A stretch of 64,000 nucleotides of DNA, from assembly GCA_965178125.1 (NCBI GenBank), contig OZ237741.1, positions 744,001 to 808,000 of the forward strand, written 5' to 3'. Below are positions 1-64,000 of the stretch, piece after piece (positions within the stretch are counted from its first letter, which is position 1; each line of letters starts with the position of its first letter). Position numbers and translations under genes: made by a program. The notes under the pieces were generated by a model. That model made no database searches and was not told the origin of the DNA. It was given only the letters and a program-made list of their open reading frames with translations. Origin of the DNA: Bilabrum cf. latius. Its lineage: Eukaryota.

Positions 1-2
1 CC

Positions 3-3000
3 AAGTGGCACCGCAATGCCATCGAGCAGGTTCATGGGTGGGGCGAGATGCTCGATAGCGAGAAGCAGCAGGAGCTGGAGCTGCATGAGTACGGCCTGGT
101 GGCCGGTGTGCAACCCCGGCCTCTCGTGGAATCGAGCAGCCACGGTGCGTCCTCCCGTGGATTTGGCAAGTTTGCCGTTCGCCCAACGTCTGGAGCCGAC
201 AAGTTCGAGCCTGCGCCATTCCGTCCAGCCGCTCGATAGAGCCAGATGCTGCAAGCAGCTGGGCTAGTGGGCGAAGACGGTGCTCTGCAGGCGAAAGATC
301 AGCCCAGGTACCTTCTTGCCACTCCAAAGGGGGGAGGCATCCTGCTCGAGTGTGGTCTGGCAGCCGGTAGCGTCCTGCACCGACGGGCGGTTGGCCTGGT
401 GGGCGAGGATGGCAAGAGCGTGGTACCTATCGACTACGAGTGCCCGGCCTACGACTGGGTGCACTTGGCGGTTGTCGCTGACGCAGATGCAAACGTCAGC
501 ATCTACGCGAATGGGCAATTAGCCACGACGAAGAAGGTGCACTATCCTGCGGGATCGGCGCCGCTGCCTCACTGGACTCTTGGGTCCGAGCGCGGCGCGC
601 CCTTGCGGGCGGACGTGTACGACCTCAGGATGTGGAGGTGTGCCAGGACTGCGGGCGAGATCCGGCGTGACATGATGAGCAAGGTGAACCTGATTTCGGT
701 GCAGCCCATGCTGATCGGGTACTGGAAGCTGGAGGAGGGCTTCGGCAGGTATGCAGCAGACGCATCTGGCCAGCACCACGCGTGCTTCGTCAATGGCCCG
801 CAGTGGATCAAGGTGAAGAAATCGATCGGACCCGGGCCCGCGCAATCGGCCGAATCGAGCGGCGAGTCTACGCCTGTCGTTGCAGCCGCCTCGGGTGCTG
901 GGGCAACTCGAGAGCTGTAGACTGCCTTCGATGCCCTTCCTAGCGTGCCTGTGCTTTCTTGCGTTACTCATAAGTCCACCTTGCAGCTAGGTGACGTTGT
1001 GTCATCCTCGACTTGCGAGCCCGGGGCCGACTGGCGCGAGTTCTCGGGCTACCTGAGGGCCAAGGCGCAATCGGGCGAGGTTGGTGACACGTGGAAGAAG
1101 CCCTTGTCACAGGCTGTAAGTGTGCATTTCAGGCCGTGCGAGCCCGAGAAGGTGACTGAGGCCCTCGATGTGCTTGGCGAGACGGCCGCTCTGGTCGCCC
1201 GGAAGTAGGGCAAGCCTGCTGCCGAACAGGATTCTGCACGGGAACAGCAGGCTAAGCACCACCCAGGAACGGTGCTTCTGGTAGGATACTTGGACTTGCC
1301 AGAGTCGCTGGCCAGGGCAGAGCTAGTGGGTAGGGCGTATCTGAAGAAGGATCTCCCGGACTCGCTTCCGCAAGCTTGTGCCGATCAGTTCGAAGGAATT
1401 CAAGGCGATCCTAGGAGCGACCCAGCAGCAGCAGCCGCCATTGCAAGCTACTGGATGGAGTCCGACGTTGTTGGTGACGCGCTGCACACGACATCACCGA
1501 CTGGCGGGGCCGCATCATCATCGGGGCCCCAGCTGTACCTCGTTGCGTCCGGAGTGACCGCAGGCCCGCCCGATGTGCTGTCGTGGCTGTCCGGCCTTGA
1601 GTTCGAGGGGGAACATCGTAAGGTCAAGCAAGGCGAACCAGATATGGACATGAACAGCACAGAGGTGGACGGTAACGTGTTACGAGGACATTGGAAGGCT
1701 CATCTGGTAGAGCGAATCAAGGTCAGTGGCGAAGGCGATGCCGAGGTTGTCGACCCGAACAGCCAGCTGCGGTTCATCAAGGCCATGTCGCACCCCCGGT
1801 CTACCATCTCAGTGGATGGTCTGACTGCATCGCTGCACAAAGGCAACCCTGCCGATGAGTGGCGCATGGCAACACTGACTTGCTCCGCTGAACCAGACAT
1901 CTCGAAGCTGCAGGACGGAAAGGCACCCGCGAAGGTGGACTTTACTTAGGGCCGCGTGCTGGTCGATGTCACTTTCGCCAGTGGCAATCGTGGCGGTGCC
2001 CGCGTGCATGCGTGTGTTGGAGTAGTATCAGGTGACGCGTCTTCCTCGTCTGCTCCCGGGGACTCCAAGGGATAGGCTGGCTACTTTGCCCACGGCGCGA
2101 CCCGGAAGGAAGGCAGTCGCAACTCTGGGCTGCAGCCTTTTAAGGCAGGAGACACGGTCACTGTGGAGTTGGATACGTAGACCAATTCAGTTCAATTCTT
2201 TGTAAATGACAAGGCAGCGTGCCCGCTCTTGAAGGACCTCAACAGGCCGTCTGGGGGCAAGGGCTACGTTGTGCAGGTCGGCAGCAGGGAGGTTGGAGTG
2301 TTCGCATCGCCTCGGCTCAAGAGCGGCAAGCACACTATCAAGTATGGCTCGAACGTTGGTCGTGGTAACGCGAAGCAATTTTCTGGCCTGTTTGTGCAGG
2401 GCTGCAGGCAAGGGTACGGCGAGCTGCTAGTGTCTGACGGCGAGAGGTATTTCGGCTACTGGAAGAACGGCCGGATGACCGGCACGTACCGCAAGCAGTC
2501 AGGCTCGTACTGCCGGATGGACTTATCCTGCCGTGATGACCCTAGCCGAGCCCGCCGTGCCAAGAAAGAGGACTACGAAGCAAGCTGCATCAAGTTTGGC
2601 GTGGATGAGATCAAGGCGCTGCACAAGTTGTCAAGTGAGCAGCACGCGTCAAAGAAGACCACCGCGTCGCGGCTGCCTGGCCCAGTGGATCCGACTCTGT
2701 ACAAGGTCAAGAAGAAGAAGGACCCAATGTTCAAGTGGTCTGAAATACGCGAGTGGCTACTGCAAACTCGTGGCATGTTTGAGCACGATGCAGCAGAGCT
2801 GGAGGCCAAGGTGCTGTCTTAGGCGCAGGAGGCAGGCATTGTCATGAGCGAGGAGCAAGAGAAGGAAGCGACTGCTGTCGGTGGCGATGTACCACAGGTG
2901 GCCAAGGCGGCGCGCACACACGTGGACAGGCTGAGGCGAACTACCGTGGGGGGCGCGATGCAGGTAATGAGAGAGCAGTTCTTTGTGCTGATGCCCAGCC

Positions 3001-6000
3001 AATGTGGGAACGGCCTAGAGCCTTCCGCGGATCTTACAACCATCTCCTCCAAGTCCTCGCAAGGGGTCGTTCTAGGATCCCGAGGCTTCACTCGCGGTGT
3101 GCACTACTGGGAGGTGTTCGCAGACACGGGGCCCGACATGGGCGATCCCAAGCATCTGTAGACGCTCATGTTCTCTCCTGAGCAGCCCTGGATCCACATT
3201 GGTGTCGCTGAACGGACGCGCCCCATTGAGCGGCAGAGTGGCGAGCGGGGCGGGTCCAACGGTGAGTTCCGGGACTACGGTTTCTCGTCTGACATGATGC
3301 TGCGGTCCAACACGGAGCAGGGCGAGAGGCTGTTCGGGCCCAACATGGTGCCAGGCGACCGCATCGGCGTTCTGCTCAACATGGACGAGGGCAAGGTCAG
3401 CTTCCTGCGTGAGGGGTTCGAGTTTGGCACTTACAAGTTTCAGGACATCGGGCTGGGCTACACCAAAATCCGGTCGGGCGCGATCGGTGGGCCTTCTTGC
3501 CGCGTGCTGTACCCTGCCATTGGGATGCGCAGGGGCGCAGATCCCGTCACGATCCGGTGCGAGCGGTGGGTATCGGCCGCGGGAGAGTCGACGGAGGACA
3601 ATGTCAGGAAGGTGTTGGAGGCCGTCACCCTGCTGTAGAGATGGCAGCGGCCGCCTGGGCAGCCCGTGAGGCTGCCACGATCCGTCCTGACAGAAGCCAT
3701 GCACCGGTACAACTTGATGGCCACGCAGCCCTGGATCCGCGTGGCTCGCACCCGCGGGTAGGTGCGCCTGCCGTTCGACTAGAGTGAGGACAGCTGCACC
3801 GCGGTAGTGAGGGCGACGCAAGGCACCAGCCTGTCCACGGGAGGAAGGCTGCGAGAGCTCCGCGGCGGCGATCGCATTAAAGTCAAGGGCACGCTGGCGA
3901 CGGTGGTGGGCGTGAACAGGGGCAAGCTGTGGGTGCGGCGCGATGGCGTTGGGGAGCAGGCGTGGTACTTGGAACGAGACGAGATCGAGGAGGTGCAGGA
4001 GCGTGAGCAGTTCGTGAAGGACGAGCACGAGGCCGACCTCATGGTGAAGCGGCTGCGAGCGGAGATCGGTGACAGCAAGACGGACGCTGCTAGTGGGAGG
4101 TCCAAGGAGCAGCTGGCAGCCATGGGTAAGGGCGAGGTGGCTGCGGATGAGCAGACCTTCATGCAGTGGGTGAACGACGACTGCTGGTCTGTCGAGCGAG
4201 ATGAAGAGCTGGTCAAGGTGGTAAACGCGCAATGCGATCAGCGCGGCTGCGACCCAGCCAACCTGCAGTTGACCCCCGCCGACTCCCAGTTCTCCGAGAT
4301 GCTGCAAGACCCCCATCAGATGGGCCGGGTGCGAGCTCGATTCTGCGTGCTCCTTGCTTTGAATCGGAGGCTGGAGAAGCTACTGCCGCTCGTCGACTTG
4401 AGCGCAACCCAGGCCGGTGGGTTTGTGCCAACCGGCGACCCTCGCCGGATCCGCTTCTCCTCCTCGCTCGGCAGGCGGGTCGCGGCACTGCGCGGTCTCT
4501 GCTTCATGCGCACCAAGCTGGAGCTGTGGAACACGGTCATCCGAGACACGGCCCTGTACACGCAACCCGAGCAGGAGAACATGACCAAGGCCTCCGAGGT
4601 GCCCAACATCACCGTCGACACGGTCACGTACCCCGTGGACCGGCTGGTGATGCTCAAGTCGTACAAGGAAAGGCTGGAGCGATCTGTATTTGGCCAGCTG
4701 ATCGGGCAGTCGTACCAGTGGTCAGACGCAGGCTGGAGGCGTAACTACTCGTATTCGGAAGACGGCGGGCAGCAGCGAAATTTCTTCGTCAAGTTCGCCA
4801 ACCAGAAGGCCGTGGACCAGGGCGGGCCCTACCGCGCAGTGCTTGAGAAGGCGGCCGGCACAGAGGCAGCGGGCCCGCTTCGGCTGCTGGTCCCTAGCCG
4901 GAAGGACATTGAGCAAAAGCGTGGCCAGCACAACGCGGAGTACTTTGTATTCAACTCGTTCCCCGACACTGATAAAGGGCAGCACGGCCCGGGAGGAGAC
5001 AGTGCTCTCGAGGCCGAGGAGAGCCTGAGGGCCGCGGTACAGCTGGAGCTAGACAGGGAGCGGGCTGCCAAGATGTCGGCCAGCAAGGGGTCAGGCTCTG
5101 CCGCTGCTGCTGCAGCCGACGCCTCTGCCTTGGGTCGTCTCTCGGATGGGGCGCAGGCACCTGGCTATGGCGACGGCGTGTTCACGACTAGCGGCGGGGA
5201 GCACACTCGCTGGCACGACGGGGAGTACTTCTTCTTGGGTCGGCTGGTGGGCGCCTGCATCAGGCACCAGGTGATGGTGCCTGTCTCGATCGCGCCGTCA
5301 GTGTTCCGGTTCTTGGTGCTGCAGCACATTAGGAGGGAGGACCTAGCCGTGCATGACCCCAAGCTGGAGAGGGCGATCAAGACCCTCGAGGTGTACCTTC
5401 CCTCGCAGGCGCCGGAGGGGGCCTCGGGTGACGGGGCGGCGGCAGCTGGAGGGGCTGCCTCAGGGGCCGGTGCGGACGATGACCCGTCCATGGTGGAGGC
5501 ACAGGAGCAGAGCCTGCGAGACGCGGCCAGCAACGTGGTGGATCTGCTGCTGGAGCGAGTGCCCGATGTGCCCACGGGTCTGCATGCAGCAGCCAGGCAG
5601 CTCAGGCCCGAGCAGGTGTCATCGTTCGTGGACGTGTGCGTGGAGACTGCGGTGAGGGCAGCTGCCCGGCCCCAGCAGGCCTTCATGGAGGGCCTCTGCT
5701 CCGTTGTTCCCCGAGATCTGCTGGCCCTCTTCACCGCGGACGAGATGGAGAACCTTGTGTGCGGGGCCAGGAGCGTGAACGTAGCGGTGCTGCAGCGCAT
5801 TGCGGTGTGCAGCGAGGGCATGACGCGGTCGAGCGCGCAGGTGCAGTGGCTATTCGAGCTGCTGCGGGAGTGGGACGAGGAGCAGCGGAGGGACTTCTTG
5901 GACTTCGTGGCAGCGCGCAGGAGGCTGGCCCAGGGCGCCGACGCGCAGATGCAGGCCTTCCAGATCGAGAAGCTCAAGCCGCTCAGGGAGAGCACCAACG

Positions 6001-6131
6001 TGGACGGGATGCTGCCCAAGAGCGCCACTTGCTTCTTCCGACTGAAGCTGCCCGAGTATTCATCAAAGGAAGTTCTCAAAGAGCGCATGCTGAACGCGCT
6101 TGCCGAGACTGATACAATGGATGACGAGTGA
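3..6131 (+). CDS. HECT-type E3 ubiquitin ligase with LamG/concanavalin-like and SPRY domains; 5'-truncated, >2040 aa, read with TAG=Gln
   Basis: ORF-track pieces 48, 246, 945, 1272, 2229, 2844, 3168 and 3807 share one frame, separated only by 11 TAG codons (237, 918, 1206, 1947, 2073, 2178, 2820, 3159, 3636, 3759, 3780); ends TGA. LamG-like (WVHLAVV..YANG, YWKLEEG), SPRY-like (GVHYWEV, GDRIGVLLNMDEG), HECT (DQGGPYR; LPKSATCFFRLKLPEYSS with catalytic Cys). Confidence 0.9.
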
Positions 6132-6277
6132 TTGGTTTGATGAAAAGTACACACTATTTAGCTATCAGACCGTTTCGCATTAAACATAATTTGCCAGCGA
6201 AACACGACCGCGTCGTTTTTGGCTGGTAGTGAAGCTGGCATTATTGGTTTGATTAGCTGAGAAATACCTTGCTCACA

Positions 6278-8038
6278 ATGGCGATGAGCATGGGAAAGAT
6301 TGCAGCCGCCCCTGGCGGCGTCAAATCCAAGAAAGGAAAAGCGAAGAAGACTGGCCTTACGCTGGGGGAATTTCTCGACCGGGGTGACTTTACCGGCGCT
6401 GTGGCGCTACTAGAGTTCAAGATCCGGACCGGCGACACGGATGAGACCACGTTGCCTTGGCTTGCGTACTGTGCGTTCCACCGGGGCGACTACAAGAAAG
6501 CCTTGAGCGTTTACGAGCAGATCGAGAAGGCAGGTGATTCCACACCGGAGCTTGGCGTGTACAAAGCTTGTAGTTTATTCTATTTAGGCCGGTTTGCAGA
6601 GGCAGAAGAACTGTTGGCGGCAGCACCGAGCGCTGACCTCCGAAACCGGGTGATGTTCCATATTGCAAACAGAGTTGGGGACGAGGATCTGCTTCGAGAG
6701 CGGCATGGCACTCTCCGATTAACGACTGAGGACCAGCTTGCGCTTGCTGCCGTGCATTATCAGCGCGAGCACTACCAGCAGGCCACCGACGTGTACAAAC
6801 GGCTCCTCTTGGAAAACCCGAGCAGCGTGGCACTCAACGTTTACATCGCCATGTGCTACTACAAGCTAGATTATTACGACGTATCACTAGAAATTCTTGG
6901 CACGTACCTGGAGCATTTTCCCCGGTCGGCGGTGGCCATCAACTTGAAGGCTTGCAACCACTACAAGATGTACAATGGGAAGAGCGCCGAGGCGGACCTA
7001 AAGGAGCTTGGGGGAGACGTCGCGGCACAGCTGGGACTGAGAGGAGCAGGAGCAGGCAGTGGGGCAGGCAGCGCTGTCAGTGGAGCGGGGGCCGGCGGGA
7101 GCTCCGCTGCCGCCGCCGCCACCAACATGCTGGAGGAGAGCGATCTGATCCGGCACAATCTCGTCGTGTTTAGGGGGGGTGAGGGGGCAGTGAGGGTGCT
7201 CAAGCCACTGGCCGCGCACCTGTCCGAGGCTCGCCTGAACCTTTGCGTGTACCACCTGCGCCAGGGGGACGTCAAGTCGGCCCAGCGCGTCATTGAGGAG
7301 AAGGTGGCCACCACCGTGCCCGAGTTCCAGCTGGCGGGTGTGATTCATTCGGAGCTCGGCCAGAGGAACGGCAGCAAAGAGGACCTGCAGAAGGCCCAGC
7401 AGTATTTTCAGAGGGTAGGCATGTCGCCCGAGGACAAGGACACGATCTCCGGAAGGCAGTGCGCAGCCAGCCTCTACATCCTCATGCGGGACTTCTACAA
7501 TGCAAACATATACCTGGAGAGCATAAAGTCGTTCATGTACAACGACGACACCTTCAACTGGAACTACGGGATCGCACAGGCCGCAGAGGGGCACTACCTC
7601 GAGGCGGAGCAGAGCCTGCAGCGGATCACTGACCCCTCCATGACCCAGGACTTCGTGTACCTCAGCTGGCTGGCACGGTGCTTCATCATGAACGGTAAGG
7701 CCAAGCTCGCCTGGGAGCTGTACCTCCGCCTCGAGAGCACCAATGCAGACGCGCTGAGTCTCCTGCAGCTCATCGCCGCGGATAGCTACAAGATGGGCGC
7801 TTTCCTGGTGGCAGCCAAGGCCTTTGACGTGTTGGAGAAGATCGACCCCGACCCAGAGTATTGGGAGGGCAAGCGGGGTGCATGTGTTGGGGTGTTCCAG
7901 CTCGTGTGCGCGGAGCAAGAACCGGTGGAGAGTCTGAGAGAGGTGTTCGACATGCTGTCGACGACAGCCAACCCGCAGCAGAAGCACATCGTGGAGGTAA
8001 TCCGGCAGTATGCCGAGTCGCAGGGTTGGCCTTTGTGA
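6278..8038 (+). CDS. IFT56: Intraflagellar transport protein 56 (TTC26), 586 aa
   Basis: Single exon, no TAG, ends TGA. Characteristic motifs ALNVYIAMCYYKLDYYDVS, NLKACN, LIRHNLVVF, YWEGKRGACVGVFQ. Confidence 0.95.
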   Translation: MAMSMGKIAAAPGGVKSKKGKAKKTGLTLGEFLDRGDFTGAVALLEFKIRTGDTDETTLPWLAYCAFHRGDYKKALSVYEQIEKAGDSTPELGVYKACSLFYLGRFAEAEELLAAAPSADLRNRVMFHIANRVGDEDLLRERHGTLRLTTEDQLALAAVHYQREHYQQATDVYKRLLLENPSSVALNVYIAMCYYKLDYYDVSLEILGTYLEHFPRSAVAINLKACNHYKMYNGKSAEADLKELGGDVAAQLGLRGAGAGSGAGSAVSGAGAGGSSAAAAATNMLEESDLIRHNLVVFRGGEGAVRVLKPLAAHLSEARLNLCVYHLRQGDVKSAQRVIEEKVATTVPEFQLAGVIHSELGQRNGSKEDLQKAQQYFQRVGMSPEDKDTISGRQCAASLYILMRDFYNANIYLESIKSFMYNDDTFNWNYGIAQAAEGHYLEAEQSLQRITDPSMTQDFVYLSWLARCFIMNGKAKLAWELYLRLESTNADALSLLQLIAADSYKMGAFLVAAKAFDVLEKIDPDPEYWEGKRGACVGVFQLVCAEQEPVESLREVFDMLSTTANPQQKHIVEVIRQYAESQGWPL

Positions 8039-8405
8039 CGTGGACTTGTTCAGGTATGGTACTGATTTCGTTTAATCGCTGGTTGCCGCTATCGCGTTGA
8101 GCTGCTCAACTTGAATAACCAGAATAACCCAGAATAACCAGAATAATTTGTAGGGTAAAGAAACCACACAAAGTAATGTGCAACCACGAATGGCTGTCAC
8201 ACCCCCAAGGTGGGGCCATCAAAGATGACCTCAGAGAACAACGCGATCAAAAGACCCGCAGCCCCCCCCTAGAGCAAAGGCCAAAGCCTCAAAAGAAAGC
8301 AAAAGAAAGCCCGACTGAAGCCAAGCGGTAGCGTGTACATTTTAAAACTCGGAGTATAGCCAGCACACCTTAGCAGTCAACTAGACGCTCACTCAATCAG
8401 GCTGC

Positions 8406-10119
8406 ATGTCAAAGGCTGGTCCTTCCTGTTTTATTTTGATAGGATGTCTTGTTTTCTCGCACGCAATACGACTCAGAAGCTAGAGGCAGATCTCAATAAG
8501 CAATGAGGCTGTCCGAGAACCTTCAATTTACTAGTAAGCCAATCTAAATGAAGTATCAGTGCTTACGCATCCTGCTTGGCAAGTCTGTGCGTATGGATTT
8601 CTAGTCTCTTGCCGCAGGATTCCTCTTGTGAAATCTGTTGTGACCTAGAGGCGTCGTCAGGTACTGCTGCAGGAGCTCAGGTTCAGGGAGAGAGCTAGCG
8701 GCCATCATGCTTCAATGTCGAGCTCCACAGTTGAAATGTCTCACAAATAGTAGCATTCATCATCTGGCGCGTCCCAAGTGGCCTCTACTGCGGGAAAAGG
8801 CCAGCAAACGAGCATGCAGGAAATCGCTCTGACGCAATAGATGTAAGGTATATCCAGTCTTAAATTCGTCCTGACTAGCTTGATGCATGCGACCTAGCTG
8901 CAAAATGCAAATATTGTAGGGCTACATTCACCGCAGATTGTCCCAGAAGCGCTTGGCGACATACTACGGACAGATCACCATTGGCACCGGCTCTGGGGCA
9001 AGACCATTCAAGGTGCTCTTCGACACTGGTTCCTGCGAGTTCTGGGTGCCGTCTTCGGCGTGCCACACGGAATCTTGCAAAGGCCATCACGGTTTTGATC
9101 CCTAGCTGGACGAGTCCCCGGAGCAGGACACGGTGGTTCCCGCCGAGGTCCGAGACAAGCTGATGAGCGTGCAGTACCTGTCCGGCAAGATCGCTGGCAC
9201 GCTTGTCGCCAGCGACGTGCAAATTGCCAATCTCGTGGTGGACGACTAGATCTTCGAGATCGCCACGGAAGTCGACGTGCCTCTGCTCAGCTAGGTGGAG
9301 TGGGACGGTATCCTTGGGTTCGCCTATGGCTCCGAGCAGATGCTCAAGCAGGGCGTGCTCCCTTTCTTCGACTCCATCATGAAGCAGAGACTCCTGCACA
9401 GCAACGTATTCGGGTACTCGATCGGGCCATAGGGAGGCGCCATGTCCATAGGCGGCGTGGACTGGTCTCTAGTGGCGGGGGTGGAGCAGGGCGGGCCATA
9501 CGTCAAGAGCATGGAGGGCGAGGGGTCTCCGTTCCAGTGGGCGAAAGTGGTGAATCTGGGGTACTGGACCGTGGGTCTGCTGGACATCGAGCTGGTGTAT
9601 CCTGCGGGAGAGACGGTCAGCACTGGCGTGTGCGGGGGCGAGAAGGATGGCATGTGCCGTGGGATCGTGGACACCGGCACGTACCTCGTGTATGGGCCCA
9701 GGCAGCACGTGGCAGGCCCACTGAGGGACCTGCAGGGCACTGGGTGCAACGGGTTCGGCGGGCTGCCCTCCGTGGTGTTTGTGCTGCAGGGGTCAGACGG
9801 GCCCGACTCCAAGGTCCGCGTGAGGCTGGAGCCGAGGCAGTACTCGCTCATCTTCCACGTGCCCGCGGAGGGAGTGGATGACCAGGAGTGCGACGAGGCC
9901 ATGAAGCAGCATCCCGATGGGAAGGGCATCGACAGCGGCAGGTGCCCCAAGGAGTGCGTCACCGGCATCGCACCGGACGATGACGTCATATGGACATTCG
10001 GACAGGTCATGCTGCGGTCGTTCTACACGGTGTTCGATCGTGACCAGAACCGGATCGGGCTGGCCCTTGCACAGGGCATCCGCGACGAGAGCGGCAAGGT
10101 GCGCGAGCTGATTGCGTGA
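8406..10119 (+). CDS. Pepsin-family (A1) aspartic protease precursor, about 511 aa; exons 8406-8533, 8618-8842, 8937-10119
   Basis: Hydrophobic N-terminus, YYGQITIG, catalytic FDTGS and IVDTGT, DGILGFAY, FYTVFDRDQNRIGLA. GT-AG introns of 84 and 94 nt restore the frame; 10 in-frame TAG; ends TGA. Confidence 0.9.
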
Positions 10120-10372
10120 TGCGTTGCCAGGCGTTGGTCATGACTAGTAGTGTGGGGGAGGCCCCGGGGCACATGATTCCGAGGCGGGTTGGTTGAGGTC
10201 TAGCATAGCGCTGTGTGAGACAAATGCAAGCTTTTGGTTTCATCCCCACTCATGCTTGCTACATGCAAGCTACACCATCGTGTAGAGCACGCTCCAGTGC
10301 GCCAAGCCTATGCAGGGACGTGGGGTGCTTCCTGCCAGTGACTGTAGGCGGACTCCTCGGAGGCTGTCTTCT

Positions 10373-10981
10373 TCAGCGATGTCCCTGCTCGGTGAGCATC
10401 AGACCAAACAGTGCAAGTATTCCCAAGCCCAAGATGCTGAAGCCCATGACATTGGTTGTCTGCATGACCGAGATGTCTGTCTGCATGACCGAGATGTCTT
10501 TCTGCATGACCGAGATGTCTTTCTGCATGACCGAGATGTTTTTCTGCATGACCGAGACATATTTCTCGACGCGAACGAGCCTGACGTTGAACTCATGGAA
10601 TTCTTTTTGCATAGCTGTGATCTTCTAGTCTAAACCTTTAAGTAGACTGTTGGAGTGCCCCCACAGTGCAAACACTCCAGTCATTGCCGCAGTGCCGACG
10701 CCGCCGATGGCTATCGCAATCCAGGACATGTCGAATCCACCTGCCACTGAAGTTGCCTTCTGCCACCGTACTGATGTAGACCTCCTTTTAGGTGGCCAGT
10801 GGTCCTTCCCGAACCTCAACCTCCTTTTCGGTCCTGCTCTGCCCGCTTGGAAGCTTACCGATAGCATCCGGGATTGACTGCGCCTTCCTGCACGACCGGG
10901 AGACAGCCAGCCCGTTTTGTTTCCAATAACGGTAGCAATTGATTTGATTGTATGCGGTGCTGCTTGAGCGAATCGTCTCAT
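10373..10981 (-). CDS. Small membrane-anchored coiled-coil protein (TM, heptad repeat, TM); start uncertain
   Basis: ORFs 10625-11065 and 10373-10612 are in one frame joined by a single TAG (10625-10627). Hydrophobic segments WIAIAIGGVGTAAMTGVFALWG and VMGFSILGLGILALFGLML flank (MQKDISV)n heptads; ends TGA. Confidence 0.65.
10458..10562. repeat. Coding tandem repeat, 5 x 21 bp
   Basis: TGCATGACCGAGA recurs at 10461, 10482, 10503, 10524 and 10545; encodes heptads on the minus strand. Confidence 0.95.
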
Positions 10982-11169
10982 CGTCGAAAGTCGCTCGAGA
11001 ATTCTGACGAGTCGAGCGCAGGCAACAGGCCACCACCACAGCATTGTAGCGAGCGACTTCAGCATCTGCCGGCGATCTGATAATTCCGAATTTATGCACT
11101 CGCTTCCACTCCCCTAATTTCATATAGAATCCAAGCCCTCATCCGCAAGTTGGAGGTCTACCATAACTC

Positions 11170-14100
11170 ATGTCGGAAAAAAGAAGTGTATTCGATATTG
11201 CGCATGCGGCCTTCTATAATACCCTGAGCGTTGTCAGCAAGGAGGCCGAGGACGCTGGGACGTTCAGCTTCGTAGCAGGAGTGGTTCTCAACACGATGCA
11301 GATCCTGGCATTTCCATTCGGGAGCTCCTCTCCGCTACAAGCAACCGCGCTGGTAGATGCAATGGGCCCGTGAGATTGCCGTATTCGACAAGTGCTGCTT
11401 CTTGAATGGACTCGTCTCGGAGAAGCATCCCATTGAAATCAAACCGATTATGTGCCGACTGCTTCGCTCCATTGACCGTTAAAGCCTAAAGTCGCAAATG
11501 AAAATTGGCATTTATTTAAGTTCGTGTCGCAGATTGCTCCAGGTGCTCACACTCTCCAAGCTGGACGAGCTGCTGTCGCCGATCGCGAATCGAGTGCTCC
11601 TCGCAATTGGCGCCTCGTGGGTTTCCCTCTTCGTCCTGGGGTACTTTGTCGTTTTCATGCAATTTATTTATGAGGTGCCATAGTCCAAGTTTCTGCTTGG
11701 ACTGCTCCGCCGCGTCGGTATGCTCAACGCTTCGGTAAGATATCCAAACGGCATGGTCCTCATCGATAGCTGACCTTCTGGCCTACACATCGCGGCATGC
11801 CCGATTGTTAGAACCCAACACATGCTTGCAGGTCCTGTATCTACCTGTGGCGGGGCTTCTACTGCGCTCAACAAGCTGCGGCCCCGACGACAGGCCGCCG
11901 GCCACCCCCGAAGGACACCTCACCCCGCGCGTGTGGATGGGCACCTCAATGGAATGCGGTGGGAGCCAGCACATGGCTATCGCAGGCATCTGTCTGACAG
12001 TGCTGCTGCTCCTTTCAATCATCTGCCTCACGCTGGTAATGACGGCGGCGCAGCGCTCCCCCGTCTCTCGTTCCTGGCTCGCCAAGGTCTCCGGGCGCTC
12101 CGACGTTGTCTTCGTCCTTGGCAAGCTCATGCTTGCCATTTTTGCAAATACGATTACCGGACCGTCATTCCGAAGTAGTTGGATCTCGCATGTGCCCATC
12201 TTGCTGCTGGCGATGGCATGGTTTGCTGGCAGCCTCATCTACCAGCCCTACCAGCACACCGAGGCCAACGCAGCCGTGGTGGCCGGCTTCTCCACCTTTC
12301 TCTTCGCAGAAATCTGCACGAACGCTGCGTTGGTATGGCCAGACTACGAATGGTCTGCCGCAATTGTCATCGGATGCAGCTTGTCGGCCATTTTGGGATA
12401 CATGGCGTCGACGGCTCGCAACGACTCGATCGTGTAGGGTCGAGTGGACGATGTCAGCACCCCGCATGAGATGCAGATCTGGATTCGGCACCAGCTACAG
12501 GTGGCTGGAGGTATCCGAAATGTGCCTCCCCGAGCGGATTTGCCCCCCGCGGGCTCGGTGTCTTGGGGGGGCGACTCAGACGATGCCATGCTGGTGCCGC
12601 AGGCTTCGCAGTTCTCCGTTCTGGACCCGGGCGCTGGCGCTTTCGCCCCTCAGGCTGGAAGCAGAAAGAAGGGGAGAAAGAATCGACGCACAGCCAAAGT
12701 AGCACCAGCTGACTATGCGCAGGCGCTGCCCCTGTCCGCTCGAAGCAGAGGTTCAGGTGGATACGGAGGGGCGCGGCGAATGGGAGGCACGCTCCTCTCT
12801 ATCGCCGAGCATCACGTTGGTCTTGGCAGCCCTGCCTCATCAACTCCAATCCGGACGGGTGGGAAGCACTAGGATGGCACGCGAGGCCAGTACAGAGGCG
12901 CTAGTACGTGGGCAGGCTCCAGCGTTGGTGGTGCGTCGGTTGACACGCAGCAGAGGCGGGAGGCGCTCCGCCTCGCCCTTGAGGGCACCTCTCGACTGGC
13001 AGAGCTGCACTCCCGCTCTCCTGCCGCCATGATCATGTGCTCCGTTGTGTATCGCGAGTTCTCGTGGGGCACCAAGTACCAGGAAGCGCAGTTCTTGGCC
13101 CGGGCGCTCGCCTCCTCCCCGTAGGTGGACTAGAGCTTCTACGCCCTGGAGCAGATCGAGAGGATTCGGGAGGAGCTGTCGGGACCCAGGGGAGGCAGGA
13201 ACAAGGGGTAGGGTGGGGGCGCTTCCATGGCCTCGGGCGTACCCGCGCAGAATGTTGCACGCCTCACAGCCATCGATCGAGTCCTGGTGGAGCAAAAGCA
13301 GAGGGAGGTGGCATCCCTCCAGGTTGAGGCCAAGCGAGCGGCTGTGGCGCTATGGGACGTTGTGGGCGATCACAGCCCAGACCTGGCAAGGCTGCAGGCT
13401 GCAAGCTCGGACACCACGGGGGCAGATCAGCGGCTGCGGGACCTGTTTGAGGAGCTGCTGGAGCTGCAGCCTACCTCCTCAAGCATGCTACGGCAGTATG
13501 CGGGCTACCTGTAGTCTTCTGGCAGGGCGGCCGACCAGCGGGTGCAGGATCTATTGAGCAAAGCGGACCGGCTGGACGAGTCTTCTTCTCACAGGATCCA
13601 CAAGGTGGAGCGCGCTTTTGTTTTCGGGTAGAGGCTGCCAGAGGCGCTGCAGAGCGTGGCAGACGATACGACAGCTGTGGCCACGCTGTCCGGTGACGTG
13701 GCGTAGTGGGGCGAGATCGTGAGTGCCTCGCAATCATTCTGCACCCTGCTTGGGGTGCAGCCGCACATGCTGGTGGGACACCCTTCTTCCAACCTCCTAC
13801 CCTCCCCACTGGACGAGATAGAGGGTGGGGTGCTGGCGGGGGTGGTGCGCGTAGAACTGGATTAGATTGCGTTGGCAGCGGATGTAGACAAAGGACTGGC
13901 ATGGCAGAGGAGTGGGGATGGTGATGGGGAGGCGCAGGGTCTGATGGTAGAAGGAGGAGCCGCTCCCAGAAGCGGTGGTCGTCTGTCTGTTTACAGGGGG
14001 GTTGGTAGAGGCAATAGCCTAGCAAGCCGCATCATGGGGCCTCGGTACGGCATGGTGATGCGCGCAGGAGGTGACATTCTCCCCGTTCGGATGCAGCTGT

Positions 14101-17100
14101 CAGAAGCTCCTCCCCAGCCCAGGACGGGCGCTCCCCGCTTTGCTCTGGTCGTGGAGAAGTGCATGACGACAGAGGCGCTCGTGCTGGTAGACGAAGCCTC
14201 GGGAAGGGTGAGGTCGGGGACTGCAGGGGCACTGGACGCTATGGGAGTATCACCTCTCTAGCTGCGAAGCGAAACATGTCGGATCCAAGACGTTATTAAG
14301 TGCTTCTAGCGGGTCGAGAGGCGAGCAGGTGCGGCTTAGGTAGCATTGTACGGGATGCACGGAAGGGAGGTGGGACTTGGGTCTTCAGGAATGGTGCGAC
14401 TAACGCTGCCACAGCTTCGGTAGGCAATGGAGCTGGCCAGTGGTTGGCCTGTCTATGGGGGCGATACGGCGAGGATGGTGGGCAGTCAAGGCAGACATGA
14501 GACCCAAGTGAGGTATGATCGAGATACTGAGGGAATGAACGCCATCGACTAGTCCGAGGAGGGCCACAGCACTGCCGACTCGCAGGCAAGCAATAGCAGC
14601 AGCAACAGCAGGAGCAGCAGCGAGGGCCAAGTCCAGAAGTCAAAAACTCGCGCTGTCCGTAGTACTCCAAGCCTTGCACGGAAGCTAAAGCAGTCTAAGC
14701 GCAAGTTTTAGAGTGGGTCAATTGATGCCTCTCGAGACAAGAAGGCAGCAAAGAAGGGGCGCGTGCTACCTCGCCTGGCGACCAGAATTTTTGGTGGCTA
14801 CAGAGGCGGGCAAGGCCTAGCTAGGATCGCGTCCCGGGCGTCCAGTGTGAGCGGCCTATCATCATCCCAGCCGGCAGTTGAGATCGACACTCCTAGGAGC
14901 ATGCTGAGCATGGTGGGTATGTGCGGGGTTGTGGTGATGGACATGGCCAGCAGTCGAGAACTGGTGCTGATGAGGGTGCAGAGGTGCAGGAGGCATGGAG
15001 TCGGGTTTGTTTTGGTCGGGTGGACCGTGTTGGATCCGCCACTGGACCATGTCGTTGACCTCTAGGCGACTCGCAGTGGCACTCTGAGTGACGCAGGGGC
15101 GAGCGTATCCAACGATGATGCTTCTAGCGTTGATAGAGCTCGTGCTGACAAGGCTGTCAACGCAAGATAGGTTCAAGGGGCGCCAAAGATCGTAGGATCA
15201 GCACCTCCAGTGACTGCTGCAGTTTCGTCGAGAGCAGGCGTTGTTCCAGCCCGAAGCGACAGCACCCCAGCAGGAGCATTGCCAAGTCATATTGAGCCTG
15301 AGGGTCCAATTGACAGTCACCATAGTGATCAATAGGGTCTTCATGAGGTAAGGCAGAGCCATGAGCGCCCCTCCTCTGGTAGCAGCGACCTTTTGAGAGG
15401 CCTTGGTGAGGCTGCATCCACTTCCCCTCATAGGCAAGGACGCAGCCGAAGCTCCAGCATTGCCCTCGACCCGAAGGGACTGGACCCGGCGGCGTCACTC
15501 CCTACGGCTGCCCTGTTGCAAAATGTAGATTCATCGAGCGATGTATCACCGACTGACGAAGGTGCCACAGCAGCTTCGGCAGCACCAGCGCCAGGGCATG
15601 ATGCCACCCAAGGGTCGACTATTGCAGCGGAAGGCTCCTCCCGGGCGTCTTCTACAGCTTTGTTGGGGCAGCAAACACCTAAAGGTGGTCAGACACGGGA
15701 GCGGTTGCGGGTCGGGTCGCAACCAAGGAATGCAAGGAGCAAGCAGCCGCTGAGCTCCCGCCATGATTCATCATTCAACTCCATGTCAGGGTCGCAAAGA
15801 GGGTCAAGGCAGTCTATGGGTGGAGTTTGGGGTAGAAATGCGGCCAAACAAGCGGCGAAGAACCAGATTGGGGGAAAGAGTCGCAGTAGAGGCGTCGGAG
15901 GTCGGACAGAGCGAGAGGAACGCGGAAGGAGCGGGATCCAGCGGCATGACACCGGCAGATCGAAGGCCACCACCATGGGAGGTGGAGGCTCCGTGACGGA
16001 AAGCGGGTCTGTCAACAGCAGCGGGTCTGCCAACTCGGCAAGCCACATGCTAGGAGAGGCTCTGAAGCTCACCACGGCAGCAGATGAGGTAGAAGTGCGC
16101 ATCGTGAGACGCACAACTCTGGGGCTGGCTCTGGCCATCATTGCCATGACAGTCGTGATGGCCCTATTGGTGGACGGGGGAACCCGGAGATTGCAGCGAC
16201 TGAGCCATTTGACTTATCTGTCTGGTCAGAGAGGTGTTCTGTACGAAGCAGCCACTGCCTGGATCGAAGCAGCCGTCATCGTGAACCAGCACCAGGAGCT
16301 TAACATGTCCCTGGCAGATGCCCAGAGCATGCTGGGCTCCGTGCCATTCCTCTAGCAGCAGATGCGGAGGGATGCGCAGCGCTTTCAGGACACCCATGAG
16401 GCTCTCTACAGTGACACGATGCCCGAGGCAGCAGCAGCGCGAGCATGGTCTTCGGAGGTGCCACACGTCTTCGTCGAATTGCGACTTGAGGATGTGTAGC
16501 CATATTATTACGGGGCTTACGGTGAGTCCGTGGGGGATGTTGTAGAAATACTGATAAAGAAAGGGATTGTGCAAGCGCCGGGGGAAGAAGACCTCCCCGA
16601 CCTGCCGGACCGATTGCTGGCTGGAGACGTGTCAGCCAAGCTGAGAAGCAACTACAGGCTGGCGCAGCAGGTAGAGGCCGTCGCTCCTGAGATCCAGTTC
16701 CAGCCCATGCCTCTGACGGAGATGGCAGAACACACGAGCAACACCATCGCCCGTATCGCCGCTATGGACCCCTCCATGATCCGCAGGGGCTAGAGGGAGG
16801 TGGAGGACTACTTCTCGAACGAGGATGCCATGTCTGGGGCAACCACGGCTGCAACGGCACTGTACGAAGTGGCTTTCCTTGAGCAGTTTCAGGTGCTGCA
16901 AAGGCAGGTATTGTACTCTGGCCTTGCGTTCATTGGTGCGACCATTTTGCTGTGCGGGTTGTTTTTTACGTATTCCGTCAGGTCTCTGGGGTACCGAACT
17001 TGGCTGTTGCTGCGGGCGGTGCTGATGGTGCCTCGCAAGATCGCAAGGATCATTCGGCAAGAGGCGCAAAAGGACTTAGACCAGCTGCTGGAAGAGTCGC

Positions 17101-18719
17101 AGGGCAATGAAGCGGAAGCGGCGATGGTGCTGGAGGGGAGGGCGCAGGAGCTGCTGGCCGTGCAGCCAGGCAGCGGTTTTGCCATTCGAGGAACCGCGGG
17201 TGCGGCCAGTGACGGCAAGGCAGGGAGCGATGAAGCGGAAACCGGCAAGCAAGCGAAAGTAGATGAACGTGAAACGGTAGTGGTGAGAGTCGGCGGCACA
17301 GCTGTCGGTGGAGTGAACGAAGCAGTCGGTGTTTCTGTGGACAAGACGGATGCCGCAGCTGGCAGCAAGTCGGCAACTGACGGGCAAGATGCTGGAGCGC
17401 TTCTTGGAGATGACCTTGAAACCAAAAATGCTACCAAAGGTCTTGGTCGCAAGAGGCGTGATAGCAATGGCTCTGACTCTGCGGGTGTCGAGTCGGGTGA
17501 ACCTAATCCGCATGACCGCTTCGGTCGGGTGATGAGCGGCGAGGCCGAGTTTGCTGCTCTGCTCGAGGAAGGGCTCACGATGGGATAGAAGGTACGTCGT
17601 GAAGCGAGGAAGATTGCCATTGCAGCGGCAAGGAGGGCAAGAAAGGGAGGAGTTGGAGGCACGAGTGTTTGGGCAAGGTCGTACGGCGATTCCAGCCAAT
17701 TCCAGATGGTTAGCCTGAGCGTGCTCATGAGTCCAGTGCTTCTGATAGGGGCATGGATCGCATTCATTGTGCTCGAGCAGCTATCCATTAACGAGCAAGC
17801 CAAGCAAGGCACGGTCAGGATGGGTCTAGTTGAGGATACGTAGCGAATACTGGCCGACTTCGTGGTGGATGTGGCCCACCTGAGCGCCCAGTCCAACGAG
17901 CTCTTCAGGGATGACACCGCGGGCAAGACAAAGAAAAGCGAGCTATAGACGCTAGATCTTGTCAATCCCTTGGTATTTGGCGGGGATGTGAACGCTGGGA
18001 CAGAAACAGTTGCCCTAAGTCGCGTCGGAGAAGGCACGTACGAAGAGGGCCTGCTCCTGTTGGACGCGTGCTCACCGTTCACGGACCTGTCGCTCGAGGA
18101 ACTACGGTCATCTGTAGGCACACCCAACTCGACCGCAGACGACATGGCAAGGCTGCACGCAGCTTGTACGTCAGTTGACAACGGCATCATGCAGGAGGGC
18201 GCCTACGGGGCCATCCTGTCCATCGTCACTGACGCTCGCAGGCTGGAGATCGACAGGCCCCGACCTGACAGCAACACGACCATCTTCACTCCGGAACGAA
18301 TTGCCCTGCACACACACATGTCCGTTCTCGAGGCCCCCTACATCCGGCTTGCACTTAAGTAGACCAGCGAGGCCGTGGGAAACAGCTTGTCTTCGCTGAT
18401 TGAGAGCGGCAGGAGAGTGCAGCTCATCATTTCCATCGTGTTTGCCTGTTCGTTTGCCATAGTTGCGATTATGACAGATGGAGCAATCCAGAAAATGCTG
18501 GCGGGACCCCTGCAATCTGCTCGGGCGCTCCTGGCGACCATGCCTGGGGAGGTAGTGATGTCGCTGCCCCCTCTGCGGATGGTGATACGGGCGCTGTCAA
18601 CCGAGGTGCAGCTGCTTGGCAAGGGCAGGGACGCGTCATCGTTCCAGAAGGAGCTGGAAAATATCGTGACTGATTCCGGTAGGGGTGGACAGCAGCTGAC
18701 AGGCTTCGAGTAGGACTGA
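11170..18719 (+). CDS. Giant multi-pass membrane PAS-domain protein (TmcB/TmcC-like architecture), about 2430 aa; exons 11170-11369, 11533-11734, 11832-18719
   Basis: N-terminal TM cluster, TPR-like helices (LFEELLELQPTSSSMLRQYAGYL), PAS-like segment (GEIVSASQSFCTLLGVQPHMLVGHPSSNLLP), C-terminal TM pairs. The 6.9-kb exon is open except for about 26 TAG; ends TAG-GAC-TGA. Confidence 0.8.
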
Positions 18720-18766
18720 TCAACGTAGATAGTGTGCAAGAGCCAGAGCAGCAAAGCAAAGTCTAC

Positions 18767-18829
18767 GGCTAGTCCTTGCGCGGGGCATCCGCGACGAGAA
18801 CGGCAAGTTGCGGGAGCTGATCGCGTGAT
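18767..18829 (+). repeat. Diverged copy of the aspartic protease 3' end (10058-10120)
   Basis: Ungapped 55/63-nt match; LVLARGIRDENGKLRELIA* versus LALAQGIRDESGKVRELIA*. Confidence 0.9.
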
Positions 18830-19795
18830 TTCTTGGTCTATCTATCGTTGAGACTGGCATGCCTGAGTATGTGCGGATCGGATGATGATTGGGCGGGAGA
18901 TATAGGGACTAAAAAGAAAAATTCCTGCCCCCGGTCCCGCGGACCCACTGGGCTTCACCCCGAACGACTGGTTCTTCACCGGTCCACCTGAATGCGGTAT
19001 TCATCTGACACTACGAATGTACACGCCACTTTCCCCATGCACCCGACTGGCCTCGTCGCCACATGGCTTCCTGTTCCTGTTCCCCGCCCTAGGGACCGTG
19101 TGCTTTGCTCCCTGCATTGCCACCTTGGCCCTATCCTTTCAGCTTGCACGCGCCGGTCCTGGCCGACCTGCCGTGCGCCCCATCTGTCCACCCACCTGTT
19201 GGCTCTCTGCGTGCTGCTGGCCATGCAGTCCGCTGCCACCCGCGTCTCCCTCGTTCCTTGCACCTGGAGCCCCCATTCCTCCCGTTGTGTTCTCCCTGTT
19301 GACACCGCACTGTCGTCGCCTGTGCCGGTGCCCCCCTCTTCTTCTCCACCTCCTGTCCTCCTGCGCCCACCTCGTCTTCCGTTTCACCTCTGCTCCCCGT
19401 TGCTTCACTCCTGATGTCCGAGTACATATAACAGGAATGGGCGCGGAGGTTGTGTGCTGCCACCAGGTGTGCACAGCAGGCTGGTGAGCCCGACAGTTAA
19501 GCCACCGGATATCAAGGTGGGTAGAGTTAATTTCAGATCGTCGCACTGGACAAAGATTGATAGTTAATAGCATGTTTTCACCTTCCACCACACCAACTCC
19601 TGCGACCAGCGCTGGTGACTCAATATCCGACCATTGATTCCTAGAAACGGACATTCGCGGAGCCCGAGGTACCATGTGTGCATTGTGGTGACCCACAGTA
19701 GCTTATCCGCCCCGCTAGAGATACTAGATATGATTAAGAGGCTACTTGCAAACATGTTGCCAACCAGGCCGAGAAAATACGATTGCCCCTTGCCG

Positions 19796-22700
19796 TCAAT
19801 CTTCAAAATCGCCACCCCGCATCTGAGTCCAGCCCTTTGGCAGCTTGGCGGAGGCAAGCGCAACCGAAGGCCGGAAGAAGAGGGATGACGCAGCCTGTAA
19901 TAAGCTCGGCCGAGCGTCTGGGTCCCATGCGAGCAGTCCAAACAGGAGCTCGCGCGCCCCTGGTGCGGCCCGCATCCTCGCCCTGGCCCTCGCGATCAGC
20001 TCGTGGCTCCCGCCCCCAAGCCCGAATGCAGCCGCCTCTGCCTCGTACTGAGCCATTGCCTCCTGCATCGAAGCATCTCCTTCGCCAAGTACCCCTGCCC
20101 CGGTGGCCCTCTGCAGCAGGCGCACGATCTTGCCAGCCTGTCCGTGGCATGCTAGCCCGCCCTCCCCTTGAGGAGGTCCTAGCAGCACAACGTACCGCCA
20201 CAGCGTATCTGCAAGGACTCCGTCTTCGTCGCTGCGATCTGCCGTCCACACGACGGAGTAGGATCCACACTTGCTAGGGTCCCTCCCCCTTCGCTTTCCG
20301 TGCTTCCACACTTGCTCCAGCCCCGCACGCACCGCATCGGGGCACAGCACGTCTTCCATGATCTCCTCGTACGGCATCCCGCCTGTAAGAACGTGGAGAA
20401 AGCACAGACCCAGCTGCCACGTGTCCAGGGCATACCCCTGCCTAGCCGCGTCCCCCTGGATCATGAGCTCGGGAGCAGAGTTCTCGAATGTCGTGAACTG
20501 AGCCACCGTGACTGGGGCACCCAGCGTGCCAGGGGACCAGTCGGCAGTCCCGAAATCGGCCATCTTCACCACCCAGCCGTCCTGCGGCACGTCCACAGCC
20601 AGCTGCTGGCCGTCTTTTGTACCGTACGTGAGCCTGACATTCGCGCCGCTCCCCTTCTTCCCTCCCTTGCCTCCGCCGCTGGTGGTGCCCGCGGTCGGCA
20701 CGTCTAGCTGCGAAGTTCGCGCGAGAAGAAAGTTGAGCAACTTGATGTCGTAGTGCCGCAGCTTGAGCCTCTGCCGCGCCACTGCAGCGGAGGCCAGCAT
20801 CTGCAGCATCAAGTCCCGCGCTTGCGCCGCCCCGGCGGCTGGGTCCTCGATTGTAGGGTGCCTCCCACCTCCCGCAGCGAGTTTGCTTCTTGCAGCCGGG
20901 CTCTCCACGCCAGCGTCCTCCTGCTCGCGCAGCAGCTCCTCGATGTCACCGCCCTCGCACAGCTCCATGCGCAGCATCTGCCAGACTCGACCACGGCAAA
21001 ACGATCGCGCCGTCTGTACCTTGTCGCCGCACATGCCCGATTCATCCGCACTTGCCGCGCTGTTCTTAGACCCAGCAGTGCCGGGGTCTGCAGCAACTGC
21101 ATCCGATGGAGTCCTGGAGGCAGCCACGGCCCTCGTCGCCACCCTCCTCCTGGTCCTGCTCGCAGCCTTCACCGTGTCGATGCCTGCCAGCAGGGTCGGG
21201 TCCTTGCCCTGAGCCTGCAGCCTGCGCGTCATGGCACGAGTCATCCTGCGAGCTGGGAGAGCCTTGGGGGCGCGGGCCTCTGCATCGGCCTTGGCGCCTG
21301 CTCGAGTAGTGACGGGGCGCGGGAGCGCTGGCGGGCGCTTGGGCTTCGGTTGTGCTGCAGCACCGCTCGCAGTGGCACTGCTGTTGCACGTCGCGCCAGC
21401 GGTTTGCCTGGCCATCTTCTCGCCGATCCATTGTTTGTACCTCTTGAGCAGCTGCTGCCAAAGCGGCGGTCGTAGGGCTCCCAGAGGCGCCCTGCACTCG
21501 CTTGTGCCCCAAGTGTCCCCTGGTGCACCGTGCCCCATCATAGCAATCTGCTTGACCTGCACGAAGTGGGGGCACGCTCCCGATCGTACGAGCTGCGAGA
21601 CAAGGTTGGAGCACCGAATCTCCGCCCTCACGACGTCCCACTGGCCAGACTCGGCAATCAGGCTGGCATCCATGAAAGCCACAGCCTCTTCCTGCTCACT
21701 GGGAGCATGCAGCACCCGATACACCTGCTTGTAAGCACCCTCCGAAAGAAATCGCCCCCAGGGAAAGTTCACGCGGAAGTCGTCCATCTTGCTCAATACG
21801 GGCACACACAGCGCGAGCCCATCGGCAACGGATCCCTCGGCGTACTCCAGCTGGGTGGCGGCGGCTTGCATCGCAGCTGTAGGGGATGCCATCTGCTTCA
21901 AGGCTTCCTGGTCGTCCATTCCCACGCCACTGCTCTCCTCCCCAGCCACCCCCTCGCACTCATCCTGCTGCTCGCCGTCCTCCAGGTCAGGGTCCTCGAA
22001 GCAGACCGCCTCGGCCGCTCTCCAGCCGTACACGCTCGCAGAGATGCTTCGCCAGGTTCGCGATACCCGGGGCAAGAGGTGCAGCAGTTCGTGCGCCCCC
22101 GCAAACTCCAACACCGCAGTGAGCGCATCCTCGGGGATCGAGAGAACACCGCCCGGGGCCGGAGCATGTGGACCAGCTTGAGCTCCAGCATCACTCCAAT
22201 CAACCAATTCAGTGCCAACGCCAGCCCCTGAAGATGGATCAGCAGCAGCCATCACAGCAGCGTGGGAACCTGCCTGTGGGAGCCCCTCCTCGTCCAGTCT
22301 GTCGGCTGCACCACCGTACTGGTGCTGCTGCTCACCCTCGAAGCGCGCGATGGCTGCAGCCCTCTGCTCTGCAGTCATTCCTCGCAACAGTCCGGCTGCG
22401 CTGTGCCCGCGCAGGTGCTGAGGCATCACGCTTGACCTCCTAAGCAGCTGAATGTCTGCCCTGCTGGTCGTCCACCTGGACTGGGAGGAAAGGGACAGCC
22501 CCTGCAGCGCCTGCGAAATCAGCTCGCCGCTCGACTGAGACGAGTCCGTCTGAATCGACAGCTGGCTGCCTGCGGACGCCTGCGATGCGTGTGACGAGTG
22601 CGATGCCTCCGACCGCACTGATGCTCCCCCAGGACTGCTCGCCGCAGACACTGGCAGAGGCAAGGCCGCACCGGATCCTGGACTGCCGGCGGCAGCAGCA

Positions 22701-23878
22701 GCACGCTGGGCGGCTGCACCTGCGGCAGGCAGCGCCACGGCAGCATCAAATTCAATGTCTTCCCCATGCTCTCTGCTGGAGCCTGCTGCACCCCTCATCT
22801 AAGACTCGCACCCGCTGGTTCCCGAGCCCGACCCCGAGCCCGAGCCCGCACCGGCACCGGCACCGGCGCCTGCCCTGCCTCTAGCCGACTGGCGCATGGC
22901 AAGGATGCCTTCCCTGCCCACCGCCGGACGGCTCTGGCCCCCGTGAGAAAATCCGCCGATTGCATGACTCATGGCTCCCTTCCCGGTGACTCGTCCCCCC
23001 GCCCTTCCTTGTCTCCCCTTTGTGAGCAGTGCCTGCGCCAGCAAATCGGATGCGCCGCCCACCGAGACCCTGCCCTTCTTCTTCTGCTGGCGCCGCTTGG
23101 ACTGCCCCTGCAGCGCCTGGGCGAGGCACCACTTCATGAGGGGCTGCCGTTTCTTCCTATCTTTCCTGGATCGTGCAGCCCGGGGCGGCCTGCTGTGACT
23201 ACCACCGTGCTGCTGCCCCAATGCTTCATGCTTTTCTGGACTGGCTGCAACGTTCGGACGCCCGCCCACGAACACGCGAGAGCGTCTCGGGTGGCCGGCG
23301 CTGCCACCGCTTCTGCCTCCACTGGCGATCGGGGTCCCTCGCATACTCGGGCCGCTGATATCGCTCGCCCCGGAGCAGTTGCTCGCACCAGACACGGGCG
23401 TGTCAATGCGGTCCATCGAATCGTGCGTGTCGGGCGTGTCCGGTGTTCCCAATGCCGCAATCGCCTTTGATCTCGCCTGGCGTTTGTGTCCGTGCAACTT
23501 AATAAAGCTTGCAATGATACCTTTTTGCTTGCCCAATGTCATTTCTGGCGTGCCATGCGATGCACTTGGATCTGGACTAGGCCGACCCGTCCCGCGACCT
23601 TCGTCGAGCCAAGTCCTTTGGCTTCTCTGCCGCCCAATCTAATAACGCGAGGCATTATCATCACTATCGTTGGGAATATCACTAGATTCTACCGCAGATG
23701 CCTTTCTCGCTGCCGTACGCGAGCTCGCCTCCGGCCTTCGACTCGAGGGCGGCACGGCACCGAATACACGACTTCTAGCTCTCCCACCCACTCCAACGCG
23801 AGTAGATGCGGCGTATTTTGACTGAAATCGCTAGACTGGTGCCTTTTTGGCCTCTGGACTCCCGTCAAGCCAGTCCAT
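19796..23878 (-). CDS. Ser/Thr protein kinase with an F-box-like motif and long disordered N-terminus, about 1360 aa
   Basis: FLSEGAYKQVY, HYDIKLLNFL, MADFG, ENSAPE, DTWQLG; F-box-like LSIPEDALTAVLEF..LPRVSRTW. Frame extends through 3 TAG to the ATG at 23878; ends TGA. Confidence 0.85.
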
Positions 23879-24015
23879 CGTGCTAAAGTAGACCCATCAA
23901 CGGCTCGGAAGCACCACGCGAAGTCCACTGGTCACACCCCAGTTGCCGTTGCAGAATTGTTTCAGGTACCAAATACTGCCTGCATCGTCAGTAGAAAGGT
24001 ATCAAATACCAAATA

Positions 24016-25020
24016 ATGGATAGCAAAGGCTTTAATCTTCCGCCTTATGAGCTGGATTCCCATCAGCGAGAGGCCTTGACCGATTTATTCAGAATAATTG
24101 ATAGGAACTCTGACGGGTTCATCGATGTTGAAGAGTTCGCAAGGTTTGGACGCGCAATGACTGGTCAGATCATCGATCATGAGACTGCTTTGTATCAGCT
24201 TCGGCGAGCTGACGCGGACAATGATGATCATCTCTCACTAGAGGATTGGTTGCTATACGGCAGGTTCCTGGCTAGGACACCGGACTTCTTTGCAGTTGTT
24301 GCTGCCTTAAAGCGGGCATTATTCGCATTAGATCGCAGAGAAGGAACAGCAGCCGTTGGCGATGACTTAGCATCTGCTTCACTTGGGGGGGCGTCAGGCA
24401 GCGCGGAGCAGGCGAGCGCAACTGCAGCCGCCACTCGAGCCTACCAGAACGAGATGCACGCTGTAAGGGTAGCTGCCGACCGAGGGATCGTCAGGAAAGG
24501 TCGAGCGGCAGCTTTAGATGCAGCTCGTGTGCACGCTGAGGAGGCGGCTGCGATCGGAGCAGGAGCTGACCTCCGATCCATGGGTCGGGAGCCCGGCGGG
24601 CCACGGGCCGCGGATGGGCCCCCACGGAGGGCGCACATCCCCGTGAGCGCAAGGCGAAGACTAGAAGAGGAAAACGCGGCGAGAGGCTTCACTCCTAGGG
24701 GGGAGGACGGGCGATCGACTGCGCCAGCCAGTGGTGCCGGTGCCGGGGGCCCAGGCCAAGCTGGGCGACTCGGAGGGCAAGAGCGAGGGCGAGGGCGAGG
24801 GCAAGCGTCAGGGCCAGGGGTGGGCCGGGAGGCCTCGGTGCCTCGTCTCGATCTCTCATCTGCAAAAATGCCTGGAAGTCAAGGGTCGTACGCAGGCAAA
24901 GGCACCGGTGCTGGAGCAGGGGCAGCTGCCATGATGGGCAGCACGGAAGGAGGCAAGTCCGGGATTGGGGCAGTGGGAGTTGGGTCGCCCTCTGGAGTGG
25001 CAGCTGTTGACTTTGGCTGA
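24016..25020 (+). CDS. EF-hand calcium-binding protein, 334 aa
   Basis: Two EF-hand loops, DRNSDGFIDVEE and DADNDDHLSLED, then a low-complexity tail; ends TGA. Confidence 0.8.
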   Translation: MDSKGFNLPPYELDSHQREALTDLFRIIDRNSDGFIDVEEFARFGRAMTGQIIDHETALYQLRRADADNDDHLSLEDWLLYGRFLARTPDFFAVVAALKRALFALDRREGTAAVGDDLASASLGGASGSAEQASATAAATRAYQNEMHAVRVAADRGIVRKGRAAALDAARVHAEEAAAIGAGADLRSMGREPGGPRAADGPPRRAHIPVSARRRLEEENAARGFTPRGEDGRSTAPASGAGAGGPGQAGRLGGQERGRGRGQASGPGVGREASVPRLDLSSAKMPGSQGSYAGKGTGAGAGAAAMMGSTEGGKSGIGAVGVGSPSGVAAVDFG

Positions 25021-25152
25021 TTGCTGGCCCAGCATCAAGTAAAAGGTACTATTACGGCGTGAAGCAGCATGGAAAATCACCTGTTCTCAGTGACGGATCA
25101 TCATCGCCACACAGCACCTGTGGATTTGACACTCGAGAGCGAGCGTTGTGGG

Positions 25153-28100
25153 TCACACGCCCTCTGAGCTATCCGAGTCAATCAGAGGCTCCGGCATTCG
25201 ATCGACTCTCCGCCTCTTACCATATCCCCTGTTCCAACCACCACCAGCATGCCTGCCACCTCTAGAACCACCACTAGCCCTGCCTCTGCTAGCGGCCACG
25301 CCACCAGCTGCCGAACCCGCCACATCTCCAGCAGCTTCAGATCCGAGGGCTAGACCCTCCAGCCCCGCAGTAGAGCCCCCAGGTGCTTCCAGCTCTCTGC
25401 CACCACCAGCCTCCACTCTACCGCCATCAGGGACACCCATGCGCTCAAAGTCCACCACGTTCTCGGGGTTGCGCCGGTTGGGTGGCACGTAATCTAGACC
25501 AAGGTGGTCAAACACCTCCTTCTCATCGCGGGCATAGGCAGTGCAAGACTCGAACAGCTTGTCAGACCGCGCATTTCTCTGTCCTGATATAGTAAGCCCT
25601 TTGTCCGACAGCGACAGGCCCCATACCTTCACGGCATACCATCGCATGGACCGATTGAAGTGGGCGCTGCCAGTGAAGTACAGTTGCGCGTACGGCCATG
25701 ACACGATTGGGTAGCTCTTGATATCGATCCTGCGATAGGTGGGAGCGAAAGCCGATATCGTGTCAAGGATATGCTTGGCTCTGCCAAGACCGCGGAGTGC
25801 CGCTGCCCTGCGATGACCATCACTGGCAGTATGCCCCTCCTGGCCCATTGCTGCGTTTGGTGCGGCGGTGCTTGGAGCACGCCTGCCGCCCTGCGCAGCC
25901 TTGGTCACCTCTTGCTGCACAATTCTGTCCCTCAGATATCCGAAGAAGCTTGGGATTCCGCGATACTTTATGCCCTGGTGTGCAACCGCAATCAGACGAT
26001 CCGCAATGTCGTCCAAGGCTCGTCGGAGTTCGGTGCTCGGTACACTGTCCATCGCTGCACGAGACACGCATCGCAAGGTCATCGCAGCTGTGCACTGTAC
26101 GGTGTGACCTCTCGCAGCGTTACCACCAGGTCCACCAGTGCTGCTACTGCTAGTGCCACTCGCTTTTGACGTCACTTGCGGTGCAGCCGAAGATAACGTC
26201 AACGGCGCCGCCCCGCCGAGCACAGCGTCTAGGCGATCTCGGGATATTGCGAGTGCTCCGGCGCCACTGCCCTCCATCCCAGATGCGCCACTGCCCTCCA
26301 TCCCGGATGTGGCACTGCCCTCCATCCCGGATGCGGCACTGCCCTCCATCCCGGATTCGGCGTCTCCGCCCATACCTTCCAGCAAGGAGCACAGAAGCAC
26401 CCTCTGGTACATCCACGGCAGCTTCTTTCTTGCACCGATGAAGAAGAACGTCTCGGAGCCTAGCATCCCCGTTCTGTATCCAGGATGTCTGCCTTGCTCA
26501 CCGGTGCTGCCGGCCGAGTCCTGCCTCCTAGCCGGCGAAAACCGGTGGATGCGGTCGATCTCGGCGTCTGCGTGGTCAATCTTCGGCGCGGTGAGCTCGT
26601 GCAGGAGATACGTTTTCCTAAGCTCGGCGATGACTGGCTCGATGGGCAGCACCCGCATGTACAGCCGCTCCAGCTCAGAGTCGGCGTGCAACTCCTCAAG
26701 CGAAGCGATCCGGCCCTGGCTTGCGCGAACGTTCCTTGAAGATTCACTCAGGTCGATGCCCGGCCATAATGACAACGACGACGACGAGGCTGCTCCTGGT
26801 GCAGCTTGGGCTTTGGCTCTGGACGCGCTCTAGCAGTTGTGCATCAACATGGTTGGGCCAGCACCCCTTGCTCCCAGTGCCGCCCCCCTCCCTCCTGGCA
26901 TTCGCCCCACCTAGGGGTCTAGAGCCAGCCTTCTAGCATCTAGCGGGGCCATTTCTTGGTATGGCGGCTCCTGCATGCCTGCGGGGGGGCTGTTGCTGCT
27001 GCTGCTGCCGCTGCTGCTGTCTCTGTCGCCTGCAGCAGCTTCAGCTGCAGCACCACCGCGAGCTGCGTCCGATCGTCCGGACAGCTTGCAAGCCTCATTG
27101 ATGGCTTGCAGCACGCTGCGAGCGTCTGACACCAAGCGAGGATCCGGACTCAAGAGAACGTCGACATCCCCCGACGAGGCCTTGCCCCTCCTGTAGCTCC
27201 CGCAGCACACGACCCGCGCGAACGGGTAGCACGACCCGCTGGCATCGCGCACGTCCTGCTGCACCACCTCTACTTCTCCTCTTGGAATTTTGGCGGACAG
27301 ATCTTCGCAGTGGGTCAAGGACAGCCGGAATGCGGCCTCCTTGCCCCTCGCGCGGTGCTCCCTCGACGGAAGCGAGCCTCGAGCAAATGCTCCAGCCGTC
27401 GAGGATGCATGCGTCGCGCCGGCTCGCAGGGCAGCGGAGCGACCTCTGTCCATGTCTGGCTGTACAGCAGTCAGAAGGTTGCGCTGCGGGTTTTCCTTGA
27501 GGCAACGACGAACGGCAGCAATCCCCGGAACCCAGGTCAGCTGCTGGAGACGTCTGATGCCCAGGACCTGCTCCAGAGGCTGCCCGCGCCCCCTGTCCTC
27601 TTCTGCCCACTCAGCGCGGTCCAATCGCTTCCACGCCTCGCAATACGTAGATTTCAAGAGATCCAAGAGCCTGTGCGCCGTCTTGTCGCCCACGCCCCAC
27701 AAACTCATGAGCTCGCTGAAGGATTTGAACGACTTCGAATTCTCAGCTGCAACAACCTCCTGTAGCTAGCCAGTGCGCAAGATCTCGAGCACCCGCTTGT
27801 ACCCATTTCCAGTGAAGTACTTGCGGCCTTGAAGCAAGCGCTGCGCATCCGCTACCGTGCGGATTTCTTCAGGCATGCCTTTTAGGCTGGCGATTTGCGC
27901 CTACGTCGTCTTCATCTTTACGTCTTTGGTGGACATTTTCCCCTTGCCAACAGTTTGTCCAGCTACCTCAAACGAGTACAAATCACGTTTTCGCTTAAAC
28001 CAGTCAATGAGTAGCGCATTTCGACCGCGCGTCTGCGGTGATGAAGCTGGAGCAGGCTGCTAGCAGGCCAGTCGCCGCTTGAACCTCTTTCCACGCCTCC

Positions 28101-28374
28101 AAAACGCTCTCAAGCGCCTAACCTGACCATTGGATAGGCGTAGCTTCATCTCGTTGTCACCAAGGGGCTGCTGCGTCTGTTCGGGAGGAGCAGTTGCAGC
28201 TGCTGCTGCGGCATTGCTTCTGGTTGAAGATCTCGAGCTTGCATGCACTCTGGCAAACGAATCAAAGCAACTCTCTGCAAAGTCGAGAGCAAGCAGTGTG
28301 TGTTGGGCGTGCATGTAGCATCCCTACTAATGTAAAAAATCTTTTTCGGCGGCGACCAAGTGAAGATGAAGCAT
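25153..28374 (-). CDS. Family X DNA polymerase (lambda/beta-like) with large insertions, about 1070 aa; start approximate
   Basis: LWGVGDKTA (HhH), IPRGEV, CGSYRRGKASSGDVDVLL, RRIDIK, LYFTGSAHFNRSMR and YVPPNRR in one frame across 7 TAG; ends TGA. Confidence 0.88.
26262..26357. repeat. Coding tandem repeat, 4 x 24 bp (SGMEGSxx) inside Pol X
   Basis: CACTGCCCTCCATCCC at 26265, 26289, 26313 and 26337. Confidence 0.9.
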
Positions 28375-28460
28375 CCGTGAGGCCCAACTTTTTCTGGTTG
28401 TTGTCAAATTATCAAGTCTGCATCCATCAGGACAACAATAACTGCCCGCGCCGAACAAAA

Positions 28461-29480
28461 ATGGGCACCCATCATGAAGAAGCACTGGAGGAACTGAAAG
28501 ACTTACCAGGAGAAATCCAGCGAAGCATGGCTCTAATTGGATAGCTCGACAGAGTGAGCTCGAACTTTGCTTTCCGGCCGAAAAAGACGAACATTCGACC
28601 TTGATAGCACTATTTTGTTTTAGCGTTCCCCTGCTGCAGGAATCTTACGGGTAGCTCCCGACTATAAAAGCGAAGCAGCAAGCATACATTCGGGATGTGC
28701 GCAAGCGATTGCAAACGAAGCCAAGGGCACCTGGGGTGGACCTGAGGTCCCTCTCGGAAGATCCTGGTGCTTTGGATGAAATAAAAAGACTAGTGAGTCG
28801 GCCATCCTGGCGCCAGTCGGCAAATTGCGACTGCTCTCAGTTTACAACCAACCCCCACCACACGGCCGCATTGTTCGCAGAAAGCTGACGTGATGCAGAA
28901 AGCTAAGGAAAAGATAGCTGTTGCATAGCAGGCAGAGTCGTTGATAGCAGACTATATCCAGCGGCTCGACGCAAGAATCAAGGCAGTGAAATCGGAAGTC
29001 GATGTGGCTGGGGACAGGGAGCGCTACGCAGACGAGGAGAATTATGATGCTGGCGTGGCACACGGAGCCATGGGCATGGGAAGTGCCAGTAATTTGGGCC
29101 TCGGGGTGCAAGCGCACGGGTACGACACCGGGCAAGCAGGTGCAGCATCAGGAGGAGCAGCGTACGGAGGCAGAGGCGGCGGGGTTACCGTGTCAGGAGC
29201 AGGCGCAGACGCAGCGATGCAGCAAGCGGACGCAATGGTATCAGATGAGACCTACTGCATATGCGGTCAGCCTGGTCACGGCGAGATGGTTGGCTGCGAC
29301 TACGTGGGGCCGAACGGGGAGCAGTGCGAGATCGGTGGCGGGTGGTTCCACCTTGCGTGCGTGGGCTTGACCAAGCTCCCAGGCAAGGATGAGTCGTGGT
29401 ACTGCGACACGCATCGAGAGATGATGGAGGAAGAGGCCAGGGGCGGCAGACGGAAGAAGAGGAGGACGACCCGAGGCTGA
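28461..29480 (+). CDS. Inhibitor of growth (ING) family PHD-finger protein, 281 aa; exons 28461-28553, 28640-28792, 28881-29480
   Basis: ING N-domain ([20 protein letters not shown][TAG]Q), PHD finger ([28 protein letters not shown]). Introns of 86 and 88 nt; 3 TAG; ends TGA. Confidence 0.92.
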
Positions 29481-29781
29481 GCCCCCCCCGCCCCTTCGGT
29501 TTGTGTCTTGCAATTTGCGCGACGACGATGCTGTGTTGCTTGCACGTGCATCGCGCCGCAGAATAGTTTCCTAGTCAAGCAGTCGTTTCGGCCATCAAGC
29601 CAGGATCACGGCCCGTTTGATAGCCCTCACGGGATGAATCAGTTGCGTGCACTTTTTCGTGTGAAACCGAAACAACGAGGATGCGAGCACGTCGCGCATA
29701 GATCGACCAGAGTACTTCCGCAAAATACCGAACGATGCTCATTTGGTATTGAAAGAGTTCCTATTCTTGTGACTGGCCATC

Positions 29782-32700
29782 ATGATTGGGGCTGCACGGG
29801 GCGGGAAGGTGGCGCCCGCACCTGCGCAACCTGGCGCTCCTACAGCTGTCCAACTCGCCAAACGGAAAGCTAGGAAGCTGAAAGGCAAGAAAAGCAAGTC
29901 CAAGTGTCGTTGTTGTACTCTTGCAGAAATTAGGGAGAATACTCCGACCTTTACAGAATTCTGTGAGCCCACGATGCATACAGTCAAGCTCTCAAGTGCG
30001 TTTTGACGATATCTCTTCTCTATGAGTGGTCCTTTTGGCTGTACATCGCCGCAGTGTATCGTACAAGGTATTGCAAGTACTCTCCACTTTGCAAGTTTTC
30101 TTGGGTGGGTATCTTTGGAGGACTAGCCCTGCTATTTATGGTACTAGGAGGGGTCCTTCCGCCCGTGCTTACGAATGCGTACTATAGGTCGATACAAGAA
30201 TCATTCGTGTATTCTGACGTGTCCTAGTGGTAGAAAGAACCAGTTGTAGCTGCGGCCTTTGGTGGCGAAGGAGACCTAACCAATGACGCGGGGGAGCAGG
30301 TCAGCATATCGATCGCGGACGTTTCCAATGCGTTTGAGGTCCTCAACTATGGCGCAAGGCCCAGAACCCAAGAGAAAGGGCCGTACACTCTGCGAGAGTA
30401 TATTCATAGGCATAATGTCTCGTACGAGCTCGGTACGGCGCGCTTTGTGGAGAGGAAATTCCACCAGATCGTTGACGCTCAGCTAAACGACGTGGTAACC
30501 ATTGCTAACCCTGCCTACCGCTACGTAGAGGCGCTCCTGAGCACCACCCCGGAAATCGCATCTTCTTCATTTGAAGGCGGATCAGTTGCTCTACTAGGCT
30601 CGTGGGGGCTTCGAAAGCTGCGAGACAGGTTTGGCCCCACTGTCAAGCAGGCCGCCTTCCCGGCGTTTGCGACGAGGGTCTTCGAGCAGTTGCGTGACAA
30701 CGAGTACAACGGCAGTGCGGCGGGCCTACGGGCATACTGGAGAACGTCTGGTACCCTTGGAGTCCTCCCGGACGGCACCTGGCACAGCTACAGGCTACCC
30801 CTGCCTCGCGATGGCAACACATCCATTTCAATCTCGGATGCAACCGCTAGGGCTCTTTGGAGCTGGACGGACCGATTCGCCCTGACTTCCATGGTGGGCT
30901 GGCAGTGGTACCTGCTTCCAATCTCCACCATTCGCGTGCGTGAGTGGGCTTCCCATTACGGGTCTATCGACCGCAGCTATATGGCTGACGTAGGGCTGGC
31001 CAAGCGGCACGCGCAGCAGATCGCCGACTGGATCCAGCTGCTCCTCTAGAACACGCTGCAGCACCGAGATGCCGCCGAAACGCTCGAGGGTGGTATCGCA
31101 CCGGGAGCCCCTGACGTACCAGAGTCCCTTCGCCCCGCTCTTGATTTCGAGGACAGGGCGGCCGCCGTGCTGCAGTCAGAGGGTCTCGTTCCCAGGGCCA
31201 ACTGGAGCCTGGCCATCGGGGCGCAGCTGGGCTCGAACTCGGTCATGGGGTTCGCGTTCAAGCTCTTGTCGGACAGGGTCGGCGGCGGTGCCGGCGAGCT
31301 GAGCTCGGTGGCAGGGACTCTTTTGTCCAACCAGTGCCCGCAGTCGGCCTCTTCGCAGCTGGCTGGCTCCAGCCTATTCGACATGGAGGCTGCCAGGGAG
31401 TCCTACCTGGCCCCCGCCATCGCGGAGGTGAGCTGCTGGGGCTCGAGGGTGCTCCCTATCCCCGACGACCCCGAGACGCTGACATTCTACAGCAAGATGG
31501 AGGCCGACAAGATGACCAAGCTCATCCGCCTGTTCACCTCGGGTACCTCGGTGACCAACTTCGACGTACCGGGCAGCAGCATGCTGCAGCGGCTCGTTAG
31601 CTCGGTGAATCGATTGATCGAAGCAGTGAGCGTGCGCAACTCGGTGCTGGACCAGGCAAACGACCCGAACAATGGGCTGTTTGCCTGGGTCTCTAGGCTC
31701 CGGCTGGCCACGCTGGAGATGGGCGAGGCGGCGCCCGGCTCGGCCGAAGAGGCCGCGGCAAAAGCCGATATCGAAGCTGCTGCCAGGGGTCATAAAGCCC
31801 ACTTGCAATCGGAAGACGTGAGTCTGGTGAACGCGGTGTGCAACGCGGGATTTTTGCCGCAAGGCATGCGGAGCTACGGCCTCTCCTGCTACGAGGCCAT
31901 CGACATCGTAAACTACTTCCGGTATTTTGCCAGGGAATTCGTGTGGAAGCCAAACTTTGTGTGGGTCGCTCCCGACGGGCGCGTGGACCCCAATAACATG
32001 AGGGCGGGTCCTTTCATCAAGGCTACGGTGGGCGAGGTGCTGTATGGGCTGCAGGACCAGTTCTACTTCGAGATGTTCGGACAGCCGTTCCCGGGACTCG
32101 GTCCACCGAATGACCAGGACGAGGCCGCGTGGCTTCGAGACGTGGGACCGACCGCCACGGCGATCACGGTGCGGAGCGGGTCCTCGTCCGGGGACGGTGG
32201 TGGCATCGCCGGCTCCAGGCACATGTACAAGTACGGAGATGAGATGGAGACCACTCGATGGGTCTCCCCGCTGCGGGTGGATGGCTCCTATGACTATGCG
32301 AAGTTTCCGCCCATGAGTTCCTGGGACAGACGATACCAGGACGAGGGAGGGGCGAGTCCGGGCGCCGAGGCAAGGGCCATCCGAGTGTGGAACAGCGTGT
32401 CGGAGAGACCCGAAACCTTCGTGTTTCTGGGCGAGACGCGCAACGAGCTGCTACGCGCATGGAGATTCGAGCGCATTGCGGCCACGGAGAGCAGTCCGTT
32501 CCTTCGATCGGACGTGCTGAGAGACGCACCCTTCTGCATGCGGACGCTGTCGCTGCTGCCCGGCCCATAGCCCGACACTGCGATCGGTATGGACCTGCTC
32601 TATGGGCCCCCGCACATGCATGGCTGCAGCGCGGATCAAACCAGGGTATTCTCGTACGACGGCCTGCCCCAGACGTCCAACCGCACGGACGGGTCCTTCA

Positions 32701-33779
32701 TCGACGTGGAGCCCACCACGGGCAGGGTCCTCCAGTCCATGCAGAGGCACGGGCTGTACCTCAGGTGGCAGGCCTCCAAGTGGTACCCGCACCTGCGGCC
32801 CACGATCGGGTCTCTGGTCACGTTTTCAAGGCAGCGCGTGCTGCACCCGGTGCTACAGGCCCGCATCGCGGACGATCTCGCCTCTCTCAACTACTTGTGT
32901 GACGTGGCGGTCCCCGTTCCTATGTTCCTCCTTGGCACTGTCTCCCTCCTGGGGGTTGCAATCATCCTGTACTTTTACTTCTACCCGTGCACGCTACCAG
33001 GGAGCGAGCAGAAGGCGGCCGCGAGGAGGAGGAGGAAGGAGCGGGCGGCTCAGAGGAGGGCGAAAGAGAAGGTGGCCAAGCTGCAGGAAGACCCCAGCCG
33101 CGAGTTCGAGTCCGGGCCTCTGCCAGGCCCGGTCCGTGCAGAGGCCGAGGAGAAACGGTCCGTCACGTTCTCCGTCACCAAGGACCAGGAAGGCGGCGGG
33201 GGTGTGCGAGCCAGCACCCCATCAAGCAGGTCGAAGAGGAGCAGGAGGCGCCCGGGCAGCAGCAGCCTGCCTTCCTCTTCCTCTAGGGCCTCTCCCTCCC
33301 CGCCCACCGTGACTAGCAGCGGGCTCCTGGCAGGGCAGCGAAGCGGTTCAGTCGCAGGGGAGAGCACGGACCTCGAGACGAGCGACGGGGGGATGCAGAC
33401 AGCCATGGGAAGCAGGATAGGGCGGCACCTGGGCAAGGGAAGCAGCGCCAACGGGAGGTCCCTGGCAGAGGGGAGGAGGGCCCTCAAGGCCGCCCAGCAG
33501 GCGCAGCAGGCGGAGCAGAGCGACGACGAGGAGGAGGAGGAGGAGGAGAGCGCGGCGCTGCAGGACGGGCTGGCCGGCGAGCTTTCGCTGGAGAGGCCTG
33601 GAACATCCAAGAAATAGCGCGCCGAGGAGCGAAGGAAAGCGCTGGCCTCGGCTGGGAGTGCCGGTGGCACCAGTGGGGGGAAGGCATCTGGCGCTGGGAA
33701 GAGCACACCAGCGCGCTCGCAGTCTGGGCCTGCAAACACGAGGCGAGGGAAATTCGGGGGGACCCAGCAGGTAGTTTGA
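29782..33779 (+). CDS. CD36/LIMP-II (scavenger receptor class B)-like membrane protein, about 1300 aa; exons 29782-29962, 30055-33779
   Basis: N- and C-terminal TM helices; motifs P..QEKGPYTLRE and FIDVEPTTG; 92-nt intron; 5 TAG; ends TGA. Confidence 0.72.
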
Positions 33780-33849
33780 AACAATAGGAGTTAATGGTGT
33801 TGCAGCACGCGTCATTGCTGGTTTGCATGGTAAATCCGTAGCTAGAGAC

Positions 33850-34630
33850 TCAACTCGTCGGGCCAACGGCCTTCTCAAACACCAGCTCCACAGCAGGCGT
33901 CGTGGCAACATCTCGGGCCGATTTTCCTTCTCGATCCGTTGCTTTGACATCGCTTCCTAGTGACAGGAGAGTTTCTACGGCTTCAAGGTGCCCAGCTGCA
34001 GATGCCAAGTGAAGGGGAGTTGCGAGCTGCTTGTCCACCGGCGAGATATCGGCCTCCTGCTCCGCCAGGAACTTTATCAAGCTGGCGTGACCCGCGTTTG
34101 CAGCAAAATGCATCGGCGTTGCACCTGCCTTGTTCTTCGCGTTCACGTCGGCGCCGGCTTCAACCAGCGGCGCAACGACCGCAATGATGCCCTTCCTGGC
34201 AGCTAAATGCAGTGCGGTATTGCCGTACGCATCGCCGGAAGATGCATCTACTTTGCCAGAGAGATGCGTCACGGCATCAATGTGTCCATAGTTAGCTGCT
34301 AGATGTACCGGAGTCAATCCTCCATACGCACTGCGTGAACGATAGTGAATGCCTGTGGCAACGGACATGGTGTAACGACCGGCACGATTGAGCCACTGCA
34401 GATGCTGCATCTCACACTGCCTCGAGATCAACTTCGTTCAACTCTAGACGTTTCAAGACGTCCGTGTATCCATTTCTGATTGCCCATGTGCCAGCTGTTG
34501 CACCAAGTGTGTCTTTCTCGTCGACGGGGCCTTCGCCCATAAGGGCCCCTGCCCGCTCCAGCAGGCCCAGCTCGCACAGTCGCCTCAGATCACCAAACGT
34601 TTTAGGCTCTGCCAAGTCAATCTCCGCCAT
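33850..34630 (-). CDS. Ankyrin-repeat protein, 231 aa; exons 34416-34630, 33850-34330
   Basis: Repeats TPVHLAA, TALHLAA, TPMHFAA, TPLHLAS; 85-nt GTGAGA..GCAG intron; ends TGA. Confidence 0.88.
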
Positions 34631-34763
34631 GTTTGGTGTGTTTGTTCTGCACGCGAGCTGAGCTCTCAGAAAATCGTATTTGTCTCAATTGTGCAGTGCG
34701 GTTTACATGCGACTTGCACTTGGCAATGACGTGGCCATAGTACAGTTCGCACAGGACTTCGTG

Positions 34764-35345
34764 ATGGCAGATGAATGGAAAAGCTACCGCGTTATTGAGC
34801 CTGGTTGGGGTATCGGTGCCGAGCGAGACGTGGACAAGGAGATTCCCGGCAAAATGCTAGACATGGAAGTAACTCAGGACTTGAAGCGAATGTACCAGGG
34901 ATTTTCGAGACTGCTTGCCATGTGAGCACCCGCATGCTTGCAAATATCCATGATTTATCTATGGTGTGCTTCTACACCGTTTCCCCCCCTTCGTTGGCAT
35001 GTTGAGAATCGTCGCAGCCGGGCCATGATTCCGACCGAGTGCCGAAAGCCATTTGATGCTGTAACCATGTGCATGAGACAAAAACTTGACCGGGACACTT
35101 GTAAAGAGGTGTATTAGGCTTGGAGGCCGTGCGACCAGCAGGTCAAAGAGCTGCGTGCGCTTGGCAGGAGGCAGGTAAGGCCAAGCAGCTGCTCGCATCC
35201 ATCGCTTGTCAAAGCCCATCATTTCATATTCTCACCACCATTAAAGTGTTTTCCGCTGCAGCGAGAGCAATAGAAACGGGAAGAATTCATGGCAAAGAGC
35301 AGGGCGCTCGAAAAGAAAGCAAAGGAGTCCGGCGGCCGAGAATGA
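34764..35345 (+). CDS. Twin-CX9C (CHCH) small protein, probably mitochondrial intermembrane space, about 132 aa; exons 34764-34921, 35018-35174, 35262-35345
   Basis: Spliced product contains CRKPFDAVTMC and CKEVY[TAG]AWRPC. Introns of 96 and 87 nt have the local consensus ends; ends TGA. Confidence 0.72.
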
Positions 35346-35832
35346 GCAGCCAGGTGATTGCTGCCACTGGACAAGGACAGCTTGGCAGGCACGGCACTGT
35401 ATCCCAGGCCCTACTCTAGCATACTACTGTCGCATGCAAGGGTGCGCTGGACTTTATGCGTGTCTGGCTCTGGCAGTCGCGATGAGTTGCGGGCACTACT
35501 TGCAAAAAAGCATCTTCGCACCAGCTACTAGTGCTCGTCTGTTGCTCTGCAGCGGGCTGCTAGGCTATCGCGATTTTTGTGGTCGTGAGGAATACAGCTT
35601 GGGAGCGGGCATTTTGGCAGATATTCGGTGTCTCGCACGACACCTGGAGCGGTACTCGGCGGCAAGTCCGTTTTCTCTCTCTCTATGCACAGCGAAGCAA
35701 CACATCGCCTGGGTGTGGTTGGCCACAGCGGGCGCGAGCGATTCAAACAGCCATTTAAAACGTGTGGGTTTCTTGTTCTTCATTTCTGTCCAGTGAAATC
35801 GCAATAGATCGAGATCCACCAGCTTGACAAGC

Positions 35833-38134
35833 TCACACGAGGCCACCCCTGCCACCCGCAGAGGCTGCAGCGGCGCTACCCGCACCGGCGCCTCCCTGCA
35901 ACTTCTCACCGCCCCGCACCGCGTGCGACAGGCCGGCCAGGGCACTCTTCTGCTTGGCCTTCAGCGATTCACTCAATCCATCCAGCCCGTGGCCACCCCC
36001 GGCAGTTGTGGTGGAAGGCCGCGTGGTGCGCGTGGACGGCACCTCACCCCTATCCCTCGCGTCCTTTCGCCTGCTCCTCCGCTTCACCTCCTGGCTCGAG
36101 TAGCCCTTGGGAGGCACCTCCAGCTCGTCCTCAGGGTACTCGCCCAGATGTACAGCCACCTCAGCTGCCACGTCAAGCGCCCACTTGATCCTAGTCGGGT
36201 GCGGCACCCTCTTGTCCGTCCAGCGGCTGAGCCCACACCGTGCCACTGCTTCGATCCACTCGTGGAACACCAGCTGGTCCATCCCTCCCGAATCCACCGG
36301 TGGACGATACCCGGCCGTGGCAGCCCCTCCCTCGGCACCGTCCGGCTCGTCCTGCTGCGAGCCAGCGAAGGCCTGCCTCGCCCCCGCCAGGCTCAGAGGC
36401 TCCTGCACGGTCTCTTGCGACCCACCGATGGTGCCACCCAGGTAGCCCCCTCCCGAGCCACCTCCGGGCCCGCCAAATCCGTCGGAGAGTCCCTTACGCA
36501 TGAGCCCCGCGTGTTCGAGGAACAGAAAGAACTCCTGCTCGCTCATGAGCACCGAATTCGGCACCTCCTCGGCCGCCTCTTCCGCCGAGATCCGCCCGTA
36601 TGCAAGCAGCTTCTCTTTCTCGGATTCTCGCGCGTAGAAATCGAACGCGTCCCGCAGCGCGTGCTACAGCTTGACCACGTGCCGTTGCACCGCTGGGTCC
36701 CTGAGCGCCTTGCGGACCGGCCCCGCCGCCAGCTGGTCAGCCTGGGGCACGAGGTGCTCCACTGCCAACCTCCGGAAGCACTTGCCCGCAGTGAGCCTGT
36801 TCCCGTCGTCGTCCAGCAGCCTGCCGTACTTGTACTTGGCGAGAATCAGCAGGCCCTCTAGGAACTCAAACCTGCTCATGGAATCCTCCCCGAAGTCCTC
36901 CGCTGCGTCCTCTCCCCTCATCTCGTTGGCCTGCCGGAATATCCTCTTGGCCACGGCTGCGTCCTTGATCACATCGATCGAGTCGGTCACCTGCAGCACG
37001 TGCTCCCACTCGTCATACTCCATGGCGCTGGTAGGTCCCCTGAGGCTGTTCCCGCAGAAGTGCTTGTACAGGTCGTTGACGTGCGTGAAGAACTCGAGCA
37101 CCGCCCGCTTGCACTCTGTCTGCTCGTCCTCTGTGGTTGTTACCGCCTCCAGCCTCACCCACGGCCAGTCGTGGTCCACAGCCTCGGCCTGGGCCCCGCT
37201 GTCGTCGGGTGCCACGGAGAGGAGCCTCTCCATCGCCTCTAGATCCTGCTTGAGAGCAGCTGCTCGGCGCGCCTCCTCCGCCTCTGCTCGCTCGGTGAGC
37301 TCGGCCTCGTACTCCTGTACCAGACGCTCGGCCCTCGCACGACCCGGCTCGCTGTAGTTGAACGCGAGGGCCTGCCAGACGGTTTGCACAGGTTCGTTGG
37401 AGGGTCCCCTGGCCGGTGCTCGCCTCAGGTCCACCCTGAGGGCCAAGGGTGCAGTGGGCTCGTCTGCGTCACCGCCGGCCCCAGCCACTGCGTCGTCGCC
37501 GTCCGCGCCAGAGGCAACCCATTCCTGGTCACCGGCTGCTTCCTCCTCCGTTATAAGAGCTGATCGGGCTTCCTTATCCGGGTCCGTAAGGTGTCCGGCT
37601 CGCTGCCGTCGCTCGGCGCGCTGCCTCGCTGCTTCAGCGCGCTTCTACCTCTCGTCCAGCTCGCGCTTCCTCTGCTCTCTCAAATCCGCTACCACATCCT
37701 TGACCTTCAGCGATGGTCCAACTACGTTACTCATCAAGTCCTGCGGGGCAATTTTCGGGCAGCGTTGTGAAGCTCGCACCTGATCCTGAAATCAATACCG
37801 CATGGCGGCGAGACATCAAGCTTCTGCTCACTGGAAGGGGTTTCCGAAGAACATTGATGGGCAAAAGAGTACCACTATCTCCAGCACTCATCTCTCGCTG
37901 CCTAATTCTGCCTCTTGATCGCTTTGATGCGCGGTATCTCTGCGCCGCCACCGTGGCGAGCCATCGGACATCCTGCTCTCCATCACCGCACGGGATTAAG
38001 AAGGACTGATCGTGCACCCGGACAAGAACTTTTATGCTTTCTTTCTGGCCCATTTCGATGTCATACCCGTCGTCCTTGCCATCATCCATGCTGGGAGAAG
38101 CCTCACGGAAATTTTGGTACGCAACGGCAACCAT
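35833..38134 (-). CDS. Hypothetical protein with N-terminal ubiquitin/PB1-like segment and degenerate EF-hand-like helices, about 736 aa; exons 37832-38134, 35833-37740
   Basis: KVLVRVHDQSFLIPCGDGEQDVRWLA; MSRFEFLEGLL and LVFHEWIEAVARC. 91-nt intron; 2 TAG; ends TGA. Start ATG could be 38089. Confidence 0.7.
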
Positions 38135-38403
38135 GTCCACGCCGCGCACTCAATACAGCGAAGTTCCGCAGAGCAAGAATGCAGCAGCAACGAATCTGAC
38201 TTATTTATTGTAAACAATTTCTACAAACCGGAGCAAGCTCCATACCACGGTGAGCGAGAGCAGCGCCCCATACAAAAGGAGCAAGCGCACAGGCCCTAGC
38301 CCATCACAGCAGCCCGCGGCACCGACCCGACGACTCCTACACCCGTCCGGTCGCCGCAGGCAGTGGCCCTACAACGTCCGACAGCACTACCACAAGCCCT
38401 CCA

Positions 38404-41400
38404 TCACTCCTCCTTGCTCTCCTCGCCGGCACCGCCCGCAGCAGCACCCTCCTGCTCCTCAGCGGCTGCTGCGGCGGGAGCAGCCTCCCCGCTGCGCACC
38501 CACGCAGACACCTCCATCAGGTCGACGATGAGACGGCGGGAGTGCTTCTGGCTGCAGCGGGGGAGGTCCTCAGGTTTGGCATGGGGACTGAAGGTCTTCT
38601 TCAGGTTGTGTGTGAGCACGTAGAGCGTGCTCATCTGCTCGCCGTTCATGCAGAACCCGCCCATCCAGCTGTTCCGGGGTGTGTGCACGGGGCACCAGTC
38701 GTTGGAGCTCGAGATGACGAGTGCGCCGCCCACCTGCACGAGCTGGGGCAGCGCCTTGACGAGGTTCAGGGGCTGCCTGAGCCTGCACAGCAGAGAGTCC
38801 ACCACGACGGCATCGAAGGGAGCCTCGGCCAGCACGTCAGCCGGCAGCTCCTCTGCATCCCCGACCACGTACACGGCCCTGGACCGGTCCACGCCATCGG
38901 GCGCTCTCACGAGGGTGGTCTCCGTGAGCACCCCCTCCGTGATGCGCTCGTACTCGCGCTCCCCGTGGTGCTGCATGAGCCTGGCCCCAACCACAACCTG
39001 CTCGTCGCTGTCCACACCAAACACACGGCCGAAAGTCCTGCACAGCTCCAGGGCTGCACCGCCGCCGCCGCTGCCCAGCAGCAGCACCTTGGCCTCGGAG
39101 GCGCGCTTGGTGGCGGCGAGGGGGGACTCGGTGAACTTGCGGGTCACCAGCTCGGCCAGCTTCTGGTTGTAGCAGGCGGCGTCGTCGAGTGAAAGCGGAG
39201 TGCCCGACCCGCTCGTGCAGGGGAGCCTGAGCTCCTTGGGGGCGTAGGAATCGGTGAAGGCTCGGCTCAGCCTGTCGTTGCCCTCCCACAGGTTAGCCAC
39301 CGTTGCGGCACCGGGGTACGCCTCCTTGGGAGCCTCCTCGGGGAGAGCCACGTACCTGAACCCGAGCTGCTGGAAGAAGTGCCTGCGGAAGGCGTACCGG
39401 GCGAAGTTGCTGCTCTGGTCGCCTGTGCTTACCCAGGACCCGCCCAGGATCATGGTGTGCCAGCCATCGAAGCACGGGGTGGAGAAATCGTCGTACAGGA
39501 AGTGGTGCTGGAACCCGGGCAGGCCGGCGAAATGGTCCTCCACCCACTCCCACACGTTCCCGTGAGTGTCGTGGAACCCAGCGGTGGATGGGCTCGAGTG
39601 GTCGACGGGAGAGGGCGACCCGTACTTGAAGTTGGTGTTGTGCTCGCATGACGGCTGCATCACGACGTCGTACTTGGCGGCGTGCTCGACCTCCCCGCCC
39701 ATTTCCTTGGCGAGTGCCTCCGCTGCGGGCTGCAGCCGGCCCGCCACCTGGCCCTCGTACTTCTTGCCAGTGGTGGCAGAGGGGAAGGGCGACGGGTCGT
39801 CTCGCATGAGGTGGTACTCGGCCTCGGTGGGCACCCTGTACGTGACCTTGCCCCCGTCCTGGGCCTGCTTCCAGTTGAGGAAGGCCCTGGCCTCCAGGTA
39901 GTTGACCTCCGCGGGCCAGTTCCACGGCATGTCCACGATGGAGAACTCGATCCGGAGCCGGAACTGGTCCCCCTTGCCGCTGGCCTCCGTGCAGTCGTCC
40001 TTCTGGTAGGGGTAGTCAGGCCTTCCCCCCTTGAACTGGGGCATGTCCTGGGTCGCCACCCAGAAAGAGGGGTGCTTGGCGTTGCGGAAGGCCACCCAGC
40101 GCCACCCCTCGTCGTCCCCTGAGGGGCTGACCCACCACTTCTTCTCCTCGTAGCCCCCGGCGAGCACGAACGGGAGGAACTCCGCGTTGGACACGAGGAA
40201 CTTGCTCGCTTTGAAGGCAGGCACCTCCACCTCCCTCAGCCCGTACTCGTTGTCGAAGCCAAACTCGGGAAAATCGTCGGGTTTGCCCAGCACGGCCACG
40301 CCCTTGCCCACGTCAAGGATCTCGTTAGCGGGGGCGTCGGCGGGCGAAGCCGCCCTCTCTTGGCAGTCGGGCCAGTTCTTGGGCGGCACCACCGCGTCGA
40401 CGGGCAGCTGCCGGATGAGCACGCTCGACGTCTCGATGTGGATGCGCTCGTGCTCGAAGCCCATGACCAGGGACCAGTACGGAGATTCCTGCGTGATTGG
40501 GGTTTCGCGTGGGTCGGGCATCGTCCTGATGACCTCCTCCACGACTGCCTTGCACTGGAGGCGAAACTCCTGCGTCTCGGCGATGGACGGCCAGGCGTAG
40601 TCCTCGTCTTGCATGTCGTCCATGTCGTCTGCGGGACGAATACATACGATACATGTAGTGATTCAAGCGATTAGCACGCTTCGAAGGGCAATTACGGGCT
40701 CTAGCGAGGCTGGAGAGCCCAGGAACAACTTCGAGGCCGTTTCGTGGGTCCCAGTCACTCGGCAATCAACGGTTTGTACGCCAGGATAAAGCCCAAAATT
40801 CAGTACAGCTTCAGTAAGTTAAAACTTAGATGGAATTGACACCTAGAGACATAGTTGCATTCGAGATATTAAGCATCCAAGGACGAAAAGGGCAGGAAGG
40901 GACGTCATCCACCCAAGACGCCCCTTGCATCAACAAATATATCTCACCCCAGCTCATTTCATCCACTCCGGTCTCGAATACCTTCTCGTAGTCAATGTTG
41001 ATGTGGTCTGTGGTGCCTCAAAAAGCAAACAACAAGGGACAAATCGTAGCTCAGGGGCAGCGATTTCTTCGGGTAGGCCGCGTGGCGACTACTGTGTCGT
41101 GCAGCACGTGATCAAAAAGGCCCTTGCAAGATCACGCTGCATCAAACCGATACAACACTAGCGGTCTACTAGTAAGGGGCAGTAAACTTGCAATTCACGT
41201 CAAAGAGCGAGCTGAAAAGGCGTTGGACAAGAGACAATCCCCGCGCGCAAGTGCAACTCACCTACAAGGCCCGCGACGTGCATCTTGTTGATGTAAAGCG
41301 CCGCCGGGTGGGCAAAATAAAATATAAGTGGTCGCCTCAGCTTGTCAGGGATCATGTAGAACACGCTGTCGTCGCGCAAAGCGCTGAAAAGCGTGTCATT

Positions 41401-41700
41401 GAGAGCCCAGGTATTCCTGAAATACTCGAGGATCTCCTCCCTCGAAGCCCGCGAGAGGTGGACGTACGAAGCAGGCAAGGACCTAACAACGGGATCTTCA
41501 ACACTAAATGTCTTAGTGCGCAAGGCTCGGCGCTCGGCGCCGAGCCCCTTCTTCTTCCGTGCGCCTGTGCTGTACGACCTGCCTTGAGACGTACCATCCT
41601 CAACGCGCACCGCCAGGTGCTTTTTCGGGGCATCGGCTGCCACTGATGGTTCACTACTGCCAGATCCAGATGAAGCTTGCGCTGCGGCTACAGACGCCAT
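38404..41700 (-). CDS. ovoA: Ovothiol biosynthesis 5-histidylcysteine sulfoxide synthase with C-terminal methyltransferase, 907 aa; exons 41262-41700, 40948-41007, 38404-40628
   Basis: LRRPLIFYFAH, FETGVDEMSWDD (rebuilt across introns), iron motif FEHERIHIETSSVLIRQ, FGE-sulfatase domain (GNVWEW, YAFRRHFFQ), class I SAM-MTase-like tail. No TAG; ends TGA. Confidence 0.92.
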
Positions 41701-41987
41701 GGTAGTTTATGCTCCTGAGCGGTACAGGTGGGCACGTCGCCTGCCAATCGGGGTGCGTCAGCGCGTCTGGTTTTGCGCCGGAAGTGAATAAGCACGCTAC
41801 AAACGAGAAACTGCAACTGAACTGAGAGTCACGTTGTATGGCTCTTATCTTTGGATATTTTGCCGAAGTGATAAAAAAATAAGACCATTGCTTATTGGAG
41901 GGCTTGGAATTTCGATTAATTCCGGAAAAGTTACGAATAGAAGCAACACACCCTACGCATCCGTTGGAAGGCACTTCCTGACTATAG

Positions 41988-42728
41988 ATGCCATCACTCC
42001 GCGAGATTGTAAAAGCTCGAACAGGTCATTATGATTTGGAGAGTGTTAGTGCAGCGGATCTATCCGCGTCCGGGCTGATAAAACTAGATGGGATCGAGCA
42101 GCTGTCGGGGTGCCGGGCGCTCGATTTGCGTGGGAATAGCCTCGAGAATATCAGCTAGCTCTCAAAACTAACATCACTGACAGCGTTAGACTTGTCCTCG
42201 AATGAGGTCCAGAACATCGAGCCTCTGCGCCAGTTGAAGTCACTGCGCGAGCTGCGGCTGCACGGCAACCGAATTAAGGCCTTGAGGCCAACGCTCGACG
42301 TGCTGCAGAGCATGCCAGCCCTGGAGCGGGTGCAGCTGCGCTCCCTGGAGACGCACGAAGGAAACCCGTGCTGCGACTTGCCCGCGTATCGCACCCAGCT
42401 GCTGGCTGCTCTCCCGAGCGCCAGGGTGCTGGACGGCGAGGTGCTGCTGCTGACCGGCGCCGCGGAGGCCCTGGCTCTGCCTCCCGAGCCAGACCTCAGG
42501 GGCATCACTGAGGTCCCGGGCCCATCCCTTGCAGAGATGCTAGACAACGAGGAAGCAAGGTCGGCAGCTGGGAAGGCTGGTGGTCTAGGTGGTGGGGCAG
42601 GCGAGCCAGCCGGCGATCCAGATGAGCTCAAGGAGACGGAGCGAGTACTAGATGCCTGCAGCTTGCTTGATAGAGAGGCGGAGAAACTGCTAGAGGATGC
42701 TGCGGAATCGCTGGGGGTTGAGAGATGA
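41988..42728 (+). CDS. Leucine-rich repeat protein (LRRC61-like), 246 aa
   Basis: RTGHYDLESV N-terminus, LDLRGN/LDLSSN/LRLHGN repeats, LRR cap NPCC..YR..L..LDG; 1 TAG; ends TGA. Confidence 0.82.
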
Positions 42729-42829
42729 CGCTATTTCGCTGTGGAAGTGAAACTAGGATTCGCGGCGGGCTCGATTGCGAACGGTGCTGGAGGAAAACAA
42801 GCATTCGGCTCGCGCCACACACAGCCCGT

Positions 42830-44848
42830 TCAGACGACCTTCTCGACCTCCATGAGCCGCAAGGCCTCGCTCTTCCTGATCCCCACTTCGGCCAGGGTGC
42901 GCTGCACCCTCGAGAGGTCGGACCCCCCCTCGGGGGACATGCCTTCCTGCAGCCGGGCCACCGCGGGCCCTTCCCCACTACCACTCCTAGCTGCGCCATC
43001 GGTTAATTCATCGGCGCTCTGCTCCCCGTCGATCGACACATCAAAGTCTCTCCAGCTGCACAGGACCTGGCCTCCGGCGATCTTCCTGAGCTCGGCCCCC
43101 CGCATACCCCCGAGACCCCCCGCAATCTCGGGGTCCGGGTCATCGAAGAGCTGCTTCCTGACGGGTGGCATGCCCTTGTTCCCCACCTCTACTTCCAGCC
43201 AGTCCATCACCAGCTGCACCCGGTCCGACCTCCAGAACCGCCTCTTCCTGGGCTTGCCTGCCAGTCCGTGCGCCCTCACCTTGAGAAGCACCACCTCGTC
43301 CTGCCCCTCCTTATTTTGCCCCTCTCCTTCGCTTTCCCCGGCATTGGAACCATCATCCCCTCCTTCCTTGCCCGCAGCGCCGCCTGCAGCAGCACCCCCC
43401 TCGTCCTCGTCCTCGCCCTTCCTCTCGCCACCAACCGAGGGCATCGGCCTCGTCGCGCCCATTTCAGGCTCCGGGTGCATCGCCAGGCGCGCCCTCGCCG
43501 CCTGCAGCCTCTGCCTCCTCCTCTGCACCCTCAGCTTGCGCGCCTCTGTCCTCGACCTGTCTGCGGCGAGACTGGCCTGGTACCTCGCGTCACGGTCCCG
43601 GATCAGCGCCTCGCGCGCCTCCGCCGTCTCCATGCCGGCCAAGGCACCTGATGAGGAGGCGCTGGAACTGCTCGCGGCTGTCTCCGACCCTCCAGCACCT
43701 GCAAGAGGCTTTCCGGCCCCTGCGTCTTCCATCACCTCATCCTCCTCCTCTTCCTCTTGTTCCACCTATTCGCTATCAGCCTTCGCATGCCCTCGCTACG
43801 CCCTTCCTGCTCCCGCCGCGCCGCTGCCGGCAGCTGCGGTGCCCTTCGATCCACCGTTGGATGCCCCCTCCGCCCCGTCCTCTCCGTAGTAGTCGGGCCG
43901 CACGGAACCGATGTCCATGGAGCCGCTCGTTGTGGTGGGCACAAGAGACGCGACTGCGGGGGAGATCGTGCGGCGCGGCGCCGATCCAGATGCGGAGCCA
44001 TCTCGGTTGTCTTCCCCGTCGCCGGTGCCATCATCGTCAGAAACCTGTTCCCCTCGCGCGATCGCGATCGTTCTCTTCATCCGCTGCTGCGCCAGCGACT
44101 GGCTCCCCCGCTCGCTGGCCTTCCTCCGCTTCGCCTCTTCTTTCTCCCTCTCTTTGGTCTCCTTTAATGCGCGCGGGTCTCTTGAGGCTAGTTTGCTTGA
44201 CTTTGTTGCCGGTTGGTCGGTGCTTTTTGTCAAATCCTTTGCAGTTGCAGTTGAGCGACGCGACGATTCACTGGCGGACGAGGCACCTCCAGAGGCATCG
44301 CGCTTCTCTCCAGCACGCTTGCTAGAGCCTTTAAAGTCGTCAACTCTCGTGGATTTACTGCCGTCCACATTGGCTTTCTCTGCCTTGTGCTGAGCGGCTT
44401 CCAATCTGCGCTCAGCTGCTTCGGCACGCTGCTGCTCGAGCTGCTTCTCGTACCGTTCGGCAATACGGGCCCTGCGCTCTGTGGCGCTCGTATCTTTTGG
44501 TATAGATTGATCTGTACCCCGGGTTGCATCCCCTGGCGCATTCTAAGCCTTTCGGGCTGCCCCGCAGCGACCAAGAACTCTACGGAAACCACGAAGGAGA
44601 GGTGGCCCGACAAAGAATAGAAACAAGGCTATCGCAATAGAAGGCCCAATCAAATCAAGTACGCTGATACTTGACGGGGTAGCCTGTGCGTTGGAAGGGT
44701 TCTCGTTGGCATCCCCAGCGGTTTGGTCCGCCACGTGTGTGGCAGCGGCTTCAGGATCAGATTCTGGCTCTGAGTGCACTTGTTCTTGAACTTGGGCCCC
44801 TCCAGACAAAGCATCAACTTCGCTTGATACTACTGATGAATCTTGCAT
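42830..44848 (-). CDS. Membrane-anchored UBX-domain protein (p97/Cdc48 adaptor-like), at least 672 aa; a short upstream exon is possible
   Basis: N-terminal TM helix (IGPSIAIALFLFFVG), coiled coil (RDRDARYQASLAAD), UBX-like VLLKVR..RRFWRSDRVQLVMDWL..TLAEVGI. Fragments joined by 3 TAG; ends TGA. Confidence 0.7.
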
Positions 44849-45110
44849 GCGCCACTACTGGTCGCCAGGCACCTGCAGCGGGGAATTCCTGAACGCCCAC
44901 GTCGAAGCAAAATCGCAGCGAACCCGTAAAACGAACTTTCTCTATTTGCTTTGTTTTTCGAATCGTGCGAGAACCTGCTCGTTTGGCCACAGCATCGTCC
45001 AATGGGATCACATATCCCAATAAATCGACGAATTTGAATTTGAATAATAGAGGCAAATTATTTCTTAAAGGAAGAGGAGGAGGTGGTTCGCAGTCCGAAC
45101 GAGACGGGCC

Positions 45111-48100
45111 ATGCCGTCCCGGATAGTGCTTCATGTTGCGGAGAAGAACAGTGTTGCCAAGGGTGTTGCTGCGATACTGGCAAAGCCGCGACAACCTCGC
45201 ACTGTAAGTCACCAATAGGGCTATCTCGGTGTGCTTGTGTGCCGAGGCATTGCACGGCCAGCCAGACTTCACGCGCATCCTTTTCGCCGTATCGCAGATG
45301 AATTCACCAGAGAAATACGTAAAGAATTACTCGTTTCGTGCAATGCTTGCTGGTCGGGAGAGAGACCACATTGTCACAGCCGTCAAAGGCCACGTCATGG
45401 ACCAGGAGTTTGGAGACGAGTACAGGCAGTGGACGATGCAGACTCTCCTAGAAATGTTTGATGCCGATGTGAGGTCTTTCGTCAGTAAAGACAACAAAAA
45501 TGTCGTGAAAAACTTGCAGGCATTGGCGAAGCGAGCGGACAAGCTCGTGCTGTGGCTAGATTGCGACCGCGAAGGAGAAGCCATCGCCTTCGAGGTGATC
45601 CAGGTGTGCAGCAAGGCGCAGCCCTCCTTGCAGGTGAAGCGAGCGAGGTTCTCCGCCGTTACCGACTCGGAGATCAACCATGCCATGCAGCATCTGGTCA
45701 CCCCGGACAAGCGCCAGTATGACGCTGTGCGAGCCAGGCAGGCGCTCGATTTCAAGCTGGGCGTCATCTTCACCCGCTTCCAGACGCTCCTTGTCCGAAG
45801 ATACTTCGGGCATATTGGGTCAGAGGGGGATAAGTCTCCCATCTCATACGGGCCGTGCCAGTTCCCCACATTGGGCTTCGTTGTGGAGCGATTCCAGGCG
45901 GCACGTGCCTTCATCCCGCAGGACTTCTGGGCTTTGGAGCTGGTTCTCAAAGCGGGGGGCGCTGCACGCGGTGGGGCAGGCGGCCGCGGGAGTGGAGGGG
46001 CGACGGGAGCCGTGGCCGAAGGGGGCGCGGGTCGTCGATCCACCGGTGGAGTGAAGCTGCTGTGGGACCGGCAGCGCCTGTTCGACCGCCTCACGGTGGT
46101 TGTGCTCGGAGACATGGCCGAGGACGCAATTCGGGAGGGGAGGGCAGAGGTGGTGCAGAGAGACGTGCGGGCGCGCAGGAGGTGGAAGCCCAAGCCGCTG
46201 TCCACCGTGGAGATGCAGAAGCTCGCATCCAAGTGCCTTCGTATCTCAGCCAAGGCCAGCCTCGAGGCGGCCGAGAAGCTGTACAACAGGGGCATTCTCT
46301 CCTATCCCAGGACAGAGACAGAGAAGTTCGACCCCTCCATCGATCTGATGGGGCTGGTGTCTTCCCATTCGGACCACCACGCGTGGGGCGAGTTCGCGGC
46401 TGGGCTGCAGGCCGGTGGGTTCAGGCCCCCGCGGCAAGGGGAGCGGGACGACAATGCGCATCCGCCCATCCACCCCAAGAAGAGCGTGCCGCTGCACTCG
46501 ATCACGGCTCCGAACGAGCGGGCGATCTACGAGCTCGTCACGAGGCACTTTCTGGCTTGCTGCGCCGACGACTGTCTGTTCGAGGAGACGAGGTACAGGG
46601 TGAAATGCGACGAGGAGCACTTTCACACGAAGGGAGTGGTGGTCCGCCAGAGGAACTACCTGGATGTTTACGACCGGTACGATCGTTGGCGTCCATTTGC
46701 GCTCCCCGATCTCGGCCAAATTGGCCAGACCCTGTCTGCGGATCAGGCAAAGATAGAGATGCGGGAGGGACACACGGTGCCGCCACCCTTGCTGACTGAG
46801 CACGAGCTGCTTCAGCTGATGGACAAGAACTGCATCGGGACCGATGCCACTATGGCGCAACACATTGACATGGTGTAGCGACGCAAGTACGTCACCAAGC
46901 AGGGCGACGGCAAGTTCGTGCCCACCACGCTTGGGTTCGCACTGGTGCAGGCCTACCACGACATGCAGGCACCACTGGGCAGGCCCACGCTGCGGCGCAA
47001 CATGGAGAGGGAGTGCGACCTGGTGGCACACGGGCAGCGCGAGTGGCGGTCTGTGGTGAAAGACTGCCTAGAGGCCATGCGGCACGTGTTCCTGACTGCG
47101 AGAACCGAGCAGTCGAGGATATTGCACGAGGTCAAGGACCGGCTCGGCTTGGAGGCCAAGGTTGCCCTGCCACCCAAGCTGCCAAGCAGGGAGGGTGATG
47201 GAATGGGGGTGGCTGGTGGGGCTGCCGATGTGGTGGAGGAGGACGAGGACGCCAATGATGGAGACGACGGTCCGGGTGGCGACGGCGATGGGGGTGGTGG
47301 TGGGCCAGGCGGACCTGGTGGGCCCGGTGGCGGCATGGGAGGAGACGCTGCTGGCGCAGCGGCTGGACCAGTTGGTGGCCATTACTTGCACGGGAGCCCA
47401 GTAGCACCTAGTGCTGCAAGCAAGAGCGGAAGCGGCAGCGGCGGCTTCGGGGGTGGGTCCGCTGACTCGTCCGCGCCTCAGTGGGGGGCGTCAAGGGGCG
47501 GCACCGACGAGGGTCAGGGCGATGGCCCTCGGTGCAAGTGCGGAGATGCTGCAGTGAAACGAACTTCCAGGTCAAAGCACGCCGGCAGGCAGTTCTGGTG
47601 CTGTGGCAAGGGCATGGACGAGGGCTGCGGATTCTTCGAGTGGGTTGATGATGGAGATGGTAAGGACGAGGGGTTCGGCGGGAGCAACTGGGGCAGCAGC
47701 AGTAGCGGCGGGTTCCAAGGTAATTATGGAGGTGCAGGCGGGAGTAGCAAGGCGTACGGTGGTGTTGCATCGGGTGGTTCCGGCGAGGACCGTGGCGGAT
47801 CGTGGTCAAGTGGGGCCCGATCCGGTGAGCGCGCCACGGGCCAAGGGCGAGGCAGCGGAGGTGCTGGCGGAGACGGAGCGGACTTGCAGTGCAAATGTGG
47901 GGATGCGGCTGTGTTGCGCACCTCGAGGTCAAAGCACGCCGGCAGGCAGTTCTGGTGCTGTGGCAAGGGCATGGACGAGGGCTGCGGATTCTTCGAGTGG
48001 GCAGATGAGGCTGGCACTGGCGGTCCTGGCGCTCAGCAGCATCAGAGCGCTGGTGGAGGGGCATCGTCAGGGTGGAAGGAAGGCTCTGGCAGCCGAAGCT

Positions 48101-48489
48101 GGGGCTCGGGAAGTCGCTGGGATGGCGACGGGAGTGATGAGGACGAGGAGGACAGAGCTGGATTTCGAGGCGGTGGCCGGCGCGGTGCCACAGCGATGGC
48201 TGGCGGGTCCTCGTGGAAATCTGGCCCCGGCGCGAGCAAGGGCAAGTCGGGCGCGTCTAGCGGTGGTGCTGGGGACAAGCCGGTGCGAAGGTGTGGCATA
48301 TGCAGGCAGGTGGGGCACGACAGAAGGCAGTGTCCACAGGCGCCCTAGGACAGCGCCTCCAGGAAGGCAACGAAGTCAGGCGGGGGCAAAGGCGGCAAGT
48401 CCAAAGCTAAGAAGACGAAAAAGAAGAAGACGGGGGGGACTACAGGTGGATTCCAGATTGGCACCCAATTCTTCGAGGACTTCGACTGA
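45111..48489 (+). CDS. TOP3A: DNA topoisomerase III alpha with two GRF zinc fingers and a CCHC knuckle, 1094 aa; exons 45111-45203, 45298-48489
   Basis: VAEKNSVAK, WLDCDREGE, SYGPCQFPTLGFVVER, catalytic SYPRTET, AHPPIHP, IGTDAT; 94-nt intron; 2 TAG; ends TGA. Confidence 0.95.
47569..48001 (+). repeat. Identical 76-bp direct repeat (47569-47644 and 47926-48001) encoding the GRF zinc-finger cores
   Basis: Base-by-base comparison shows no mismatch. Confidence 0.95.
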
Positions 48490-48626
48490 CCACTCGCTGC
48501 CGGATGTGCTTGTAGTGAATGAACTGCGCCAGACCTGAATTGCACAAGAAGTATCCCAGTCCATGCCTATCTCGGATTCTGCTCAAATCCATAGAAACTA
48601 TCCGGATCAGATTCGGATAGATTTGG

Positions 48627-51600
48627 TCAGGACTAGCCCCCCATTGCACTGCGACTGCTTGTCCTAGCCAACGGAGACGACGCTGCTGGCTTCGTGCTCC
48701 CGTCCGCCGCCATCTTTGAAGCTGCCGTCTGCGCTGGCCCGTCACGCCGAGCCGAATCAGACTTCTCCGGGGTCGAGAATGCAGCGGCTCGCTCCGCTTG
48801 TTTGGCCGTCTTGGGGTGGGAAGCTTCCCACTGCTAGATGAGCCGGATGGTCGCGAGGCTCTCGGCTGACTTGTCTTTGAAGCGCTCCGCTAGGTCGAGA
48901 GATGTGCGCCCCGCCGCATCCAGCGCGTAGGCATCTGCGCCCCTGTGCAGCAGCAGGTCGCACATTGGTGCCCTCATTCCCAGCGCAGCCTGGTGCAGGG
49001 CGGTGAGCAGGTGTGAGTCTGTCCTGTTAGGAGAGACGCCCTGTTGAATCAGCCAGGCGGCAACATCCATGCTGCCCCGCCGAGCCGCATAATGCAGGCA
49101 GTTGCGACCATCGCTGTCGCCTGCTGTCAACTCTGCCCCAGCCTCCACCAGCACCTGCACGGAAGACAGCGACCCGCCCCTCGCGGCGTAGTGCAAGGGC
49201 GTGCGGCCCATCTTGTCCCTAACCAGCATGGCTTGCTTTCTGGCGTCATCCGAGGGCAGCGATTCCAAGAATTGCTGCACGGCACCCACCCTACCCTTCT
49301 CCGCGTCTTTACAGAGCTGCACGTTCGCGCGGTTCTTGGGCTCAGCCGGAGCCGGCTTCGGTGCCTCGGACTAAAAGCCCCTGCCGAGCATAGACAGGAA
49401 CCCGAACAGCCCACCGGACTGCTGCGGCTTGTGTGACCCACCGGGAGTGCTCGGGCCTCCCGCCTGCCCAGTCCTAAGCGCTGCCGCCCTGCGCATGCCC
49501 CCGCCTCCTCGGATGGTGCGTTTCTTCTGCAAGCCTCGCTTCGAGCCGCCGATGAGGGACATGTCGCCAGACATCACGGCCTGAGCCATCTTGTTCGTGA
49601 GCTCGAAGATCCTGTTCTCGTACTAGGAGTTGAGCGCCGTGACCTGCTGCAGCTCATCCGTGATGGATCGAAGCGCGGCCTTCTGTGCATCCACGGTTCT
49701 GGCTAGGTGAAGCACCTGCCGAGCGCTCTCATGCTGGTCATCGGGCAGCTCTATCTGAACCCTGACTCTGATCCACTTCCTGCGCCGCACGGCATTGGCC
49801 CCTCCCCTCGCCTTCTCGGGCGTGGCGAGTCGAGCAGGCTCCGGCTCCACCGTGGAGGCAACGCCGCTGCGCATGCTATCGAAACTCGGTGCGAATTCCC
49901 ACCCGTGCTTGTCCGTCCTCCTGACTCCCGGGCTGCTCGGCTCCACTTCCTGGTCATCAAGGCTGGTCGCTTGCACCGTCTTGTTCCTCCTCTCGCTGCC
50001 CTTCTCAACAATCCACTCGCAGAGCCAGTGCCAGCCATCGGGCAGCTCCACGTCGTCTCGCTCCATGGCAGACCCGGGCGATTCGGCTGCCAAGGCGTCC
50101 TTGTCGTCTCCACTGCCTGCCGCCTGCTCCCACGGATGACCATCGCCTGGTGCCAGGTCGGACACCCACTTCCCGTCGGGCCCCATTCGCTGCTTCTCCC
50201 ACATGGCGACCTTGTGCCTGCTCTTGACCATGGCCCCCGCCGCCTCGGTCGATAGGTTGGGTGACGACGGTCGGCTTGACTGAGCCGTACTGGATCCGCT
50301 GGAGCCAGCCGTCCCGGGCGCCGAGTTACCCGCAGCTGCGACGCTGGCGGCCGCATCTGCCGCTGCCTTGCGAGCAGCCTCCGCCTCGGCTGCTTCCTCT
50401 TCCTGCTTTCGCTTTTCTTCAGTCAGGCGGCTGATCTGGGCTTGGGCCTGCTCGAGCTCCGAGCGGAGGTCCTCGTTGGACTGCTTGGCGTTGCGGTATG
50501 TCTCTCGCAGCACGTCCATCTCTTGCTCCAGCTCCTGCAGCTGGGCTTTGGTCTCGGCTGCGGACTTCGCAGCGGATTCCGCCTGTTCTTTAGCCTGCTG
50601 CATAGCTGCTTGCGCGTCTGCGGCTGCAGCAGCGTGTGCCGCTGCTTCGGCAGCCGCAGCTGCGATCGCTTGGCGGCCGCTTTCCTTCCTGTCGACTTCA
50701 TCACTACCCGAAGCACCATCGGCGTCCTCGCCTTCCGCCCCCTTCTACTGCTTCTCCTTCTAGAGCTTCTCCTTCGCTTCCGCCTCCGCAGCCAGTTTCT
50801 CCGCTGCCTCTCTCGCTTCCTTTGCCAGCCTCTCTCTGTCCTCCCTTTCCTACAGCCGCATCTGTTCCAGCTTCTCGATGAGCTTCTCCCTCTCGTCTGC
50901 TTGTTCCTTGAACTTAGAGCTCTCTGCCTAGGACTCTTCCAGCTTCTTCCTCGTCTCCTTGATCTCCTTGGAGGCCTCTTTCAGGAGGTCCGTCATCATC
51001 TTGACGTGCTTGGTCAGGCTCTGGCTCTTGGCCTTGTATGCACCCATGTCCTCCTTCAACTTGGCTACCTCTTCCTCTGAGACAGACCTGCCCACTGCAT
51101 CTGACGCAGCGGATGCAGCGCCCCCACCGGTGCTTGATGGGTCTGCCGCCGCTGCATCGGCCTTGCCTTCGCCCGCAGCTGCGCTGCCTCCACCGCTGCC
51201 CACTGCGGCAGTGCTCTCATCAGCTGGGGCGGCGCTCGACGAGCCGCCTCCTGCTTTGCCAATCGCTGCCTTTACCTCTGCCTCCGCGGCGTCAGATGCC
51301 TTCTCTGCATCCTCCTCCTCTTCGTCCTCACCGCCGCTTTCCTCAAGCTTGCCAACGGATCGCAGCAAGTCACGAGTGGCCGGTTCGTCCAGCTTGAGAT
51401 CAATCGTATCAACGTCTGCCTTTTTCAGGGCCGGCACATCGAGCCCGCCAGTCACGGCGCCGACCCACCGACCCTCCCTGTCAAGCAGCGAGGACAGCAT
51501 TGGCGCTCGACTGGCCGCCTCCGCTTCTAGCTTTGCGATGATTCTCTTCATTTCCTCGGGACTGCGCTCTCGGTTGACCTTGGCCTTGTTCTTGATCGAC

Positions 51601-52760
51601 TTGGCTCGCTTACCGAACCGCAAAGTCGACAGGCTCTCCATCTCGTTGTACGAGGAGGGCGAGCAGCAGATGATCAGGCTGGTCCGACTATTGCCGCCGA
51701 TGGACTCCTGCAGGACGCGTGTCAGCTTCGAGTCGCGGTAGGGGATGTGGGAGCTCCGCCCGTCTGTGAGGGCGTTGATCACATTGCCCAGGGCACTGAG
51801 GCTCCTGTTAATGTTCTGGGCCTCCTCCATCTGCTTGCCGGTGACGCCCGTCTTCTTGGCCATCTCACTGCCGGCCAGGTCGACAAGCACGAGCCTTGAT
51901 CTCTTGACCTCGCCCGACTCCGTGTTGGTCTGCGTGATGTTAATGCTGAACAGGCTGTGGGACCTGCTGCTGCCTTCGTTCATCCCCGTCGCGGCAACTG
52001 CCCTGTTGGAGTCCCCCTGCTGCATCACCATGAGCATCTCTTCGGCCGAAATCACAGAGACGGTGGTTGCGTCTTGCACGTAGACGCCGAGCTTCGGATC
52101 CTCGCGGACCGGCAGGTTGGTCTTACTAGAATCCAGAAGATCGCGGATTTTTTCGAGGTAGATCTCCACAAAGCTGCACTCGACGCTGAACTCGATACTC
52201 TCATCGGCCTCCATCGCATGCGTGAAGACGTCCTGAGCCACGCGAGGGATGACACCCTGCATGTCTGAATCCGAAGTATCTGGACCAGACATTGTGTGGC
52301 TCTTGCCTGCTCCCGTTTGACCGTACGCAAGCACGCAGCCATTGTAGCCTTGAAATACAGCATCGACCACAGGTTTGGCTGAAGAAGCATACACGTCCAG
52401 CTATGTTGACTCAGATGGGAACACTCGGTCAAAATTGAACTTATACTAGGCCTTGTCCAGTGTCTGCAATACATTAAAGTAGCATCTCGCTGTGTCCGGG
52501 TGTGCACGAACCGTTGCAGATCGCGGAGACGTTGGTCGATCAAATCAAAAACTCACATTCAGGACCACTTGCTGGTGATTTCCCTTCGGCATGTAGACGC
52601 ATGTCTTTGCAGATAACTTCAATTCTTTTTTGTTCAATGGCCTGAATCGGCAAGTCACGGCAATACGATCGCCGATGCCAGCTTTGCTTGGTGTTCCGTC
52701 GCCGCTGTCCTCTCCCATTGGCTTGCGCGGAGTCGAGCTCCCTGCGCCTGACGCCGCCAT
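48627..52760 (-). CDS. Kinesin (kinesin-1-like motor) with coiled coil, DysF/peroxin-ferlin-like domain and ankyrin repeats, about 1346 aa; exons 52557-52760, 48627-52463
   Basis: AYGQTGAGKS, SSRSH, LVDLAGSE, HIPYRDSKLTR; Trp-rich LPDGWHWLCEW..DKHGWEF..VRRRKWIR; ankyrin TPLHYAA. 93-nt intron; 10 TAG; ends TGA. Confidence 0.9.
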
Positions 52761-52942
52761 ATATTACTCTACCTTACACGATGGCTGCAGCAATTAGCGG
52801 AAGGTGTCCTTGCGGGCGATGATTTGATTGTTTCTTATTTATTCCAAACATCCAAATGTACACTCAACAATAATAGACAGGCAAGTGCACCGCATTGCCA
52901 CATGCAACCTAGACGGGACACAATTCCCCACCTTCTAATGAT

Positions 52943-55585
52943 ATGTTGCCGTCTGCCGGTTTCCTACCGCTACTAAAGCCTCGGGGGTTGACTTCGCGCG
53001 CGCTGCTCAACCAGGCAATCAGGTAGCTTCGGCTTCGCGAATGTCGCATCAAACTGGGTCATACTGGGACGCTAGATGCATTCGCTGAAGGTTTACTCGT
53101 AGCTGCGGTGGGCCATGGAACGAAACAGATTGATTCCATCAATCTTGGTGGTGCGGCAGGCAAGGAGTACCTTGCGACGGTGCGGCTTGGGATTCGGACT
53201 TCAACCGATGACGTGTGCGGGGACACGTTGATGCACACACCTGTCCAGGGAATTTCTGAGAGCGATATTTCGTCTGCTTTGTCAGAAATAGGCAATGGTT
53301 TCGTTTTCTAGGAGCCGCCTAAATTTTCTGCCCTGAAAGTGAAAGGCGAGCGGGCGTACAACTTGGCAAGGGCCGGCAAACAGCTGCCCGAGTCGATGGA
53401 GAAGCGCCGCGTGCTCATCGAAAATATCGCCGTGCTTGACTACACTTCTCCTGGTTCATCGCACTCGAGCGTTCCACCGCTAGAGCAGTGGGAGGCGGAG
53501 TGTCGGACCCAGCTGGAGGCCACCAAGGGCAAGCTGTGCCCCGGCGTGGCCGCTTCGTTCGGGGAACAGTCTGGTTGCATGGATGCGGTGCTGCGGGTCC
53601 AATGCGGGCGGGGCGTGTACGTGCGATCGATTGCAAGGGATATTGGGGAGATTTTAGGCGTCGGTGGGTGCTTGGTTCGGCTGGTCCGGACGAAGTCTGA
53701 CGGTTTCAGCCTATCCGATGCGGTGCGGCTGGACGACTTGTCGAGTACAGACACGATGTTCGAGGCAATGGCACCACCGGGACTTCCTTTCTTACACTCA
53801 TCAAAAGCGTCTACGAGTGTAGATGTTGATGATAATGCTGCCATTCTGGAGCTGCTTGGGCGTCCGTAGCACCCCTCGAGTAGCTCTGCCGATATTGCTG
53901 GGCCTTCCGAGTATGTGGCGCTGTACGATGAGGCGAGCATATCTTAGCGGGTGACGACTGGCTATCATGCAACGAGGCATGCGTCGTATGGGCTCCGCGT
54001 GCAGCAGATGCGCGATGCAGGTGCAGGTGCAGGTGCAGGTGCAGGTGCAGGTGCAGGTGCAGGTGCAGGTGCAGGCGCAGGTGCAGGTGCAGGTGCAGGT
54101 GCAGGTGCAGGCGCAGGCGCAGGTGCAGGTGCAGGTGCAGGCGCGAGCAGCTAGTCAGCGGACAACAGTGGCAGTTGTCATGTGACGAGTGGGATCGTGA
54201 TACCGCTTCGGGTACACCGCGTGGTGGCTCCACTCTTGAATCCCAACAATGGAATGTGGTCGGCCTCCGCTGCGGGCCAGACCTTACAGCAAGCAAAGCG
54301 TAGTACCGCCTCTAGCTCTGAAGATGGCATGGACCAGCTATAGCTCATGGACGAATGTACGGAACGACGACGCAAGCTGTTTAGATTGATGTCTCGCGGT
54401 CGTATCAAGCAGAGCGGGCTGGTGGGCCTGGTGCAGCAAGGGCAGGAGCAGGTCAGCATGGTTTCATCCTTCTTGTAGCAGCTGCCAAAGCACAGCAAGA
54501 AGGATGGTGCGGGTGATGGGGGCAAGTCTGGCACACGTGTCCGTCGCAGTGAGGGTAGCAGCGCAGGTGGCTGCGCATCGAAGCCTGTACCCATCTTTGG
54601 GAGATTTCAAGCTCAAAGTTTGGGCGATGGCAATGGCGATGATGCCTCGCCTAGCAAGCCTAGTGAAGATGGGGCAGATGAGCCCACGCTCCGGTTGCTC
54701 GCATCGTCCACGACGGAAATGCATCGATTGGCTTGGGGAGCCCAGCAAGTGATCGAGCGCAAGCTGGCGAAGTTTCTCAAGCCGCACGCCGGCCAGGACG
54801 GTAGCAAGCCGGGGCCCGCCGGAGCGCCTGCTCCGGAAGACGTGGCCACCAGCGTTGCGGAGTCTTTGCACGCTGTCGTGATGCGAGTAGTGATGTAGGG
54901 CATTGCAGCAGGCGTGCATGTGCCTGACTCTGGTGTCAGTGATGGCGGTGACGGCTGTGCAGAGACGGACGAAAATAGCCTGGAAGCGCAGGGAGCGTGC
55001 CCCTTACTTCCAACAGATGAGATAGTGATGAAAGCGCTTCCAATCGCTGGGTTGGATCGAGACTCTGAGCTCACGTGGAGCTTGCTCAAGCGTGCAGATG
55101 CATCAGTGAGCCGTGCTATCGTGGAGGTGAACAGCCGGTGGAGGCGAGGCTTCGGAGGCAGTCTGGCGGATGCAACTCGTTACCCCCTCCTGGCAGTAGG
55201 GGTGCACGAGCTATAGCCTGGGGAGAATGAATGTGGCTCGAGTGCGGAGTTAGACGAGTTGCGTCTGGCGCACCTGTCGGGACAGCTGGGTGCAGCGGGG
55301 CAGTGGGTCAGCCCGCAGCAAGCTAGGATGCACCGGCGAGGCAAGGGCAAGGGCAAGGGACGGAAGGGCGCGGCATTGCGCAGGGCAGGCAAGAACTCGG
55401 ATTTGGTGCTAGGCGATGGGGAAGAGCCCCTAGCGGCTGCACTGTGGGCCTGGCTGCATGCACCGCTCAAGGAGGCCATCGGCACGGTAGCTGGCATGGC
55501 GGGACATCTAGCGCAGCTGGAGTATAGCGAGGGCGTGCGCCGAGCAAAGTTGATGGAAAGGCTGAAGGCTGATGCGAAGCCGTGA
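52943..55585 (+). CDS. truB: tRNA pseudouridine-55 synthase TruB-like with long C-terminal extension, 880 aa
   Basis: KPRGLTS, KLGHTGTLD (catalytic Asp), KEYLATVRLG, [TAG]EPPKFSALKVKGERAY, CGRGVYVRSIARDIG, LVRT. 9 TAG; first non-TAG stop is the TGA ending at 55585. Confidence 0.85.
54017..54142 (+). repeat. Hexanucleotide microsatellite (GCAGGY)n, about 21 units, in frame as (Ala-Gly)n
   Basis: Directly visible. Confidence 0.97.
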
Positions 55586-55752
55586 TGCTATAGTTCAGCA
55601 GCTGAACTGAAGGTGTGTTGTCTGCTTCGTTTTCGGACCTTTCCCGGTGCATTTAAACCGGAAACCGTTTCATGACGACGAAGACGCGAAAGAACAGCAG
55701 TTGTGTCTCATTCGTCCAAGGCTATTGTCTCGGATAGGTAGTTATTTAAGAT

Positions 55753-58700
55753 ATGGAAGAAGCTGCAAGGGTGCGCCGAGAGGCAGTCCAGCAGCAATGC
55801 AACGACATAATGCAAGAATCTCAGCAAAGCAAGGCGCGGCTGGATGGATTCATTGAAGCCATTAACAGGATGTTTAACGTGTGGCGATAGAATCTAGAAG
55901 TACTCGCAGCATCTCCAGCTGATACCACTGCCTCAGCAACTATGCTGAGCACATCAATGGCTGGCGGAATACAGCAGATCGGCCAGCGAGTCCCAGCCGA
56001 GAAAACTATTCTCGATGACATGGAAAATCGGCTTCGGATCCTCTTAACCCAACCTGGGGCCGTAGCAAGTGACTCGCTATCTGGGGCATTTGTTGATACA
56101 TCTAGCTCAACGTCAACGATTGGCGCACTGCAAGATTCACAAGCACTCGCGGCCAGGACTAGAGCGGCCGCAGAGGCGAGGCGCAAGGGCAAAGACTCCA
56201 ACGAGCTGTTGCAGTCGAATGTTGATAAAGCTCGCAATACATTGGATAGTGCCTGGGAGTCATTTAGATGCTATAAAAAGCTTGTCGATGCGGTGAAAGA
56301 GGATCCATCCCGCCCACCACCGATACCAGACGCAGAGGATACTACTGCGAAGTCAAACTCTGCAGCAAGCGGGGCCCCAGTTTCACCGTCATCTGCATCA
56401 GATCAAGAGGTTGCTCCAGCAGGCGCCTCCTCTGCAGGAAGCGCGCTGGCAGAGGGCGCAGCCGGGACACAGGCGGGTGGTGCTGGCACTTCCGCCGCAG
56501 AGCAAGCTGTCGCCGCCAAAGAAGAGATCCAGCGGCAGCTGCTGCGTGCTTCCGTGTAGTCTAAAGGAGTGGAGGTTCGAGAGCGTATCGCAGCAGCCAG
56601 GGCTCGTCGGATGGAGCGCAAGGCAGAACGGATCGAGCGCAAGGCGGCCAGATAGGCGGTGAAGACGTGCACCACGATGCCGACGGTGGCGGGTGCAGGA
56701 CTCGAGGGAACCGAAATGCCCGCTGCTGCAGCGACAGCACGATCAGAAGCTGCCTCAAGCTTGGCACCAGCGCCAGCATCGGCTCCCGCTCCCGCTCCCG
56801 CTCCCGCTCCCGCTCCCGCTCCCTCAGCGGCTTCCTTTGCCTCGACCAGCCCCGCAGACGAGGCGCTGGGAACCGCGGTGCAAGAGGCCGGAGCTCTGGG
56901 AGCCTATGGGGTGATCGATGAGTCACCTGCACAGAGTACTCCTGGGCCCACGGTGGCAGAGGCCTACGGCAGCATCGATGGTGGAGAAGGAGCGGCGCAA
57001 GGCGGGGCGTCCTCATCCGGCGCAGCAACTTCGCATGGAGGAGTGGTCGGCGCAGCGACGTACGAGCCACTGGTTGGTGCCGAGGCCGGTATTCAAGAGC
57101 ATCCTGTGAAAGGCATGACATCGGCTGGGATCAGCTATGCCTACGAAGTCTTCGAGGAGGAGGACCCCACGGTGCTGCGGAAAGCTCCTGATGACCCGGT
57201 AGCAGCTGTTGCTGTATCACGCGGACAGGCCGCCAAGGTCGCGAGCGGGTACGATGACGCTATTGATGACCCCAGTGATTCAGCTGTAGTACAGGCGGGT
57301 GCTGTGCGAGTCGGTGGGTATGACGCAATCGACATCATTGACGGCAGCGTGCAGCATGCTGGCCTCTCGTCTGCTCGTGCATGCGACCCTATCCCATCCG
57401 CAGCTAAAGCAGACCCCTCATCCGGTTCCGGTCCTTCTGCAGATTCAACTCCATCGAGAGCAGTCGGTGCATCGCAAGGCCGGGAGGGTTTCAACGAGAA
57501 ATGGTAGAGGGTGATCGACAGGGATGTCACCACACCCGCAGAGCAGCTGGCGCAGGCAGTCGACTTGCACAAGCTCGCGGTGAGCTTCACGGACCGGGCG
57601 CGATTTCTAGCAGAGCTCATCGCTGCGGAGCGCACCATGTACGAGGACCAGAGGAGCATCAGGGCGCTGAATGTTGGTGGTGTGGCTGGAGGTGACAAGC
57701 ACCTAGTTGGGTCCGTGTTCATCAAGTATGCGGTGGACAGCGATGGCCTCTATGGAGGTGATGCTCCTGCTCAGAAGAGCGCTGCTCACGAGTTGAAGGG
57801 CCTGCGAGCCATTCGAACTGCAGTGGCCAGGTCGCAGCGAGCCTAGCCCGGAACTGCAGAGTGGGAGCACCCCGACTGCCAAGGCAAGCGCACGGGCAGG
57901 CGAAACCTGGCCAAGGAGCTGCACGTGCCGCTGTTCGCGCTGGTAGATTTTGCGGGGCACCGGCTCGTTGCTACTGCGCTGCTGCCGGTGGGCAAAAACA
58001 CTCTCGTCTACGGCTCTGCAGATGCCGGCCGCACCGTCCACAGCGATGATCCAGTGGCTGCAGATGCCATGCAGCAGGCAGGCTCACTGCTCGGGCTGAA
58101 GCCGCACGTTGTCGGGAGCGGGGTCGGACAACTCGGAGCCAAAGAGCTGGCTGCGTGCTGTGACATTGAGGTGCACAAGGGCAAGGATGACAGGCTGTAC
58201 GTGCTCGACACAGCTCGCCTTCTGCCCCCCGAGGAGCCCCACAGGGAAGTGTCGAGTGTGGTCGTGCCGAGCGATCCCTGGCGGTCTCTCGCCTAGCATC
58301 GCGGGCACAGGACCACAAGGATGCAAGTCGCAGCGCAGGCACTCGCCGACTCTGCAGACCCCGTGGAAGACGATGATGACTTTGGGCTCAGCGAAAGCAC
58401 CAGCGAGCCGAAGATGCCCATGATACAGGCGTACAAAATGACTGGCAGGTGGTCCGGCGTCACTTTGCTCCGCCAGGGCACGGGCGGGAAGCCCAACCAT
58501 CGTCTGACTGACATTCTCGCCAACTAGCCCGCATGGCATGCCACCGCTCGCCGCCTCATTGCGAATGGCCGGGTCCAGGAGTCCGACATTTTTGCTCCTC
58601 CGGGTGCCAAGATTGGGCAGTACCCCGCTGGCGGCATGGTGACTGGGAGCGCGGTGCTCGTGGGCAGCGACGACAAGGCAAGGCACCTGGTACGGCTGAT

Positions 58701-61700
58701 TCGGGAGGAGGCGCTGCGGGTGTGGACGAGGCCAATCTCGTCGGATGCATTCACCGGGTTTGGCATCCACAACCACAGGATTCACAACGCCGAGGCTCGG
58801 GGCCTATCGCAAGCCCTCATTGAGGAAAGGATCCCTGTCTTCGCGAATGAGCTGGCCACCCACAAGAAGGACGTGACCAATGGCAGGCAGCTTGTCGACC
58901 TCATGCATGCTGCTGGGCTGAACGTGCGCTGGATCGCTCTCGTGTATATGGCAACGATGGTAAACGTCAAGAGGCTGAGGCAGAGCTCGTCATCGTTGTC
59001 CAGCGATGGGTTCGTGGCGAATCTTCTCTTGACTGAGATGATCTCGCGCTCGATCAAATTAATCATTCGAGATGTAATGCGAGAAGCATTGCCCAAGGCA
59101 GTAGCGCCTGCCACTTCTGCTGGCGATGCACCGCCAAGCCTACGTCGGCATGTCTCCATGAATACATAGGCTGGGCACTGCCAGACTCGTCTGCAGGAAG
59201 TCATTTGTGAGGTACTCAACGACGTCTTTGGCAACAGCGAGCGATCACTAAGCATGTGGACCTCCTAGCTCAAGGCCCAGATGATGCTGCGCTTCGGCTC
59301 CTACCGTATGCCTTCGCATTGGTTTCATGACGGCTCCATGGCTCGGTACGGCGAGACGATTTTCTTCTCTTCGCAGCATTCCCACCCGCATGACGACATG
59401 CGTGGCAGGGTGCTGCTGCCAGCCCTGCTTGGCTCCACAATGCGTGCCACTGGCGTCGCGCTGAAGCCAGCTATATACGCAAGGGCGATCCAAGATCCTG
59501 GTGCGTTCTTCTCGAGACCGACCCCTTTTACGCTGGATGATTTCGACTGCGTTTCTTCCAAGTCAAAGTCTATTCAAACGGCAGACAGTGTGCTCGAGGC
59601 TCTCAAGGCGGTCACCGGTGTCACCAATACTCTCAGCGAGGACATCAGTACCGCTAGCTCCGGCACCAACGTGCCTGCGCTTAAGTCGCTGATGGCTCAG
59701 ACAGGCGCAAAACTCAACATGCGGGATGAAGGGGACAAAATGCTTGCACAAATTCCCATGCCATACACCGTGAAGCCGTCCGTGTCGGCCAAAGAACTTG
59801 CCGCTGATGCTCCCATCGAGAAGCCGACATCTGCCGCTGGTGGCCAGCTGCCCGAGTCGGAAGCGCCAGCTTGGCAGCAGTACAGCCATATGTGCTAGGA
59901 TGTGTTTGGCTCAGAGTCGCAGGAGGCAGTGGCTGCCGGGCTGCGTCACTCTGAGGAGCTCTTCAGAGAGGGCCGGTCGATGGCCGCATGTGCCGTGGCT
60001 GAAAGGGCGGCTGCACCCGTGCTCAGCAACCCCAGTGCACCAACCGAGAGTGTAGTATCTATTTTGGCCTGGATTGCTCGGTGCAAAGAGCAGTCTTGCC
60101 TGCTGGGCGATGCACTCGAACGCTACCAGCATGCGCTGTGGCGGCTCCGATGCGAGTACGGGACCGGTTCAGTCAAGCAACAGCACTCAGTCAAGGAGAA
60201 ACAGATGACCCCAGATCCCAGCGATATCCCAGAAGAGTACAGGGATAAGTCATTTGATATTCACAAGTATTATGCCGAAGCGCAGCAGTTGAAAGATGAA
60301 GCGTAGAAGGGGCTGACCCCGCGCGATCCCCGGTGGAAGAACGCCATTGTCAAGCTGCAAGAAGACATGGCAATGATCAAGGAGAGACAACGGAATTTTA
60401 TGGTGACGCAAAAGCATATTAAACCCAGGGAGCACGCCGCGACGACGGGGTTTATGGCGCATCCCGCGCAGCAGGTCCTGGTAGAGTCGGTGGTTCGACT
60501 GTATCTTAAGGCTGGCCTCCTCTCGCAGCACCAGGCAAACGCCAACAAGTACAAGTTTGCGCTCAGCAAGCTTCCATCCCCTATAGACAAGCAGGTGCTA
60601 GGAATCGTGTACCAGGTTCCCCACGAGCTCATGCGAGCTGCCCTTCCGCTGAGCGCTCTGGAGGTGAGGGTCTTTGACACGCCTAGAGCCGCGTACAATC
60701 ACAGGGGTCCGAGACCAAAATGGCACGACGGGGACACGTACAGCAGCATTATGGTGATCAACGCGGCCAAGAGCCGCGGCGTGGATCCTGTGATCCAGCC
60801 CGCCAGTGCGGCCCCGCTGAGCGCCAGAGATGCTACAATTCGAGCGTAGCGCCAGCACCCTGTGTTCGGAGCCATCGAGGCTGGCACGCATGACCTTCCG
60901 TGCCAGGAGCGTACCGTCCTTGAACTGAAGCGGCGCCTAGATATGGCTGGACCAGATTTGCTAGAACGCATGGCAAGCCGCCCGCTGAGCTCATGGAACC
61001 TGGCCTCCAAGATCACCTCAAGCAAACTTGAAACGATCAGGCGCGCTGGCAAAAGCTCAGCTACAACGAGTGAGTATGTGGACAGCAGAGCCAGAGCGCA
61101 ATGGATCTTCAGCGTGGCTCCTCTATTGGTACCATCGTGCATGATCATGCGGCAGCCGCTCCCACAACCACGCGCCTCTCAGCCGCCGAGCCTACAGCGT
61201 GACGCCTCCCACGGGGAGGACGTTTCCCACGTTGGATTCCCCGCCAGTAGAGAGGAGCAGCCAGATGTCAGTACCAGCGAAGATGCTCAGCACCCACAGG
61301 TTGCACAGGATCGTTCCTCACAGGCTGTTCCACTGCTAGACCCAACTCAGTTCGTAGAGCTGCCTCGCTCTGCACCACCGGCACCACTGCCGCCGGTAGC
61401 ACCATCACCATCAGCCCAACAGTCCCCATTCGGCGGTCAGGTAGCGCCGAACCAACTGCCTGGTGTCCCTGATGAGCCTGCCAGCGGTGCCGGCACTTCG
61501 GCGGCGTCCTCAGGGTAGGATGCCGCCAGGTTGGTCGAGTCCAATAGATCGCATGGTATAGCCACTCCGGGACTCCCGAGCTCGGCGGCCCCGCCTCCTG
61601 TGGGTCAGACACCGCCGACAGCGGCCCAGAAGATGATCGCGGAGCGACGGCAGGCTGTCCTGGCAAAGGTAGCCGAGCAGAAGAGAAAGGTAGCCGCGGC

Positions 61701-62100
61701 CAAGGCCAAACAGCCCTTTTTCCGATGCGACCAGCACTCTAAGTCCCCACATGACGGCGTTGTCAGGTATCACATTGCATGGGACATCAGCACAATCAAG
61801 TCGCCCACAGCACCGTGCAGTCCAGTCGGGGACGCGTGGATTCGATTCAGCAGGATCAGGCCGCTGATGCTGACTTGCAAGCAGCAGCTACCGCCCGATG
61901 CAGGCCGAATGATGGTGCGGCTCCCCGATGGTGGCTTGTTCGAGATCTTCAAGACCGACTAGCGAGACACCAAGGACTTCAGGATGAGCACGTTCCACCG
62001 CTTCGGGATCTAGATCATCGCGTATGCCAAAAGAGACAAGCGCTGTCTCCCCGCTCTGCAGGCTTTACTGCTCGGGATTCAGGGGTCGCATATGCAGTGA
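55753..62100 (+). CDS. CLU (clustered mitochondria)-domain protein with CLU-central, TPR-like and putative C-terminal PX-like region, about 2115 aa
   Basis: FNEKW[TAG], GGVAGGDK, AQKSAAHELKGL, PLFALVDFAGHRL, DIEVHKGKDDRLYVLDTARLLPPE, ISSDAFTGF, MHAAGLNVR. One frame across 15 TAG; ends TGA. Confidence 0.85.
56782..56823 (+). repeat. (GCTCCC)n microsatellite, in frame as (Ala-Pro)n
   Basis: Directly visible. Confidence 0.9.
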
Positions 62101-62399
62101 GGCTTGCGCACGCAGTACTTGCACAACGGCGAGCACTGCGTCATTCGGATCAAGCACGATCACGCCTCTCACGCGGTGCTAGACTCTCCTGTGGTAGTGC
62201 CCCTGTTAGGTCTAGATTGGATGCTTGATGAACAGTACACAATAAAGGATGCTTGCGCGTTAGAATGGCTTTAGTAATATCCATTTTGTACTGGTGCATC
62301 CAACATGGAGCACCGGCCCCTCAAATTCTGCTGACCACCACAGCCCGCACACATGCCTCTGTGGGGTGCCGTTCGGAGCCCAGCCGGCATTTAACGACC

Positions 62400-63425
62400 T
62401 CACTGCCTGCCATGTAATGCTGCATTAATTACATCGTCGATCTGGCGCTGCGCCGCATCGAGCTCTGTGACCTGCTGCGCCCCGCTATCGGCCAACCCGA
62501 TGCTGCTAGATTCCTGCGCCGCTCGCTAAGTCAGGGCACGGCGGTACTGGTTGGAGAGTTCGATGGCTTGTTCTTCCTCTAGAACGTCGTATATGTCGAT
62601 ACACTTGTGTAAGGGGTGCCTCCCACGGGAGAAGCCGGGGCTAGTGGCGTTCCATGGCCACTCCTAGTCCCGTGCTGTTGCCAGGCGCAAGCACACTGCA
62701 GCGGAAACGGCGGGATGCAGCAGCTTCGACTCGCTGTGCATCTCTTGGAACATCCTAGCGGTGCCTTTGTCCTGCCTGGGATCTTCTCGCACGGCGCGCT
62801 GCATGTCAGTGTCAAGCGGCCCCGGGGAAAACGAGAGAAACCTCGTCGAGTGACCGGGGCGCTCCGACCAGACCGCTGCCTCAGCGGCTGCACAATCCAA
62901 AGCAGCAACCCTAGCAGCTTTTCCTGCTGAGTAAATGCTCCATGATGGAAATAGTGCTGGTTGCTCTGCAGCAAGGGAGCTCACATTCACCACTGTAGTT
63001 CGCACAGACTAGCTTTGCCTACTTGCAAGCTTTTGAGAGGTAGACACAACCCCACCGACCAATTGAATAAAACTCCCTACATTAACTCCGAACTACTCGT
63101 CGATATCGCGCCTTGCCAACTCAGTGATCTTACCAATTGGCTAGATGGAGCCATGGTTGAGGATTGCAAGTAAGTCAAGGACATCTGCTGGATTCGAGCT
63201 CATCACTCTTGCTTGAAAACTATCAAGCACTTCCTTGACATGTGCGTCACTACTTAAATCCCCAACCAAAGTGATAGCGTTGTGAAAATCACAAACTGTG
63301 CCTGATGTACGACCAAGGTGCGCCATCGCACATGCTGAGTTCAACAGGTGCTAGAATTGCACCAAAATTTCCTTTCCATACCCTCTCCCGCAACCAGTCA
63401 GTAGACCAAATATATTTTTATTCAT
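62400..63425 (-). CDS. Sepiapterin reductase-like short-chain dehydrogenase/reductase, 341 aa
   Basis: LTGCGRGYG, ILNHGS, VVNVSSLAA, YSAGKAAR (YxxxK), SPGPLDTDMQ; 6 TAG; ends TGA. Confidence 0.88.
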
Positions 63426-63576
63426 TCCATTGCAGACTTTTCTAGTATTGCTCACAATGTACGAGTAATGTTCCCTGCAAAATGCAGTCGTCACATAGCC
63501 ACCACGAGTTTCAGTGACGTTTCCATCACTATAAGAACAAGCGGAGCAGTGCAGTTACTTCTGTGTAGAAAGTACC

Positions 63577-64000
63577 ATGGATAAGGGTCTGGGAAGCGCA
63601 GATGCTGTGTTGGATTTCATCTTCAACCCGGCTGGCATGCCATCATCGGTTCCGAAAGGCCCCCTCCCTGATATGCCTGCTATCACGGCCGATAAAGCCA
63701 AAATTGACCGCGATGGTGACTTTCCTATCAATGAAGAGGGTAGGAGGCTCTAGGTGGAGGGTGTAAAGGCAGCTCAACAAGGAGATATTCCAGCCGCTAT
63801 CAAACACTTTTCAGCGGCTCTTACCGCTAATCCTGAGAATCCGTTACTGTTAAACGACAGAGCTCAGGCCTTAAGGGATAATGAAAATTACGATGATTCC
63901 TAGAAAGACATTGACGCTGCTGTTGCGCTAATGGAAAGTAAGTACGATGGCAAAAGACCAGTAGACTGGCCGCTACAGTCGAGAGTAGTGCGGTCCCAGC
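63577..64000 (+). CDS. TPR protein, TTC36-like; 3'-truncated
   Basis: DAVLDFIFNP, EGVKAAQQGD, LNDRAQALR; 2 TAG (63751, 63901). Missing from the ORF track. Confidence 0.75.

What the first reader, a model, noticed from the sequence alone, without database searches (positions are those of the whole stretch)
3..64000. Non-standard nuclear genetic code: TAG (UAG) is a sense codon for glutamine
Seen: about 120 in-frame TAG codons (manual count) in 18 of 22 genes, on both strands, with no frameshifts and no internal TAA or TGA. They map to conserved Gln sites: kinesin FDRVFPSEST[TAG]LDVY (52401-52403; family pattern FD.VF....tQ..VY), TruB F[TAG]EPPKFSALK (53309-53311; Q.PP..SA.K), Top3 HIDMV[TAG]RRKYV (46876-46878; HI..iq.R.YV), pepsin VVDD[TAG]IF (9247-9249; v.nQ.F), ING EKIAVA[TAG]Q (28926-28928) and CLU FNEKW[TAG] (57505-57507; NE..Q). 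Family patterns are from memory. Established: most nuclear stop reassignments change UAA and UAG together; UAG-only cases are rare (the fornicate Iotanema with Gln, an uncultured rhizarian with Leu, some ciliates). Inference: this GC-rich flagellate may be an independent and possibly undescribed origin.
Basis: partly seen in the sequence, partly recalled or inferred. Interest (0 to 1): 0.97.

Follow-up and report, generated by a model that had tools for sequence, protein, structure and literature searches.

The report
Nuclear code reading TAG as glutamine
This GC-rich eukaryotic contig comes from an organism that reads the stop codon TAG as glutamine while ending its genes with TGA, a rare kind of genetic-code change that its environmental relatives share.

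Summary
In 19 well-supported coding sequences (17,675 codons), TAG occurs in frame 108 times. TAA and TGA never occur in frame, although both are common in the other two frames. All 27 complete ORFs end in TGA.

TAG is in the mRNA. Contigs from two studies skip two GT..AG introns exactly and match the window with no differences across the TAG codons.

TAG means glutamine. It sits at near-invariant Gln columns in TruB (145 of 148 homologues), CLU (11 of 13 rows), pepsin (5 of 5) and kinesin (3 of 3). In close relatives (63-99% identity), 16 of 26 aligned observations are Gln and 1 is TAG. Log-likelihood is -42.8 for Gln against -90.6 for the next residue. An environmental relative's DNA shows TAG/CAG/CAA exchange in both directions.

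TAA is not a Gln codon here: 0 seen, about 30 expected. It is also never seen as a terminator.

The tRNA and eRF1 basis could not be tested because no genome is held. The taxon is unresolved, so an independent or undescribed origin remains open. The kind of code is already known (Iotanema, Protocruzia, some phyllopharyngean ciliates).

The parts
3..6131 (+). HECT/SPRY ubiquitin-ligase ORF (5' end open), 11 in-frame TAG, ends in TGA
6278..8038 (+). IFT56 (TTC26) gene with no TAG. TGA falls at the conserved C-terminus, so it serves as a control for the terminator
8887..10119 (+). Pepsin-like aspartyl protease with 5 TAG. TAG at 9247-9249 lies at the conserved Gln column
11937..18719 (+). 2260-aa TmcB-like membrane protein with 26 in-frame TAG. 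This is the main test gene against close relatives
25153..28374 (-). Family-X DNA polymerase ORF, 7 TAG
45298..48489 (+). Topoisomerase III-alpha-like gene, exon 2 (exon 1 ends at 45203), 2 TAG. TAG at 46876-46878 aligns with K in TOP3A and Q in TOP3B
45204..45297 (+). GT..AG intron of the Top3 gene, skipped by RNA contigs of runs X5 and X7
   Evidence: table 5
48627..52463 (-). Kinesin-1-like gene with C-terminal ankyrin repeats, exon 2, 10 TAG. TAG at 52401-52403 lies at the conserved Gln of the motor domain
52464..52556 (-). GT..AG intron of the kinesin gene (holds an in-frame TGA), skipped by RNA contigs of X5 and X7. Exon 1 runs from the ATG at 52760 to 52557
52943..55585 (+). Bacterial-type TruB pseudouridine synthase with a long C-terminal extension, 9 TAG. 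TAG at 53309-53311 is Gln in 145 of 148 homologues
55753..62100 (+). CLU (clustered mitochondria) homologue, 15 TAG. TAG at 57505-57507 is Gln in 11 of 13 aligned rows
62400..63425 (-). Sepiapterin-reductase-like SDR, 6 TAG, four of them inside the adh_short domain match

Best explanation
The window is nuclear DNA of a GC-rich eukaryote (about 60% GC) with few introns. Its cytoplasmic translation reads UAG as glutamine. UAG makes up about 12% of Gln codons (113 TAG against 624 CAG and 169 CAA). UGA is the terminator of every gene seen. UAA is neither a sense codon nor, in this sample, a terminator.

Shown here: UAG is in frame in most genes, is present in spliced mRNA, occupies Gln positions, and exchanges with CAG/CAA between relatives. 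The trait is shared by a clade of environmental relatives.

Inferred, not shown: decoding is by a dedicated tRNA-Gln with anticodon CUA, which pairs with UAG but not UAA, probably derived from tRNA-Gln(CUG). eRF1 would have lost efficient recognition of UAG. With up to 26 UAG per gene, decoding must be close to complete, so this is a true reassignment and not leaky read-through.
For: (1) Frame statistics in 19 CDS (17,675 codons): TAG 108/139/114 in frames 0/1/2, TGA 0/319/339, TAA 0/44/73.

(2) 27 of 27 complete ORFs end in TGA. For IFT56 the TGA lies at the C-terminus shared with homologues. A 94%-identical relative of the TmcB-like protein ends at the same residue and has Lys where our penultimate codon is TAG.

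(3) Pfam domain matches run across TAG codons: Asp 25-394 over 4 TAG, adh_short 8-215 over 4, TruB_N, Topoisom_bac, CLU.

(4) RNA evidence. Contigs of runs X5 and X7 (two studies) skip 52464-52556 and 45204-45297 with GT..AG ends, so they are spliced RNA. X5 pieces cover 48639-52463 plus 52557-52814, 56833-62269 and 62255-63494 with 0 other letters. No substitution or indel row was reported for any of the 4 runs over 44001-64000.

(5) Conserved columns, with TAG translated as X so the search was neutral. TruB X123 is Q in 145 of 148. CLU X585 is Q in 11, E in 1 and a gap in 1 of 13 rows. Pepsin X121 is Q in 5 of 5 shown alignments. Kinesin X21 is Q in 3 of 3 shown.

(6) Close relatives (63-99% identity; 14 TmcB fragments, 1 metagenome locus, 3 TruB fragments): 26 observations at 17 TAG sites give 16 Q, 1 TAG and 9 other. 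Ordinary Q codons are conserved at 80% in the same alignments, and no other residue aligns to Q above 3.9%. Log-likelihood is -42.8 for Q against -90.6 for K, the next best.

(7) Reciprocal evidence. Locus L001 has 3 in-frame TAG and no TAA or TGA in 487 codons. Its TAGs align with our CAG, CAG and TAG. Our TAGs align with its CAG, CAA, TAG, AGT and AAA. Seven relatives' fragments end exactly at our TAG, and 5 of the 6 others that end inside the gene end at our Q.

(8) TAA is not Gln. With CAA:CAG = 169:624 and 113 TAG, about 30 in-frame TAA are expected and 0 are seen.
Against: 9 of the 26 observations in relatives are not Gln (T, L, P, T, K, S, K, E, R). TAG sites are therefore less conserved (64% Q) than ordinary Gln codons (80%).

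Several TAG sites align with other residues in distant homologues. Pepsin X182 is N in 5 of 5 shown, and X73 is R or D. SDR X25, X95, X111 and X139 are A, G, Y and G in human SPR. Top3 X527 is K in TOP3A. TruB X28 is variable. All of these are variable columns or loops.

No tRNA gene lies in the window and no genome is held, so the tRNA(CUA)/eRF1 mechanism is untested. No peptide evidence exists. The sample is 64 kb, so rare use of TAG as a terminator or of TAA as a sense codon elsewhere in the genome is not excluded. Two ORFs carry TAG one codon before the final TGA (TmcB-like, kinesin). That is more than expected by chance and is only explained for the first.
Confidence: 0.9

Rival explanations
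1. Both UAA and UAG are reassigned to glutamine (the common table-6 type, as in many ciliates, hexamitids, Dasycladales and the aphelid Amoeboaphelidium). On this reading TAA is merely rare because the genome is GC-rich.
For: No gene in the window ends in TAA (0 of 27), as expected if UGA were the only terminator. This is the commonest variant nuclear code (PMC5304391 and PMC11687900, passages read).
Against: 0 in-frame TAA in 17,675-18,450 codons, against 44 and 73 in frames 1 and 2. About 30 would be expected from CAA:CAG = 169:624. GC bias alone does not remove CAA, so it would not remove TAA. L001 also has no in-frame TAA.
Confidence: 0.04
2. The code is ambiguous. UAG is glutamine inside genes but also terminates some genes depending on context, as in Condylostoma, karyorelict ciliates, Blastocrithidia or Amoebophrya sp. 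ex Karlodinium veneficum.
For: ORFs were defined by TGA/TAA, so a terminal TAG would be hidden in an ORF tail. Two ORFs have TAG one codon before TGA, and the SDR has a TAG at codon 254, near where human SPR ends. Such codes exist (PMC12005148, passages read).
Against: TAG is not enriched towards 3' ends: quintile counts are 31, 25, 25, 11, 16. The penultimate TAG of the TmcB-like gene aligns with Lys in a 94% relative whose protein ends at the same residue. A TGA lying 1 codon after a genuine TAG stop would be a coincidence of about 1-3% per gene. All 27 ORFs have a TGA.
Confidence: 0.05
3. The TAGs are not translated. They would be assembly errors, RNA-edited sites (UAG to CAG), pseudogene lesions or unrecognised introns.
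For: None found.
Against: Four runs from four studies match the window with no substitution or indel rows. Spliced RNA contigs keep the TAGs. Only TAG, never TAA or TGA, interrupts the frames. Relatives carry TAG at the same or at Gln positions.
Confidence: 0.01
4. UAG encodes a residue other than glutamine, such as Leu (the rhizarian exLh), Ser (Scotinosphaera), Glu, Lys or Tyr (some ciliates), or pyrrolysine.
For: Individual TAG sites align with K, E, R, T, L, P or S in relatives and with K in TOP3A.
Against: The log-likelihood gap is 48 units in favour of Gln. Four near-invariant Gln columns are occupied by TAG. No conserved non-Gln column was found occupied by TAG.
Confidence: 0.01

Closest known systems
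Iotanema spirale (Fornicata) nuclear code: UAG = Gln, UAA and UGA stops (Panek et al. 2017, PMC5304391; abstract and passages read)
   Same: Non-ciliate flagellate. Only UAG is reassigned, to Gln. UAA is not a sense codon. A tRNA-Gln(CUA) is the predicted decoder.
   Different: In Iotanema UAA is the primary terminator. Here all 27 ORFs end in UGA and none in UAA. Iotanema is an anaerobic endobiont known from a transcriptome. This window is 60% GC and encodes an OvoA-like, probably oxygen-dependent enzyme and a CLU homologue. The eRF1 T32G change reported for Iotanema could not be checked here.
UAG-only to Gln in ciliates: Protocruzia tuzeti and two phyllopharyngean lineages (McGowan et al. 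2024, PMC11687900; discussion passages read). The formal pattern is NCBI translation table 15 (table number recalled and accepted by the tool)
   Same: The same codon table: TAG = Q, with TAA and TGA not sense.
   Different: This is a 64-kb multigene locus at 60% GC with introns of 93-94 nt. My recalled expectation for ciliate macronuclear DNA is AT-rich and gene-sized or with very short introns. In the IFT56 tree the query falls in no labelled group, but no ciliate sequence was in that tree, so a ciliate origin is judged unlikely and not excluded.
UAR = Gln codes (table 6 type): many ciliates, Hexamita, Streblomastix, Ulvophyceae, Amoeboaphelidium protococcarum (PMC11687900 and PMC6299283 passages)
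   Same: Stop-to-Gln reassignment, with UGA as the working terminator.
   Different: UAA is also Gln in those lineages. Here TAA is excluded from reading frames (0 against about 30 expected).
Amoebophrya sp. ex Karlodinium veneficum (PMC12005148 passages; PMC6394959 abstract)
   Same: A protist whose in-frame stop codons are not edited in mRNA, where UAG probably means Gln and UGA acts as terminator. Found in mixed host-parasite data.
   Different: That genome is AT-rich and uses all three stop codons as sense, contextually. Here only TAG is used, and the DNA is GC-rich.
Other UAG-only reassignments: rhizarian exLh (Leu), Scotinosphaera (Ser) (PMC11687900 passage)
   Same: The meanings of UAG and UAA are decoupled.
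   Different: A different amino acid. Gln is strongly favoured here.

Membership tests
UAG-only stop-to-Gln nuclear code (table 15 pattern; Iotanema / Protocruzia type) | In-frame UAG inside conserved protein-coding genes | tested here: met
   108 in-frame TAG in 19 CDS. Pfam domain matches span TAG codons.
UAG-only stop-to-Gln nuclear code (table 15 pattern; Iotanema / Protocruzia type) | UAG positions correspond to glutamine in homologues | tested here: met
   TruB 145 of 148, CLU 11 of 13 rows, pepsin 5 of 5, kinesin 3 of 3. In close relatives, 16 Q of 26 observations, with log-likelihood -42.8 for Q against -90.6 for the next residue.
UAG-only stop-to-Gln nuclear code (table 15 pattern; Iotanema / Protocruzia type) | UAG present in mature mRNA (no editing) | tested here: met
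   Spliced contigs of X5 and X7 retain all covered TAGs with 0 differences. These are contigs, not raw reads.
UAG-only stop-to-Gln nuclear code (table 15 pattern; Iotanema / Protocruzia type) | UAA is not a sense codon | tested here: met
   0 in-frame TAA in 17,675 codons against 44 and 73 in frames 1 and 2. About 30 expected if TAA were Gln. Limited to this window.
UAG-only stop-to-Gln nuclear code (table 15 pattern; Iotanema / Protocruzia type) | UAA retained as a terminator | tested here: inconclusive
   0 of 27 ORFs end in TAA. Exclusion from frame 0 fits either a stop or an unassigned codon.
UAG-only stop-to-Gln nuclear code (table 15 pattern; Iotanema / Protocruzia type) | UGA used as terminator | tested here: met
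   27 of 27 ORFs. It lies at conserved C-termini of IFT56 and the TmcB-like protein. There is no coding signal after TGA.
UAG-only stop-to-Gln nuclear code (table 15 pattern; Iotanema / Protocruzia type) | Cognate tRNA-Gln with anticodon CUA, and no tRNA(UUA) | not testable with these tools
   No tRNA in the window. No whole genome held.
UAG-only stop-to-Gln nuclear code (table 15 pattern; Iotanema / Protocruzia type) | eRF1 N-domain changes (GTS, NIKS, YxCxxxF) that weaken UAG recognition | not testable with these tools
   eRF1 is not in the window and the genome is not held.
UAR = Gln code (table 6 type) | UAA as well as UAG in frame at Gln positions | tested here: not met
   0 in-frame TAA, and none in L001.
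Ambiguous stop/sense codes (Condylostoma, karyorelicts, Blastocrithidia, Amoebophrya sp. Kv) | The reassigned codon also terminates genes depending on context | tested here: inconclusive
   No ORF needs TAG as its end. TAG is not enriched near 3' ends. One penultimate TAG is shown to be sense by a relative. For most genes the true C-terminus is not independently known.

The most novel reading that the evidence does not exclude
A previously undescribed clade of aerobic, GC-rich, non-ciliate flagellates reassigned UAG alone to glutamine, independently of other lineages. At least three sequence-divergent members appear in public data. The clade uses UGA as its only working terminator and leaves UAA essentially unused, either unassigned or a vestigial stop. 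This would be a stop-codon economy different from Iotanema, where UAA is the main stop.
Probability: 0.4. Interest if true: 0.85.

Novelty: new member of a known kind. Interest (0 to 1): 0.78.

Why it matters
Departures from the standard nuclear code are rare. Cases where UAG and UAA have different meanings are rarer still. The passages I read name one fornicate, one rhizarian, one green-algal genus and a few ciliate lineages (PMC11687900).

A genomic-scale example in a GC-rich, gene-dense, non-ciliate eukaryote with environmental relatives of graded divergence would allow three things. It would let one date and trace a UAG capture through TAG/CAG turnover. It would test whether eRF1 or tRNA changes come first. 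It would show what happens to UAA when UGA carries all termination.

There is also a practical consequence. Standard-code gene calling breaks most genes of this organism. Its relatives' proteins are stored in public collections as fragments that end at TAG.

Tried and rejected
- **Whole genome.** Not held, so there was no genome-wide codon census and no search for tRNA(CUA) or eRF1.
- **RNA genes in the window.** ARAGORN found no tRNA. Rfam found no family at gathering score.
- **Sequencing runs.** No RNA holder is on record. X5 and X7 were recognised as RNA only from their spliced contigs. The RNA contigs of the kinesin gene stop at 48639 and 48645, just before the last codons. I read this as an assembly break near the convergent Top3 3' end. 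It is not evidence about termination.
- **Metagenome scan.** It returned only 1 locus among 28 pattern matches.
- **Taxon.** Apart from close relatives, the best IFT56 hits are 48-54% identical to animals, Gloeochaete, Mesostigma and Tribonema alike. I built a FastTree from 42 sequences that I chose out of the 120 listed. It puts the query plus P0014 on a long branch beside an unlabelled sequence, outside the labelled groups. It contained no ciliate, fungal, rhizarian, alveolate or excavate labels, so it does not place the organism.
- **Amoebophrya sp. Kv.** Considered and rejected: AT-rich, with all three stops used as sense.
- **Amoeboaphelidium.** Considered because the best kinesin match in the PDB is Neurospora. 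It is reported to use both TAG and TAA, which does not fit. The aphelid genome paper was not in the library.
- **ING site.** Only the PHD finger aligned.
- **TGA read-through.** Long in-frame ORFs after some TGAs are antisense artefacts, judged by their codon-position GC pattern.
- **Literature.** Seven searches found no report of a GC-rich non-ciliate UAG-to-Gln lineage other than Iotanema. Subscription journals are not covered, and supplementary tables, which may list codon usage and eRF1 alignments, were not opened.
Full report
**What is in the window.** The 64-kb window is 55-64% GC. It holds about 22 protein-coding genes on both strands. They include a HECT/SPRY ligase, IFT56, a pepsin-like protease, a 2260-aa TmcB-like membrane protein and a kinase. 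There are also a family-X DNA polymerase, an ING-type PHD protein, a CD36-family protein and an ankyrin protein. The rest are an OvoA-like sulfoxide synthase, an LRR protein, topoisomerase III-alpha with GRF fingers, a kinesin-1 with ankyrin repeats, a bacterial-type TruB, CLU and a sepiapterin-reductase-like SDR (Pfam). No tRNA and no Rfam family lie in it.

**The observation.** Under the standard code, ORFs of 300 aa or more cover 36 kb and the longest is 1001 aa. With TAG read as sense they cover 94.5 kb, with ORFs of 2327, 2117 and 2043 aa. Reading TAA as sense changes almost nothing. Reading TGA as sense only opens many short spurious frames. A non-overlapping set of 28 ORFs carries 119 in-frame TAG. 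27 of them end in TGA, one runs off the window and none ends in TAA. In 23 ORFs (18,450 codons) there are 113 TAG, 0 TAA and 0 TGA in frame.

In the 19 best-supported CDS (17,675 codons), TAG is as common in frame 0 as in the other frames (108/139/114). TGA (0/319/339) and TAA (0/44/73) are completely excluded from frame 0. The kinesin site is on the minus strand, in the second exon.

**Is it real DNA and real mRNA?** Eight public runs from four studies hold the 52001-62000 stretch. I laid four of them (X1, X5, X6, X7) on 44001-64000. No substitution or indel row was returned. Contigs of X5 and X7 jump exactly over 52464-52556 (CT..AC on the plus strand, so GT..AG for the minus-strand kinesin) and over 45204-45297 (GT..AG). 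These are the intron I had inferred from the kinesin motor alignment and a new intron in front of the Top3 exon. The exon 1 it reveals encodes the missing Toprim start.

X5 and X7 therefore contain spliced RNA, and their contigs carry the TAG codons unchanged. X5 covers the whole kinesin exon 2, most of CLU and the whole SDR with 0 differences.

**Which amino acid? Distant homologues.** I translated TAG as X so that searches were neutral.

- TruB codon 123 (53309-53311) falls in a column that is Q in 145 of 148 representatives. It is also Q in M. tuberculosis, human TRUB1 and T. maritima structures.
- CLU codon 585 is Q in 11 of 13 rows, with one E and one gap.
- Pepsin codon 121 is Q in 5 of 5 displayed pepsins and chymosins.
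- Kinesin 52401-52403 is Q in 3 of 3 displayed kinesin-1 motors.
- Top3 codon 527 is K in TOP3A and Q in TOP3B.
- The other TAG sites that could be aligned lie in variable columns or loops and show other residues. Pepsin X73 is R or D, X136 is Y and X182 is N. The SDR sites are A, G, Y and G in human SPR. TruB X28 is L, I, R, K or A.
- I found no TAG in a column conserved for a residue other than Gln.

**Which amino acid? Close relatives.** The IFT56 search unexpectedly returned an 88%-identical and a 99%-identical protein, both starting at an internal Met. A search for shorter proteins with the TAG-rich TmcB-like gene returned 14 fragments at 71-99% identity. A metagenome scan returned one 1463-nt locus at 65% identity. 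The TruB search returned three more fragments.

At 17 of our TAG sites these give 26 observations: 16 Gln, 1 TAG and 9 others (T, L, P, T, K, S, K, E, R). One further site falls in a gap. In the same alignments ordinary Gln codons are conserved at 80%, and no other residue aligns with Gln in more than 3.9% of cases. The log-likelihood of the observations is -42.8 for Gln and -90.6 for the runner-up, Lys.

The evidence runs both ways. Seven fragments, which were predicted under the standard code, end exactly at our TAG. Five of the six others that end inside the gene end where we have Gln. In L001 the DNA itself shows three in-frame TAG and no TAA or TGA. Its TAGs face our CAG, CAG and TAG, and our TAGs face its CAG, CAA, TAG, AGT and AAA. 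The code is therefore shared by a clade with at least three levels of divergence.

**UAA, and ambiguity.** If TAA were a Gln codon, the CAA:CAG ratio (169:624) predicts about 30 in-frame TAA for 113 TAG. None is seen, and TAA is excluded from frame 0 just as TGA is. TAA is therefore not sense. Whether it still terminates is open, because no gene here ends in TAA.

I looked for signs that TAG might also terminate. TAG is not enriched near 3' ends. If anything it is commoner in the 5' three-fifths: quintile counts are 31, 25, 25, 11, 16 against 117, 107, 111, 134, 135 for CAG. The penultimate TAG of the TmcB-like ORF faces Lys in a 94% relative that ends at the same residue. TGA sits at the conserved C-terminus of IFT56. 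In-frame ORFs after some TGAs are antisense artefacts. An ambiguous code is thus unlikely but not excluded for the genome as a whole.

**Mechanism.** Shown: efficient sense decoding of UAG as Gln must occur, because up to 26 UAG lie in one ORF and 12% of all Gln codons are UAG. Inferred from established knowledge (PMC5304391, passages read): a tRNA-Gln(CUA), one mutation away from tRNA-Gln(CUG), reads UAG but not UAA, and eRF1 is expected to have lost UAG recognition. Neither could be examined here.

TAG is absent from the genes with the strongest codon bias or conservation. These are the OvoA-like gene (GC3 0.89), IFT56, the EF-hand gene and the ankyrin gene. That fits a minor codon served by a low-abundance tRNA.

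**Comparison and novelty.** The codon table equals the known 'UAG only to Gln' type. It has been described for Iotanema spirale, Protocruzia tuzeti and two phyllopharyngean ciliate lineages (PMC11687900, passages read; PMC5304391). It differs from Iotanema in terminator use: UGA only here, UAA primary there. It also differs in base composition and in apparently aerobic gene content. It differs from UAR = Gln lineages, including Amoeboaphelidium, by the exclusion of TAA. It differs from Amoebophrya sp. Kv by GC content and by leaving UGA and UAA untouched.

The taxon is unresolved. IFT56 is about equally distant from animals, green algae, a glaucophyte and an ochrophyte. A single-gene tree with few labelled groups places the query in none of them. 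Seven literature searches found no description of such a lineage. However, the library omits most subscription journals and I did not open supplements. I therefore file it as a new member of a known kind, with a substantial chance (about 0.4) that it is an undescribed independent origin.

**Verdict.** The interpretation 'TAG = Gln, not TAA' is supported. The mechanism is inferred, and the origin and taxon remain open.

Noticed in passing
window 45204-45297 and 52464-52556: Two canonical GT..AG introns of 94 and 93 nt, confirmed by spliced contigs in two runs. The Top3 exon 1 (ending at 45203) encodes the Toprim start 'MPSRIVLHVAEK...'. The kinesin intron holds an in-frame TGA.
   Followed up: yes
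window 38404-41700, minus strand: The OvoA-like gene (DinB + FGE-sulfatase + methyltransferase) is split. An N-terminal ORF at 41200-41700 and the main ORF at 38404-40623 are separated by about 580 nt, presumably one or more introns. It has no TAG and the highest GC3 (0.89) in the window.
   Followed up: partly
whole window: TAG use is uneven. There is none in the OvoA-like gene, IFT56, the EF-hand gene or the ankyrin gene, but 11-18 per 1000 codons in the SDR, pepsin, TmcB-like and TruB genes. TAG is commoner in the 5' three-fifths of genes than CAG is (31, 25, 25, 11, 16 against 117, 107, 111, 134, 135 by quintile).
   Followed up: partly
window 18711-18719 and 48627-48635: Two ORFs (TmcB-like and kinesin) have TAG exactly one codon before the terminal TGA. 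This is more than chance predicts. For the TmcB-like gene a relative has Lys at that position. For kinesin it is unexplained.
   Followed up: partly
window 54016-54141 and 56782-56823: In-frame hexanucleotide microsatellites, (TGCAGG)21 and (GCTCCC)7, encode long Ala-Gly and Ala-Pro runs in TruB and CLU. All contig assemblies break there.
   Followed up: partly
window 55340-55359: A short Lys-Gly-coding repeat at the 3' end of TruB has about 4-fold higher k-mer depth in run X1 (191.8 against about 43) and many chimeric joints. It is therefore repeated elsewhere in the genome.
   Followed up: no
window 52001-62000 in public runs: The stretch is held without differences by runs filed under four different coded organism names in four studies. 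In two of those studies, sister runs hold next to none of it. This pattern would fit a parasite, symbiont or culture contaminant, but I did not pursue it.
   Followed up: no
window 52943-55585: The TruB is closest to bacterial TruB (best PDB hit M. tuberculosis). It carries a C-terminal extension of about 600 aa with no known domain. It may be an organelle-targeted enzyme.
   Followed up: no
window 48490-48626: The convergent Top3 and kinesin genes are only 137 nt apart, so their 3' UTRs must be very short or overlap. RNA contigs of the kinesin break at 48639 and 48645.
   Followed up: no
window 10459-10557 and 26261-26361: Tandem repeats of 21 nt and 24 nt lie inside ORFs: a heptad 'SVMQKDI' repeat in an unannotated ORF, and an 'SGMEGSxA' repeat in the polymerase X gene.
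   Followed up: no

Follow-up and report, generated by a model that had tools for sequence, protein, structure and literature searches.

UAG decoded as glutamine, with UAA absent as a sense codon, in a GC-rich contig whose genes end in TGA

To our knowledge, nuclear codes that separate UAG from UAA were held to be impossible before 2017, and a handful of lineages with such codes are known. Decoupling of the two codons has been reported in print since that year for several lineages (PMC5304391; PMC11687900). UAG alone is described as glutamine for Iotanema spirale, a fornicate in which UAA and UGA are stops (Panek et al. 2017, PMC5304391), and in the ciliates Hartmannula sinica, Trochilia petrani and Protocruzia tuzeti (McGowan et al. 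2024, PMC11687900). Other reassignments restricted to UAG are reported from the rhizarian exLh and an uncultivated phyllopharyngean, both to leucine, and from Scotinosphaera, to serine (PMC5304391; PMC11687900). The joint reading of UAA and UAG as glutamine (the UAR=Gln code, NCBI table 6) is attributed to many ciliates, hexamitin diplomonads, some ulvophytes, Streblomastix and Amoeboaphelidium protococcarum (PMC11687900; PMC5304391). For codes in which UAG alone has changed, the inference described as standard is a tRNA with the anticodon CUA only, together with an eRF1 that ignores UAG (PMC5304391).

The window examined here, a 64-kb stretch of DNA with a GC content of 60%, is best explained as nuclear DNA of a GC-rich, intron-poor eukaryote with a variant genetic code. 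Twenty-one gene models with a visible 3' end were rebuilt, comprising 16 long ORFs (12 with Pfam domains), two small genes conserved in the related contig L001 and three further Pfam-matched ORFs (EF-hand, ING/PHD and ankyrin, with the ING/PHD match below Pfam's own cut-offs). Their 18,215 sense codons included 110 in-frame TAG, no TAA and no TGA, and within this window-sized sample the terminal codon was TGA in 21 of 21 genes. An earlier note on this DNA had named 14 stops, at 6129, 8036, 10117, 18717, 33777, 48487, 55583 and 62098 on the plus strand and at 10373, 19796, 25153, 38404, 48627 and 62400 on the minus strand; each was found to be the TGA end of a long ORF, and the 21 TGA-terminated genes that it had counted were all recovered. 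Its statement that TAA occurred in neither role held for every sense codon and every stop, and CAA and TAG were common, as it had said (160 CAA against 598 CAG in a set of 18 models). TAG accounted for approximately 12.5% of glutamine codons.

All genes listed here ended in TGA. The plus strand began with a 5'-cut HECT/SPRY/LamG E3 ligase (3..6131; 11 in-frame TAG; TGA at 6129-6131), followed by IFT56, also called TTC26 (6278..8038; no TAG), and a pepsin-type aspartyl protease (8887..10119; five TAG, one of them at the conserved glutamine of the family). A 230-codon ORF with one TAG was located on the minus strand (10373..11065). It had no family match, no homologue and a weak coding score; none of the other 20 genes is as uncertain. 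A membrane protein of 2260 codons with a TmcB-type TPR (11937..18719, plus strand) contained 26 TAG, the last of which (18711-18713) stood two codons ahead of the TGA. Next were a protein kinase (19796..23878, minus; three TAG), the EF-hand protein identified by its Pfam match (24016..25020, plus), a family X DNA polymerase (25153..28374, minus; seven TAG), the ING/PHD-finger ORF, probably a last exon (28797..29480, plus), a CD36-like membrane protein (30138..33779, plus; five TAG) and the ankyrin-repeat ORF, a last exon (33850..34437, minus). A gene of 633 codons (35833..37734, minus; two TAG) matched no family and had a high coding score. OvoA (5-histidylcysteine sulfoxide synthase plus methyltransferase), whose chemistry needs oxygen, was encoded at 38404..40623 (minus) with no TAG. 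A small gene (41200..41706, minus) and a leucine-rich-repeat gene (41982..42728, plus) were respectively 81 and 67% identical in L001, and the C-terminal part of a 721-codon gene with five TAG and no family match (42830..44995, minus) was 58% identical. Topoisomerase III-alpha (Top3; 45111..48489, plus; two TAG) was divided into exons 45111-45203 and 45298-48489 by a GT..AG intron of 94 bases (45204..45297). Kinesin-1 with C-terminal ankyrin repeats (48627..52760, minus; exons 52760-52557 and 52463-48627) had a GT..AG intron of 93 bases (52464..52556) and ten TAG, one at a conserved motor glutamine and the last (48635-48633) two codons ahead of the TGA. The remaining genes were a TruB pseudouridine synthase (52943..55585, plus; nine TAG, one at the glutamine of the Q-x-P-P-x-x-S-A motif), a gene resembling CLU (clustered mitochondria) (55753..62100, plus; 15 TAG) and a sepiapterin-reductase-like short-chain dehydrogenase (SDR; 62400..63425, minus; six TAG).

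UAG is a regular glutamine codon in these genes. Glutamine stood opposite the TAG at codon 48 of the kinesin ORF in 4 of 4 printed alignments, opposite the TAG of the TruB motif in 4 of 4, and opposite the protease TAG in 4 of 4 solved structures. The protease column held glutamine in 118 of 132 non-gap homologues (150 aligned). By these sequence comparisons, the TAGs of kinesin, TruB and the protease occupy near-invariant glutamine sites. Leucine and serine, the meanings of UAG in other lineages, were rejected for the window, the conserved positions in these three genes pointing to glutamine. Homologues had lysine or glutamine at a TAG position of Top3. Most alignable TAG positions were uninformative variable columns, including four of five protease TAGs, all four aligned SDR TAGs and the single aligned TAG of the family X polymerase. 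Frames stayed open and conserved beyond the TAGs. In all five testable genes, where the TGA followed the last TAG by 28-83 codons, the stretch between them was coding-like, with a log-likelihood ratio (LLR) of +0.13 to +0.57 per codon and a GC3 of 0.66-0.74; the values for 3' UTRs were -0.15 and 0.51, respectively.

The same usage was found in L001, a syntenic contig from a second species. Its OvoA was 82% identical to that of the window and contained two TAGs, both at variable columns in a wide family alignment, and identity was still 82% downstream of the first. In six window/L001 columns one species had TAG; the other had CAG in two of them, GAG (glutamate) in two, TCC in one and CAT in one. 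A CAG in L001 stood opposite a window TAG in the leucine-rich-repeat gene. TGA ended 4 of 4 genes in L001, and no in-frame TAA was present in these four genes. Contigs from public sequencing runs were also compared. Contigs of runs X5 and X6 skipped both GT..AG introns, and those of X1 and X8 kept them. The letters were identical across the four runs, spliced contigs included: the TAGs were unchanged in X5 and X6 and no alternative letters were reported, in contigs that cannot reveal the absence of rare variants. Between 44000 and 63999, 33 (X5) and 25 (X6) of the 45 TAG codons lay under the listed contig pieces, and X5 contigs extended 128-169 bases beyond the TGA of TruB, CLU and SDR. These transcript-like contigs suggest that the TAGs are present in mature RNA, the RNA nature of X5 (labeled 'RNA? 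(probably DNA)') and X6 ('RNA?') being read from two spliced joints.

UAA does not code for an amino acid. When the expected number of TAA codons was derived from the A/G ratios of CAR, GAR, AAR and TTR codons, 17.6-31.5 in-frame TAA were predicted for a codon read like TAG, and none was seen (Poisson P(0) about 2e-8 to 2e-14). Out of frame, TAA occurred at 2.64 per 1000. Within the TGA-bounded ORFs, in-frame TAA was located only upstream of the first ATG or in the GTAAGT of the Top3 intron. An ordinary ciliate-type code, with UAA and UAG both glutamine, UGA the sole stop and TAA missing merely through high GC, shares with the window TAG as glutamine and TGA as the only stop seen, and GC3 bias does lower all A-ending codons. 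However, the A-ending codons that remained (160 CAA, 252 GAA, 157 AAA and 31 TTA) are those that predict the missing TAA, and the four L001 genes lacked it too, leaving this code very improbable. The 18-32 TAA expected and the none found rule out the UAR=Gln type, so that UAG and UAA are decoupled; the earlier note had likewise set that code aside. Even less credible, with practically no probability, is the view that the TAGs are untranslated, arising from pseudogenes, assembly errors, RNA editing or small introns. Its sole support is the standard meaning of TAG, a stop; against it stand the 110 TAG beside no TAA and no TGA, the open and conserved frames beyond them, the identical letters of the four runs and the same TAG usage in the second species. 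Codes in which a codon is stop or sense according to context, of the Condylostoma and Blastocrithidia type, offer the rival reading of a dual UAG, glutamine inside genes and terminator near the mRNA 3' end. Two of the 21 genes (kinesin and the TmcB-like gene) carry a TAG precisely two codons ahead of their TGA, which would fit, with a post-hoc chance of two such ends of ~0.006-0.05 (from TAG at 6.2 per 1000), and kinesin contigs ended at 48639 (X5) and 48645 (X6), just short of the terminal TAG, although contig ends are not transcript ends. However, the TAG-x-TGA ends would look no different if they were remnants of earlier TAG stops backed up by a second stop close by, the tails of all five testable genes, which are other genes than these two, were coding-like, and TAG was required as a stop in none of the 21 genes. 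We regard a dual UAG as quite improbable. The joint reading of UAG as glutamine, UAA as not sense and UGA as the main stop is almost certain.

The role of UAA at gene ends was less sharply defined. No TAA stop was found among the 21 gene ends of the window or the four of L001, which placed the 95% upper bound on the share of TAA stops at 15.3% (18 genes) or 12.7% (22 genes). Against an expected share of 15.5%, given by the out-of-frame TAA:TGA ratio, this absence had a probability of 0.048 (0/18) or 0.025 (0/22); against 33%, from a non-coding TAA:TGA ratio of 1:2, it was 0.0007 or 0.0001. The absence of TAA stops was thus moderately beyond chance and that of sense TAA far beyond chance. Our favored statement, held with moderate confidence, extends the core reading by keeping UAA as a legal, seldom-used stop. 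A tRNA-Gln with the anticodon CUA, one base from the normal CUG, would read UAG; since CUA pairs with UAG and not with UAA, such a tRNA would keep the two codons apart. The change would be completed by an eRF1 that has lost release at UAG, genes formerly ending in TAG would run on to the next stop, and UAA would remain permitted and little used, TGA being favored by the GC-rich composition. No tRNA gene was found in the window, L001, L002 or L005, and no eRF1 gene in the 64-kb window. A vacant UAA is the main competitor and is rather unlikely: the codon would be neither decoded nor released and purged from both roles, with an eRF1 specific for UGA, like that of UAR=Gln organisms, and a single tRNA-Gln, derived from a suppressor, with only the CUA anticodon. 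The complete absence of TAA from sense codons and stops in the window and from the L001 stops agrees with this, as does the low probability under the non-coding ratio, and the described UAG-only lineages, unlike the window, use UAA as their main stop (PMC5304391; PMC11687900). Under the out-of-frame share, however, the absence of TAA stops only reached P values of 0.05-0.025, and TGA likewise closed all 4 of the non-overlapping long ORFs in the standard-code contig L002 (GC 60.5%, no in-frame TAG). In-frame TAA in 3' UTRs, beyond the TGA (CD36 +5, SDR +3), was neutral on a vacant UAA. The preference for TGA may be compositional, in L001 (4/4) as in L002. The earlier note's proposals, that UAA is a rarely used or avoided stop and that high GC partly explains the TGA preference, fit these tests and the L002 control.

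Iotanema is close to the window in that UAG alone became glutamine and UAA is not sense; its published description gives no gene ending in UAG, just as no window gene needs TAG as a stop, and the machinery proposed is the same, a tRNA-Gln(CUA) with an altered eRF1. Stop usage differs: the figures reported are 104 UAA and 15 UGA among 119 stops (PMC5304391), against TGA throughout the window. Iotanema is described as an anaerobic flagellate of the gut and is known through transcriptome data, whereas the window is a GC-rich genomic contig carrying OvoA and a mitochondrial CLU-like gene, and the two organisms are probably unrelated. The UAG-only ciliates also moved UAG to glutamine without UAA, but UAA is reported as their most used and UGA as their least used stop (PMC11687900). 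The window is further set apart from them by its 64-kb multi-gene stretch at 60% GC and GT..AG introns of ~93 bases. NCBI table 6 is separated from it by the TAA codons expected in frame (18-32) and never seen. Amoeboaphelidium was rejected as a source, its genomes being reported at ~40% GC (PMC10608142), and no protein named at NCBI was a near match. In exLh, the phyllopharyngean and Scotinosphaera, UAG is decoupled from UAA as in the window, and the amino acid differs. NCBI table 15 (TAG as glutamine, TAA and TGA as stops) is the same table as that of the window if UAA is a stop; its 'Blepharisma macronuclear' attribution is described as an error (PMC5304391), making it a label and not a lineage.

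Iotanema and some ciliates had thus already provided cases of UAG alone reassigned to glutamine; new here is a non-aphelid lineage that relies on UGA. The known UAG-only lineages are described as terminating mainly with UAA, and the window lineage does the reverse, with UGA and no UAA seen. Reassigning UAG would be costly here, because UAG should be a common stop in a GC-rich genome. The case bears on whether eRF1 separates UAG from UAA or drops both, and on what became of genes whose former stop was UAG. A further point is the codon-capture model, in which reassignment passes through a stage where the codon is unassigned. Public reads and RNA data make these questions directly testable. If UAA were vacant, the code would be a half-way stage from the standard code toward the full UAR=Gln code and, by our literature search, no nuclear code that pairs a single functioning stop with a single vacated one would have preceded it; the switch would then be recent, and the TAG-x-TGA ends of two genes its remnants. 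Standard gene callers cut the proteins of this organism at each TAG, and truncated pieces are already in databases. One such OvoA fragment, of 547 residues, ended exactly at a TAG.

When TGA was taken as the sole stop, long frames ran open across many TAG codons, and TAA within such frames was found only 5' of the first ATG or in intron GTAAGT. The final set of 21 gene models comprised 18,215 sense codons with 110 in-frame TAG, no TAA and no TGA; all 21 models, the weakest of which (10373-11065) is a weak gene call, ended in TGA. The Pfam matches of the ING/PHD model lie under Pfam's cut-offs. Except for two ORFs antisense to real genes, no TAA-ended ORF had a positive coding score. The earlier note had counted 21 genes with a visible 3' end, all closed by TGA, and had found TAA in neither role; the same number was reached here, all 14 stop coordinates it gave were confirmed, and TAA was absent both from the sense codons and from the gene ends.

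The window has a GC content of 55-64% and carries eukaryotic genes tightly packed on both strands. The larger ones encode a HECT ligase, IFT56, a pepsin-type protease, a TmcB-like membrane protein, a kinase, Pol X, a CD36-like protein, OvoA, topoisomerase III-alpha (Top3), a kinesin-1 with ankyrin repeats, TruB, a CLU-like protein and a sepiapterin-reductase-like dehydrogenase (SDR); the smaller ones encode an EF-hand protein, the ING/PHD protein, an ankyrin protein and an LRR protein. Introns are nearly absent. Two short GT..AG introns were predicted from the sequence, at 45204-45297 and 52464-52556, each near the 5' end of its gene. The tRNA scan found no tRNA genes in the window, the Rfam scan found no Rfam families there, and a scan of the three OvoA-bearing contigs L001, L002 and L005 likewise found no tRNA genes. 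The kinesin-1 gene (48627-52760, minus strand) has an unusual architecture, its motor being fused to a lengthy coiled coil, a Pex24p-like segment and ankyrin repeats at the C terminus; the motor matched a Neurospora kinesin with E 2e-114. Many genes of the window contain long low-complexity Ala/Gly/Ser inserts. In-frame simple repeats in TruB (54009-54151, an Ala-Gly run) and in the CLU-like gene (56767-56832, an Ala-Pro run) were skipped as repeats in the read-contig matching. A short tandem repeat with CAGAATAAC-like units lies at 8110-8150, in the 3' flank of IFT56.

We show that UAG is translated as glutamine, that UAA is not translated and that UGA terminates. Three TAG codons sit at near-invariant glutamines, in the kinesin motor, TruB and the pepsin-type protease. 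Q stood opposite the kinesin TAG in 4/4 alignments shown, and opposite the TruB TAG, which takes the place of the Q of the Q-x-P-P-x-x-S-A motif, also in 4/4. At the conserved Q of the protease, Q was present in 4/4 structures and in 118 of the 132 non-gap residues of the TAG column among 150 library representatives. Opposite the Top3 TAG, TOP3A has K and TOP3B has Q. The remaining alignable TAG codons (those of SDR and Pol X, the other protease positions and, in the OvoA family alignment, those of the L001 OvoA) fell in variable columns and were uninformative.

Both introns were spliced out in contigs of the public sequencing runs X5 and X6 and kept in those of X1 and X8. Because their contigs skip both introns, X5 and X6 were treated as transcripts; they are labelled 'RNA?', no matching run is on record as RNA, and splicing is the sole ground for this status. 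TAG codons are present in processed RNA: among the 45 in 44000-63999, 33 lay under the listed contig pieces of X5 and 25 under those of X6. No alternative letters at window positions were reported in the four runs, the spliced X5 and X6 included, a comparison that gives no test of polymorphism at TAG codons.

In the 18-model set, the A- to G-ending codon counts were 160:598 for CAA:CAG, 252:864 for GAA:GAG, 157:586 for AAA:AAG and 31:190 for TTA:TTG. If TAA were read like TAG, these ratios predict 17.6-31.5 in-frame TAA codons; none was observed (P of 2e-8 to 2e-14), showing that TAA is not a sense codon here and thus excluding a UAR=Gln code. The earlier view that the code is not of the ciliate UAR=Gln type is therefore upheld. 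Out of frame, TAA, TAG and TGA occurred at 2.64, 7.0 and 14.4 per 1000 positions.

Whether zero TAA stops is significant depends on the null chosen. With a TAA share of 15.5% (the out-of-frame ratio), the probability of none was 0.048 for 18 genes and 0.025 for 22; with a share of 33% (the non-coding ratio), it was 0.0007 and 0.0001. Zero TAA among the 21 gene ends in the window sets an upper bound on TAA-ended genes of less than about 13-15%. The control contig L002, which belongs to another OvoA-bearing eukaryote, has a GC content of 60.5% and no in-frame TAG; its non-overlapping long ORFs also ended in TGA in 4/4, so the strong TGA preference may be compositional. This agrees with the earlier suggestion that GC lies partly behind it, and the accompanying interpretation of UAA as a rarely used or avoided stop is supported. 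We favor the reading that eRF1 probably still recognizes UAA, which would be rarely used as a stop. That UAA is instead unassigned and no longer recognized by eRF1 would fit its absence from the gene ends, and we rank this below a rarely used UAA stop and consider it rather unlikely. UAA avoidance is unusual and possibly complete. By the reasoning in section 9 of PMC5304391, a source available in part, a tRNA-Gln(CUA) would read UAG, and eRF1 would no longer recognize that codon; UAG could be decoded without UAA because tRNA-Gln(CUA) cannot pair with UAA.

In five genes the last TAG lies 28-83 codons ahead of TGA, and the tails beyond it had coding-like codon usage, with +0.13 to +0.57 bits per codon and a GC3 of 0.66-0.74 compared with -0.15 bits per codon and a GC3 of 0.51 in in-frame 3' UTR. 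Two genes end in TAG-NNN-TGA, with TAG two codons before the stop: the kinesin (48627-48635, minus strand) and the TmcB-like gene (18711-18719, plus strand). Each of these ends is probably what remains of an earlier TAG stop that had a TGA just downstream as back-up; alternatively, TAG may retain a residual terminator role at these two gene ends. The listed pieces of transcript-like kinesin contigs end at 48639 (X5) and 48645 (X6), a few bases short of TAG/TGA, and contigs of TruB, CLU and SDR extend 128-169 bases beyond TGA; contig ends are not transcript ends. The stop codons of Top3 and the kinesin are convergent and 137 bases apart.

A search of contigs with OvoA returned 17 loci, of which only L001, a metagenome contig of a related species, was a close relative. 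Its OvoA was 82% identical to that of the window and its other genes 58-81%, and L001 1-6418 retained the order of the four genes in window 38404-45007. In-frame TAG was present and gene ends were TGA in 4/4 on L001, indicating that the variant code is common to at least two species. Six aligned columns held TAG in one of the two species; the codon of the other species was CAG in two of them, GAG in two, TCC in one and CAT in one. A 547-residue database fragment of the L001 OvoA (P0004) ends exactly at a TAG facing a window CAG. L002 1-17959 and L005 1-12016 (GC 75%) are eukaryote-like, with OvoA 52-54% identical; no in-frame TAG was found in their long ORFs, and the reassignment is not common to these more distant OvoA holders. 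The window HECT protein had no match in metagenome contigs or genome contigs. Two Logan-derived proteins, P0003 (OvoA) and P0124 (IFT56), were 98-99% identical to window 38407-40623 and 6278-8035, which points to a second allele or strain. The 99%-identical IFT56 fragment P0124 terminates just ahead of a window CAG-Gln; this protein end by itself hints at a TAG/CAG difference between copies.

The closest named match of OvoA was Cafeteria (53% identical), and IFT56 was about 50% identical to every named match. The CLU-like region had two relatives only, both weak, and an Atlas search with IFT56 gave generic IFT56 clusters only. In a quick, unfinished single-gene tree of IFT56 built from 34 hand-picked rows of 120 matches, the window and its relative stood alone on a long branch.

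Amoeboaphelidium, a pest of algal cultures, was considered as the source. A UAR=Gln code has been reported for it (PMC6299283, available portion), and its genome has about 40% GC (PMC10608142, likewise in part) versus 60% in the window, which ruled it out. UAG alone is reassigned to Gln in Iotanema spirale, whose 119 gene ends were 104 UAA and 15 UGA, and to Leu in a rhizarian (accessible part of PMC5304391). The accessible part of PMC11687900 reports UAG alone as Ser in Scotinosphaera, as Gln in Protocruzia tuzeti, Hartmannula sinica and Trochilia petrani, and as Leu in an uncultivated phyllopharyngean, with UAA the most used stop in all species of that ciliate study. If UAA is a stop here, the code table is identical to that of Iotanema and the UAG=Gln ciliates; however, UAA is their most used stop in the portions of these papers available, whereas the window lineage relies on UGA. 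A literature search whose coverage lay mostly outside subscription journals found no description of a non-ciliate that is GC-rich, reads UAG as Gln and stops at UGA. The window lineage, which is apparently undescribed, has a genuine variant nuclear code, and its kind (UAG=Gln only) is already known.

TAG use was uneven across genes. OvoA and IFT56 had none and the kinase had 3 in 1360 codons; the TmcB-like gene (11937-18719, plus strand) had 26 in 2260 and SDR 6 in 341. TAG tends to be avoided in the best-conserved genes.
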